NCBI GenBank assembly: GCA_001949185.1
Contig: BDGG01000001.1
Location: 7,092,325-7,156,324, forward strand
Source of the DNA: Ramazzottius varieornatus
Lineage: Eukaryota > Animalia > Tardigrada
DNA length: 64,000 nucleotides
Reading direction: 5' to 3'
Part shown: piece after piece, positions 1-64,000 of the stretch
Layout of the letters: each line of letters starts with the position of its first letter
How positions within the stretch are numbered: the first letter of the stretch is position 1
Made by a program: the position numbers and the translations under genes
The notes under the pieces: generated by a model
The model's input: only the letters and a program-made list of their open reading frames with translations
What the model was told of the DNA's origin: nothing
The model's database searches: none

Positions 1-111
1 AACGAACTTAGGTGTTTCGTTCGCTGGCTTTCCAAATGTTGTATGGGTAATTCGTGATGGATATTGGTTTACTTGTTGAATGTGGATGAGTGATGGTGTA
101 TGCGTTTGTAG

Positions 112-3100
112 TGGACGATGAAGAGCAAGTCTTGCTGGAGCTAACGTACCCGGAAATAACCAGCATCAGTTGTGTCAAGCCCGAACCGCAGATCAGCGGT
201 GTCCGGCCACACGCCATACAGTTTAACTTACAAACTATCCGTGGCGACTTCACGTTCCGCTCCAGCAATGCAGAAGACATTCAAGAGCTAATTGCCTTCT
301 TCCTCGATGGACTGAAACGCCGCAGCAAATATTGCGTGGCCATACAAGACTATAAGGTAATCTACGCACGATCCACCTTCCCTTTACGAGCATATCCGAA
401 GCTCGAGCTCGCGGCTTCTGATCGAATTGATTCCATAATTTCATTTGAAATTGGATTGAAACCACGCCCAAGATCCGTTTGAGAAATTTCCGACCTAACA
501 ATGGCGGAAATTAATGACAAACCAGTTTTGAATTTATCTGGACCAAACTAACAGCCTCCAGATTGGTAAACTCAATGTAGGAAAAATGGTATGATGGCAT
601 GAATGCTCAATTGCTCATGCACTTAGCTGCTGATACTAAAGGAAAAACGCGCCAGAAAGCTGTATCGAGTCGATGAGGAAGTGGTGTAACCCAGTTGCAT
701 CACTACGATGTGCTTTTGAAGAGCTTTTGTTTTCCCATAGTGATTGTTCTTCAATGAGAGTGTTCCATGCTTTTTTATGTGGTTTGCAGGCGCCGAGTGA
801 GAGTGCGTCGTACTTGAGTTTCGACAAGGGTGATTTGATTGTGCTGGAGAACAACACCAACGGCGAGACGCTGATGAGCGGTGGTTGGTGTTACGGGCGG
901 TGTGAACGGACGGGCAAAGTCGGGGATTTCGTACCGGACTGCGTCTACCTTCTGCCGACACTGACTAAACCTGGTCCCGACTTGTTGACGCTCTTCACCA
1001 TGGATCGCATTTCCTTGATGGCGATCAGCAACAACATTCACGTTCAAGTATGTTTACCATGAGTCAATTGCCAATATTGGATATTTTACCCGTTTGGAAT
1101 ATTTCCTCATTTTATGGTGGATTAGGACGCGCAAGCCACGAAGTTTCACACGTTGGAACAGTACGCCGCCCAACACTTCCGCCCAGCCACCAAAAGAGGG
1201 ACAGTGATGAAGGGTATGGATACGCTAATATCGGTGAGGAAGAAGGACAAGGAAGAACTGTGGAAGCATACTCGGGAACCCATCAAGTTACCGCTATTGA
1301 GAAAGCTCGAACCGAAAGACGAGCTGAGCCAAGAAGCAGTGGTGGCCTTCCAGTCCATCATGAAGTATATGGGCGACCTACCCAGCAAAAAGCCCAGGTA
1401 GGAATTCCCACAATATACTGATTGAATCAGTTGAAAATTTAAAGCTGTAAATTTGAGTGTGGGGGATCGGCACCTCAAGTGGCGCAGTCTTCCAGGCAGT
1501 CACACTGAGAAAGTGCGCCACTCGAAGAAAACGATCTTGTCCGTTTCTTTTGCCGGCTTCCCAATTATTACAAAAGTATTGGACGATCAGTGCATTTGAT
1601 ATGGAGTGTTGTTTGTGCAGAATTTCCAACGAACTAACGGATCAAATTTTCGAGAAAGCATTAAAAGAGGACCTTCTGAAAGATGAAATCTACTGTCAGA
1701 TTATAAAGCAGCTGACGGACAATCGTAGTCGAGTGGGTGAAGAACGTGGATGGGAACTGTTGTGGCTGGCCACAGGTCTCTTTGCGCCCAGCGAGACTCT
1801 TCTGAAAGAATGCATGCACATTTTGAGGTCGCGACAACGCCATCAGATCGCTTTGGACTGCATCAACCGCTTGCAGAAAACGAAAAAGTCGGGAACCCGG
1901 AAGTATCCACCGCATCAGGTCGAAGTGGAGGCTATCCAACACAAAACCACTCAGATATTCCACAAGGTATCGAACTGAATCCATCTGTTTCTCAAGTCAT
2001 CGGCAGTTCCCACTAAATCTCACGCGTTCTTTACAGGTGTATTTTCCTGACGATACCGATGAAGCCTTCGAAGTGGACTCCAGCACCAAAGCCAAAGATT
2101 TCTGCCACAGCATATCTCACCGCTTGAATCTGAGGTACTACTGTTTTGGTCTTAGCATAACTCGTATTAGAAAAAAGTAGAGCCAGCGCGCCTTAACAAA
2201 GGTTTTGTCAACAGGTCTTCCGAAGGCTTCAGTCTGTTTGTCAAGATTGCCGATAAAGTAATCAGTGTGCCTGAAACGGACTTCTTTTTCGACTTCGTCC
2301 GGCATCTCGTAAGTCAAAACCGCAAAGTCAGAAACGAACACTCGATTCATCGAACGACAGATTGATTCCTAACTGAATAATTTCCCTGTGTAGACTGACT
2401 GGATAAAGAAGGCCAAGCCGTCTCGGGATGGCGTCATCCCCCAGTTCACTTACCAAGTCTTCTTCATGAAGAAGCTGTGGACCAACACGGTGCCCGGAAG
2501 AGACCGCCAAGCTGACCTCATCTTCCACTACCACCAAGAGCTACCAAAGTACCTCCGCGGCTTTCACGACTGCAAGAAGGAAGACGCCGTCCGGCTAGCC
2601 GCTCTGATCTTCCGCGCAAAGTATGGTGAGAATAAGAGCGACCTCCAGGCCATACCCAACATGCTCAAAGGTACGTCCACCTCTCTCCTGTCGAGTGCCA
2701 ATCTAACTTTAGCATTGCAGAGTTACTTCCGCTGGACCTCATCCGAGCGCAGAGCGCGTCGGACTGGAAACGGTCCATCAGTGCGTCTTTCACCGGCGAC
2801 TCTGGTTTGACTGAGGATGAAGCCAAAGTCGCCTTTCTCAAGTACATCTACAAGTGGCCGACCTTTGGTTCGGCCTTCTTCGAGATACGGGTAAGAAATG
2901 AGAGCTCGACAAACAAAAGCGACCAGTTGACCTTTCTCAAGTGGCGCACTTTTCCCGTAACATTGGCTGGAAGCATGCGCCACTTGGGAAGAATGATCTG
3001 GTCGAGTTGGTTTGCTGAGCTTCCAAGTACTGCCATAACACCCATCACGTACAGTGAGGTAACTTCCTGGTTTGATGGTTGCAGCAAACGACCGACTCAA

Positions 3101-3564
3101 ATTACCCGGAAAGACTGCTGCTGGCTATCAACAAGAATGGTGTCAACCTGATCGATCTGGCCACAAAGGTAAGGAAGGAGTGAAGTTGGTGTTGACTTTA
3201 CTGGTCAGTGCATCGCAAACAGGAAGCATTGGTACATCACGCTTTGGCTCTTGTTCGTAGAAAATCCTGGATGTCCATCCTTTCACCAGGATATCCAATT
3301 GGAGCAGCGGCAACACCTTCTTCCATATGACCATCGGCAATCTAGTTCGCGGCACGAAGCTCTTGTGCGAAACTACCCTGGTCAGTATTTCTCGTCCTCA
3401 GATAATTATTGGAAAAACACTTGTAGAAAATTATCCCAGTCAATCTGAGTGCTGTCATATTTCAGGGTTACAAAATTGATGACTTGCTGACCAGTTATAT
3501 CGGCCTGATGCTTCAGCAGATGAATAAGCAACGAGTGGTTGCACGTCCTCGTATCGACGAGTAA
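112..3564 (+). CDS. MYO7A: Unconventional myosin VIIa, C-terminal tail exons (end of FERM1, SH3, MyTH4, FERM2); 5' part lies outside the window
   Basis: Spliced exons give [18 protein letters not shown]3 ([20 protein letters not shown]), MyTH4 ([31 protein letters not shown]), and FERM ([69 protein letters not shown]). Stop TAA is at 3562-3564; introns are GT-AG. Confidence 0.95.
1476..1561. repeat. Family A hairpin, 1 unit (myosin intron)
   Basis: TGGCGCA at 1480, N27, TGCGCCA. Confidence 0.9.
2903..3024. repeat. Family A hairpin, 1 full-length unit (myosin intron)
   Basis: AGCTCGACAAACAAA..CAAGTGGCGCA(2942)-N27-TGCGCCACTTG..GTTTGCTGAGCT. Confidence 0.93.
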
Positions 3565-4004
3565 ATCCTTTTCCAGTTCCTTCTATTTCCCTTTCCGTGT
3601 TGAAAAATTGTGACCAATGCCACGCGGTATCTTCCGGTGATTTTTATTGTCTGTTTTTGTGACGATTTGTCTCTGGGTTTAATATTGCTTTTCTTTTTTA
3701 TTTATTTGTTTTCATGGGATTATAACGGTATTTTTTGAATGAACGCATAACAAACAAAAAAACAGCGCCGGGATTACAGGAAAAAACAAAAAGGGGAACC
3801 AACAAAATTATCCAGCTGCAAAAGTGAGTATTGGTTTCGGTACGCGAATGAGAATTGAGGATTGGGTGAAAGAAAACTTCTTTGATCCGTCTGTAATTTT
3901 AAAACGAGTGCACGGTGCTTACGGCTAATACGTTAAGAGGGGCAAGCTGGAATGCGAGTAGGTTAAAATAAAAAATGAAAACCCAAAAAACTCTTCTTTC
4001 TCCT

Positions 4005-7000
4005 TTATTCGTCATCTTCTTCATCACCATCAGCGCCATCTTCGTTCACCACCGCCGTCTTCTTGCATCGCCCCTTGCGTTCCCTCTTGTGGAACTTGCG
4101 CAGTCGTCTGGCCCATTCGTCCTTCCAGTCAATGACGGTGCTGTGGTTGTCGATGACCATCGAGGTCTTGTGATCGGGGAGGGTTCGTCCGACCTCGGTG
4201 GAGGTGTCGGGATAGCGACCCATAATGAGGTACTGCTGGCCTAGGCGAACCTTCGGACACTTGCAGCCGTAGTCCGACTGGTGGAGGTAGATGTACTGGT
4301 CTCCCTTGACGATCTTGCCCATTCCGCGCTTGTAGATGCTGATGACGTTGACGGTGAAACGAACCCAATCGCCTTGAGTATCTCTCGATAAAAGCTGAGC
4401 TTGAACCACTGAACACACAAAAAGCTAGTTGGTATCAATAGGGAATACCGTTGCAAAATGTTCACGTGAGAAATCGGCTCAATCTCAAGTGGCGCACGTT
4501 TTCTATGGCGATGGCTGAGAGCGTGCGCCAGTGGGGACAACAGCTCGGGCGAATTCATTGCCGATGTACCAGATTTCACTTTGGCTTACCGAAATCGCGT
4601 TTGCAGTACTTTTTCTGGTTGACCCGTCTTGACATGACTTCACAAGGTCCACACTTTTCTGTAAAGATAGAAAGATGGACTTGTTAGACGTGATTTACAC
4701 CATTTACTACAGTGATCAAAACAGGAATATGGAGTGGGTCAAGCAGGTAGTCTGTTTGCCCACGTGCATATGAGCCTTTGATCGACTATTAGATCCGGTG
4801 AAAATAATTCATATTTTTGTGTACTGAACAATACATGGAAATCAGCGTTATCACAAGTGGGAAAAGTTGGATTGGTCCTGTGTGAGAAGCTTATGTGGGA
4901 ATTAGTACGGAACTGACCATCTTGCGGGGCACCACCATCCGTTGATTGAATGCCATTCATGTCCAGCATTGATGTCCGGGGAATTTCTGTGGCCACATCA
5001 AGCACAAAGATTAAACATGGTAGTGGAACGATGCTGGAACGTGATGGAGAAAGCTTTCGGGGCTTACTGATGCATGGCGCAATGGGTGAGCGACTTTGTT
5101 GATATCCTTTGGCGCATTGATTGCATGTCAACCCAATGACACCTTCCTTGCAGGCACACTGACCACTGGTCTGGTTACAGGTCTTGCCTAGAGCTCCGAT
5201 GGGATGGCAATCGCATTCTGGAAGAAGAAAAACTGTGTGATGGGAAGAGATGGGTCCTAGGCATAAAAACTTGAAAAGATCCTTTTGTCAAGTGACGCAT
5301 GCTTACAGCCGATAACACTGACAAAGTGCGCCACTTGAGAAACGAAACTCGACACCATCGTTCTTTCTTCCGAGTGGCGTGAGCTTTCAGCCTATAACAC
5401 TGAAATCGTGCGCCACTAGGCGAAAAAGTCTTGTGTGGTTCGTTTGCCGGGCTGCCGGTTGAATGGAGAAGTAGATACTACTGTAGTTGTAAATTTGAAG
5501 GAAGGAAGTAGTTCGTACCCGTGCACACTTTACGATGAGTAATGGGCTTGCTGGCGTCCCTGTAAAAGCCCTCTTTGCAGTAATGGCAGTAGCGTCCCGC
5601 CGTGTTGTGCCGGCAGTTCATGCAGACTCCGCCGCTCTTCCGTCCCGATAACTTGTACAGCTCCATGCTGAACTGACAGCGCCGACTGTGCATGTTGCAG
5701 TTACAAGCTGCAAAAATTGTAGAAAAAGGTGACGTTAGGTACGTTTGGTGACGTTAGGTAATGTTCTACGTTTGGATGTAAACGAACCTCGATGAACGCA
5801 AAATTAGGAGAAAACAAGATTCCAATAAGAGTCGTGAAAAACAGCTTTGTGTAACTCTTGCGCAAAACTGACCATTGAGTCTAGGTTCGTGAGATGATTT
5901 CGTGTGGACAGGAACGGTATTCCGGAAAGATTTACGGTGTAGAAAAACGATGTGAAGTTTATTGCAAAACACTAAATCTGTCATTGAATAGATATTTTAT
6001 AGTGTCATATGGAGTGTTTTTTAGTTAATGGCGGAAACTGACAGGTCGTTGTCGTACGTTTCACTTCTCGACTTTCAATATAAATGTCGTCGATCCCAAA
6101 AGGGGGATTTAGCTGAAGCGGCGTATGGGTTCGCGACGCAGTGGGGGCCGAGGATATACAGTGCGTAGACGCTTTTAGGGAGTAATGGCTAATGAGAGAC
6201 ATGGTCACGCTCTGCATGTGTCAATGACTGATGGATGCCCAAGACAGTTTCAAGTTGAGTTCCTAACGATTTATGCAGAATAGGAGGCTTTGGGCGCGAG
6301 GCTTATTAGGCTTGATGGTGGCGCACCACTTTGTAAAGTGTCCAAATGAAATGGTAGCGGAGATGGAAAGACCGACGCAAATGGCTCGTTTTTGCCACTT
6401 TTTCATTAGAGACAAACGACCAAATACCCTCGTAATAAACATTATTTAAACTCCACTCCGTAATGACAACTTTCAAGGCTTACTCTGTTTCCCAAACATA
6501 ACCCGTTTGACGTTGTTCAGGTTAAAATCTAGACCCGATAAATGCGCTGCAGCTTTCTGGTTTGATTGAAAGCATGGTAGAAAAATGGCCCTGCCAAACT
6601 TGCCAAAACTTCATTCTTTCCACTCATCGTTTTCTCCGAAAATGCAGTATCTTTATACCTGAACGACAAGTTTAAGACTTCGAGAAAAGGGTCACTATTT
6701 TACATCGGCAGGGTGTTTCACGTTTTGGAATATTCAAAGTCTTGGAGTATTTTTTGAAAATTATTAATATTAACCAGCGGAAGGAGCCATGTATCGAAAA
6801 GCAATATGAGCAGCTGCTGGGAAATTAACAGGATGATGAATCAATTTAGGTGAAATGTATGATGGCGGTTAGCTGAAGTGGATCCTTGGCTTTTGTATAC
6901 ACACTTGAAAGGAGGCTGGACAATATGGGCGTTTGGGGCTCTACGCCTATTTTCGAATACCACGTGCACAGTCCAAGCGTCCAAACCAAGCACTGTAACC

Positions 7001-10000
7001 ACATTTACCGTAGACGGGCTTGCGAGAAGCATAGGCAAAATTAGAGGAAGCTCGAATGGTGGTATGCGTCGTTGCCGCCCATTATGCTTCCCCCAAAGTG
7101 CCACACATAAATTAAACAGGGGGCCATTGTTCCCCACTCCGCAGTTAGCCTACATTGGTCCTGTCCTTCAGACTCACAAGCGTTTTTGCCCTATTCAATC
7201 AGGACAATACAGACTATTTGTTGGAACTCCAGGGAAGCAACACCTGGCCTGTTATTCTCTCTCTTTCATATCCTTCGAGTACCGTGGATGGGCCAGACAA
7301 GACACCCACCGCACACTTCTTCCCTCCTCGAGAGACCTACTTGAAGTATTAAAGGCGCTCAAGGTAACCTCCCTGGAAGACGTGATAAGCCAAATCCGGC
7401 TTTGAAAAAGATCTCGTGGTCCAGATAATTCCTTATCGAAGACCTGAAGTCCTTACGCTAAAATGTTCAGCCCAAAACAAATCACTGTTCTCCAGCCACA
7501 GGACTTTGGTCGGGGTATTTGATGGTCACCTGCCGCCGCGCGTAAAGCTCGAACGCTAAAAGTTATCAAAGCCCTTCTTTCAGTACATTCCGCTCACAAA
7601 ATTCTCAGAAGACCCACCATAATATTACCATTATTCCCGCGTGGCTTTTACGCTGAACGGCGGCATTTTTTCTAATAGCTAGCACACAGCAACAACATAA
7701 GCAGCCATGTGTGAATGTGTGCAAAGATGCAATGGCCAAATTGATCCATAAAAACCGGCAATGGGTAAACGAGGGAAATCAAATGAGCGGAATGTAATTG
7801 AAAGAATGTTTGAGTGCGTTAATTAGCGGCGATATTTCGGCCATTGACTAGCCGTGAATAAACACATTCGCTGTATCGACCATCAGTGCCGGTCTACGGC
7901 ATGCAAGAACAGTTAACGTTTGGGGCAGACTTGTCTTTATCGCCGTTAACAACACCTTTCTTTGCGATCATCGCACCGGGTGGCCCTTCTCCCTCTGCTC
8001 CAACCTTCCTTCCGCTAATTGCCTACCAGACGACAAACCGCGCACAAACAGCATGTGTGTTCTGCCCTTTTGTTTCACATGGACAGCATCGTTCACTTCC
8101 TCGTCCACGACGATGACCTTTCCCCACATGAATCAGGCTATATCTGGGAGCTATGCAAACAACTCAACCAGATCGTTTTCTGAAGTGGCGCACCCTTCTA
8201 GCCAATAATGCCAGAAAGCTGCGCGACTTGGAAACTCGACATAATCGCTTTTCCCAAGTGGCGCACGGTTTCGGCCGACGACACTGGAACCATGCGTCAC
8301 TTCGGAAGAGCTTGGCTTTCGTATCTTTTGCCACAACTTTGGAATTTTGTTAGGTGGTGGCTCAATTTTCAGATGGAATTTTTTGGTTGATAGATACATT
8401 TAGAACAGTGATGAAGTGTGTCTGCATGTATAATGTAATGTTAATAAGTGGAGGAGAGTGGATAATCCAGTGAGAAATGGGATTGTGTTGAGTATGTCGA
8501 GAATCGAATCAAGCCGTTAGCGTTTCGTCTGGATGAAGTTCAGGGGTCAAAATGCTTGCAGTGCCGAATACCTGTAAGCCTCAAGTCTTAATCTGTTTGT
8601 CTTGTCCTCGGCTTAAAAAGGGCCGTGTCGGCTTAAAAGTGCCAGTGACTTTCAAGTACCGCGTCAAATTGGACATTGTAAACTACCACATATCTTTGCC
8701 ATTCTCCAGTGAGCACTCAAGTCATGGCCACTTGATATTGAACGGCGTATTTCACCCCTAGCCTGCCTCAAGACTTTCTCGCGTTTGTCACGTTTCTCCA
8801 TAAATAAATGTGTCGTTACAATGGTTAAGGCTTTGACCACATTACTCCGCAAAGCCATCTATCCGAAGGAGCCTGTCTTGATATCCAAACTTCGTACTCT
8901 ACACATAGCGGGACAAACATAACAGAGAACTAAACCGATCCATCTTTCCGACATCGGTTTCCACCCTTCGGCCAAACCGTTAACTATGAAAACAGTGGCC
9001 AGAGCCGCCCGAATTTCTTTATAACGTCTTCGCGGCACAGTTTGGTCCTCCAAACATAAGGCTAAGTTTTAGAAGAGTGGCAATCGAAGTTGAATGTGTG
9101 CGACGGAAACAATCCAAATAGAGCGGTTACTGTAGGAAAAGGTAGAACAGTTCCCGCATTATTTTCCATGCCGACGTCTGTCCGAATCAAGCAGTCGAAG
9201 AATCTCGTATTCGTCAAAAAGCTCGAAGTCTGTGCCGCGAGGCAGAATTCGTTTTTACCGGTACCAAAATTGGAAGCTGGTGTTCGCGGTGGCAGTACCG
9301 GTTGTTCCTGAGAGTCAACACACGAAAGGCTGGGTCTAAGCTGTATGCTTCAACAGGAAAGACAGCACAATGCAAAGAGTATCTAGGCACACATTGGGAA
9401 CACTGAGCGGTTACAGTCATCCATCAATTCTGCCTGATTGCCATGTTTTGTTATGCTCTCGCGAGTAGCGGCTTGAAGTATTTTCCATAAATATCCGTGT
9501 CTTTCTGGCCATTTTCTCCTTCGATTACATTGCACACTCAACATGTCGGCCTTCTGTTGAACATTCTACCGTATTCCTACAGATTCATTTCTGCCGTCTG
9601 TCAGCATTGCAGATGCATAAATCTTTCCTGCAAACCTTTTCGTCCTTTGCACAACAACCTTTTGATGGCAGATGCCGGCCTCCATAAACGGTAAACGCCC
9701 TTCTGTGTGAAGAAAGTAACCTTCGCCTGCATTGTTCGCAAGCTTTACCATGCTTCTTTTCCCTTTCAATCAAAAGCTGTAAATCTGCCACATATCCGAA
9801 GAAATGTAGCACGTCTCAATCTGACAAATTACCCAGCTCAGCCACTTGAGCACGCAAGTGACTTCAAAGAACCAGACAAGTGACATCTTTATATTCATGA
9901 AGATCGACACCGAAAAAGAGTAAAACGAGACATGGATGCGCATATGTGCCTTCTGGATTCTTCAGTCTTGCAGGTTACGCTTGACAGCTTGACGCGTTCA

Positions 10001-12535
10001 ACTGCAAAAACATCTTTGCCCATTATTAAACCAATCAGTCGTTCAAGCCTGTATACAACGCCCGTCTGGAAATCATGAATTAAAGTCTGCTCAGACGAAG
10101 CCGCGCACCTTTAGCGAATCTCTAGGATATTTCAGTGGGGTCCCCGCCAGCCAAGCGCGAGTCGATCGGGACCTGATGACCTATAATGACTTGCGCCAGC
10201 TGATCTGAGCCACTTCAGCTCAACGTGCGCAAGTTGACCCGGGTGTGAATGAGGTCTTTGGACTTGCGCAGGTGGCCGCAGCTACAAGGCTCTAGAATAT
10301 CTCTTTAATGGTGCTCGAGTGGAAAGAGTTTCAAGCTTACGCAAAGGGCTGAGGTAAAACCATGTGATGGTGCGTGAGTTGATCGGGGTGGTTGGATGAC
10401 AAATTTACTTTGCGCTCTCGCAACGAATGAAAAATGCGAACCTTTCAGGTAACTGTTTTGACGGGTTTGTGAGCGCCTAATTATGGGCTGGACTTACCGA
10501 CACATTCATGGGCGTCTTTGGTGGTAGCGCGACCCCAGGGATGATCGTAATGGAAGGGTTTGCATTTCTCGCAATCAGTGCCTGCCGTGTTGTGTTTACA
10601 ATCACAGGCCAATTTGCCTGTCCGATCATACATGCATTTGGAAGCGTGGCCATTGCATTTGCAACGTCCGCCCACCGCAAAGTCAGACAAAGCGTAATAA
10701 TAGCTTTCCTTCAATTTGGCGTTGAGATGTTGTGGAGTGGACACTAGGCCGGAGTAGCTCATAATCCCGGCTTCGTTCGTCGTTTCATTGGCTCCTAGAG
10801 TGTTGAAGTCGTCGCCGGCTTGTTGTTGTTGTGCTGCCGTCACTGTGGGGGAAGAAGAGGGAGCATCACTGACCAGGGGATACTTTTCCTCACTCTCCAA
10901 CGTCTTGACGCGATTCAGTACAATTTTAATATCCGTCGCTGTCACCCAATCTTGCAACACTGGCGAATTGTCAATATCAAACGCTGATGGACGCCCTGCA
11001 AAACAATGAATAATCTGAATTTATCCGCAGCCGATATATGGAACTGTTCCTTCGATCCTTCCCGAAACAAGCGGAGCGAATCCCAAATAATTCATGCTGG
11101 ATATTCGCACGAAAACGAGGCAGACGTGGAATCGCAAATACGCCTATGAATTAAAATTGCGAACGGGAGAAAACGTAGAAAGTCACCACTACAGACGAGA
11201 GCTCTTATGGAAAATCTCGTAGAAATCGTGCAAATATACAATGCAAACTCTAAAAAGGGTCTGATTCTGCATATACGTTATTAATACATCAGCTTCGTAA
11301 AACTTTGCATATATTTTTTCGCGTCTGCACGTCGTTCGGGAACTTTCGTTCCAGATGTTGATTCGTTATGTGTTCGACAAAGATGTTGTGCAGGCCTAAC
11401 CCCAGGGTAAGATTCTAGAGTATGATTTCAAGGTAGTTTATGTTTACCTTCGAGTGTACTGAAAGCGATGCGTCCACTTGAGGCGGACATTCTGGGTGAG
11501 AAGTCGACATTGTTGTTGGTAAGATGAGCGTCGGTGCAGAGTGCTTCCTGCTCGTTGGCTTTGGTAATTTGAAGACGGTGGGGTCGTCCGTAGACGGCTT
11601 TGCAGTTGGAGGAGTAATACTGGAAGGGTGTCCAGGTGCGGCCATTGTCTGATGACTTGTAAATGGCCATGGAATCTGGCCGTGGTGTCGAGCAGAACTG
11701 CAGGCTGATGTATGTTAGCTCATATCGCTTGCCCAGCGACAAGGTCAAGGTAACGTTGTGCTCGCTGTCGGAAAAGGGCTCCGACTGCCAACAGGTCAGG
11801 TTGTGCGGGTTGTTCAGATCGGTCAGATAGTGAGGAGGATGTGACCTTTTGGGGTTCTGCCCATCGCAGACGAAACAGTTGCGGACTATTTGGCCTAAAC
11901 TGTTGTAGGAAGTCTGGCAGTAACGACTAGGTGGCTGACCACAAGTCGATGACGCAGAAACCTCTTTAGCGAACGCCGCGTTAACAAAATCCGTGATGCA
12001 ACGACGAGCCTTACCTGCGAACACACAGACCAGAACTTGACAAATCATTGAAACCGGAACCAGAGTGCAAAACTCCTCAACGTCCTCAAGTCCACCGTGT
12101 TGAAATCATGATCTTCAAGAAAATACTTTGGAAAAAACCAAAGATGTTTCATGGTAAGCGTTTACGATGCAAAAATTTAAGACAGAATCTTTGAAGAACG
12201 AAAATTGGAAATGATCACGGAACTGTAGGTTGAACGAGATGGGTTTTTTCCGGAAAATTTGCTTCCCACTTTTGATTTTAATTGGTATTCTTGCCTAAAG
12301 AGTCGTAGCATGGGTCGCTGGGCGTTTTCCCCTGGTTGTCGCCATTGCTGAGGAGTTTGTTGAGAAATGTGCTGGTGGAAGAAGAGGAAGATAGGTCGTT
12401 GACTAGGTGGCCACTTGATACTAAGGAGCCTTCGACGACCAAATACCACTGTAAGATGATCCACAGAGAGGCCAAGCCTGGCCGGAAATTGCTTCCGGAT
12501 ACCATGCTGCCACGTTTGTTAGACCATTGCATCAT
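4005..12535 (-). CDS. unc-6: Netrin (UNC-6/netrin-1 family), multi-exon
   Basis: Signal-like N-terminus; laminin N domain ([48 protein letters not shown]); three laminin-EGF repeats ([49 protein letters not shown]); NTR domain ([28 protein letters not shown]). The choice of start ATG is uncertain. Confidence 0.95.
4472..4564. repeat. Family A hairpin, 1 unit (netrin intron)
   Basis: Core at 4490, N27. Confidence 0.88.
5260..5453. repeat. Family A, 2-unit array (netrin intron)
   Basis: Cores at 5293 and 5375, both N27, period 82. Confidence 0.9.
8145..8340. repeat. Family A, 2-unit array (large netrin intron)
   Basis: Cores at 8186 and 8259, both N27, period 73. Confidence 0.9.
10150..10420. 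repeat. Degenerate ~73-bp tandem repeat with inverted GCGCAAGT/ACTTGCGC motifs (netrin intron)
   Basis: ACTTGCGC-like motifs at 10189, 10262, 10335 and 10408; GCGCRAGT-like motifs at 10155, 10227 and 10372. Confidence 0.6.
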
Positions 12536-12774
12536 CCCTTTCTCTCACAGTAAATCCCCATTGCCCGCGCTAGATAAACAATAGAGCGAGCCTTCCGACC
12601 ACCAAGGCATTAGCCCAGATTGCTTTCCACAAGTCGTACAAGTCTACAAAGTAAAAGATCCTTCCCTTATTAAATTAGCGAGAAGAATGAACAGCTTGAA
12701 GTTAATCAAAGAGGCAAAGAGCACAAAAACTTTTGGCGTTCGATCGCCCAAAGTGTGAAAACCATCAAACGAAC

Positions 12775-12890
12775 ATCGGAAAATGAACTGAAAATAATTA
12801 TCATCCCAAGTGGCGCACAGTTATGTTGTTAGCGGCTGAGAGCGTGCGCCATTCGGAAAAACCATCTGAGTGAATCCGTTGGCCGAAGTC
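12775..12890. repeat. Family A, 1 unit (upstream of the netrin ATG)
   Basis: Core at 12811, N27. Confidence 0.88.
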
Positions 12891-14111
12891 CTGAACATCA
12901 CAGTGTCATAGAAAACCTTAAGAAGACTTAGGTTCAAAGTTCTTAACGAACAATCATAACAGAACGCAAAAATTTCAGCGCCACATATTTTTCGAAATAT
13001 TTCAAGTTTCAAGCTTACGAAACAAAGTCAAGGAAATCTACTTCTTTGAACGAGGAAGTAGAAATTTCCCAAACCTTACAGGATATCGGATTCTTGGCCC
13101 GTAGGAATTTAACCCGCTTTGTGTGAATAATTAGTCCGCAAAACGATATCAGAAACTAAACAAACACGGAACACGCCGCGGCTTTTGGTCAAAATGGTCG
13201 GATAATCAGTAAGCTTTGACACATAAATTGACAGAAGATGAACGGGCGCGATAAAGTGCTATGCTACACTAGGCCGCAAATGAAAATGATCCCGACAAGG
13301 AAGCGATCATCGAAAGAGGGGGATATCAGATGAGATAAGATAAAGTGCATTAAACACCGTTAAATCGTCTCAACCTTAAAACGCGGTCCCGAAACTCTTC
13401 AATCGGCCAATCTGTAAACTGCTCCACCAGATCCGATACGATACGATACGAAACACATACACCATATCTCCATCGACACCATCCAAAGTATGGAGTCGTT
13501 GACGTATCGGAAGCCACTGCTAAACTTTCCTGCTTTGTGGTGTTACTGTACTTTGTACGAGACAAAGACAAAGAGGCCCCTTTTCCCCCAACTGGTTATG
13601 GGAGCCGAGTACAGGCGGAGGTTTACTGAAGTGCACTGAACGCTGAACGGGACACTCAACCCAAAGAATAGACACAATCAAGCGTACGTTCTCTGCCCTC
13701 CACTTGCTTGCCTCCGTCCCTTGTGGTTGTGCGCAGTGACCATGCATGGACCACTGGACGGCAGGCAGCCACCACCGCGACAGCTGGCCGTAATGGGCAA
13801 AGGCTACACGCTAATACGATGCCACGGATAATGATGTGCCCTACTAGGGCGCAACGACGTCACCAGCCTCCACAACCCATAAAAAAATCAAATACTGTAC
13901 AACCGTGTCTCTGATTTCAAGAACTATTTAGCATGCCCCTGTTGGTCTTGCTCCCTTCACCGGTATCGTAACGAAGTTACGGAGTGTTGCCACATTACCT
14001 ATCAGTTCTTAAATATATAAAATGGCTAGACACATGGAATAATTACTAAAAGTCGATTGATATTGAAGTGATTTCAAAACCATGCAGCCTTTTTTTCCAG
14101 GAAGTTCCGTT

Positions 14112-14672
14112 TTAGGTTGTCTTCTTTTCCATCTGACTATCTGTTAATCTTCCAAGGTAGAAGATCCTAGCGATATTTCGATACAGTCCGTTGCTTTTTT
14201 CGTCAGAATGATCTCCAAAAACCAGATACATGTTACGAAAGGCAGTCTCCCACTTTTCTTCATCGGGGTAGACTGGAAAACCCACGGCCCTATCGCCCCG
14301 ACTCAATCGCAGTTTGACCAGTGGCTCCCCCTGACTGGCCACTATGTCCAGTTCTTCCTCGTTCAGATGAAGCATCTCGTCGTCAAAGGCGCCCATTCCT
14401 TCGCCCGCAAGTCCGTAGTTCTCGTAGTGGAACCTATGGTCATGTAAAACGGGTTGTCGGGAGAACCATGTCCCATCTGCTTCCACACACATTTCTCTAC
14501 CAGCTGCAGCAGAACATTCGATTCGATTGTCATCTGGATACTGACAGTTCCCGACTTGCCCATACTCTCCTTCCAACCATTCGTGTTCTCTCACCTCGAA
14601 AACGTCAAATCTCAACATCATCGGCATATCGCTCCCAGCTCTCGCCTGGTCTAACAGTAGGCCCCTCACCAA
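14112..14672 (-). CDS. Hypothetical protein, orphan ORF (possibly the last exon of a gene or a decayed gene)
   Basis: 186-codon ORF with protein-like composition. The frame stays open about 48 codons further upstream past a TTTCAG acceptor-like site near 14811. No recognisable family. Confidence 0.3.
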   Translation of the reverse strand: MVRGLLLDQARAGSDMPMMLRFDVFEVREHEWLEGEYGQVGNCQYPDDNRIECSAAAGREMCVEADGTWFSRQPVLHDHRFHYENYGLAGEGMGAFDDEMLHLNEEELDIVASQGEPLVKLRLSRGDRAVGFPVYPDEEKWETAFRNMYLVFGDHSDEKSNGLYRNIARIFYLGRLTDSQMEKKTT

Positions 14673-15841
14673 GGGTGAAGGGCAAGGTCGATTGTCAACG
14701 AGTCGCGTGACAGAAATTCCTTCACGATTTCGGCGAAGCCGCCGATTTCGCGCCAGAAGCCAGATCGGCTTCGTGACCCGCTCGTTTTGCCAGCAGTCGG
14801 AATTTCGAGTCTGAAAGCATCAGATCGGCTCATGGCTGAGTAACGAAATACCGGTACTTCAGATAGGGGTCGACCATGGGCACGAAATATTAATAATTAA
14901 AAATTTCATCGACAACAGACTCCGCGATGTCGCTTTCTCGTAAGACGAAGATTACCGAGTAAACCAGAAAAATGTCAGGTGTAAGCAAATTTCTCCTGCG
15001 AGGTTATCTTGCGAGCTATTCCTTCAATTTGACTACAGAGAAGAACTCGTTATACGTAATTACGAATAGCGCAGGAGCTGGTAGAGCACCTGAAGGGGTT
15101 TCTGATCGTTGTTTTATAACAGGCTTTTCGGAGCTCCTTTCGAGTCACAGCTGGAATTTCCCCTCGAAACCCGTTTTCGTACATTGACTGGTGTGATATG
15201 GAAAACAAGGATAACTATCTGCTAGACCTTAAGAAAGAAAAAAAGAAAAAGTTGAATAAAAGAAACGATGAAACTTCTCGAGAAGGAAACAGCGACGGTG
15301 ACAACTTTGCTGTAACGGACGGTAAAAGCAGTATTACTCACTTGACGCTTGAGCATCAGCCAGAACGCCTACGGACCGATGTCATCCTCCTCGAAGCCTC
15401 GTCCTGCTTTCTGGGTTTCCTTTGCGGGACTCTCGAGAAATATCCGACGGCTATAGAGTTGCGTTTTCGTGTTACCCAAATTCGATTACCATTCCTAACT
15501 TTTCAATGGAGCAACGTAAAGGCGAAGAGAGATTTTCAGGAAGAAGAGATCTATAGAAGTGATGCTCCTTCGATGCAGCGTCACGCGGACGAAGGAAGGA
15601 AAATTGATTTACACAACGCAATTTTTTTCGTAAACTTTTTCTGTACAATATAAAAACGGGGAAGAGATGGCAAATATCACAAAGAAAGTTATCTCATCAG
15701 CCGCCATATAAAAAGATGAAGTAAAGGAACAAATAACGCTTATTACAAATGCCCAAAAGAGGTCCCAAACCAGTCACTGATTACCGGCTTCACCGAAAGA
15801 CAGAAGTTGAAAACATGGCCCGTATCGTAACTATCACTTTT

Positions 15842-18800
15842 TCATCCATGAGGTACACTGTGTGGAAAACTAAAAGAATACCCTCTAGTTCGACCAGGGC
15901 CCGTACCGTTCATGCCCAGACCGTACTGTTCGTACGTCAATAGTAAATCTCGAAACAGTTCACGTTGACGAAGGTGAGAGGCTGTGGGCCTGTCATCAGG
16001 CTTCAAGGCTAATAACTGCTTGAGGAAGACCCAGTCGTTCTTACGACTCCACGGGTACTTGGTCACAGGGAACTTGAGCGACTTGGCGTCTTTCAGCGTC
16101 TGAATGCGCTCCATCTCTGTGTGGAAAGGTGTTACCAGCTCCAAGAATATTAGGCCTGAAAACCAGAGCGAAATCACAGTTTCTTTCCGTTTCATCGATA
16201 CTACTGCGACGGATTCTCACCTAAACTGTACACGTCGACCTTCTCGCAGTAGGCTCGACCGGCCATCAACTCTGGACTCATGTACAAAGACGTACCCACT
16301 TGGTTCGTATGTCCGTGGATACTCAACAGATCCTCTGCAAATGCCCGGAAAATTATGCTAACGTATTTGGGAAGTCGACAAATAATTTGACCACGAACGT
16401 TATCTCAAATGGCGCACGGTGTCATTGTTATTGGATGGAAGTGTGCGCCACTTAAGAAAACGATCATGTTCATGCATTTGCCAACGTTTTATTTTATATT
16501 ATATTGTATTATATCATGTATTATATTAAATTATATTTTACTATATTATATCATTTTGTTTTATTTTGTTTCTTGTTGGAAATGTTCCGTTTCACCTAAA
16601 GGAAGGCGCAGTTGAACGTCTTCGTCTTCCGTCGAAGTGACCAGTCCAAAGTCCGCAATCTTCACCGCTGTTTCGTCCAGGGAAAACAAGACGTTCGATG
16701 GCTTGAGATCGCGATGCATCAGACCCTTGCTGTGAATGTACTCGACAGCGCAGACAATCTGGTAGAAGATGTCCATGATATGATTGCGGTTCCTCGTTTC
16801 CACGTTGATCTTTAGCCAGTCTTTCAGCGTCTCTTTGCGGCACAGCTCCATCTGGATGAACAGCTGCGGTCTCACGGGAGCCTTGCATATATCGCCATTG
16901 CCTGTCGAGTCTGACAGGTCGGAAAGACCCGACAAGGATGGCGAACTCTTTTTGGTCGATGTCGAGCGCGATCGCTTCTGCGGGATTCCCACAGGGTCGT
17001 TCGGCAGTCTTCTCACCGGGTTACCTTGTGGGTCGAGCCGCTGGGACTCTTCCTGGAAGATTACCCCGCCGTCACTTCCGCTGAACACCGACTCGTCGAG
17101 CCCATCACCACAACCTGCAATGACACAATATGACACGACAACATAACACGTATGCCATCCTATGACATGACAACTTTACCACCATATGGAAACGCCTGAC
17201 ATGACAAAAAGACACAAAGATGACATGAAATGACAGCCTAAATGACATGTGACATGATGTGTGACATGGCAAACATTTCTTTACACATACAGTTAAATGG
17301 CAATATGACGTGACAAATGACGTGATGTGACATTACTCACAACTTACTCTGCGAGTTTTCCACGGAGGAAACTCGATCGATGGTCCACTCATCTTCTTCG
17401 GTGGTCTTCAGACCATGAATGTGTCCATCGACCATGGTAACGTTCCCCGGTTCGTGAGGAGCATCTTTCGAGTCTTCTTCAAAGAGTATGACGACCGAGT
17501 CGCTTCGGCCAAGGACAGGCGGCAAACTGCCCTTGTCCAGTGACTGTTTCCGGCGGACACGCTGAGTGCCGATCCAGTCGCTGCACAGGTCGGTGGAGAC
17601 GGCACTTTCCAGAGACGCTGGTTCGGTGTTGTTATTGCTGGTTATGGTGTACTTGGACGGCATAGGCCCATCGAAGACGTCGAGGTCCTCCGCTTCGGCT
17701 GACTTTGTCAGATGGTTCTCGTAGTCGTCAGCTTCCACCCAGGCGTTGAAGAACCGAACGATGCCGACGTGGTCGAGCTTGGCCAGAAATTTGACTTCTC
17801 TTCGAACCTTCTCGCGAGCCCATTCACTAAAAACATGTTATGTAAACCCACCTTGCAGATAGACTGGAAGTGTCAAACGAGACGTACAGACCGCCATCTC
17901 CAGCGGCGCACGCTATCATTGTTGCTGGCTGGAAGAGTGCGCCACTTAAAAATTTGTACGTTTCGTTTGCTGGTCTTTTAGGTTAAGCGGAAGAAAAACT
18001 CTCCCAAAGTTTATTCGAACTTCCCAAAATAATTCTCATTCCCAAAATCTGACCCTAAAACCATGCGACGGAAAATCAGGGAGACGAAAATTCTTGAAAG
18101 TTTTCACTTACGATGTCGGTAGTCGAATTTTCTTCACGGCGTAAACGTTGTCGTCCAGGCGATTTCTTGCAACATAGACAACCCCGAAACCACCTTTTCC
18201 CAAAGGGTTCGGTGGTAGGACTTCAAAGTCCGCTTGGAATCTGCAGAGAAAAGACTTTAACCATGAACCACGACCGCAGAAACAGCAAAGAGGATAAAGA
18301 ACAGTTTTACTTACCGGCTGGCTTTCGCAAACTCTTGAAGACTCAGTACGCTCGTCAAGGATTTCGTGGCCCCACTACTTCCGGTGTTCTGTCTTTGCAG
18401 GGCTTCACTCTTCGCTTGTGTGGCTCGGGGCTTGTACTGCAAGAAGTAGTATCCAGCTGCGATGGCCGGCAGCAGGATCATGCCCGTCATTGAGCGCCAG
18501 TAGGATACCAGCCGATGAAGCACGCTTCCCTCTTGCTTGCCGTCCATCTGGACCGGAGTGGGACAAGCTGGGTGGGTACCGTCAGATGACGCCAGAAGAT
18601 ACCCATTGTCGAACGGGTAGTCGTGAGGGCGCACTGCCACCAGGGCGTTGGCTCCGGAAGGACTGTCGGGAAGAACGAATGGTCGGTAGGCTGCAGCGAT
18701 GGCTGGCGTCCGCGAAGGAGCTGATGATAAACTTGGAGTTAATTAAAGGATTGAGACCCAGGCAAGCAGACTCGAAAAGATCGTTTTCTCGATTGGCGTA

Positions 18801-20589
18801 CGTATCAGTCAGTAACACTAGAAGCGTGCGCCACTTGGGAAAGCCAACAAACAAACTTCGCTTTCAGTCAGTAACAATAACAACGTGCCTCACTTCGAAA
18901 AAGCTTGGTTAAGACTATTTTCCAAGTGCCGGGCGTTTGTAGTGTTACTGGCTGGCAGCAAGCGCCTCTTGGGAAGTAATCTAGTCGAGTTTGTTTGTCG
19001 AGCTTCCAACTATCATAAAACAAGGACATAAAACCACCGCATCCTCGAAATTACCGCTTATAAGGAGAGGCCGGAACGTCACATGGGGAAAATGGTGATG
19101 ATTTATCGAGTGCGGTTCTATCTTTTTTCGAGAATGCTGGATGTAAAGCTGGTCGTCGAACTGACCTACGAGCAGACATGTGAACACTTTACAGATGACA
19201 ACGTTAGAACGTGAAATTAATGTAGTTCTACGTAATGAGTTTTGAGTTTATTATGATGTAAGGACAGGATAACAACGTTTGATGTGCTGAATGGCTCACC
19301 TATATAGATAAGGTGGCTCTTGTCGTCAGGTGGGACTGGGGATGGCGTGATGAAAGGTGGAACGTGGTCCATGATGTCTAACGCTTTGACACATCCGTCA
19401 CGGATGATCCACGCGCTCGTGATCGCATGCTTGAACTGAAAGAATGAATTTCTAACCAACTATCTCATTCATAGTGATGGTTCATGAATAAATAGTACTT
19501 ACTTGGAAGCGCCACTGTTCGGCATGACCATCGGCTAACATCGCGGAAATCAACCCAGTAGTTATATCGAACTGTAAGTTCATTTCCTTCTCTACGTCTC
19601 CCAAGTAGGCGCAACTCTGGTCATCTCGAAGCTCGGGCCGCCCGTGTGTCTGACCGTGAGCCATCGCGACGTCCAAGGAGGACACTGAGAAGTTCCACTT
19701 CTCGTCGCCTCGATGAATGTCGAAGGCTCGAACGGTCTGACTGAGACGACTAACCAGCAAGGTTCCGTCCTCAGACTTGTTATCAACATTCTGCGGGAAC
19801 GTCTGACATCCACTGGCTGCGCAGGTGTACTTTACCTGCACAAGACACAACATCAAACGCACAACAAACACTACCCCCTTTAGAGCGACGCGAGACGTCG
19901 GTCTGCATACTGTAACCGGTGTGACAGAACTTACATCACGCGCCAAGTGAGATGGATACGTGAATTATAAATTTATTTCTTACTTGACCGCTGCGCAAAT
20001 CGAGCCCGTAGATCTTGCTTTCTTTCCCTCCGGTAATGATCACATCTTCTGAGACCTTGAAGGAAGAACTCAGCAGAGTATCAGTAGAAACAGGGAGAGG
20101 TTCGATGCTTTCTCCATCGAAGGAAAACAGTCCACCGTCCAAGGAGGGAATTAGCTGCAACTTCACTCCATCCTTCACGAGCTATAAGATAGCTTTGCAG
20201 TTTCACGTGTAGGTAAAGCAACCACCGTACTAAGCCTACCTCAATCTTCGACAAGCTGGACGACAGCAGCGGCCCAGGTTTCGTATCAATCGTCCATAAC
20301 GGCGCTGCTTCCGAGGAGAACTTCTCGTCAGCATTGAACGCCGTCAAACTCCCATCGATCGCTCCGATGAGCAACATTGCGGCTGGGTTCCTACAAAGAA
20401 AAGAGTTATGAACATTTTGCATCATGCAAAAAAGAGTAACACGTACTTCTCTGGGAGAGTTGTCAGTGGATATCCTTGCTGTCCTCCTTGGTTACTCGGT
20501 GTTTCGCTGGCGTGCAGCATGACGACGCTGACGAGGAAGACAATGCCTGCTCCGACACCGAGGATAAGCCACCGTCCACAATGGGCCAT
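15842..20589 (-). CDS. EIF2AK3: eIF2-alpha kinase PERK (EIF2AK3/PEK-1), multi-exon
   Basis: Signal peptide ([27 protein letters not shown]); IRE1/PERK-type luminal domain ([24 protein letters not shown]); TM helix; kinase with long insert ([61 protein letters not shown]). Confidence 0.93.
16369..16486. repeat. Family A, 1 unit (PERK intron)
   Basis: Core at 16410, N27, followed by an (ATATT)n-like tract. Confidence 0.88.
16487..16570. repeat. AT-rich (ATATT/TATTT)n low-complexity tract
   Basis: Directly visible pentamer-like repeat in a PERK intron. Confidence 0.8.
17120..17335. repeat. Degenerate (TGACA)n pentamer satellite filling a PERK intron
   Basis: More than a dozen TGACA/TGACG-like words across about 200 bp. 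Confidence 0.75.
17866..17976. repeat. Family A, 1 unit (PERK intron)
   Basis: Core at 17904 (CGGCGCA), N27. Confidence 0.85.
18758..19007. repeat. Family A, degenerate 3-unit array (PERK intron)
   Basis: Cores at 18794 (N26), ~18860 (left core lost) and 18927 (N27). Confidence 0.82.
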
Positions 20590-21455
20590 CCTGCCATCTA
20601 TTCCATGGACGCGAGGTTTATGGAAGGTGCTTCTGAAACGAGTAGAACTAGCAAAGTCTGCACTTAGCAGGAAGAGGAAGGTCCAACTGGACCTAGATGA
20701 CGTGTTCAGATAACGCATGATCTCATACCGTCGCCAACTGAAGCGTCAGCTGACTGCTCAGCAGCCAGCAACTGATTGCTTTCTGCCGATCCAAGCTGCT
20801 GCTCCGCTGCTTGAAGTCGACGAATAGGTGTGAATATCACATAAGGATGCGCCTAAAAGATGGCCGCAGGAAGCTTCCAGAATGGAAATTTTTCGGATTT
20901 CCGTATTTTCGTAATTTTGGAGTTTGGATTTTTGGTTTTAATTTCGTCCTCACTTCAATCAAAACTTAACTTCGACCAATCGGAATCACTGAACCAACTG
21001 GTCCAACAGGTGGGTCCGCCGGTCTGGCGCACTGACGGAACTGTGCCGTTGTTACGTTGTACAGCCAGTGCGGCCATACTACCGTCCCAGGCCGTACTAC
21101 CGTCCTAGAACAGCGCTCTGCATCAGCGGAACCGTAACCTCGTAGCGGCATAAGCATATCCGAACTCCGAAGTCATGCGCGCAATCAAGCGAGAGCTCGT
21201 GATCACTTCGACTGCGAGAACATAAGTAATTTTATTTATTCCATTTCCATTCCAGAATGCAGTATACAGAATTTCAGATTGCGTTTCCTTGCCCTCTTTT
21301 TGTTTCCTCCGAAAACTGGGCGAGCTCGAAGCTGTTGGGTCATACAGGAATCTCCAGAGTCTCCTGGAGCAGATCAGACGGTGGAAATAAATAAGCAGCG
21401 ACTACATTGCTCCCGGAGCTAGATGTGGACGGCGTCCGGATCGCGCAGCTAGAAG

Positions 21456-23593
21456 ATGCCCCCATCATGTCGAATTCCCGCTCAGAACGTCAAAGGTATG
21501 TGAAATCACGCACACACACATTCATACGTAACTTTACGTTGAAAATATATTTTACAGTTCTGTCACGGGCGTTCCAGGCGCTGTCTCGGATAGGCGACGA
21601 AGTCCTGATTGAATTTGGATGCTCACAAGTAAGTTAACCGTCATTTACCGTAGAGTCATTTCTTCACGAACTCAACCATGCATCCTTCCATAGATGATAT
21701 TCAAGGCTCTGTCACAAAACAGCGCAGCTTACGGGACATTTGTTTTCCGCCAAGACTTCTTTGTGGATTTTCGGAACGAAGCCGCCAGGATACCCCACCC
21801 TCGCGATTCGATAACGCGCTTCAAAGTTCCTCTTCGCGTAAGTCTTTAACCGTTGATGAAGTACTCCTCATGCAACTTTACATTATAACTCTGTGATGTA
21901 TGAACTAGTTTATCCTCCCAGTCTTCAAAACCTGCAACACCGCCGAACACTTTCTCGATTCGTGCGAGATCGAGGCTGACATGCCGGAAAATAGACTACA
22001 TATCCGATTCGTCAAGAAATCCCGTGAGTACTGATCCATCTTCTAAACAACACTACTGTGAGAAAGCAAACTGAACGTTTGTTCTTAGGTGTGGTACATT
22101 CCTACAGTTTGTTCATCATGGACGGCGGACCGCTCAAGCCGCGTGTTGGGAAAGATGACATGAAAAGTCACTGCGTCGCTTCGGTGAGGTTACTCGGCGA
22201 AATCCTGGACAATTTCGCCAACAACGTCATAGAAATCACCATCGAGTTTACCGAACAACAGTTCTTTGTCAGTAACCATTCGATGAGTACCAGCGGTAAG
22301 TGTCTCGCTCTGCTCGACGTTTCCCTGATTTGCTTCCCGCCGGAAGTCGAATATTTCTTCCAACCAAAAGTGGTTCGCTTGCAGTTGCAACATCGTCGTT
22401 TCAGATCCTTCCCAACAGTCACATGTCAGACTCTTCTTCGACATGAATGAGTTCGACCACTATGAAGTGGACAGCGCTACCAGCTTGACAATTACCCTCA
22501 AAGAGCTGAAAGGAATCGTTGGCTTCATGTCAGCCGGAAACTCGGTAGTCCACACTGCTGACTTCAACACCATGATGGGCATTCCTGTCAAGCTGTACTT
22601 CACGACAGCAGGAGAGTAAGTTTCACAGATCCGATTCCCCTTCTTCTCCAGCTAAGTCGTAATTTTTGTTTTCTTTCCATCCAGGCCGTTGCTGATCTTC
22701 ATCGAGTCGCCTCGTCAGTATGAAGCTTCCTTTGTCATCTCCACCACGGATCCGCCTGCCGACCCTTCTCAAGGTGCTCACGGAAGTGGCTCAACTGTTC
22801 CGCCAGGACAGTCCACCAACAGGATGTCTCGCATCTCTGACGCTCGAAGTCATGTCAGTGGAAATGGACAGTCGACACAGAATGGTCCACGAGTCAACGC
22901 CAACGGGACCTCGCACAACGCTAACCGTCAGTCGGGCTTACCTGTGAGTAGACAGTCAAACAACCCCGCCAGCGGACCTCCCCGCGTACCTTCCCAGAAC
23001 GCCCAACCCGATCCAGTCGAAAATGGTGAATTAAATAGTTTGATTTGGAAGCTCTGTAAAATATACTCAACACGATCATTTATCCAAGTGGCGCACACTT
23101 CCGCCTGATAGTACTGCAGGCGTGCGCCACTTGGGAAACCGATATTATCGAGTTTCCAGGTGGCGCAAGTATTATCGGCTGAGAGCATGCGCCACTTGGA
23201 CAAGAGATCTTGTGGAGTTTATTCGCCGAACTCGCATTTCTCGGTTTTGGGAATATTCTAACTGAAACTTGTCTCGTGAATCACTCGTTGTTGTTGTTGT
23301 TGTTTCTTGTAGAGAACTTCCATGCGCCGCTTCCGTCTCTCCATCCCCAAGCAGACGAACCAGTCGTCCCCGAAGCAGTGCCTGAAGTGGAGGTCCAGAA
23401 CGAAGGTTCTCCAGTGGCGGCAACAGGTGAAGGCAGTGCAACAAAACGAGTGAAGCTGCCTCAGGTTTCCCTGTGGATGGATGAATCTCCTCGTGACCAT
23501 AACTCTCAAGTTGTCGCTGACGAGATATTAGCCTACGACTCAGACGACGAACCTGTAGATGACGATGAATTTTACCATAATTTCGAACGCTAA
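21456..23593 (+). CDS. RAD9: Checkpoint clamp (9-1-1) subunit RAD9, multi-exon
   Basis: The spliced start MPPSCRIPAQNVK/VLSRAFQALSRIGDEVLIE matches the RAD9 N-terminal motif. Also ITLKELKGIVGF and LYFTTAG.PL, a disordered tail, and terminal ILAYDSDDE resembling the RAD9 VLAEDSE phospho-motif. Confidence 0.88.
23046..23233. repeat. Family A, 2-unit array (RAD9 intron)
   Basis: Cores at 23089 (N27) and 23161 (N20), period 72. Confidence 0.9.
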
Positions 23594-23846
23594 TTCTGGC
23601 TCATTAAATTCGAGATATTTTCATGAGCGAAACCGTCGTAGCGAGAACTTCATTCTCTCCAACGTTGGCTTCTTTCTTGTGTTACTGTTGAGTCTGCAAA
23701 CTGTCACGTTTCGCAGTAACGTAATGCATAAGGTAGTCTGGAAAATAGAACAGTGAAAATTCGTACCGATAAAATCGAAAGTTCTTCTGAACAAATAGTA
23801 CGAAAACTATTGAAAGAAAAGCTTCGAACTGATGAATAAAAATAAT

Positions 23847-25965
23847 TTATTTTCTGGACATGAATTTAGCGGCAGCGTTGAGGCATTCGTCGCCCTGCCA
23901 CATGCCAATCAGCTTATCGCATTCTAACTGGTTGACTTTGTGGAGTTTTCCTTGGTTTAGTGATCGCATGAATTTCTTCGATTCCAACAGAGAGTTAGGC
24001 AAGAGTTTCGGAATCTGTTCGAGCTTTCGCTTCACTTCCGTATCGAAAGATTCAGATGGGAAGACTTCGGTGACGAAGCCGGCCTGAAGTGCTTCGGCTG
24101 CTTGGAGCTTCTTGCCCAGCAGCAGCATCTCGTTCGCCTACAAAAAGGCGGATTTTGTTTGTTCAGCCACAACGTGTCAAATTTCGACTTCAGCAGTAAT
24201 AAGCAGTCGTTCCACAGCCCACTGTCCACAGCAGCTGGCGACCGTTATCCGACACACGATTGCTTGTTGCCGCTGACTTCAAAAGTACGAATTTACCTTG
24301 ATAGGACCCATGATTTTCTTGAATGTGTAGCTTGAGCAACCTTCGGGCGTTAGTCCAAGACTGGTGAACGGAGTATGAAAGTACGCCTACAGAAAAGAAA
24401 ATGTTCGGTCTTTGAAACATGGGCAGACGAATTGAACCAGACCATTGCCTCAAGTGGCGCACGGTTACATTGTTATCGTTCGGAAATGTGCGCCACTTGG
24501 GAAAACGATCTGGTTAAACTCATCTTCCCATGTCCCATTGGTCTCAATAAAATGAAGCAGCCATCTCGGTTTCTTCGGAAATTAGTAAACGCTATTAGAA
24601 GACTGAAATACGGGAAGAACGCGATTCGTACCGCATCGCTGGCGTAGACGACATCATAGAGCCCCATGGTTGTGCAGGCGATGCCGATGCAGGGTCCTTG
24701 GACGACGCCAACGAGGAGCTTGGGGTGATCAATGAAGGCAGTCACGAATTTTCTGCAGAAATAAACTTTCATCAGACTTCAACAAGGGAACTAGACTACT
24801 ATCGAACCATCACAGCGTCATGACATACTCACTCTAATAGGACAGCCGATTCTTCAGCGATTTCCTTCATGGGCCTCCCCATTCCCAAATACTTCGCAAC
24901 ACTGCCCAGGTCATTTCCGGCCGAGAACTGCTTTCCCGCTCCTAGGACGAACATGCTTTTGCCTTCAATGCCTACTTATCGATTTTGACAGATAAAACTT
25001 GCCGGTAATAACAGTAGCATACGACTTGTTGTTGGCCGCATTGCTCAGTGCGTCGGTCAATTCTTGGTACATTTCCGGTGTAATGGAGTTCATTTTCTTG
25101 GGTCTGGATAAGTACACTCGGGGTTAAAATGGATTGCAAGCTTCACGGAGAATGTAACAAGGTGGTTGTACGCTAACGGAATGCCTGTTTAAAGTGATGT
25201 AGGTTATTTTTCCCTCCTCGCGATACAGAATAGTCTCGTATTTGCCACTATCTGCTGTAGAGGAAGATCCGGAAGACCCCGAATCTTCAGAGTCTCCGCC
25301 TTGCTCTTTGAGAAGTTCGTTCACAGTATCGATGTACTTTTGCTTCGCATCGTCCTGCCAAGGAGGCATATCACATTAAGCATTTTACAAAGAATAAACA
25401 GGAGTTTTGGTGCAGTATGAGGTGCGAACAGGGAAGCAAACCTGAGACATCGAGCCGAGTTCCTTCCATGCTGACCACTTCGCTTTTCCCACCATGTCAA
25501 GCATCCCCGGCTTTGCAACATTACACTCTCCCGTCGTAGCCTGCAATCATCAGAACAACAGGCTGCAGCTCGTCGAACGTTTAGTACTCAGCACAGTATT
25601 TTAACAAAGACCACAAGTCCAGTACAGCAACTGTACCTTTGAGCCGCGCATGACGTAACGATAAGCCGGGTTTAGAATTCATGCTGTCTGCTGACGTCAT
25701 GCGCTAGTCCGTCGAACCATGAAAATCTTACCTGCTTAAACAACCCGTACAGTTTCAGCTTGACAGTTGGACCAGGGTCTTCCTTCAGCGTGTTCAACTT
25801 CTCCTTGGCATCCTCAAATGACTCTGCCCTGGACGCAAAGAGTCGTTGTTGCTGGAAGAGAGCTGCAGCTTGGGGAAAGCGCTGAGCAGCCGATCCCACG
25901 TTTCTTGGGGCAGCTTGCCCCTGCACAATGCCTCTCCAAGCGAGCAGCGAAGCTCGTTGCCACAT
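23847..25965 (-). CDS. ECI2: Enoyl-CoA delta isomerase 2 (ACBP domain plus crotonase domain), multi-exon
   Basis: Mitochondrial presequence-like N-terminus; ACBP domain ([31 protein letters not shown]); crotonase domain ([44 protein letters not shown]). Confidence 0.9.
24414..24536. repeat. Family A, 1 unit (ECI2 intron)
   Basis: Core at 24455, N27. Confidence 0.9.
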
Positions 25966-26393
25966 GATACCGGTCGTTCCGTCCGCACCTTCTGAAATAC
26001 ACAAAGTCAACTCAGAAGGAAAGTTTGCGAAATGCAGAAGCACGATCGCTTTAGTTCGAAAAATGCTTTTGCACAGTCCGAACTCCGAAATCCAGACCGA
26101 GGTCCGACCAGGCAAGGATAACGAAAACATCACTATGGTCGTTTTCTACTCGCGACGGAACAAACTGGCCTGTATCGCTAACGACAAGTATGGAGCGAAA
26201 ATACTTGAAACAATTGTTGACCCGTTTGCTGTTTAGAATCAGCTGTTTCAGCGTTCAATAAGACGCCCTCCCTTGATTAGTCATTGATTGGGCGCACCCG
26301 AAAAACTTGGTCTTTTTTTAGTAGTTTTATCGAAGTTCTTATCCCACTCTTTTGTTCTCGTTCGTCAGGATATGAGCATTTCCGAAAGAAAGG
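25966..26393. promoter_or_regulatory. Probable bidirectional promoter, ECI2/LACTB
   Basis: Divergent ATGs are only ~430 bp apart; an ATTGG (CCAAT) box lies near 26287. Confidence 0.5.
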
Positions 26394-28676
26394 ATGGCAG
26401 CCTGGACGAAATTAGGCCTTCTTACTGGACTAGGAGGAGCAATGTCTGTCTGGGCAGCGCACAAGACTCGTCGCTCGTTTGGCTGCTACGCTGACACGGC
26501 ATTTGAACACCATCCCAACATCCGCGATCTTTCATCCTCACCTGCTTACCACCTCGTCAACAACTTCTGGCTCCCCCAGGATCATCAGCAGCCTTTCTGG
26601 AACACAGGGCCCGCAACAGCCTTCCCTCTGCACTTCATCAACCAGCTCCAGAATCAGCCTGTCCACCTGGAGGACGACGACGCTCACGAAGACAGCTTTG
26701 ATCACGGAGATAACTTCGGGCTATTGTCCACTGGGTCCGCGGTGGTCGGATCCACATTGTTTCATCATGGTTATGGACGAAAGATATCCATAAAAGAAGC
26801 AGGTAATTTCATCCAGTTTAATTCTGGGTTTCAAGTTTGAAAAACACTCCATGAAAGCTTCGCTCAGTGACGTCATGCGTTGATTGGTGGGTACGATACG
26901 TGGGGCGGTGCCGATCTGATCCGCGATGACGTCATCTACGAGTTCGGCTGAAATTTTGTTCTAATTGTAGTGCCGAAAGCAAGGCGGATGTTGAAGAAGC
27001 ACATGCAGGAAATTGGCGCTCCTGGGCTCGTTGTTGGTGTCAGCATTGACGGTCACGTTGTGTGGACAGAAGGTCTTGGGTATTCCGACTTCGAGAACAG
27101 CCTGCCTTGTCAGGCTAACACGGTGATGCGGATCGCCAGTATCAGTAAAGCCATTTCCATGACCATCGTTGCGAAATTATGGGAGCAAGGGTTGCTCGAT
27201 CTGGATAAGCCTATCCAGGAATACGTGCCCGAATTTCCTATGAAGACATTCGAAGGCCATCCAGTAAGTGTCTACTCAGCTCCATTTCATATTTCAACAG
27301 GAATGCTATTTTAGAATATTTTGTGTTTTAGGTGACGATAACTTGTCGTCAGCTGGTATCGCACCTCAGCGGTATTCGGCATTACTCCAAAACAAAGAAG
27401 ACAGACGAAGAGTACTTGGTCGATCCGCCGCAGAATATCGATAAGAAAAGCAGGGACGAGAAGAAACCGACAGTCTTGGCCAAGTACAATGAATTCGATG
27501 AGAAAGAATACTACCTCAAAGAATCCTTCCCGAAGGTCTCCGACGCGCTGAAGGTGTTTCAAGACGACCCGGTACTGGTCGAACCAGGTGCCTATAGTCT
27601 TTCCTAATCGTTTGGTTTCAAGCAAACGTTAACTGATGTGTTGCTTTGTAGGCACGGAGTTTTTGTACACGACGTACGGCTTCACCTTGCTGTCTGCTGT
27701 GATCGAGAGCGTTACTAAGAGGAAGTTCACGGAAAACATGAAGGACCTTCTCCGAGACTTTGACATGACCAACACATTCTTGGACGAACACGAACCTATC
27801 ATTCACAATCGCTCAAGGTAAATTTTGTCGAACGGGACCTACGTAAACGAAGCAAACAAACTGGACGAGATTGATTTATTGAGCGGCGCACACTGTCGGG
27901 AAATCACACTGAAAACGTGCGCCACTTGGGAAAACGATCGTTGCCCAGTTCGAGGTTTTCCCAAGTGGCGCACTTTCTCAGCCAGTTACGTTAGAAACGT
28001 GCGCCACTAGGTAAATGGAACTTGACGAGTCTGTTTGCTGAGCTCGCACTTGGTTACTGGTTCGGAAAAAAAGCAACAAAACGAACTGATCTCTCAGGAA
28101 ATCATTTCGAAAGAAACTTTTACTTTTTCCGATGTCTGCAGGAATTATCGGCGGGACAAATTGGGTCGTCTAAAGAACGCCCCATACGTCGATAATTCCT
28201 ACAAATGGGCGGGTGGGGGACTGGTCTCCACAGTGGGTGACCTGCTCAAGTTCGCCCACCTCCTCCTCTACGCTGCTCAAGTCAGGAACCCCTCCGACAA
28301 GCCAGGCTACCTCAAAGCCGAGACCCTTGAGAGAATGTGGACACTGGTGGACCACACCAAGAAGAACAAGTTTGTCGAGAACGGTTACGGCATGGGCTGG
28401 ATGGTCGTGCCTGAGAGGTTCGTTGGTGGCTGGTGTCTCCAGCAGCCCCATGTGGTGTACCATACCGGTGGAGCTATCGGGGCCAGTTCGGTGCTGACAC
28501 TGCTTCCGAGAGAGAAGAATGTCATGAGCTGGGACGAGTACCCGAATGTACAGGACGGAAAGAAGCCTCCTCAAGGCATTGTAGTGACTTTGATTGTAAA
28601 CTTGGAACAAGCGTCTCTGTATAAGAAATCGGTGGAAATTGCTCAACTTTTTGATCGTGTAGATATTCATCACTGA
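26394..28676 (+). CDS. LACTB: Serine beta-lactamase-like protein LACTB, multi-exon
   Basis: GAPGLVVGVSIDG, catalytic SxxK in RIASISK, RQLVSHLSGIRHY, YTTYG, VDNSYKWAGGG, HTGGAIGASS. Confidence 0.93.
27850..28045. repeat. Family A, 2-unit array (LACTB intron)
   Basis: Cores at 27884 and 27966, both N27, period 82. Confidence 0.9.
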
Positions 28677-29989
28677 GTTCATTTGATAAGTTTTTGTTAC
28701 AATATTTCATCAGTCTTTCTCCGTCTCACGAGCCTTTTTATTGTTCCAAGTTTCCCTAATAAACATCATGTCGAATGATCTATTAATGTTTTCCTGCCAT
28801 AGTTTCGGTTTGGTAAACCTGAAGACCCATAAAGAATCCCTTCTCGAAAAGAGTGGTCAGTTTTTGACTTTGACGACAATTTTCGGTTGACGTGTTAATA
28901 AATCTGTTTGGATATTTCAGAAGTGCACGTGAGTACACGTGCGACGAGAAATTGCGAGACAGTAAAAATTATGGGACGGGCCATTTCGCTGCGGCGGCAC
29001 GGGCGTACGAACTACGCGACTGATTAACACCAATATGCATACGTTCCGACACTTCCCTACTGTTGAATTTCCATTTTGTCGTCTTCTCCGCCTGTCCCAT
29101 CATTTTTGCTGTCCCATAATTTCTCGTCGTACGTGTACTCGGATTTATCAGCATTAGGCTGGGCTTTTTTACAGTCATTTCCTGTAGATTATCCAACACT
29201 TTCTCGCTCCGTTGATCATTTTGTTGCGTGTGTATGGTTGAGGGGTAATGGCGTGCACTTGACTACAGGATATGATGATGAAGTAGGGGCATTATGGAGC
29301 GATGACGAAGGTTATGCCTTGTTGTGTTGGACAGGAAGTTTGTCTATAGACAAAGCTCGGTGAGATTTACGATGTGTGATGTCAAGCGATACTCTCATGG
29401 TTCTTTCCCCAGCGAATCCAGACTAGGCGAATACGCCGCCATAAATTTTCACGGCTGCCCCGCCCATCCTTCTTGGCGTTCTCGAATTCAAAGAGCCCGA
29501 ACAGCGTTCAACACGAAGGACCTGTCACCGTTCAGGAACGGAAGAACCGTGGCGAATGACTAACTGGCTGGAGAAACCATAAAAAGCTGGCAAACAAGGC
29601 AAGCCAGATAGTCCGTTGTGACATTGTGCCCGAACCTTTTGATCGCTTTACAAGTGGGCAACTGAACTCTTCGGTAAGACTCATCATTGCTTGTTCTTCG
29701 CTTTAGAGTTTTACAGCCGTGTACTTGGTTGACTGGAGGACTTTGTCGACGGAAGGACCGACACTACAATATTCCGCCCACCCTTGAATATAATCCAAAC
29801 TTTGTGGACTATTTTTAAACCAGGTTAGTGGCGTTAGTTGGTTTTACGGCGATGTAATGTTGGTGGCTGTTGACATGTACAGCAGGCTCATCTTACAACG
29901 TGCTGACAAGTAGCAAATTTTTGATTTTCTCACCGTTCTGCATATTGCAGTGTTGCACCGGAGCCATAGGCCAGAAGGAATCGAAAACC

Positions 29990-30881
29990 ATGTCGACATG
30001 TGCCGGCTGCCAGACCGCCATCAAAGGTGTAAGTGATGTATCCCAATTACTTATCGTATTGACTCACATTTAAAAGTCTTTGAAACGTAAGACATTTCGT
30101 CGGAATCCGCTTCCAAATTTCACGATGCGTCGTCGTAAGTTTTGCGTCGGACTTTTGGTTCGGTGAAGTATCGGACAGGCTCGAGCAATCATAGTATGCC
30201 TAGTAGCTAACTCTTGCACCGCACACTAAAAGTTTTAGAAGGGTGGCAGGATTTTGGTAGCCTCCAGAATTGCATTCGTTTGGAATTTTGTATGACTAGC
30301 TGAACGAAAAGCTTCACAACGGAGCCGGAAGTTTTTGATGGCATCGATGCGAAAGAACTGTGTTTTCAAGTATAGGTTCCTTGATTTTTGGTTGTTTGAT
30401 CTTTTAGTCCAGCATATCCGCCATGGAGCAGTCCTGGCATCCCGACTGCTTCGTATGTGACGGATGTCGCAAGAGCTTCACCGAGAAGACATTCCACACA
30501 CGAGATAACAAGCCCTACTGTAACACATGCTTCCTCTCCAAGTTCGCGCCAAAATGTAGTGGGTGTTACACGCCCATCTCTGGATCTTATGTAACGGCGT
30601 TGGAAGGACCCTGGCACGCCGCATGCTTCGTCTGCACTGTAAGTCCAGCTAACTGGCAAAGACATGTCCACGTTCTGTGCACATTCTTGATTGCTCGTCA
30701 AATTAGAAGATGACACTCGGATCGACCAAGCTCGTAATTATACTACACCAGACAACGCCCACTCAGCTCTCTTTTTGATGCTTTCCAGGCCTGTCGGAAA
30801 CCATTCGAGAACGGTAGCTTCTTCGATGTGGAAGGCAAACCTTATTGCAAGGAAGACTGGGAATCGATACGAGATCAGTAA
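29990..30881 (+). CDS. Small LIM-only protein (two paxillin/leupaxin-type LIM domains), 3 coding exons
   Basis: MSTCAGCQTAIKG / ..AMEQSWHPDCFVCDGC..KPYCNTC..APKCSGC..WHAACFVCT / ACRKPF..EGKPYCKEDW; stop TAA at 30879-30881. Confidence 0.85.
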
Positions 30882-31074
30882 GAACACAAGGACAAACTAC
30901 CATAAGCAGCTCCTTCGTCAAGACTTGAAACATACTGAATGTATACTGTACGTGTTCAATCCACAAGTTTTTCATACCTACCAAATTTGCTTATCGTTAC
31001 ACAGTCGTCTAAATTTATTGTGCGTGGTAGTACAATGTAGTGTTACGGAACGCGGGCGAATGAAGTTATAACCG

Positions 31075-31170
31075 GGTTTTGTCACCTCAAGTGGTGCACG
31101 TTGCCATTGTAACCGGCTGCAAGACTGCACCACTTGAGAAAACGATCTGGCTGAAAGCGTTGGCCCATCT
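31075..31170. repeat. Family A, 1 unit between the convergent LIM and LU genes
   Basis: TGGTGCA(31092)-N27-TGCACCA. Confidence 0.85.
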
Positions 31171-31293
31171 CCCGTATATCAGTTTTTCCCATCTGGCTTT
31201 TTGTTTTTCAGCAGCGGCTGAATAGATGTTGCTCAGTTTCTGCCTGAAGAGGCCATTGGTGTACATTTGACAGATGTTAGTTAAAACCTTAGT

Positions 31294-32053
31294 TCAAGAA
31301 ACGCCGGTGACAGCGAATAACGTGAATATTGGATACTGGCTGAAAAGGGGGTGTGGCCTGCTGGGAGCGGAAGACACGTCGTAAGGTTCTTTGGGTGGAG
31401 CATAACAAACGTCCAGATTACGGCACTTCCATACGGGTTGTCGCAACTCTGCCCTCTTGTAGTCGGCAATCATCTCATCCAGCTCTCCATTGTTGCACAG
31501 GTCCACTTTGCAGTAAAAGACCACATGATCCGACTTGGCAACCAAATTGACGGACAGATTTCCCAATTCTGCCCGAACTCCGATATCCGCATCGGTCAAC
31601 TTGATTAGCGGACCCTCCTGGTCCGCCACTTTGCACCCGCGTACCATCTCAACTGTAACAACAAAGTCCGCTAGATCGTGGGGTCACCAGTGATGAAACC
31701 AATTCGATCGATCAGTACATAGAACGGTGCTTTCATCGGTTCCGGTAATGTTTATCCTCCGTAAAGTTTCAAAGCATCGCGACTGATATCCAGGACAATC
31801 GACCAGCGGTGTGGTCAGCGATGAACTGTCACATGGGACGCTGCTGTTGTCGTACTGTCCACATCGCAAACATTGCAGCCCTGAAAGCGATCACGTAGTT
31901 TTAGCCAAACTGTTAAATTTTTTAACCACTGAAAAGATTATTGGAGGATTATGAAACAGGGAAAACAAGTGTTTCTTACCCCGTACCCATCGTCCGAGGA
32001 ACCGTTGTCACAATGGCTGAAACGAAAATGACCCAGCACGACGGCGCAGTCAT
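31294..32053 (-). CDS. Secreted or GPI-type Ly6/uPAR (LU, three-finger)-like protein 1
   Basis: Signal-like exon (MTAPSCWVIFVSAIV), then LQCLRCGQYD..PCDS..DCPG..RCFE, VRGC, terminal YCKVDLCN motif and a hydrophobic C-terminus. Confidence 0.65.
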
Positions 32054-32386
32054 ATGGGAAGTTTAGCTTCTTATCGCTGACGAAATTTGCATACTACAGT
32101 ACAGGCAGGAGGGCAGATTCTTCACAGGGAGTATAGAGTAACGCAAAGAATAGCGCAATCACTATCTTACAACAATCACTCATCTTAACACAGTATAGTC
32201 CAAGGAAAACATTTGTTTTGCATAGGTGGATTTGACCGATTTCTGAGCTAACACACCAGTCAAAATTATGGCTTATCGTTGCCTGGATCCTTCCATAATT
32301 ATGATCGAACCTCCAAGTTGAACAGCGATCAGAAATGCTTTTTGGGGTACAAGATTGCGGATGAGGACGACAGAAGCTGGTGCTGC

Positions 32387-33086
32387 TCAGGCCTGACACA
32401 GGCGGTTGATATTATTGGCCGGTCGAGGTCGTCCATGGGTTTGTGGGTTGTGAATATCCTCCTGGTGCGCTGCCTGGCAGGTCGCTGGACAGAACCTGAC
32501 TTTTTTCTCCTCATAGTAATCCTTGTCCTCCACGTTAGCAGGCAGTGCCTTCCATCTTCGTAGAACGTCTTCTGTCCGCCGGCTGTTGCAATAATCGCTG
32601 GCGCAGCCTACAGCGCTCTCCCGCATGCGCTGGACTTTGCGCCCACTGTTCCGACACGTCCCTTCGTCTCCCTCTGAAAGGTCCTTTGGAACGACGGTAC
32701 CTGAACCATCGGGCGAACAAAATCTAACTATCTTCCCTGCAACAAGTCCAGCTGTCTTCAGGTCCTTACTCTACCAATGCACTTTAATTTGCACGCACAG
32801 ACTTTGGTTCCTGACACATTGACGTTCTCCAGCATGTCAAAGCAAGTTGGCTTGTCTCCTGTGCATTCTTTCACAGTGACGTTTGGGACAGGACTGTCAC
32901 AAGATGGTATTAGAGGATCATACAGTCCGCATTGCAAGCACAACAACCCTATAGAGAAATGCTTCACCTAAAAAAACGCACGGAGAAAGTTGTACGTGAG
33001 AAAGATTGCGCTTGCCCACCTGTCACAAGTCGATAAGAGCAAACGGAAAGCACAAAGTCAGAGATAAGATGGGGCGCGTGGAACAT
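32387..33086 (-). CDS. Ly6/uPAR (LU)-like protein 2, tandem paralogue
   Basis: LLCLQCGLYD..PSCDS..ECTG..TCFD, VRFC and GCASDYCN give the same cysteine frame and exon layout as the neighbour. The first exon assignment is tentative. Confidence 0.6.
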
Positions 33087-33807
33087 CAAAAGGAATGAAA
33101 CTTGTCGCTGCAGTGCGATAAAAGGTGTTGATACTACAGCATAACCAGTAAATCGGAAATTTGATTAAACTGCTAAAAGGAATTTATCAACTTTAGTGCT
33201 TGAAATTGTTCATGTAGTGCATGGTCCATAGTAAGGGCGGATCTGGGATGGAGAATATGGATGTTTGGTGAGGTAAATGCATTGTATCGCGTTCCATAGT
33301 GACGATCCTGTCGTGCGGAGGCTTGCGCTTCAACTGATCAATAAAGCACAACAGATTCCAGAAGACGAACGGTTGAGGTCTTCAACGGGCGCAGATCCCA
33401 AAGTTGCCGAACCGACGAGGGCAACAAGTACCTGGTGTCCGCATATATTAGTCCTCCTCACGACGAGCTGTTAACGTCACAAAAGGTTGATTTAGAATTT
33501 GAGTTTGCTTGATCAACGGAAATTAGTCGTGAGTGAGGCAAAATTGCGTTTTTCGAAAGTCTCGGAAAGGGGGCGGAAATGCGAGAGTTTTGCGGGGTAG
33601 GTTTGTAGGCAAACTTTGCCTCCTGACTAGGCTGAAATTCATGGTTTTCTCTGGCTAGTCTCTGTCTGTCGATATCCCCGACACTAACAGGTATCAAGAA
33701 GCCCATACGTGAAACGGTATCTCGCAACGTGAAGCACTGTGCAGACAGAGATCAGCTGAGAAATTAAAATTCGAAAATGTGAGTAAAGTGTGCAGCGAAT
33801 AATCCGT

Positions 33808-33857
33808 TTTCGCTTTCAAGATAAGCTACTCGAAGGCTGCTTATCTTGAAAGCGAAA
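33808..33857. repeat. Perfect 19-bp inverted repeat with a 12-nt loop
   Basis: TTTCGCTTTCAAGATAAGC-tactcgaaggct-GCTTATCTTGAAAGCGAAA. Confidence 0.85.
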
Positions 33858-34363
33858 CTTCGTAATCCACTTTCAAGATCAACACATCAACGGAGTTTTA
33901 CGGCCTGTCGTGAGAACTATTAATAGTTGGTATCTAAAACGACTGATCCTTTTAAAATATCAATTTTAAGGTACATTAAAATTGACATTCAACCAGCTGG
34001 CTTGAAATTACATAAACAAATACCTTTTCTGACATGAACCTGCGTCACTTTCCATATTCGAACACCGGAGACAGGCCTCGACTTCGACCGTCCATTGCAT
34101 CTGAATTCTGAAAATCCATTTTTAGGTTCTTACGAAAATAAAATCGTGGCCGCCAACGTAGAAGTTGAAACTTTAAGGTTTTGATTCGGCGCTCTGCTCG
34201 TCATCCACAGTTAAAATCCGCTGTAAATAAAAAAAGGAAACAACAAAGAGGTAAAAGCTTGTCAATTATCATCCATTTCTGCAAAGAGGAAAAAATATAC
34301 AATAATTATCACACCGGGTAAAAGCTACAGCCAAAGTCCGTCAAGACCATCTGTCCCAAGTTC

Positions 34364-37300
34364 TCAAGAGGCAAAATTACTAAAGTCTACTTTGAGTTTG
34401 ATACTGGGCATCGTATCTCCGCCGGCCGGTACGCCTCTTCTGGCCGTCTTGGGTGTACTATCCGCCCGCATCGGTGACGGACTTTTCTGCGTGTCTCTTG
34501 TTGACAAGGCCATCTCCAGTCGCTTTTTCAGCTCCGGGTTGCGCGAGACGGCCTTCCGGAAGCCTTCGGGGTTGGTCGGCGCCATCCTCTGCAACCTCCC
34601 CAGACAGAAGGCGTGCAGGCGAGCTAGAACTTCGTTGGATCTGATGACGGCAGGTTCTTGCAGGAACTCTATGTACACTGGTGCGATGCATTGGACAATG
34701 CGATCTTTGGCTGAAGCATCAGCTACTTCGACTACCACTTCGAGCAGTTTCAACCGTTCAATTATAAGTACGACAATATCGACGTTTCCCAGATCGAGCT
34801 GCGCGCTGTTAATTTCAGAAAGATTACTGAAATCCGCTGTGAAATATTCGGCTGTATTTTCTTTCTCGGTTTGACTGGTTGGTATTTCTTCTGACTGTTT
34901 CTCATTTTGTTGGGAAAAAGAGGCGAGAATGCCCGGTGAGAGGTGGCGAATGAACGCGGAAGCTGTGAGTTTGTTGGGGTGGCGGAAGATTTGATTGAGT
35001 GTTTGCAAAGCTTGAATCTGTGTGACTGAGGAGTTCCTCGAGTCGAGGAACTGTTTGAACATGTTGACGCAGGGGAAGAAGACGTTCTCCACTCGGGAGA
35101 CCTTGTCGGAAGCGGTGAGGATGATGACAGAGACTGCTAGCATTAGACTGACGCTCGCTTCGGCGCGCTTGTCGCGAACCGTCTTGGCGATGTCGGTCAG
35201 ACGGAGAACAGCGCTGCGGAGAATTTCTTCCCAGTCTTTTCCCACCACTGAACTTTCCATAAAGGGCTGAAAGACAAGAAAAATAGATACTGAGACCAAA
35301 TTTGGATGTGTAATGAATGGGTCCATGGGAGCGCCAGATGAAGTGGACCACATTGTTATAAGGTGGCGCACATTCTCACTGTTAATACTCGAGGCGGTAC
35401 GCCACTTGCGAAAACGAGCTGGTGTGTCTTGTTTCCTCCACTTGAAAATCTTGGATTTTTTTCTGATCAACATTCAGTTTTGCTTCTGGAGTATCAACTT
35501 ATTCTTTGTTTTTTACCACCGCAAGATTTTTCGAGATAAATTTCAGAATGAATTATTTTAAAACAAATAATCATTTTGGTAATTGGAAATATTTTTGAAT
35601 TTACCGAGCTGCCCAGAGTTCGTAGACACTGAATCAACGCCACGGACCGAGGATCCGTGTACGCCACGTCGTCTTCGACCAGTTGCCGCAACGAGGTCAG
35701 AAGGATGTGCAGGATCACCGGCAGGATGGCAAGGGTTCCACGAGGTGAGCAGAGCGTGAGGAGGTGTGGCATGGTAAGGATGGTGGCGGAGGACAGCTGG
35801 ACGTAGGCAGTGTGGTACGGACTGGTGGAAGTTTGGAGCGAGATGGACTTGAGAGCTGGGTTGAGAGACGGGAACTTGCGAATGAGTATACAGAAGAAGA
35901 CTTCGGCGGCTGCGAAGACGGTGGATTTTCCTGGGCTAATCTCGCCAGACGAGCCTGAAAATATTCAGATCAAAATGAATCGAATTCACGAAAACAATCA
36001 CACGAAACATCATAGAAAAATACCCTAGAAAAAACCAAACAGCTATCTATGTTTTAGATTTGTATTCGGGGCCTGCGTAAATGACTTCAGCCAGATTGTT
36101 ATCTGGAGTGGCGCATGTGTCCAATGTTACTGTCTGAAAGTGCGCGCCACTTGGGAAAACGATCTGGTTCAATTCATCCACGTCCTATTTTATTTCCAAT
36201 TCTACACTACAGAATTCTGAACTGAAAACACTCAAATGACTGAACACACCTCCCTCTCCAGCATCGGCCACAAGGTCTGTCTGTCCTTCGTTGGTTCCCT
36301 CACCCGAGACTTCCTTACTCTTCTTCCTGTTCTCCAACTGGACATAGTCACTCACAGCCTGCAGCACCACCTTCACAATTTGCAACGCTTCACTCTGCAC
36401 AGCCGGGTTTTCTCTTGTCAAAACTATCCTATGCATGATGTTTAGTATCTCTCTCGGACAGGCCGAGTCGCCACACATGGCCAGCTTGGACCAGTCCAGT
36501 TCCAGGACTTTCTGCGCCACCCTCAAACAGTTGATGACGGACTGGTCGTCGCTAACTGCGTCGTTTCTCAACTGACATAGCGCTTCCATGGCCGTCCCGA
36601 AGAAGAGGTTGAAGCGAGCTTTATTGATGTCTTCGGCGGTTGGAGGAGTAACACCGGGACGTGGAGACCCAAGACCAAGTGTCCCGCCATCTTGAATCAT
36701 CAGACGGCTGTCCGACTTCTCGTTGAGGACGTTCTCGTACCCGCCACCCGAACTCCACCAGGTTACAGTGGCATAGAGGATGGGCAACCACGCGCTTTGG
36801 TAGACTTTGCGGGCCGCATCGATGGACTCGACCGAGTAGAAAGCGCCACCTGGAAAAAACAAGGAGAGTTTAATAATGAAATTAAATTCCAAAAATAAAC
36901 ACAAAAAGCGCGACCAACTGAGGTCGAACCCACGTCTGCTGTATTATAACATGCTGCCTGAGTCAGCCACTCTTCAAAGACAGCGGTGTCGTCCGCACTT
37001 TTCACCCTTTTTCTACTGGTCGATCTCATCCAAGCTAACGGGGAAAAATTTGCGTACCTTCGGATGGAAGTTGGTTTGAATATTCAGCCGGAAGACTCAG
37101 CAGCGCCTGATCCCTGATAGCTGCCAGCCACGATTTGCTTAGTGGAGCCACGTGCGGCTGAACCAGCGTCAGAAGCTCGCCATGCTGTTTCTGTCGCCTC
37201 ATGGCGTCCACGTAGATTTCCGCCCAGGCTTTCAGAATGGAAAGCTTCTCCAGCGTGACGGAGGCTTCGCTGTAGGGTATCTTGGCATCCTTCAGCGAGA

Positions 37301-40300
37301 TCTTCAACTTGTCCAGTGATTGGACGAGGAGCTGATAGACGCGTCGGAGGTCCTTCATGTCCCGGGCTACCCCGCTCGCGATCCAGCGACTGCAAACATC
37401 ACACGCTTTGGCTGTGATGTTGGGTGGTGTATCAGCAGCGAAGGTCGGCCGAAGCGCGGCACCGACGTTGGCTTGAAACTGCTCAAGTATCCCATGGCCT
37501 GAAAAAGAAAAGCTTGGCAAACCAGCTCGACACCACATTTCTTAAAGTGGCGCATGTTATCCGGGTAATTGTCTGAAACCCTGCGCCACTTGGAGGAACT
37601 CGACAGCATTACTTTTCCAAGTGCCGCATGCTTCCAGTGTTATAGATCGAGATTGCGCGCCACTCGGGGAAAGCTAGTTTTCTTTATCGCAGTTTGGTTT
37701 TGAGATTTGAGACTTTCTCATACCGGGGAACTCAGGTTCTTCGATGGCTCCAAAGCTGACGATGATATCGAGCAGGAGGTCCAGGCCGGCCATTCTTAGT
37801 CCGTCGCTGTCGGAAGTGGCAGCCATGAAGGCCATTCGGACCAAGTCAGGCAGATGGAGGATCAAAGCGTCGAGCCGTTCCTTCCTGGCTCTCATCACAT
37901 CGAAGTGATAGCTGTTAGCCTCTCTACAGATCTTAATCAACTTCCGTAGGCAGTTGATGGTGTAAACGAGAGTCGTCCAGCGGGACGTGTGCCGCTTGGT
38001 CTCGCCTTGGGCAGCTGAATTCGCTCGAAACTGGAAAATAAAGTTTTTCTAAAGTTATTACACGATGAGAAACGAAGTTCAAAGCACCTCTTCGGCATCG
38101 TCTTCGTTGTCTTCATCGCCTTCTTTGGTTACTTGTTCAGGTTCGGCTTTGGCGCCACCGCTTTCTGTGGAAGTCAGGATCTCACGGCTGAGGGTAAACC
38201 AGGAAGACAAGTGGTAGTCGATGGCGAACTGGAGAAGACTTTGGAGGATGAGTTCGATGCCGGCGCGAATCTTCACGTCGACCTCTTGGTCCAACATGTG
38301 GAAGAGTACTTCAGCGAGCCACATTTCATCTTCACTTGCCGCTTCCTAAGATGAAACATAATTGTTTTTATCCACCATTCAATTTCAATTTTTCTCGAAT
38401 TTATTAGAAATCTATTCGAATAGTTTAAGATTTTTACCTGACTTTCTCTGGCGATGCTGCACACTTGCGCAGTTTCCCTCTGGCACAGCTGCCTGAGACA
38501 GTCGATGGATGACTGCCTTAGGAGGAGATGTGGTGAGGAGAGATGGGTCACGAGTTGGGGGACGAGCTGGGTGAAGTTGACATGTTTGGGAGCAAACATG
38601 TGCACTTGCTGAAAGGACTGGACGGCTTCGCTCTGGACAATCCAGTCGCTGGAGGCGTGCATGATAGCACAAGCGGCTAGGCAAGTGTTCCGGACAGCAG
38701 CGATAGCTTCATTGCTCCCATTCAGCTCAGGACCAACAGCTACAAGAATGAACAGTCTTGAGGAAGCAATATAAATCAAGTAAGTTCGGGAAAAGAATGG
38801 TCGGGAAGGGCAGAAGTAAGAACACATCAATCTTTCGCGAACCTACATACAGCGCACCGTGTACAAAATGCTGCGCGCTGGTATGCAGGTACGAGCGGGA
38901 GCGGTTATTGTCGATGGAAATCCAGGCTAAATTCAACTATGATTTTACAGACGATCGTACCGGTGATCAGGGCTGAAAGGCACTTTCCGACACAGTGGAA
39001 GACTTCTGAATGCTGCCTTGAAACTGACAGGAGAAGCTTCATACAAAGCGACAGGGTCTGCTCGACATGACTGCGGAACATTGGTCCACCAGAGTCCGCA
39101 ATCAGGTACAGTGCGTGAAGTGCCCACACTTGCACCACTGGAGCGTTCAGGTCTTCCGAAAGAGCTTTCAAGATGTTCACGTTGTTCTTCAGGTTCTGGT
39201 TGGAAGCCATCCCTCCAACGTACCTGGAAGAAACACGCCCGTCAGCCCATATGAGACAAAACATAGAATGATATGCAGTTAATTGGTCCTACTATTAATA
39301 GATCCTAGTGATACATAGTATGTAGGCGTTTCTCTTACAAGGCAACTTATACAGTAGGACCAATGGTACTCGGTAGTTATGCTTACCGGTGCAAGCAGCC
39401 GAGTATCATGCAATGACCGGTCCTCGTCACGACATCTCTGGATGTCTGAAGTACCTCGAACGTCTTTTGTGCCGTCTCCGCTACGAACCTGGGGTCGGAG
39501 ACAACTTGAGCGAGGCGACCCAAGGTTTCGCCGGCGGCACAGCGGAGCATGGGGTTGGTGTTAGCGATGCCCACTTGGATCAAGCTGACAAAGCCTGTCA
39601 CCACAGCCTCACTTAGCACCACGTTCTTGGCATCTGTCAGATTCTTCAGGGCTGACAGAACGGCGGTAAACACGTTTAACAGCATGGCTTGCTGCCGCTG
39701 AGACTTGGCTTGTCGGATACAAGCCAGCAGATGTTCGAGGACTTGCTGTTGATGCTTGTTCGGCACGTGGACGAACATCTTGCCGAAAAGCAAGACGGAA
39801 AAATCGATGACCACCACACCTGAAAAACAAGAACAGTGTACAGAGAACGGCACGGTCCACATCTAACAGTTTCATTGAAGTGGACAAATTGGGACGTCGC
39901 TATTATGCCAAGTGGCGCACGTTTTCAGTGTTATCGGCCAGAAGCGTGCGCCACTTCGACATTCCATTTCCTTTTTTTGACAACGGAATAACGCAGAAAA
40001 AAGGCAGCAATCGCCATTTTTAGTAATTTCAGTATGTTCTTCCGCTCGGTTTCTGGCCATTGATTTTCATGGGCTCCGAAATCCCCTAACACACATCCTC
40101 TGCCTTTTTTTTAACACTTCACTAGAACAGATTTTAACGAATTGTATTTTTATACCGATCGGAAGTGGAGTAGGGACATCATCCGATTTCTTGTACAGAC
40201 TGGTGGCATCATGTTCCAGGCTGCCGGAACCGGAAGCGCTATTGGGTTGCAGCTGTTCCTCAATCAATTTCTGATCGGTGTCCTGTTGCAATGAGAAAAG

Positions 40301-43300
40301 AGGGAAAGTCGTTAGGCACAGATCACAAAGTTCTAGCTCGTCGCTGCCGTTATCGTTAGTCGTCAGAGGGGGCATACTTATACTTTGGGGAGAGCTACAG
40401 TAGTCCGTGTCAATTAACGAGCTCTCCGAGACATATCCCGACACATCTATCACCCCATTAAAGGACTTAACGACCAGCAGGCATTCTCACAGCAAACAAT
40501 CTCTTCTCTCAAACAACGATCAATACCACACAGGCTCTTATTACAAAAAACCAACTCTTTACAGAAGCTGTATAAAGAGCCTCAAAGCTAGTCATTACAA
40601 ATCTGATACTATGAATGGAAAAAGGGGCTAACGGACAAACAGCCGCAAATTATCGCAATTTAGCACTTTCCTCACAATCGATATCCTTCAATCAGAGCCG
40701 AAAAGTGTTTCCGTCAAGTTGATAAAAAATTTCATAGAAAACAAATATCGTGTCTTTTTCAACCTTTCAGTGATGAATTTCTCGATTTTGAATTAATTTC
40801 CAAATAAAATTTTGGTTTTTTTTCCACCATTTTCAGCGAGGTTTTCTGGCTACTAACCTGCAGCCACTGTCCAAGCAGCAGTGTATCTTCGTTCCGGCAC
40901 AGTCCTCTCAACAAGGAGGTCGTCGTGTTTGACTGGTTATCCACCAGAGTCAAGTCAGCGACAACTTCCTTGATGACGGCGGAGTAATTCGTTAGACAGC
41001 TCTTGGCTGATAGCTTCATCAGGGCTTCGTATAGCCTGACCCGGACGGAAGCTAGAGCGACCTTTAGGTGCTGTCCGTAGGATTTCACCCAGCCGGAAAT
41101 GTTGTGAAGGAGTGCGATGGCGGACTGCACAGGCACCATTATCCTCCTTAGGACATCCTCCGTCACCTGTCAAACACACATGCCAAATCTCCAACGTTTA
41201 CCTCTGAGACTATACCCTGAAGCCGATGACGAAAAGCAGAACTGATTTGGCGGTTCGCCAAACAACCCAACAACCCGACAAGTGCCTCTCGTTTTAGAGT
41301 ATTCGGCTGAAATCGTGCGCTGCTTGGAGAAACAATCTTGTCGTTTTTGTTTGGTGAACTTCCAATTACGTTTTTGATCGTTTTCGTCCTGTTCTTATTA
41401 CAATTTTATTATTGATTATTTACCAGCTCGGGACAACTGTTGAGGAGCCCGTTCAGAGCCGATAAAGCGCCGGCGCGATTAAGCAGTGACACTTGCCACG
41501 TGAAAGCGTCTCCGCGCAGCTTCTCCGATTCAATCTCCTTGTCTGAACGCGGAAATGAATTGCGCCACAGTAAAAGGTACTTGGGGAGGTACTTCCGCAT
41601 GCAGGCGCTCCCTAGGGTCGTAATGGCCCCTGCAATAAACAAAAGCAAAGCACTGTCATTCTGCATGCAATAACTCGCAATGACGTCAAGTGCTCATATC
41701 CCATATTAAAAGTCATTTTACGCTCCCATGTCATCTTTCGCCTATTTGACTCTATTCAACACTTTCCCACTGATACTCATCTTCATCCCATACTATATCG
41801 TTTCGTTAATACATAAAGACAGATTACGTAAACGATGGTACCAATGTTTTACAATTCGAAAAGCCGACAGGCAGCAAAATGCGGCATCTTTCATGCGCCT
41901 GCATACAGAATACCCTCGATGGCTAACGATGTAAATGTGAGCAGGTACATGACACACCCAGGCCTGGTGCGTTCATCTTGCATGCACCTGCCTACCCGAG
42001 CATCACGGTAAAGTACCAACATCGTGTATGCAAGTACGTGCAAAACTGGCCCATCTTTTAGAAAAAGTCTGACGGAGTGTTTCAGCATACCGAGAATCAT
42101 CCAGGCGGCTTCGGTACGCTGTTGTGAAAGACGTGAGTTCAAGGCTGCCGATCTGAGGAGTTCATCGGCGATATTGAAAGCGCGTTCGACGAGTCGATGC
42201 GGTATTCCCAGCGGGGAATCCGAAATGCCACCTATGACAGCGGCCATGCCATAACTGTAACCCACGATGCCTTCCGGAAAGGTCTTGGTGTCCTCAATCT
42301 TGGCCAGTAGCCTGTTGAGCACGGGAACCATCTGCGTCGATAGGACGGTTATCAGCTTCCGGAGCGTCCAGGCGGCTGACAGTTGGACGTTGGCACTGGG
42401 ATAGACTACGATGGCGAGTGTCACGTCGAGGACGCTGTGACCGCCTTGCTCGGCTAAAAACACAAATTTAAGGTCAATATAAAATCATTCGATAGAATCA
42501 ATATAAAATCATTCGATAGCTCGGCAAACAAACTCGATACGGCTAAGTTAGTTTCCCAAGTGGCGTACATTCTCAGTCTGGTTGACTAAGGGCGTGCACC
42601 ACTCGAGAAAAAAACTATCGTCGAGTATGTCTGCCGAGCTTCCCATTTAGAAAATGAAACTATTATTAAGATCATCACAGAGTCTCTTGCCAAGTTTTTT
42701 CTGACCTGTCAGGTTGACCGACATGCTGTCCAAGTTGACGATGACGGTTTGAAGTTGCTCTAATGCACAGATCTGCGGAGAAGAAAAGAGGTAGAAAAAT
42801 CGATTAGAGGGACCACAAATGTAATTGGACGACATTTTGTTGAACGAGAATATACAGCAGAAGCGGGCCAATAAAATCCAGACAATCCCCTTCGTTAAGG
42901 GTGTCAACAGGACCCATGATACGGCTCTTCGCGAGAACTCACATCAAACACAGACTACATTCAACAAAACCAATACATCCCACTGCGCATTTCACCACCG
43001 ACAAGTTTGTTTTCAGAAAATATTTTAGAACTGTGCAATATGAGAGGTCAGCAGAAAAACTCGAGAAGACTATTCGGAAGTGGCGCATGCGTACGATCCG
43101 TAAATCTGAGAACTTGCGCCACTTGGAGAACAATCTTGTCGAGTTTTTCCGAGTGGCGCACGTTCTCGTTGATATCAGCTGAAAGCTTGCGCCAAGTGGA
43201 GCAACGATCTAGTCGAGTTTGTTTGCCGAACTCTCGTATCCCATTCATTTTCCAATATTCTTTGCCAAGTTTCCGATGGTCAGACGCTACACAACTTGTC

Positions 43301-46300
43301 TTTGTCGTCGTGTATTTACGCAATTTTCATTTATTTATTTTGGCCTTTCGCTTGCGGTTTGGAATTTTAGTACGTACCAAAACATGCTGTTTCGTATCTC
43401 CGCTGCGGTTTTCCGAAGAGTTCCCCGTCTCGACCACGGCCTCGGGTGCCGTCGCACATCTGTACAGTATGTTCACCAGTTCTCTTGCTGCCACGAGCTG
43501 TGCCTTCTCCGTTAAGAGTCCACACACGCCAACACGGAAGATGCAACCGACGCATTTACGAGCGTAAATAGCGTCGACGTGTGTTAGACTGGAGCGAGGG
43601 TTGCCCACCACCTCCATCAGATGGTTCAAGATGGCCGGCAGATGCTTCTCAACCCACGGTGCAGTCATGCGCTTGAAGAAAGCAATGTATGCATGAGCGG
43701 CTCCGATACGCACTTCCTTAGACACAACTGTCGTCCCCCGAATCATTTCTCCCGCACCGGTTTTCAGGAACCCACCGAGGCCGCCTTTCAGGAACATGGA
43801 AGCTAGGAGGTTCAAGGCGTCCTCTGCTGACAAAATTAGGGCGACCTTCGAGCAAAAAGCCCATCATTAGACAAACCGGGAAACCCAATATAGAAAAGTT
43901 TCTTCCACCTGCATACAACTCGACCGCATGTCTACTACGTGGGTCGGTATGCAGGTTCGCCAAGGATAAGACATGAAAGACCAGCTGCTCTTGAGCACCT
44001 AAGGCACATCGCAACCATAATTCTCAAGTTTGTAGGTATGCAATGAACGAGTCTGCAGGATGATGCGCACACCTACGTACAACGAACCATGAGTTTGCTA
44101 GGGCACTAAACTATGTAGGTTCTCGCTGAATGCGAACTGGATACGCGCAACCATACAATTATCACGGAGCACGGGTGTGCATGTTTCTGTTCATTATCCT
44201 CTTGTTCTTAAATCAGGCTCTCCGAATCCCGACAAAGCGTAAGCAGCGAGATTCTTACGGAAGTAAATACCTTTAATTGTGTCTTGGCTGACGTAGGACC
44301 CTTGCTACTGAGCGGAGTGAGAGCGGAGTGGAGCAGTGAAGCGACAAGGGATGCCACTGCACAACGAACGTCATAGGTGGAATATTCCATGGCACGACAG
44401 CAGAGGGAGATGGCCGTTTCCAGGTCGCTGGTGGTGGAGAAGAGGGTGCTTTCATCGGCTAGAGCTTGCATGCAGTGAGCTGCGGCATCGCGGACTGCCA
44501 TTACACGGTCGGTCATGCATGTCCGCACGTGCTTGTAAATATCCCTGCAAGAATACAAAGCATACAGTGTCAGAAGTTTATCCCTCTATAAAACTGAGTC
44601 ATAAAATTCCCTGAAGATCCCTGATCACAAGACTATCGTCTTTAGTGCTTTCTCAAACTTCTGGAGTACCAGAAAAAATTCGTCTTTTGTCGAAGGATTG
44701 AACAAATGGCAAACGAATTTACCAGACCGTTTATTCCCAGGTGGCGCACGCTCTGAGCTTAGATCAATGCGACTGTGCGCCACTAAGGATAACGATCTGA
44801 GCGAGATATGTGCCGTCGTTTTCGAGACTTTCTTAGTATCTCCGGACCTCCAGAAAGATTTCTGGTAATCGCTCAAAAGTGTTTCCTTGCTTCTAAATTT
44901 TTCTATTGATCGGCGACTCACTTAGTTTTTCTGAAGTACTATAATGCTTCATGAACTTCGCGCAGCACGTGATCATACGCGTGCAGTTGAACCCCGGTCC
45001 AAAAATTTTGCCCTACCAACCCCCTAAGGGATGTTTCGCGCGTATGATGACGTAATTCGCGAACTTCATGAAGCAAGTACTTAAACGATGCAAACTGCTG
45101 TGCGTGTCGAAAAGAAGCGATCGCGCTAAAGTTGGGAAGCGGAAACGCTAACAAGGAAAAACGTCGCAGTGTATTCTGCGTGCGTGAACTTCCGCCTTCC
45201 TAAAATATTCATAATCCTCCCTTTCTCGGTTCCTGAATATCTCATTTGGATACCGACAACACAAAAAGCTTCCAGCTATAATCCTAAGAGGAAATCCTGC
45301 AAGACTTGCATGCACTTGGAATGCGATGTATTGATTACGGATGACCGAGGTTCGGTTCTTTTCTTCACAGCCTCACGTCCGTGAACGCGACGGGAACAGA
45401 ATACGTTTTATTTTGCCAAAGGGTAATTCAACGCATTATGTCATTGTAACGAGATCAGTCTGCGTCGGACGTCGCTCGACTGGGTGAATTTAGAGGAACT
45501 TCCGGCGCCGCTCTCATCAACGACCGGGGTGGCTCTTGTAATCAACGATCGATGCCTACCGCTAGCCCTCACAAACGAGTAAAGTATCCGGCAAAATACC
45601 GGAAGAAGCACAATGCAACGGGCAAAGTGCTTCTATTTGCGCTGGATTCGTGCCCTTGACGGCGCTTTAATTTCCCTTCCTGCAGCCTCGTTAGACTGGC
45701 CTAGTGCGTTAAAAAAATCCAATTTCCCCATCTGCTGCCCTTTTCGAACTCCCCCATATAAAAACTACACCCGTAATCAAAAAGCCTAAAACCCGTTATC
45801 TAAAAATCTGCGAAAACGTTCTACCCTAACACGATGTTCGAAACTTGACCGGATCGTCTTCGAAGTGGCGCATAGTCCCAACCAATATCGCTGAAACTTG
45901 CGCCACTTGGGAAAACGATCTGGACGATTTCGTTTGCCAAGCTCCAAACCACTGTATGCTAACTATTCAAAGACGCTGGAAAACCCTGCTCACTGAGGTA
46001 GGAGTGGTCGAGGTTCATGAAGGTTGCCACACAAATTCACGTAAAGAGATAAATCGAAAACGCACACAAACTAGTTTACTGGATGTTTCACATACTTGTG
46101 TAAATGAGCAGCAGCCGAGCCCATGCCCCGCACGACCTTCTCCAAAGTCCGCATAATCTCTATCCTCAGCTGCGACTCCGCGCTCTTCAGCGTCTTGGAA
46201 CATGCCGAAAAGGTCTCGTCATAGGACCTTCCCACCATTCTTCCCAGTTTCTCGTACAGTTCTCCGAGGACCTCCAAGGCTGCCAACCGGTTGTTAAGCG

Positions 46301-46953
46301 TAGCCGGATCGTCCTTCTGCTTGATGAGATCGTTGCAGGTGTTAATGATCTCGAACAAGCCCACCTACCACGAAAGCGATTTGTATTCGTACGATAGACG
46401 AAAGCTCGGCAAACAATCCCGTCCAGATCGTTTTCCAAGTGGCGCACTTCTTACGCTAATATAAACGAGCACGTGCGCTACTCGAACAAAATTCGACGGG
46501 ACTGATTTTCCAGTTGGCGCACGCTACCAGTCAGTAACACTGAAAACGTACGCCACTTGGGAAAACATTCTTGCCAAGTTTTTTCAAGCGATGCACGTTT
46601 TTGGTGTTACTGACTAGAAACGTGCGCCACTTGGGCAGACGATCTGGTCAAGTTTGTCTGCCGATTTCCTAGACAGCTTTTCCGTGGTTGAGACTAACCG
46701 AGTCGCCCACGGCGAAGAGTGAAGCAAAGCATCTGGCCAGGTAGTGTCTGATGGGAGGACCAGGTGTCGACAGCATCTGTCTGATTAGCTGTTCCTGTAG
46801 TTTCTTCTGAGAAGACTTGATGTCGGAGCGGTTGACGACGTGCAGTATCTTGTTGAGATGCCGCAGCCATTCCAGGACGAAGATGGCTTTCTCAGATTCC
46901 GGACGGAGCTGGTGCGCCGTTTCGTTGAGCAACAAACTATTGGATTGTTCCAT
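34364..46953 (-). CDS. HEATR5B: HEAT repeat-containing protein 5 (HEATR5A/B, Laa1/SOAP-1 family), multi-exon
   Basis: N-terminus SLLLNE..FVLEWLRHL..DIKSSQKKLQEQL; YEKLGRMVGRSY; LLLWRNSFPRS; LRCAAGETLGRLAQVV; SRDVVTRTGH; VQVWALHALYLIADSGGPMFR; LHLPDLVRMAFMAAT; ILEQFQANVGAALRP; C-terminal PSIKLK. Confidence 0.93.
35327..35440. repeat. Family A, 1 unit (HEATR5 intron)
   Basis: Core at 35364, N27. Confidence 0.85.
36070..36185. repeat. Family A, 1 unit (HEATR5 intron)
   Basis: Core at 36109, N27. Confidence 0.88.
37510..37690. repeat. Family A, 2-unit array (HEATR5 intron)
   Basis: Cores at 37548 and 37622, both N27, period 74. Confidence 0.88.
38841..38890. repeat. Family B dyad, 1 unit (HEATR5 intron)
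   Basis: ACCTACATAC-N30-GTATGCAGGT. Confidence 0.8.
39890..39960. repeat. Family A, 1 unit (HEATR5 intron)
   Basis: Core at 39913, N27; the spacer is close to consensus. Confidence 0.88.
41250..41363. repeat. Family A, degenerate unit (HEATR5 intron)
   Basis: Decayed cores at 41283, N26, with a recognisable right arm. Confidence 0.7.
41897..42035. repeat. Family B dyad, 2 units (HEATR5 intron)
   Basis: GCCTGCATAC(41897)-N30-GTGAGCAGGT and ACCTGCCTAC(41986)-N30-GTATGCAAGT. Confidence 0.75.
42518..42644. repeat. Family A, 1 full-length unit (HEATR5 intron)
   Basis: Core at 42561, N27; preceded by a 22-bp direct duplication (42474-42495 / 42498-42519). Confidence 0.9.
43043..43233. repeat. 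Family A, 2-unit array (HEATR5 intron)
   Basis: Cores at 43081 and 43154, both N27, period 73. Confidence 0.9.
43907..44184. repeat. Family B dyad, 3 units plus a possible decayed fourth (HEATR5 intron)
   Basis: ACCTGCATAC(43907)-N30-GTATGCAGGT; ACCTACGTAC(44071)-N30-CTATGTAGGT; AACTGGATAC(44135)-N30-GTGTGCATGT. Confidence 0.78.
44708..44815. repeat. Family A, 1 unit (HEATR5 intron)
   Basis: Core at 44742, N27. Confidence 0.88.
44934..45082. repeat. Third hairpin or MITE-like element with ~37-bp inverted arms (HEATR5 intron)
   Basis: TGCTTCATGAACTTCGCGCAGCACGTGATCATACGCG (44945-44981) versus CGCGTATGATGACGTAATTCGCGAACTTCATGAAGCA (45039-45075). Confidence 0.75.
45838..45945. repeat. Family A, 1 unit (HEATR5 intron)
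   Basis: Core at 45866, N26. Confidence 0.88.
46403..46669. repeat. Family A, 3-unit array (first coding intron of HEATR5)
   Basis: Cores at 46440, 46515 and 46589, all N27, periods 75 and 74. Confidence 0.92.
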
Positions 46954-49900
46954 ATTCTCGCGTGGATCGGATTTCGTTGTCCTGTAATCAAAAGAATAAA
47001 TTAACGGCGAACAGAAACCTTTTTATTGTGCCAAGTGGTAGCTGTTTCTTTCAGTTTGAATGCGAAGGAAGCTCAAGAGCGCTATTTAACGAAAAAGACG
47101 ATGCAGTCAGCCAAATTGCACAATGAATTTTCCCTTTCTGTGACTTTCAAGTTTCTGTAATGTCAGCTTATTCAGTAATCAACCGAAACGCAATGTTAAC
47201 AGACCAATTAATCAACAATCAACCGTATGATAATGAAACAAGCAGGATGATGGATTTCGACCGTTTTGACATTGCCGATAACAATATTAAATTCTCTCAT
47301 TGCCGCAGTACTCCATGTATCACAGCTAAAATTACGGAGCACGAAAAAGGAATGTGCATGGAATTCCGAAGCACAAATGGATGTTCTCCGGGCAAAGCGA
47401 GGAACTGTTCGGTGATCGAAGAAAGATTGGATGTTTGGATGAGGCTCAAATTGTAATATCAGCTTTTCAGAAAGCAAATCGTCTAGCTGTTCTGAGGCGT
47501 TCCCCGACTTCTCATTACAGGCGCTCGATGACTTAGAGGCTGTCAAGGAGCTGGGAATGTGAAAAGTATGCAAAAGATGATTGCGCAGCCGTGTGAAAGA
47601 AGCCAACTGTGGCTGCATGCAAAATGAGTACAAAACGGTGGTTTGGTACTTACATGTTTGAAGAGTAGGACGATGAGTACATATATATGTCGCCACGAGT
47701 GGACTGCTGGCTTTGTGGAACATCAAGAAGAAGGGACGGGAGCAGCCCAGAGTGGATCAAGGAGGGATGCGGGAGGTCGGAAATGAGACTTTGCTCTGCA
47801 ACACAGAATTTTAAATATTGCTGTACCCGTCCCAAGATCAAGCATGGAAAAAAATGCTATTAGATGCCCGGCACCACGCTAAATTGTGCATTACCCAATG
47901 GTAAAAGCATGTATGAGCTGGCTGTGTAACAAGAGGGCATCGCAATATTGTAGTCTATTCAAGCAAGTACTTACTGGGATTCTGGGAAGAGTTCAGGCCG
48001 AGTTTAGCTCCGGTTTCGGTGGGCGGAGAGGAAGAAGAGGAGCGACAGGAACTCGGGACACAGAGTCAGGCTTCAGGCCAACAATTCAACTTTGATTATC
48101 GACATTTTTCCCCGCGCGCGCATGACGGAGAGGCTTAATAACTTAATAAGGATTCATGTTCGAAGACCGATAACAAGAGCTGAAACTTATCCAACGACCA
48201 GTCATTAGGACTCACTCGTCAACCCAGATTGAAATGGATTGCGCCATGTCGCGCAAACTATACAGAAAAATGATCCCGGAGATTTGGACTGGATCAGCTG
48301 CGGCGGATGAGCAACACGTAGTACTTGGAAAGAGAACAGACTGCTGACTAGTAGAAAAACGAAAGAGCAACGCTTAGTTTAAACAGTGACACTCTCTACA
48401 GTCTCCATCAGTGCGTTCTACTGCAAAGGAAAGTCAGGAACGTCGATAAAGTAACTTCCGCTGAATCCGCTCCGCGGCTGCAGCTGGATCTCTCGGAGTC
48501 TCTCCATTTCCAGCATGCACATCCATCCACAAGCTCCGGTTCGACTCCGTTCCTAAATTTCAAACTCACGTTAAAACCGATTCAAGCCGGAGGGTTGGCC
48601 GATTAACTTAGGACCTGTGAGTGGTATCGAGGGCTCCCAGCCTCCCAACTTCCCACTGCCCACTCATTTTATATTGTTGCTTTAAGTTGTTGGACACAAT
48701 ATTTTGATTTCGTTTTCCCGTATTTTCAGCCAAGAAAATATGTCGTGGGAGATGGCAAACAAAGTAACGAAGAGCTCGCTGTGCTCGAAAACACACATCG
48801 AAAATTTCGGGAATATTTCTGTAACTGTAATTTCTTTCTAGGATGAACGATTACGTGCACGGGCGCGTCACCTGATTTTCTTATGTGCTTCTGGACACAA
48901 TGACCCCGTTGCAATACTAATGGCCCGAAAAACTCCACATGACACTGACATGTTCGCTTATGGATGGGAGCAACATGGCTACCGGCGCTAGTGGTAATCC
49001 CCACGCGTTAAAAATCCATTACGATAATGCACGACGGCAAATATCGTTACTTTACAGACGGTTTCTATCATGGACTCAAGTGGCACTTGTCAAGTTCCCT
49101 CACTCGCATGTGAGGAGCCGAGCAAAACGGATTCATCCTTTCAGAAATCTGATATGCACGTTTTTTCCCGCTCCATATCAACACGGAAGTCCGAGAGCAA
49201 AAGTCACATGGTTCGTAAACCATCTTACAGGCCGAAGTTCATCGTACAGTCGCATTTGCTGTCAAGGACCTCGAGATGAAACGTTCGAACAGTTTCTTCC
49301 TGTTTTTGCAGCGATAAGAGTAATCCGCCAAGAGCGGCTCAGCATTTCGCCTTTTTCCTCGCAGCGCACTCGATGGATAATGGAACGAAAGAGCAGAAAA
49401 ACATGTTAAATCGCAGATTACCCCGTGGAATTCTCTCTTCGGGTTCTTCAATTCCCATGGCGCCTCAACGTCTAACGTCGTCATCGAACCAAGATTTAAA
49501 ACGTAACGTTGTTTTCTGCTTCAGCTTTCAAGGATAAAACGCAACCTCGCAAGCCGCTTTCTGTGAAACTCAGCACAGCGCACCCAGTGGAAAACCCACC
49601 AGACATCGAACCAAGCGTTTGTCGCTATCCTTTTGACATGTATAATCAATAATAATCAAAGCATCCAACTTTCCATTGATGCAAAGTTGTTTTGTCGGAA
49701 TACACGCAACCACAAATGTTTTTTTTCTTTTCAGGCCATGTTTTTCCATCACTGTTTAATTTTGTCGAACAAAATCTTGTCTTCCTGTTTGGACTTTCCG
49801 ATGGAAAATACTCGCATATATAATCTACATTATAACGGTTCGGGCTTTGTTCATAGATATTGACGGAATTGAGACACAGAATGCTCTGGTTCGTTGTGTC

Positions 49901-50609
49901 GTTCCATCCAAAGTGCGTCAATAGTATCAGACGATCTCAGATGATAGCGTACTGTCTAGGTTCCACATACTATAATTTGGGAAAACTCCTCCGAAATTGC
50001 CGCTTCGGGCTGTTGACGATCGCAAAGCGAAAGAGGGCAAAGGACGTTAGTGACTACTGGATCTGTATGCAAATGTGTCACGCCCTCAGTCGCCCTGTAA
50101 TAAACCAGAGCTCCGGCGAACGTCGATGATGTTCTTCTGTTTTCATCACGATATCCGGTTTCCATTGGCGTAGCACTCTGGATTCGAACTTGTGTTACGC
50201 ATTTTTTCTCGCAAACCGGGTCAACCAAACAAACAAACAAACAAATATCGCTACGGTGCTGATTGAAGGGTCTTGGGATGCAGGTTGTCAGACCGGAAGT
50301 TCGCCGAAGCAGCGCCGCCTGGTGTTATGTCGTACTATCGCACTGTTTCGCTTATGTCTTACATGACATACTCTGTGATGCGATGTTTCGCAATAATATT
50401 ATTATTAGGGCTGGACTGGTGACAAAATCAATCACGTCCAATCAATCGCACGAGTGAAGGGGATATCCTCGAATCGTTCTCCTTCGTCAAGTCCTCGACG
50501 AGGATTTTCAAAGTTTATCCCATGAAACTCTATTCGAAGGGTGATTCTAGTTGCTCATCTGTTTCTTAAGACTCTCTCAGGCAGCAAAAAAGCTGCGACA
50601 ATTACGACG

Positions 50610-53600
50610 ATGGAGTCCGGTATCGACGACTCGCACAAGGGACATCGCAAGCCGCACGGAGGACGAAAGGCCGAGAAGAAGGAGGAATCTCGCCTGAAGA
50701 CCGATGTCCCGCTCCAGAAGCAAAAGCACAGTGAAACGGCCAAGCAGAGGAACCCCAAAGCCTTCACGTTCCAGTCTATTGTGAAAGCTGAACGTACTTT
50801 CCGTCGGACGGCCGACGTCAAGGAAAAGAAGACACGACTACCTGAGGTGAAGCAAAAGCAGTTGATTTCATTTCAATGGCGCTTGACGTCACGTGCTGTG
50901 AGGTGCTGCACGTCTAATCGAATTGCGATATGGTGACGTAAGGTGCCTGTCTCGATTTGTAGATTGACCGGACGCCCGAGCTTCCTCCCCCGTACGTCGT
51001 AGCCGTCGTCGGTCCACCAAAAGTCGGCAAAACCATCTTGATGCAATGTCTCATCAAGTCCTTTACACGAAACAACATCAACAACATTCGAGGTCCCGTG
51101 ACGTTGGTATCAGGGAAGAAGCGTCGGATAACACTGATAGAATGCAACAACGATATCAACGCCATGATCGATGTCGCCAAAGTGGCCGACCTCGTCCTGC
51201 TTCTCATCGACGCCAAGTTTGGCTTCGAGATGGAGACGTTCGAGTTCTTAAATATCTGTCAAGTACACGGCTTCCCAAAGATCATGGGAGTGCTAACACA
51301 CCTGGATATGTTCCGAGAGAGCAAAGCTATGCAGAAAACGAAGAAGAGGTTGAAACAACGCTTTTGGACGGAGATCTATCAAGGCGCGAAGCTTTTCTAC
51401 ATTTCTGGGCTGAAGAATGGCGAATACATGAGGAGAGACGTCAAGAATTTAGGTATAGTACATGGACTGCTCGGCAAACAAACTCGGCCAACAAACTCGG
51501 CCAGATTGTTTCTACCAGTGGCGCACTTCGTCAGCCACTAAGACCGAAAGCATCGCCACTTGGAAAACAATCTTGCCGAGTTTGTTTGCAAAGCTCTCGT
51601 ATGTCGGTTGTCTGTAATGTAACAGCTAGCACGGTATGTTTTACAGGAAGATTCATCTCCATTCAGAAATTCCGTCCGCTACAGTGGCGTTCCACGCATC
51701 CCTACATTCTGTCAGATAGAATGGAGGATGTGACGGACCCGGAAAAGATTCGGGCACATCCAAAGCAGGATCGAGATGTATGCTTTTATGGATATGTCAG
51801 AGGCGCTCAGTTGAAAGACAAATCGTTCGTCCACATCGCAGGTAAAAAACGTTTCCACTTTTAATAGAAGCTCGCTTTTCAAACTATAGATCAGTTTTCG
51901 GTGACTTACATACATACATACGAGGTACGTATGCCGAATGGACGGCTCTAGACTATAGTCTATACAAGGTGCGTGAAAGAGGGACAGATATAGCCTCACA
52001 TAGGATCGTTTCTGTAAGTGGCGCACGCTTTCGGCCAGTAACACAGAGGCTGTGTGCCACTTGAGTAAACAATTTGCGTGAATTCGTTTGCCGACACCCC
52101 ATTCTGTTCTCAGACTTCCGAGGAGACAAAGCACACATTTTTACGTTTCTTTTCTTTTCCCAGGTTGCGGTGATTTCGCCATCGACAGCGTCACACTCAT
52201 GAAAGATCCCTGTCCACTTCCGGGTGCCGAGAAGAAGCGTTCGTTGAACGAGAAGGAGAAGCTCATCTACGCACCACTGTCCGGTATGCGTGGGACCACG
52301 TACGACAAAGATGCCATCTACATTGACATGGGCAGCAACTACAACGCGGGCAACAGGAATGCCTACCAAGGAGAACGGAAGCTGACGGCGGCAGAACAAC
52401 TCATGGAGACCTTCAAAGACTCCAGTGAGATGATCGACGAGAAGCTCAAGACGTCACAGTTCAAGCTAACGTCAGAAGCAAAAGCTGTGACGGGTGAGGA
52501 GTTCGACGCGAATACGAAGATGATCGAATCGAGAAGGGAAGAAGTCGTGGAGGACGGTGGCAGGAGACGACGCCGAGTCGTCTTTGACGATAAAGATATG
52601 GACGACGGGGAAGATGGTGAAATGGACGACGACGAAGCAGAAGAAGAAGATGAAGACGACGAGGAGGAAATGGCTGGTCGACCTGGTAGAATGTTCGCCG
52701 GTGCGTAAAGTCACCAAAATTGCTTTTCGCCGAACTGTAAGATTCAGACAAAGAAATCCTGTCAAAATTGCACTTAAAAAACACGCACAGGAAAGTTTTC
52801 GTCGGTGTAGTTCTCGTACCAAACTGAATGACACGCGTGTTTTGACTAATGCGGTTCGACTTCCGGTGCGCAAACTGAAAAACGGCTTAAACGGCTTGAC
52901 CGTCTCTAGCTCAGCTCGTGCACGGAAAGCTGCGTTGTACTGGAGAAAACCGTCAAGTGTTATCACAGAGTGCGCAGCTTAAAACCATGAATGCCAATAG
53001 GGTGAGGATCTGTAGAACCAGTCTTGTGCGTGTTTTGCAGGTGAAGATTTCGAAGGGGACGGTGAAGGGGACTTTGAGTTTGATGACGACTCGGAAGACG
53101 ACGAAGGTGTGAGTTCGCGGTGGAAGGTCGACCTCAAGTCAAGAGGTGCGGAGCTTTACAGCGGACGACTGTCTTCGGTGGACAAGCTCAAGAAACTCAT
53201 CTATGGACAGCAAGAAGAAAAGAACGACGGGGACGATGAAACCGAAATCTTAGGTGGTCTTCTGCGGGTTGTGCAGAAGAACACGCAGGACATGGCCAGC
53301 AAACGAGGGAACAACATGCTGGAAAGTACGAGATTCCACTCGGATGAAAAGAAGAGTGGTGGTGAAATGGTGGATGACTTGCGATCGAGGCTGAAGAGTC
53401 TCTTCTTGACGACGAAAGTCGGGGAGGATGACGAAAGGGAAGGCGTGAAGAAGAACAGAAAGACTGGGGAGGATGACGATGAAGACCTGTATGGAGACTT
53501 CGAAGACCTGGAGCAGAAAGGCGGAAGTCTGTTTCCGAAAAGCGCAGCAAAAGAAGACGACGGCGATGACATGGACGAGGTAAATTTCACTCAGAAACAA

Positions 53601-56168
53601 GCTGAAAGAAAATCTTAACCTACGAAAACTCGAACAAAATACCGGTACCATTATTCGCATGAATTGGGAGGCCGGCAAACGAAACGTACCAGATCGCTAC
53701 ATCAAGTGGCGCACACTGTGAGCCAATGACATGTAAACGTGCGCCACTTGAGAAAACGATTTTGTACGGTTCGTTTACTGGTCTTTCGGCCGTGTTTTTT
53801 TTCTGGTCTTGAATTCTCATTTCCGTTGTAATAAACCATTTTGTGTTTTAGGACGAAGAAGGAGATGAGGAGGAAGTAGACGCAAAAGAAGAGAAACCAG
53901 AAGTAGGAAAAGCTCCTCCTGCCGGAAATGAGAACAGTCGAATGGCAAAGATCATGGAAAAGAAGCGGAAACTGAAAGAAGCTTTCGACGCAGAGTTCGA
54001 TGAGGAAAAGACCATTGGCAAGAAGACTTACTACGACACGCTGAAGGAAGATGTCGCGCATCAAGACCAGGCCAACCGTTCCGAGTTCGCCGGACTGGAT
54101 AACGAGCAGCGCATCCGCTACGAAGGCTTCCGCCCTGGTCTCTACGTCCGTGTACAGATCAACAAGGTCCCCATGGAACTAGTGACCAACTTCGACCCAA
54201 CGTACCCGTACTTGATCGGCGGTCTGCTGAGTCAAGAACAGAACATCGGGTTTGTACAGGTAAGAAGACTGCAAAAAATTATAGTATGCTGCGCGACAAC
54301 CACCTACATACATTTCATGGCCTGCGCTGTAGTTGCTGTATGTAGGTTCTTGATGATTTGACGGCTCAGTTATTCGGCTGTCAATGCGGCGCGACAGTCA
54401 CCTGGATACTGTGAACTAACGGCTTTTTCACTGAATGTGGTATGCAGGCTGTTGATGAACCGGTCAGAATGTCGTATCTTACTCTTTGCAGGTTAGGCTA
54501 AAGAAGCATAGGTGGTATCCGAGGATATTAAAGAATAGGGACCCGATGATCGTGTCGTTGGGTTGGAGAAGATTCCAGACGCTGCCAGTGTACTCTACAC
54601 AAGACCACAACATGCGGAACAGAATGCTGAAGTACACCCCGATGCACATGCACTGCTTGGCTAGCTTCTGGGGACCCATTACCCCACAAGGCACCGGTAA
54701 GAACTTTTGAAGGTATCTGGGCAGGCAAAATTTACCAGATTGTTATCTCAAGTGGCGCACAGTTTCGGTATCGTTGACCGGAAGCCTGCGCCATTTTGCA
54801 GTATAATTTTTATATCGAGCTTGGCCTTCCGAGTGGCGCACGTTTGCGTTGTAACTGAATGGTAGAGTGCGCCAGTTCGAAAAAGAGATCTGGTACATTT
54901 TGTTCGCCCAGCTCCCAGATTTTTTCTTGTTCGGGAATGGTTTTGACGATTTTTTATCATAGGTATGTTGTCGGTGGAAAGTGTGAGGACTGCCGGTCAA
55001 GAGACCGGCTTCCGCATAACCTCCACCGGTGTCGTCCTGGACTTGAACAAGTCCGTCGACGTCGTCAAGAAGCTCAAGCTGACCGGTGAGCCTCTCAAGA
55101 TCTTCCGCAAGACGGCCTTCGTCAAAGGTATGTTCAACTCGGCGCTGGAGATCAGTCGCTTCGAAGGTGCGGCCATCCGTACTGTCAGTGGCATCCGTGG
55201 ACAGATCAAGCGTGCCTTGAAAGAACCCGAAGGCGCCTTCCGCGCCACTTTTGAAGACAAGATCCTGCCCAGCGACATCGTGTTCGTCCGGACGTGGTTC
55301 AAGATCGACGTTCCACAGTTCTACAACCCACTGACCAACCTGCTGCTCCCGCATGAACAACGTCTACAGTGGCAGGTAAAAATTAAAAATAAGTGCTTGA
55401 GACAATGTTGTGCTAGAAATTCCGAAAAATTAACATCAAAACGAATCAGGTGGAAAAGGATCGGGACCTAGGCAAACAAACTCTATAGGTTTCGTTTTTT
55501 CAAGTGGCGCACGCTTCCAGCCCGTAACCTGAGAACGTGTACCACTGTGGACTGTAAACAAAATCGCTTTCCAAGTGGCGCACTATTCCAGTGTTACTGG
55601 CTAGAAGCGTGCGCCACTTGGGAAGACAATCTTGCCGTGTTTGTTTGTCGAGCTTCCAGATGAATGGTGGAAAAATCAGTAGGTTTTTTGATCGACTGGT
55701 CTGGACTGGTAGTGCTAAAATAGCTTGTTGCTTTTGCAGGGAATGAGAAGGGTCGGTGAGATCCGTCGGGAACTGGGCCAGAAAACCGAGCAGAACAAAG
55801 ACTCATTCTACAAGCCGATCGTCCGGAAAGAGAGAAGGTTCAAACCGTTAATTGTCCCACGCGATATCCAGAGCTCACTTCCCTACAAAGATAAGCCGAA
55901 GAACAGACCGAAGAAGGGTAAGATCCATCCGGATATGCAGAAGGTGGCGGTGGTCCTTGAGCCAAAGGAGAGGTCCATCGGGCAGATGCTCAAAGAAATG
56001 GAAGCCATCCATAAAGACAAGGCGACGAAACAGAAGAAAGACGCTGCTCAGAAGAAGGAAATCTATGTTAAGCAGAATGCGCTGCTGAAAGAAAAGTACG
56101 ATGCGGCGCAGAGGAGGATGAAGAAGGCGGTTTGTAAGAGACTCGATCGACGCCAAAGCAAGAAATGA
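50610..56168 (+). CDS. BMS1: Ribosome biogenesis GTPase BMS1, multi-exon
   Basis: [98 protein letters not shown]. Confidence 0.97.
51467..51598. repeat. Family A, 1 unit with a locally duplicated left end (BMS1 intron)
   Basis: Core at 51519, ~N26; the CTCGGC(A/C)AACAAA segment is duplicated. Confidence 0.88.
51980..52095. repeat. Family A, 1 unit (BMS1 intron)
   Basis: Core at 52019, N27. Confidence 0.86.
53666..53787. repeat. Family A, 1 unit (BMS1 intron)
   Basis: Core at 53707, N26. Confidence 0.9.
54302..54449. repeat. Family B dyad, 2 units (BMS1 intron)
   Basis: ACCTACATAC(54302)-N26-GTATGTAGGT and ACCTGGATAC(54400)-N30-GTATGCAGGC. Confidence 0.75.
54718..54917. repeat. Family A, 2-unit array (BMS1 intron)
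   Basis: Cores at 54753 and 54834, both N27, period 81. Confidence 0.9.
55470..55657. repeat. Family A, 2-unit array (BMS1 intron)
   Basis: Cores at 55505 (N26) and 55576 (N27), period 71. Confidence 0.9.
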
Positions 56169-56568
56169 TATTCTTCTTGAATGAAATTTTCAAGATACTT
56201 CCCTGTTATTTCTTTGTGTTGGTATTTCAGTATCTTTGCGCGCGTTATAAAAAATCGGGATGTAAAAAAGCAAGAGAAACCAGTCGGAATTCGGAAATGA
56301 TTTTTGAATTTATCTCGATGAGTTATATTCGGAATCGTACGATCAATCAATCAAGAGTGGTCTACAACGATAACCTATACACATCTTCGTTCCGAATGTT
56401 TACTGCTACTTCATAGTCCATCATATCGCCACCAACGCCACAAGAATTGGTTCAGAAGAGCATAAATACAATGGTTGCTCTACGGTGATGGTAAAAGAGA
56501 ACTTTACATGACTCTACGCTGAACAGGAAACGATTATCAAAGCATGAGAGAGAATTGGCCTTGGCAGT

Positions 56569-56907
56569 TTAAAAGCCGTGGACTTTCAGCTGGCTAGACT
56601 TGGCGATGGCGTTTGTGGTCAGAAACTCGCAGATGTTGTTACGTTGATCACCCTGGAACTGGATAACCTCGCCATACTCGGGGTGTTCGACGACCGTTCC
56701 ATTGCAGCAGAAAGTCTTCTTACAGGCCCGAATGATCTTCTTCAAATCATACTGTGGAGCGATGCCTTGAACGGTGGTTAAAGTCTTGCGTCCGTTACGT
56801 TGCTGGATACGGATGTGAATCAAGCCCTCCGAACCACGCTCATCACCCTTCACCGCATCTTGAAATGGATCAAACGGTGCACTGATGTTGTCCACTTGAG
56901 TCGACAT
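56569..56907 (-). CDS. EIF1: Translation initiation factor eIF1 (SUI1); single coding exon, probable 5'-UTR intron at ~56952-57039
   Basis: FDPF..IHIRIQQRNGRKTLTTVQG..CNGTVVEHPEYGEVIQFQGDQR..KVHGF. Confidence 0.97.
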   Translation of the reverse strand: MSTQVDNISAPFDPFQDAVKGDERGSEGLIHIRIQQRNGRKTLTTVQGIAPQYDLKKIIRACKKTFCCNGTVVEHPEYGEVIQFQGDQRNNICEFLTTNAIAKSSQLKVHGF

Positions 56908-57059
56908 GAGATAGAAATGTCCTTGAGAAGACGACTGCGATCGATGGAAACCTGCGAAACGGAGAAATTCATTCAAAGATCCACCAGCAACGTACTTCAA
57001 GGTGACAAGTTCTACAGTGAGGCCCACAATTCACTCTCACCTTGGGCTCTGAAGATCCT

Positions 57060-57500
57060 GGAAGAACTTAGAGGAAATCCGGGAGTCTGGAAGAAAAATC
57101 AAACGAAGGAAACCTTTTGCGGATAATCCGAAATTGAAATCCAGCTTTGAATTGAATATTTGACTGAGAACGACGAGTCGACGCAGAATCGTTACGTGAT
57201 CGTGTGACTCTACTCGTTCGATACGTCATCACACGTACGACTTGATTGCTTCTGCGAACTGGGTTGTACGACTGGTGAGATCGCCATTGCAGTGAGTCGA
57301 GTCACATACGAGTCACATCAAGTCGAAAACGACTGGGTAAATTGTGACATCACGTTCTGTTTTACATCAGCAGGCAGTGAACCGGGGTAGATGTCCGCTA
57401 TTCCGCTTGTCTTTCATACTGTAGACAACAAATTTCGTGTCTTCGTCCCGTTCAGTTCTCGTGTTCCTTGACGCTTCAGGTCTTTTGGCGCTATTTACGA
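57060..57500. promoter_or_regulatory. Probable bidirectional promoter, eIF1/RAD1
   Basis: Divergent ATGs are ~650 bp apart; the interval is CpG-rich with repeated GAGTC/GACTC words. Confidence 0.45.
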
Positions 57501-57554
57501 TTGTGTAGGTTGCTGTTTGTCTGTTCAACTGAGGGTAGAAGTCCTCCTTCGAAG

Positions 57555-59157
57555 ATGCCGGCAAGAAACAGCGAGATGCACGAGGAGCAGCGATCACAAG
57601 CGACCTCTGATGTTAACACCACCACTCAAGAAACCGTCCGTGATAGCCATCGCGGAGATGTCTTCATCGCCAAGCTGGAAAGCTCCAACTTAAAGACTGT
57701 CATTCGAATCTTAAAGTCCATTTCGTCCAAGAAGGTAGAAGTCCGAAAGCTCTTTTCTACAGTACTTGTTTTTCCGTTTTCCCTTAGTGCGCGATCTCAT
57801 CCGGGCATGGTCCCTGCTTTGCAGATTGCACACTTTCACGCTGTCGAGAGTGGAATCAAGTTCATCATACAAGAGCCTGGACGGTTTCAGATGACCGCTT
57901 ACTTGGCAAAGGAGCTGTTCGTCCAATATGACTGTCGGAAGGGTGAAGTGAGATTCAAAGTCAGCTTGGAAAATGTGTTGGTAAGTTCGAAACCAAACTG
58001 CCCTAGACGTCATAAGAGTGCACCGCTTTATGCTGGCTTTCGCCTACCAACTTGCCTCACCGCGATGATGTCTTGCGCCGCTTCGAATACCGTGCTTATG
58101 CTGTTTGCAGAATTCCCTTCAAATGTTTGTTGGTATTCACGGACAAGCCACCACGGCGCTCTTCACTTACAAGGGTGAAGGGCACGCATTAAAGATACAG
58201 ATCGAGGAGTCGGGCTTTCACACGGACTGTGAGATCAAGACTATCAACGTGGACGAGCTCGTGGAAGTTGACTTCCGGCACGAAGACCGTTTGTGTCGAG
58301 TGATCTGCAAGGTGCCCCAGTACTCCGTTATTCACGTTTTATTCGCGTACTTTCCTTGATAAAATTTTCTTCTCTAGTCTGATTGCATGAGGGACGCGTT
58401 CCAGAGTATCCTCTTCTGGCCGTCGACCGCAGTCACCATTAAAATGTCCAACAGAGCACCGTACTTCACTCTGGAAACCGTTTCCGACCAGGGCACTTCC
58501 GCCGCCACAATAAGCAAAGGTATTGTACCTAGAATAACGTTAATTTAATGAAGAAGGAACAGACTTGAATCGCACGTCGAAAGGAAGTGGGATGTGGGCA
58601 GATGAACTGAAATTGTTTTGTCACATGGCGCATGTTTTCGTTGCTTTGGGCTGCAGGTGTGCGCCACTTGGGAAAACGGTCTGGTTCGAATCATTTGCCC
58701 ACGTCCCAAGTGATACTTCACTTCCGGTTTACACTCTGATCGCGTTTGCGTTGCAGATTCAGACTACATCGAAAATTTTGAGTGTCCGAATGATATCAGG
58801 TTCGGGTACGTTACTTTTGATATCAGCGTCGTGATATTATTATGGTGTCGGACATGGGTGAGCATGCTGAATAACTCTTGTGGCTGTGGGTTGTTCGTAG
58901 TTACCGTCAATTGATGATCAAGCAAGCCCAGAAGGCCCTCGCGATCTCCGAGAAGACGTCTATACGTATTGATGGTCGCGGAGTACTTCTGATGCAGTTC
59001 ATGATCCGGACGGAAGAAGAAGTTACTACTTTCATTGAATTTGGGGTACGCTGACAGTCAATCGCTTGACAATTTACTTCAAGCCTTAACTGTAAGCTTT
59101 ACTGGGCCGTTTAATTTGCAGTGTGTACCGCATATCGATGTGGACGAGCACGAGTGA
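57555..59157 (+). CDS. RAD1: Checkpoint clamp (9-1-1) subunit RAD1, 7 coding exons
   Basis: Spliced product contains YKGEGHALKIQIEESG..CEIKT, SDCMRDAF, APYFTLET, DSDYIENFEC and KALAISEKTSIRIDGRGVLLMQFMI..FIEFGCVP, collinear with RAD1/MRT-2. Confidence 0.87.
58588..58708. repeat. Family A, 1 unit (RAD1 intron)
   Basis: Core at 58626, N27; outer arms GGGATGTGGGCAGATGA / TCATTTGCCCACGTCCC. Confidence 0.9.
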
Positions 59158-59800
59158 AATCTTTCGAGGGATGAAAGAGTTGTTGCACATATTGCATTTT
59201 CCTTGTATTCTGGTGTCGAACCCTGGACGACTGTGATACTTCTATAGTTGATTCTGTAAGCCAAAATTCCAGTATCTTTCTCGAGCTTTTTTGACCACGT
59301 ATATCATATCGAAACAAAGGCAGCTTTCTGCCACTTATAATTGAATCGTGTTGCGGCATTAGATGTAATTTTCAACTTGTACCGTAGTTCCGCGGAGAAC
59401 GAATATTACTACTAAATAAACTAATGATCTCACCCGATGAGGTTGTTCTCGTAGGTATAACACGGTCGCTTTCAGCTTCCGCGGTACCTCGGGCCGTAAA
59501 AGACCACTCTATGAATTATGGAGGATGACTTGTCAAGCTTAAATATACGAGCCACGCTATGGCCCACCAGCAGCAGTTATCGCGGCCAGTTTGGTAGGTC
59601 AAAAGCGGCAGCTGAGTGAATTAACCAGAATGACGACCTACCGCGTTCGCGTGGCCAAAGTGTCTACTACTGCGCGTGTTCGAAGGAATGACTCGTATCC
59701 CACTGTGGCGTGGCGCTTGCCGACGTAGATTTATTTATTTATGGTTGATTTTTCATCTTACAGGCTTCCATGCAGCTCAGGTGTAGAAAAGTCTGGTCTT

Positions 59801-60363
59801 TTATAGCGAGATCTTCCAGTGGGATCTGCGTTCTTGTAGTCTTGGTGCTGCTAGTGAGCTTTGCGATTGGAAACCTCGTGGGAGTTCGTCAGAAGTTATA
59901 GTGATGACGCGAAGGGTTCGCACCAGCTGCAATTTCTCAAGTAGCAGGATGAGCGGATGTCGGTTCTCACGTACCAACAGGCCGAAATTTTCCCAAAACA
60001 GTGAGTCAGACTCGGAAGTCCGCAGAAGTGGGATCGGATGAGTGGATCTGGAACTATCAGGCAAAACGCAGTACGACTTGATCCATAGAAATAGCTTCAA
60101 GTCGACTTACGCTCCATGTATTTGACATTTATGTCACGGTGCGGGAAGATTCCCAGATCCTCAGCGGGCACAGTAGCGGGCACAGTAGCGGCCGCCGGGA
60201 CAAGCGGTGGAGCAGCTTGAACGGCTGGAGCTGCCAGGTTGACGACGTTCTCGACGATTTCATTAAAGGTGTTTTCTGCGACAGGTGGGGGCTGTTGTCC
60301 TTCGGGGTATCCCTCCGGAATCCCGACGTAAAACTCCAAGAGAGAGTCCGTGGAGTAGGCCAT
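59801..60363 (-). pseudogene. Two overlapping orphan ORFs joined by a 1-nt frame offset (possible frameshifted gene)
   Basis: An 88-codon ORF (Pro/Ala-rich, ..KYMERKST) runs straight into a 99-codon ORF (LKLFLWIKSY..) at 60097-60100. No family recognised. Confidence 0.25.
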
Positions 60364-60570
60364 TTCTGACGCTAAGACGATTCTGGATAGATGTGCCTAC
60401 AATGTGAGAAAGTCTCAGGAGCACGACGGACTCTGCCGAGACACTTCGACAGGTTCTCAAAAGATTCCCGAGAACATCGGTGTAGCAGTATGACATCACA
60501 TTACATAACTGACATTACAATATTTCCGTTAGTGGCGCTAACTCTTCCAACCTTATGCCGCTGTTCTCAG

Positions 60571-61237
60571 AATTCTCTTCACATGTTTGTCGGCATTCAC
60601 GGACAAGCCACCAGGGTTCTTTTACATACAAGGGTGAAGGACACGCGTTGAAGATTCAAATCGAGGAGTCGGGATTCCACACGGACTTTGAGATCAAGAC
60701 CATCAACGTGGACGAGCTCGTGGAAGTTGACTTCCGGCACGGAGAGCGCTTTTGTCGCGTGATTTGCAAGGTACCTCAGTACTCTGTTATTCTCCTTAAT
60801 TCGCGTATTTTGCTTATGTGTTGTTCATTTTCTAGTCTGATTGCGTCAAGGACACGTGCGGCCTTACAGAGTGTCCTCGTCTGGCTGTCGACTGCAATCA
60901 CCATTAAAATGTTATGTTTAAACGGTATCAGGCTCAGGTACGTTACTTTTGATAACAACGCCGTGAAAAATCATTGTGATGCCGGAAGTGGGTGGGGATG
61001 TTGAATAACTGAAATGGATTCCTCGTAGTTATCGACAGTCGATGTTCCGCATTGATGGTCGAGGAGTGCTCGTAAAACAGTTCATGAAACGGACCCAAGA
61101 AAAAGTCCCTACGTTTATTGAATTCGCAGTACGTTGAGAGTTACCTGACAATTTTACTTCGTATCTTAACTGTGAATTGTACTGGCCGGTTTTTTGTAGT
61201 TTACACCACATGTCAACGTGGACGATCACGAGTATAG
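60571..61237 (+). pseudogene. Partial, internally deleted duplicate of RAD1 (exons 3-7 with introns)
   Basis: 60571-60770 is closely similar to RAD1 exon 58111-58310. The following introns and exons are recognisable but carry indels and two large deletions; exons 1-2 are absent. Confidence 0.88.
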
Positions 61238-61689
61238 TCGTTCGATAGATTAAGGAGTTTCCTGTACTTTGCGGTATTGTAGTTATCGGTGTTCAGACCT
61301 GTTGGAAAACCACCCTGCATTGCCATAAGGGCCACATGTCGGTACTTCGGATCTTGTTGTTACTGCAGGGAAGTTCCGGAGCATTCTTGCGCTGGCCGTT
61401 CTCACCATGGACCGTCTAACGGTCCAGTTGGGCAAAGATACCGGGCGGCCAGTCCAAATTTTCACAAATCTTGTAATCCAATTCCTGTTGTGCCTGCTAA
61501 CGAGGATAAGCGGGCGGCGGATAAGTGCATAAGTAAATATGCTCTCAAAATCTTTTAGTATACACTTTTGAGGGGTATCAAAACAATAGGTACTGTTTTG
61601 AACTATAGTATAGGCCATAAAAGTACCCTACTGTTTTGAACCATACTGTTGTATCGATCAAAACTGAAGCATTCCAGTTTTGATCTATA

Positions 61690-62006
61690 CGAGGTAAAGG
61701 TTGTAAACTTAGCCACCCCATACTGGGTTTGTAAAGTTAGCACGGCTGAGGCGCCTATTGCTTGATTGACTATTTGATTGTCAGTCTTGGCTGTTTAACA
61801 TGAGATTTGAACGTTCTTTTAATTGCGGATCTCTTGGATTCTCTGACTTCTCGTGTTGACTGTGCCTATTACCATTCGACAGCTCATTATTTTATCTTTC
61901 GATCTATCCTTAAAAGTTTGGGATTGAGTAGTAGAGAACAGGTGAACTTAGACGGCTAACTTTACAAACCCGGTATGGGGCGGCTAACTTTACAACCTTT
62001 CCCTCG
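61690..62006. mobile_element. Non-autonomous Tc1/mariner-type MITE (~317 bp)
   Basis: ~52-bp imperfect terminal inverted repeats (CGAGGTAAAGGTTGTAAACTTAGCCACCCCATACTGGGTTTGTAAAGTTAGC / GCTAACTTTACAAACCCGGTATGGGGCGGCTAACTTTACAACCTTTCCCTCG), with TA on both sides (61688-89 and 62007-08). Confidence 0.85.
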
Positions 62007-63824
62007 TACTGTGACATTAGTCAAAAATGTACCATACTATTTTGCGTGGTACTTCTACTCCCGCCCATACTCCACAATCATGGGTGTCTGGTAGTGGTAG
62101 GCCTTTCCTCCCTGTACTAATTACTGGTAAACATTTGATCGAAGAGAGGAATGACTCGCTACAAAAAAGGGATTAGCCGAGGGAAGTCAGAAATACTCAC
62201 TTCCCAACGACCACTCTTGTCCTACTGGGGCTCGCGGGACAAAAAATCATATTCCCGGCTGAGAAGCGCATTCAATAAAGTGCAACGGCAGTTCTTCCGA
62301 AATATGGACAACGTTTTGATGTACTTTGGTGATGGTAATCTCGGTGAATGCATTCCCAAGAAAGATAAACCTGCCAGAAAATTAACTTTTGTCTTGGTTT
62401 ACGAATCTGCTGTCTTCCGTAATTTGAGGGTCACTGGGACTATTCACCCAAATTTTGTATGGACTCAAGGGATGATTATTCATTTCATCAAAAATATCGA
62501 GAAATTTCTGGACCTCCATACGTTGTGAGAAACCATTTTCGTTTCAACTGATGTGATTAATTCCGGATAAGTATGCCGGTTTCCACCTCTGCAATTTATT
62601 TTTGTCATGTTCTTGACCGAAGCTTCAGATCGGTCGGCTTTTCAATACATTCTTGGTTTGGGTTCTACCTATCGAAATACTTTTCTTGCCACCAGTTTTG
62701 GCTGCGCGATGCACGAAGACAGAACGTTTTTCAAAATACAAAGGGGGTTCAATAAGTTTTAAAGCTGTGTTCACCAGAAATTCTGTAGTCGTTCGATCTT
62801 TGCAGCTTTTTCGTTTGGCTATAGAGTAACTTCTGGGCAACACGGCACAATTCGAGTCTAGGCTGGGAAGTCATTCGTTGAAAAAATTTTGTAAAGTGAA
62901 TAAAGAGAGGTTTTTTTAGGGTTTTTACGTTCTAGACGAAGTTATGTAGTTTCTTGCCCACTGTACGTTTGAGTTCGACTTCAGCTCTGGATGAAAGAGG
63001 GATGTCCAGCGACTAGTTTAACCAGAGGGAAGTCAAGCCTGACTGCTGCCAAGACTCGAGAAAAATTTCAATTGTGCGCCAAGCGAAAGTGCGCCAGTGA
63101 AACGGGGAAATTCCACCCGGTGCGCTGCCGGATCACCAGCTGGATTTTGCGAACTTTTCTGTTTCCTCCACCGTGTATCCCTTACTGATAAAAGTAAGCT
63201 TTCCATCTGTATTCCCGTCATACTCTAGTTGCTTTTTGTCGAAGCGCTAAAAAATCATCTATCGCAAATATTCGAAAAAAATGCTCTTCCACGATCGGCG
63301 CGGATAACGCGAGAATAACATTACGAAACGCGCGAGTTTACGAGGAAAATCGAAAAACGATTTTTTGCATCTTTTGAAAAAATTATTTCTCCTCCTGCTC
63401 GAGTACCAGGTACCTCATCTTTTGAGGATAGTGATTAGAAGAGATGTTCTATCTTTTAAAAGGGTACAATTTCAGGTGGATTGTACCTTGAAACATTGAA
63501 CCCCCTATGTAAAAAGAAGGGAAGTTTTCTGTCATCGCCTTTTCTCGGTGAAATTTTCTTCCCGGTCGGAGTACTATAATGGAGTGAAACCAACGTGACC
63601 GAAACAGCGAAGACACATCGTAGTATCAGACAGGGCTAGTCCTGTTTCAAAAACAATTACACGGAATTTGTCTTAGACGGAAATTTTTTGTGAAAATTGC
63701 GAATGGCCATCCGGTATGTTTGAGTCGGAAGTGAATGCCAAAAGATTTTCTATGTAGTGCCAAAGTCCATTAGCTATGCTTAAGCCCTGCTTAATAATGC
63801 ACTGTGGTAATTCTATCAATAAAA

Positions 63825-64000
63825 ACAACGTGCGATTGAGGAGATGAGAGCCAGAGCCAGGAGATGAGAGCCAAGATCGAGCTACTGGAGAAAGAAATCG
63901 GCGGTTGGCCTATCTTGAACAAAAACTGGGATGGTTGGATGTGTTAACCGCCCTGCTGCAAACCCATATGCACGGAGACGACGTCCTGTTTGGCACAGAT
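63825..64000 (+). pseudogene. Neprilysin/M13 peptidase-like fragment, apparently disrupted
   Basis: AIEEMRA..ELLEKEIGGWPILNKNWDG, then a frame change to WLDVLTALL..GDDVLF. GGWP is typical of the M13 N-domain. There is a local duplication of GGAGATGAGAGCCA. Confidence 0.5.

What the first reader, a model, noticed from the sequence alone, without database searches (positions are those of the whole stretch)
1476..58708. Dense intronic system of fixed-geometry dyads: TGGCGCA-N27-TGCGCCA in ~120-bp hairpins (Family A)
Seen: 41 units at 29 loci (about one locus per 2 kb). 27 loci are in introns of eight unrelated genes (myosin, netrin, PERK, RAD9, ECI2, LACTB, HEATR5, BMS1) plus RAD1, and none are in exons. 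The approximate consensus is GGAAGCTCGGCAAACAAACTCGACCAGATCGTTTTCCCAAG-TGGCGCA-CGCTTTCAG[CCAGTAACA]CTGAAAACG-TGCGCCA-CTTGGGAAAACGATCTGGTCGAGTTTGTTTGCCGAGCTTCC. The spacer is exactly 27 nt in 33 units, 26 in six and 20 in one; one unit lost a core. Spacer and outer-arm sequences are heavily diverged, while the AAGTGGCGCA core and the spacer length are retained. I found no consistent target-site duplication. Established: palindromic MITEs populate invertebrate introns, but they normally conserve their termini; bacterial REP doublets (REPIN/BIME) show this inverted-doublet, fixed-spacing, tandem-array layout. Inference: the uneven conservation points to an actively maintained two-half-site protein-binding geometry, or a REPIN-like mobile unit, rather than a neutrally decaying MITE. 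Possible roles include chromatin or chromosome organisation, or co-transcriptional pre-mRNA hairpins.
Basis: partly seen in the sequence, partly recalled or inferred. Interest (0 to 1): 0.9.

Follow-up and report, generated by a model that had tools for sequence, protein, structure and literature searches.

The report
Known tardigrade MITE, protected inner dyad
The repeated hairpins are copies of an already catalogued 123-bp miniature transposon of the tardigrade Ramazzottius varieornatus, ordinary in most respects, except that two inverted 10-bp boxes and the distance between them have decayed three to four times more slowly than the rest since insertion. That pattern suggests thousands of retained protein-binding sites.

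Summary
I find 39 units at 29 loci in the window. The genome holds 3,765 exact dyads against 3 for the control, about 13,000 units in all.

The element is not new. It matches ramVar1-7 (DNA/Sola; 123 bp, 4-bp TSD, 56-bp TIR) in the published TardigraTE library. This scan has already met the family on other windows of the same genome.

It is a MITE from one ancient burst. Copies have 4-bp ANNT target duplications and the copy tree is star-like. The genome has no RAYT gene, so the REPIN idea fails. The arms show no compensatory changes, so a hairpin role is unsupported.

- When copies are found by one half, or by the outer arms alone, the box AAGTGGCGCA still matches at about 0.90 per site. Arms and spacer match at about 0.65-0.70.
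- That is 3.5 times fewer mismatches than base composition predicts.
- The 27-nt spacer is free in sequence but has about 3 times fewer indels than the arms.
- A genome-wide TSD clock dates insertions to the arms' divergence (0.26-0.28), not the box's (0.09). The protection therefore acted after insertion.

Best reading, unproven: weak purifying selection on a dimeric protein-binding dyad. The protein is unknown, and the CTCF-core resemblance is speculative.

The parts
1439..1561 (.). single unit, flanks AATT/AATT
2901..3023 (.). single unit, both boxes perfect
4449..4571 (.). single unit
5252..5456 (.). two-unit array, centres 82 bp apart
8145..8340 (.). two-unit array, centres 73 bp apart, 32-nt shared link
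12770..12892 (.). single unit
16369..16491 (.). single unit, perfect TSD AAAT
17863..17985 (.). single unit
18753..18875 (.). single unit, 26-nt spacer
23048..23235 (.). two-unit array with opposite loop orientations; second unit has a 20-nt spacer
24414..24536 (.). single near-consensus unit of the GGGACATG terminus type; used as genome query
27843..28047 (.). two-unit array, centres 82 bp apart
31051..31173 (.). single unit
35323..35445 (.). single unit
36068..36190 (.). single unit
37507..37703 (.). two-unit array, centres 74 bp apart
39872..39994 (.). single unit with both boxes perfect and degraded arms
41241..41363 (.). degraded unit (2 and 3 box mismatches), found only by the HMM
42520..42642 (.). 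single unit
43040..43235 (.). two-unit array, centres 73 bp apart, opposite loop orientations
44701..44823 (.). single unit
45824..45946 (.). single unit, 26-nt spacer
46399..46670 (.). three-unit array, centres 75 and 74 bp apart
51478..51600 (.). single unit, found by the HMM
51978..52100 (.). single unit
53665..53787 (.). single unit, 26-nt spacer
54712..54915 (.). two-unit array, centres 81 bp apart
55464..55657 (.). two-unit array, centres 71 bp apart
58585..58707 (.). single unit, perfect TSD ACTT

Best explanation
The units are fossil copies of a palindromic, non-autonomous DNA transposon (MITE) of Ramazzottius varieornatus. It is the same family as, or a sister subfamily of, the published ramVar1-7 (DNA/Sola).

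Shown: the family spread in essentially one ancient burst to about 13,000 units. It inserted at A-N-N-T targets with 4-bp duplications and is now immobile, with decayed termini.

Shown: since insertion the arms, the spacer sequence, the termini and the TSDs have drifted about 27-30% from their starting state. The 10-bp box AAGTGGCGCA in each arm (element positions 39-48 and 76-85) has drifted only about 9%. The 27-nt distance between the 7-mer cores has suffered about three times fewer indels than the arms. The slowdown is uniform over copies.

Inferred: the two inverted boxes at fixed spacing are the half-sites of a dimeric sequence-specific DNA-binding protein acting on double-stranded DNA. 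The box probably began as the subterminal transposase-binding site of the long TIR. Weak purifying selection (about 4Nes = -2.4 per site, taken from the rate ratio of 0.24) has kept site and spacing at thousands of loci.

The protein and the function are unknown.
For: Identity:
- The published consensus has the same length, box, spacing, TSD and TIR.
- The genome is 55.84 Mb in 200 contigs.

The box conservation is real and unbiased:
- In the unascertained partner half, the box matches at 0.90, arms at 0.65 and spacer stem at 0.67 (n=134).
- Detection by an arms-only HMM gives 0.88-0.91 for the box.
- The base-class expectation for box mismatches is 0.311 against 0.089 observed, a 3.5-fold difference (CI 3.0-4.2). 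The box CpG mismatches at 0.049 against 0.366 for arm CpGs.

Spacing: the spacer has the modal length in 87/102 units, against 52/77 for a 25-nt arm interval (Fisher p=0.006).

Single burst and uniform constraint:
- Per-copy mismatch counts have Poisson-like variance in box, arms and stems, with no correlation between regions.
- Only two subfamilies are detectable.
- The nearest genome-wide relatives of three copies are 77-83% identical.

Protection acted after insertion:
- Among copies with exact termini, 8/40 (7/28 in narrow geometry) with one flank AAAT have AAAT on the other flank, and 0/10 for AATT.
- The maximum-likelihood TSD divergence is 0.26-0.28 (support 0.17-0.40), the same as arm A/T columns (0.276).
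- The likelihood ratio is about 840 against a box-level age.
- The terminal bases match at only 0.53-0.60.

The box occurs essentially only inside units (131/140).
Against:
- All column statistics rest on 354 kb (134 units), about 1% of the family. Only the counts and the TSD clock are genome-wide.
- The in-sample TSD distribution is overdispersed. Taken alone it could not exclude a subset of copies with well-kept TSDs.
- Purifying selection on about 26,000 boxes is a heavy claim. A protein-dependent or sequence-dependent reduction in mutation rate would give the same uniform slowdown.
- No autonomous partner was found, so 'transposase-binding site' is an inference by analogy.
- Part of the arm length variation could predate insertion.
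Confidence: 0.55

Rival explanations
1. Transposition-competence filter. The box is the transposase-binding site. Only lineages with intact boxes kept moving, so boxes look young while arms carry older lineage mutations. On this reading there is no host function and no constraint after insertion.
For: - Subterminal transposase-binding boxes are known (P element and En/Spm, from my own knowledge).
- Both subfamilies share the box.
- The in-sample TSD counts alone allow a mixture with well-kept TSDs in about 35-50% of copies.
Against: - The genome-wide TSD clock gives 0.26-0.28, not 0.09, with a likelihood ratio of about 840.
- The termini needed for cleavage are the least conserved columns.
- Box mismatches do not depend on TSD state (1.71 against 1.94 per 20 sites, p=0.39).
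- Box mismatch counts are Poisson-like, not geometric as turnover would give.
Confidence: 0.15
2. Mutational cold spot without function. The box mutates less, either because of its sequence context or because a bound protein shields it or directs repair. Selection plays no part.
For: A uniform, partial slowdown in every copy is what a rate effect predicts.
Against: - Base class does not explain the effect; box CpG, G/C and A/T columns are all protected.
- The boundaries are sharp: 0.94 falls to 0.72 and then 0.44 within 3 nt.
- The spacer has a normal substitution rate but a low indel rate. A cold spot does not predict this, whereas a spacing constraint does.
- GC-biased conversion would not protect the A/T box columns.
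Confidence: 0.15
3. Structural hairpin or cruciform element. The unit works as a folded RNA in pre-mRNA or as extruded DNA, and the G+C-rich box is the nucleating stem.
For: The founder was a perfect palindrome, and most copies lie in transcribed introns.
Against: - Agreement between left and right arms equals chance in arms and stems, so there are no compensatory changes.
- The stems next to the loop are among the most decayed columns (I_stem 0.50).
- Rfam finds no match.
Confidence: 0.04
4. Plain neutrally decaying MITE. The apparent core conservation comes only from finding copies by their core.
For: One earlier follow-up of this scan concluded that the copies evolve like surrounding DNA.
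Against: Half-site ascertainment and arms-only detection both give a box match near 0.9. The bootstrap CI of the ratio is 3.0-4.2.
Confidence: 0.04
5. REPIN/BIME-like unit mobilised by an HUH (RAYT) enzyme.
For: The layout of inverted doublets and short arrays.
Against: - Y1_Tnp has no match in the genome, while the controls ring.
- The copies have 4-bp TSDs typical of DDE transposition.
- The host is a eukaryote.
Confidence: 0.01

Closest known systems
ramVar1-7#DNA/Sola, TardigraTE library (Peona et al. 2024, Mob DNA, PMC11071193, supplementary file 3)
   Same: - 123 bp, marked complete, 4-bp TSD, 56-bp TIR.
- Identical box AAGTGGCGCA, a 27-nt spacer and the same terminal GGGAGCT.
- By eye, 48 of 57 half-consensus positions agree with the consensus of this region.
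   Different: - Nine arm and stem positions differ, so this may be a sister subfamily.
- The paper says nothing about uneven decay, arrays or target preference.
- The Sola assignment is not backed by a transposase there or here.
TE-borne binding sites of architectural or transcription factors, such as CTCF sites spread by SINE B2 in rodents (my own knowledge), and the Drosophila CTCF core AGGTGGCGC (Holohan et al. 2007, PMC1904468)
   Same: - One repeat family seeded thousands of identical protein-site candidates.
- The box shares 8 of 9 bases with the fly CTCF core.
   Different: - This is a DNA MITE, with an inverted pair at fixed spacing.
- The constraint is uniform over all copies.
- The mismatch falls on a strong CTCF position.
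- The motif has no sites outside the element.
- The excess of AGGTGGCGC is largely MITE variants.
- Binding is untested.
Subterminal transposase-binding boxes (the P-element internal 10-bp THAP site about 50 bp from the ends; En/Spm 12-bp TNPA motifs) (my own knowledge)
   Same: A short box about 40-50 bp inside a long TIR, distinct from the cleaved terminus and present as an inverted pair.
   Different: No transposase has been identified here. In those systems the boxes matter for mobility and are not known to be kept after the element dies.
Bacterial REPIN/BIME doublets
   Same: Inverted doublets of a short palindromic unit, sometimes in arrays, at high copy number.
   Different: No RAYT gene; TSDs are present; the host is a eukaryote with intronic copies; the unit is a TIR-loop-TIR MITE.

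Membership tests
MITE (non-autonomous class II element) | Short and non-coding, with terminal inverted repeats | tested here: met
   A palindrome of about 123 bp with arms of about 57 nt around a 9-nt loop.
MITE (non-autonomous class II element) | Target-site duplication | tested here: met
   4-bp register peak of 0.48 against a background of 0.26-0.29. A at -4 and +1, T at -1 and +4. 8/40 exact AAAT pairs genome-wide.
MITE (non-autonomous class II element) | High copy number, dispersed | tested here: met
   3,765 exact dyads and 11,175 box 9-mers on many contigs.
ramVar1-7 (TardigraTE) | Consensus similarity with the same length, TIR and TSD | tested here: met
   Compared by eye with the published consensus: 48/57 half positions, identical box and spacing.
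Sola superfamily | 4-bp TSD | tested here: met
Sola superfamily | Autonomous partner encoding a Sola DDE transposase with matching TIRs | tested here: inconclusive
   No half-element without a partner half appears in 354 kb. No Sola profile exists in the libraries on hand, and the genome could not be scanned for long copies.
REPIN/BIME | Cognate RAYT (Y1/HUH) transposase in the genome | tested here: not met
   PF01797 gives 0 matches, while the controls ring in 6 of 14 genomes.
Structured RNA or miRNA-like hairpin | Base pairs kept through compensatory change | tested here: not met
   Agreement between left and right arms equals chance. No Rfam match.
CTCF-type binding site | Match to the core AGGTGGCGC with upstream CC...AG | tested here: inconclusive
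   8/9 of the core matches. The upstream part is absent and not conserved.
CTCF-type binding site | Occupancy by CTCF | not testable with these tools
No ChIP or ATAC data are available.

The most novel reading that the evidence does not exclude
About 13,000 MITE-borne inverted box pairs, spaced roughly every 4-5 kb, form a genome-wide lattice of sites for one dimeric DNA-binding protein. Candidates are a domesticated transposase-derived factor, a THAP-type factor or a CTCF-like zinc-finger factor. On this reading weak selection has kept the lattice since an ancient burst, because together the sites serve a chromosome-scale function such as chromatin architecture or anchoring in an extremotolerant, very compact genome.
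Probability: 0.3. Interest if true: 0.85.

Novelty: new variant of a known kind. Interest (0 to 1): 0.55.

Why it matters
The repeat family itself is catalogued, so there is nothing new in the element. What is unusual is the pattern of constraint, which appears to be unpublished. It is uniform and acts after insertion. It covers two 10-bp boxes and their spacing in essentially every copy of a dead transposon, while the termini, arms, spacer sequence and TSDs drift freely.

If the constraint reflects selection, about 0.5% of a 56-Mb animal genome is a single repeated binding site of transposon origin. The tardigrade would then be a compact model for how a transposon burst installs a genome-wide protein-binding lattice. 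The dyad also gives a precise probe for finding the protein. If the cause is instead a mutational effect, it is a clean natural example of site-specific suppression of mutation.

Tried and rejected
I did not try again.
Column statistics therefore rest on 354 kb.
- In-sample TSD clock: the signal is overdispersed. A mixture with well-kept TSDs in a third to a half of copies fitted about as well as uniform decay. Genome-wide pattern counts settled the point.
- Nearest-neighbour searches for sibling copies: the best relatives are 77-83% identical. This is compatible with a star tree but not decisive on its own.
- Arrays as an in-place clock: adjacent units are no more alike than random pairs (spacer identity 0.577 against 0.582), so they give no clock.
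- Autonomous partner: none in the sampled DNA, none in earlier notes, and no Sola profile is available.
- Metagenome scan for relatives in other tardigrades: 84 contigs hold the two boxes, mostly 25 nt apart and many from gut metagenomes. None matches the family HMM, so they are unrelated.
- Literature search for the motif: only primers and other unrelated sequences.
- Canonical CTCF core AGGTGGCGC: 1,917 copies against about 470 for the control. Many of the listed sites coincide with MITE dyads, so this is no independent support.
- Rfam: no match.


Full report
WHAT IS THERE. The pattern TGGCGCA-N(15-40)-TGCGCCA occurs 20 times in the window and never in 100 shuffles. With one mismatch per core there are 34 units, 30 of them with a 27-nt spacer. 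Reading the flanks shows that each dyad is the centre of a palindrome of about 123 bp: arm 41, core 7, spacer 27, core 7, arm 41. The spacer is itself a 9-bp stem with a 9-nt loop. A half-element HMM plus alignment finds 39 units at 29 loci in the window and 53 more in the adjacent 200 kb.

The genome has 55,842,812 bases in 200 contigs. It holds 3,765 exact dyads against 3 for the reversed control. The 9-mer AAGTGGCGC occurs 11,175 times against about 500 for the control. With a 0.40 chance that a box is intact, this means about 13,000 units. Long ORFs of the window carry BMS1, HEATR5A, Rad1, beta-lactamase-like, Laminin_N and kinase domains. No unit overlaps these segments, but I did not map exons.

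IT IS A KNOWN ELEMENT. The curated TardigraTE library for Ramazzottius varieornatus (Peona et al. 2024, PMC11071193) lists ramVar1-7 as DNA/Sola: complete, 123 bp, TSD 4 bp, TIR 56 bp. Its printed consensus has the same termini, the same box AAGTGGCGCA and the same 27-nt spacer. By eye, 48 of 57 half-consensus positions agree with the local consensus. This scan has also met the family on other windows of the same genome. Three follow-ups reported a box that decays 3-5 times more slowly, and one called the element ordinary.

IS THE UNEVEN CONSERVATION REAL? I removed that bias in two ways.
- I detected one half with a half-element HMM and measured only the other, unascertained half (n=134). The box (columns 39-48) matches at 0.90, the arm at 0.65 and the spacer stem at 0.67.
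- I detected copies with an HMM of the outer arm alone, with no box columns. The adjacent box matches at 0.88-0.91 per site, and only about 5% of hits, mostly marginal ones, lack it.

Base composition does not explain the difference. Rates for CpG, other G/C and A/T columns outside the box predict 0.311 mismatches, and 0.089 are seen. This is 3.5-fold (bootstrap CI 3.0-4.2). The box CpG mismatches at 0.049 against 0.366 for arm CpGs. The edges are sharp: 0.94, then 0.72, 0.72 and 0.44 on the spacer side.

SPACING. Between cores with at most one mismatch, the spacer has its modal length in 87 of 102 units. A 25-nt arm interval between two landmarks is modal in 52 of 77. A 7-nt arm interval is modal in only 83 of 107 (Fisher p=0.006). 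The spacer is thus free in sequence but about three times less prone to indels.

BEFORE OR AFTER INSERTION? This is the crux. If only lineages with intact boxes kept transposing, boxes would look young with no constraint in place. Several results speak against that.
- Per-copy mismatch counts in box, arms and stems have the variance expected for independent sites of one age. For the box the variance is 1.88 against 1.65±0.24, and for the arms 13.4 against 11.1±1.7. The regions are uncorrelated. This fits one old burst with no young copies; the minimum non-box divergence is 0.15 and the median 0.30.
- Clustering finds only two subfamilies. The leave-one-out match rises from 0.685 to 0.73 and no further. 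The best genome-wide relatives of three copies are 77-83% identical.
- The terminal bases, which any DDE transposase must cut, match at only 0.53-0.60.
- The TSD is a clock that starts at insertion. Within the sample the 4-bp register is clear (0.48 against 0.26-0.29), with A at -4 and +1 and T at -1 and +4. However, the counts were overdispersed and could not exclude a well-kept subset.
- I therefore counted TSDs over the whole genome, using copies with exact GGGA and TCCC termini and an intact left box. Of 40 copies with AAAT on one flank, 8 have AAAT on the other (7 of 28 within narrow geometry). Of 10 with AATT, none does. A simple model gives a TSD divergence of 0.28 (support 0.19-0.40), or 0.255 if 16% of the termini are false. 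The arm A/T columns stand at 0.276 and the box at 0.09-0.11. The likelihood ratio against a box-level age is about 840.
- Box mismatches do not depend on TSD state.

The box has therefore been protected in place.

WHAT IT IS NOT.
- It is not a REPIN. The genome has no Y1/RAYT gene while the controls ring, and the element makes TSDs.
- It is not a conserved hairpin. The two arms of a copy agree no more often than chance (excess 0.03-0.05; the stems are slightly below chance), and Rfam finds nothing.
- It is not homogenised by conversion. Left and right boxes show no excess of shared variants, and the 10-bp block is far shorter than a conversion tract.
- GC-biased conversion would not protect the A/T box columns, which mismatch at 0.111 against 0.276 elsewhere.

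MECHANISM. The pattern is two inverted half-sites, insensitive to spacer sequence but sensitive to spacer length, slowed uniformly in every copy. This is what weak purifying selection on a dimeric protein-binding site predicts. The Jukes-Cantor rate ratio of 0.24 corresponds to about 4Nes = -2.4. A two-class model, with some copies frozen and others free, is excluded by the Poisson-like variance. A binding-linked drop in mutation rate remains possible.

The box probably began as the subterminal transposase-binding site of the long TIR. This is by analogy with the P element and En/Spm, from my own knowledge. It occurs almost only inside the element (131 of 140 9-mers; the rest are degenerate copies or chance). 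The protein therefore has no obvious older host sites.

The box shares 8 of 9 bases with the Drosophila CTCF core AGGTGGCGC. CTCF is inferred for the panarthropod ancestor. Against this, the mismatch sits on a strong CTCF position, the upstream half of the motif is missing, and the genomic excess of the canonical core is largely MITE variants. I treat this as a lead only.

ARRAYS. About 30% of units sit in arrays of two or three, with centres 64-88 bp apart (modes 73-75 and 80-82). They share a single link of about 32 or 41 nt instead of two full arms, and occur in both relative orientations (15 same, 6 opposite). Neighbours are no more alike than random pairs. The arrays are therefore as old as the family. 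Their origin is unexplained.

LIMITS. The metagenome hits were unrelated. Column statistics come from about 1% of the family, in one 264-kb region plus 29 similarity-selected loci. The comparison with the published consensus was made by eye.

Noticed in passing
window 5252-5456, 8145-8340, 23048-23235, 27843-28047, 37507-37703, 43040-43235, 46399-46670, 54712-54915, 55464-55657: Arrays of two or three units share one link of about 32 or 41 nt (an inner arm flanked by CTTGG...CCAAG) instead of two full arms. In the 73-75-bp class the boxes fall on a lattice of about 37 bp. Neighbouring units are no more similar than random pairs, and both relative orientations occur. The origin of the arrays is unexplained.
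   Followed up: partly
L051-L134 (metagenome contigs): The same two 10-nt inverted boxes, mostly 25 nt apart, recur in 84 metagenome contigs, many labelled human gut. None matches the tardigrade family HMM, so this is an unrelated, probably bacterial, palindrome. I did not examine them further.
   Followed up: partly
L025:1564 and L031:1564 (G000 C4, about 134 kb apart): Two units are 94% identical outside the box, far above any other pair (the next is 83%). This is probably a segmental duplication rather than recent transposition. The flanks were not compared.
   Followed up: no
arm columns 8-9, 15-16, 21-22, 30-31, 49-50 of the element: CpG columns outside the box have decayed more than other columns (0.366 against 0.28-0.32), mostly by C>T and G>A changes. 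This hints at mild CpG hypermutability in this genome.
   Followed up: partly
window 1-64000 versus C1:6892325-7092324: The window carries about twice the unit density of the adjacent 200 kb (39 units in 64 kb against 53 in 200 kb). Its density of exact dyads is about 4.6 times the genome mean.
   Followed up: no
window 16492-16560 and 23236-23300: Low-complexity runs lie directly beside units: an AT-rich 'tattata' repeat after the unit at 16430, and a GTT microsatellite after the array at 23174.
   Followed up: no
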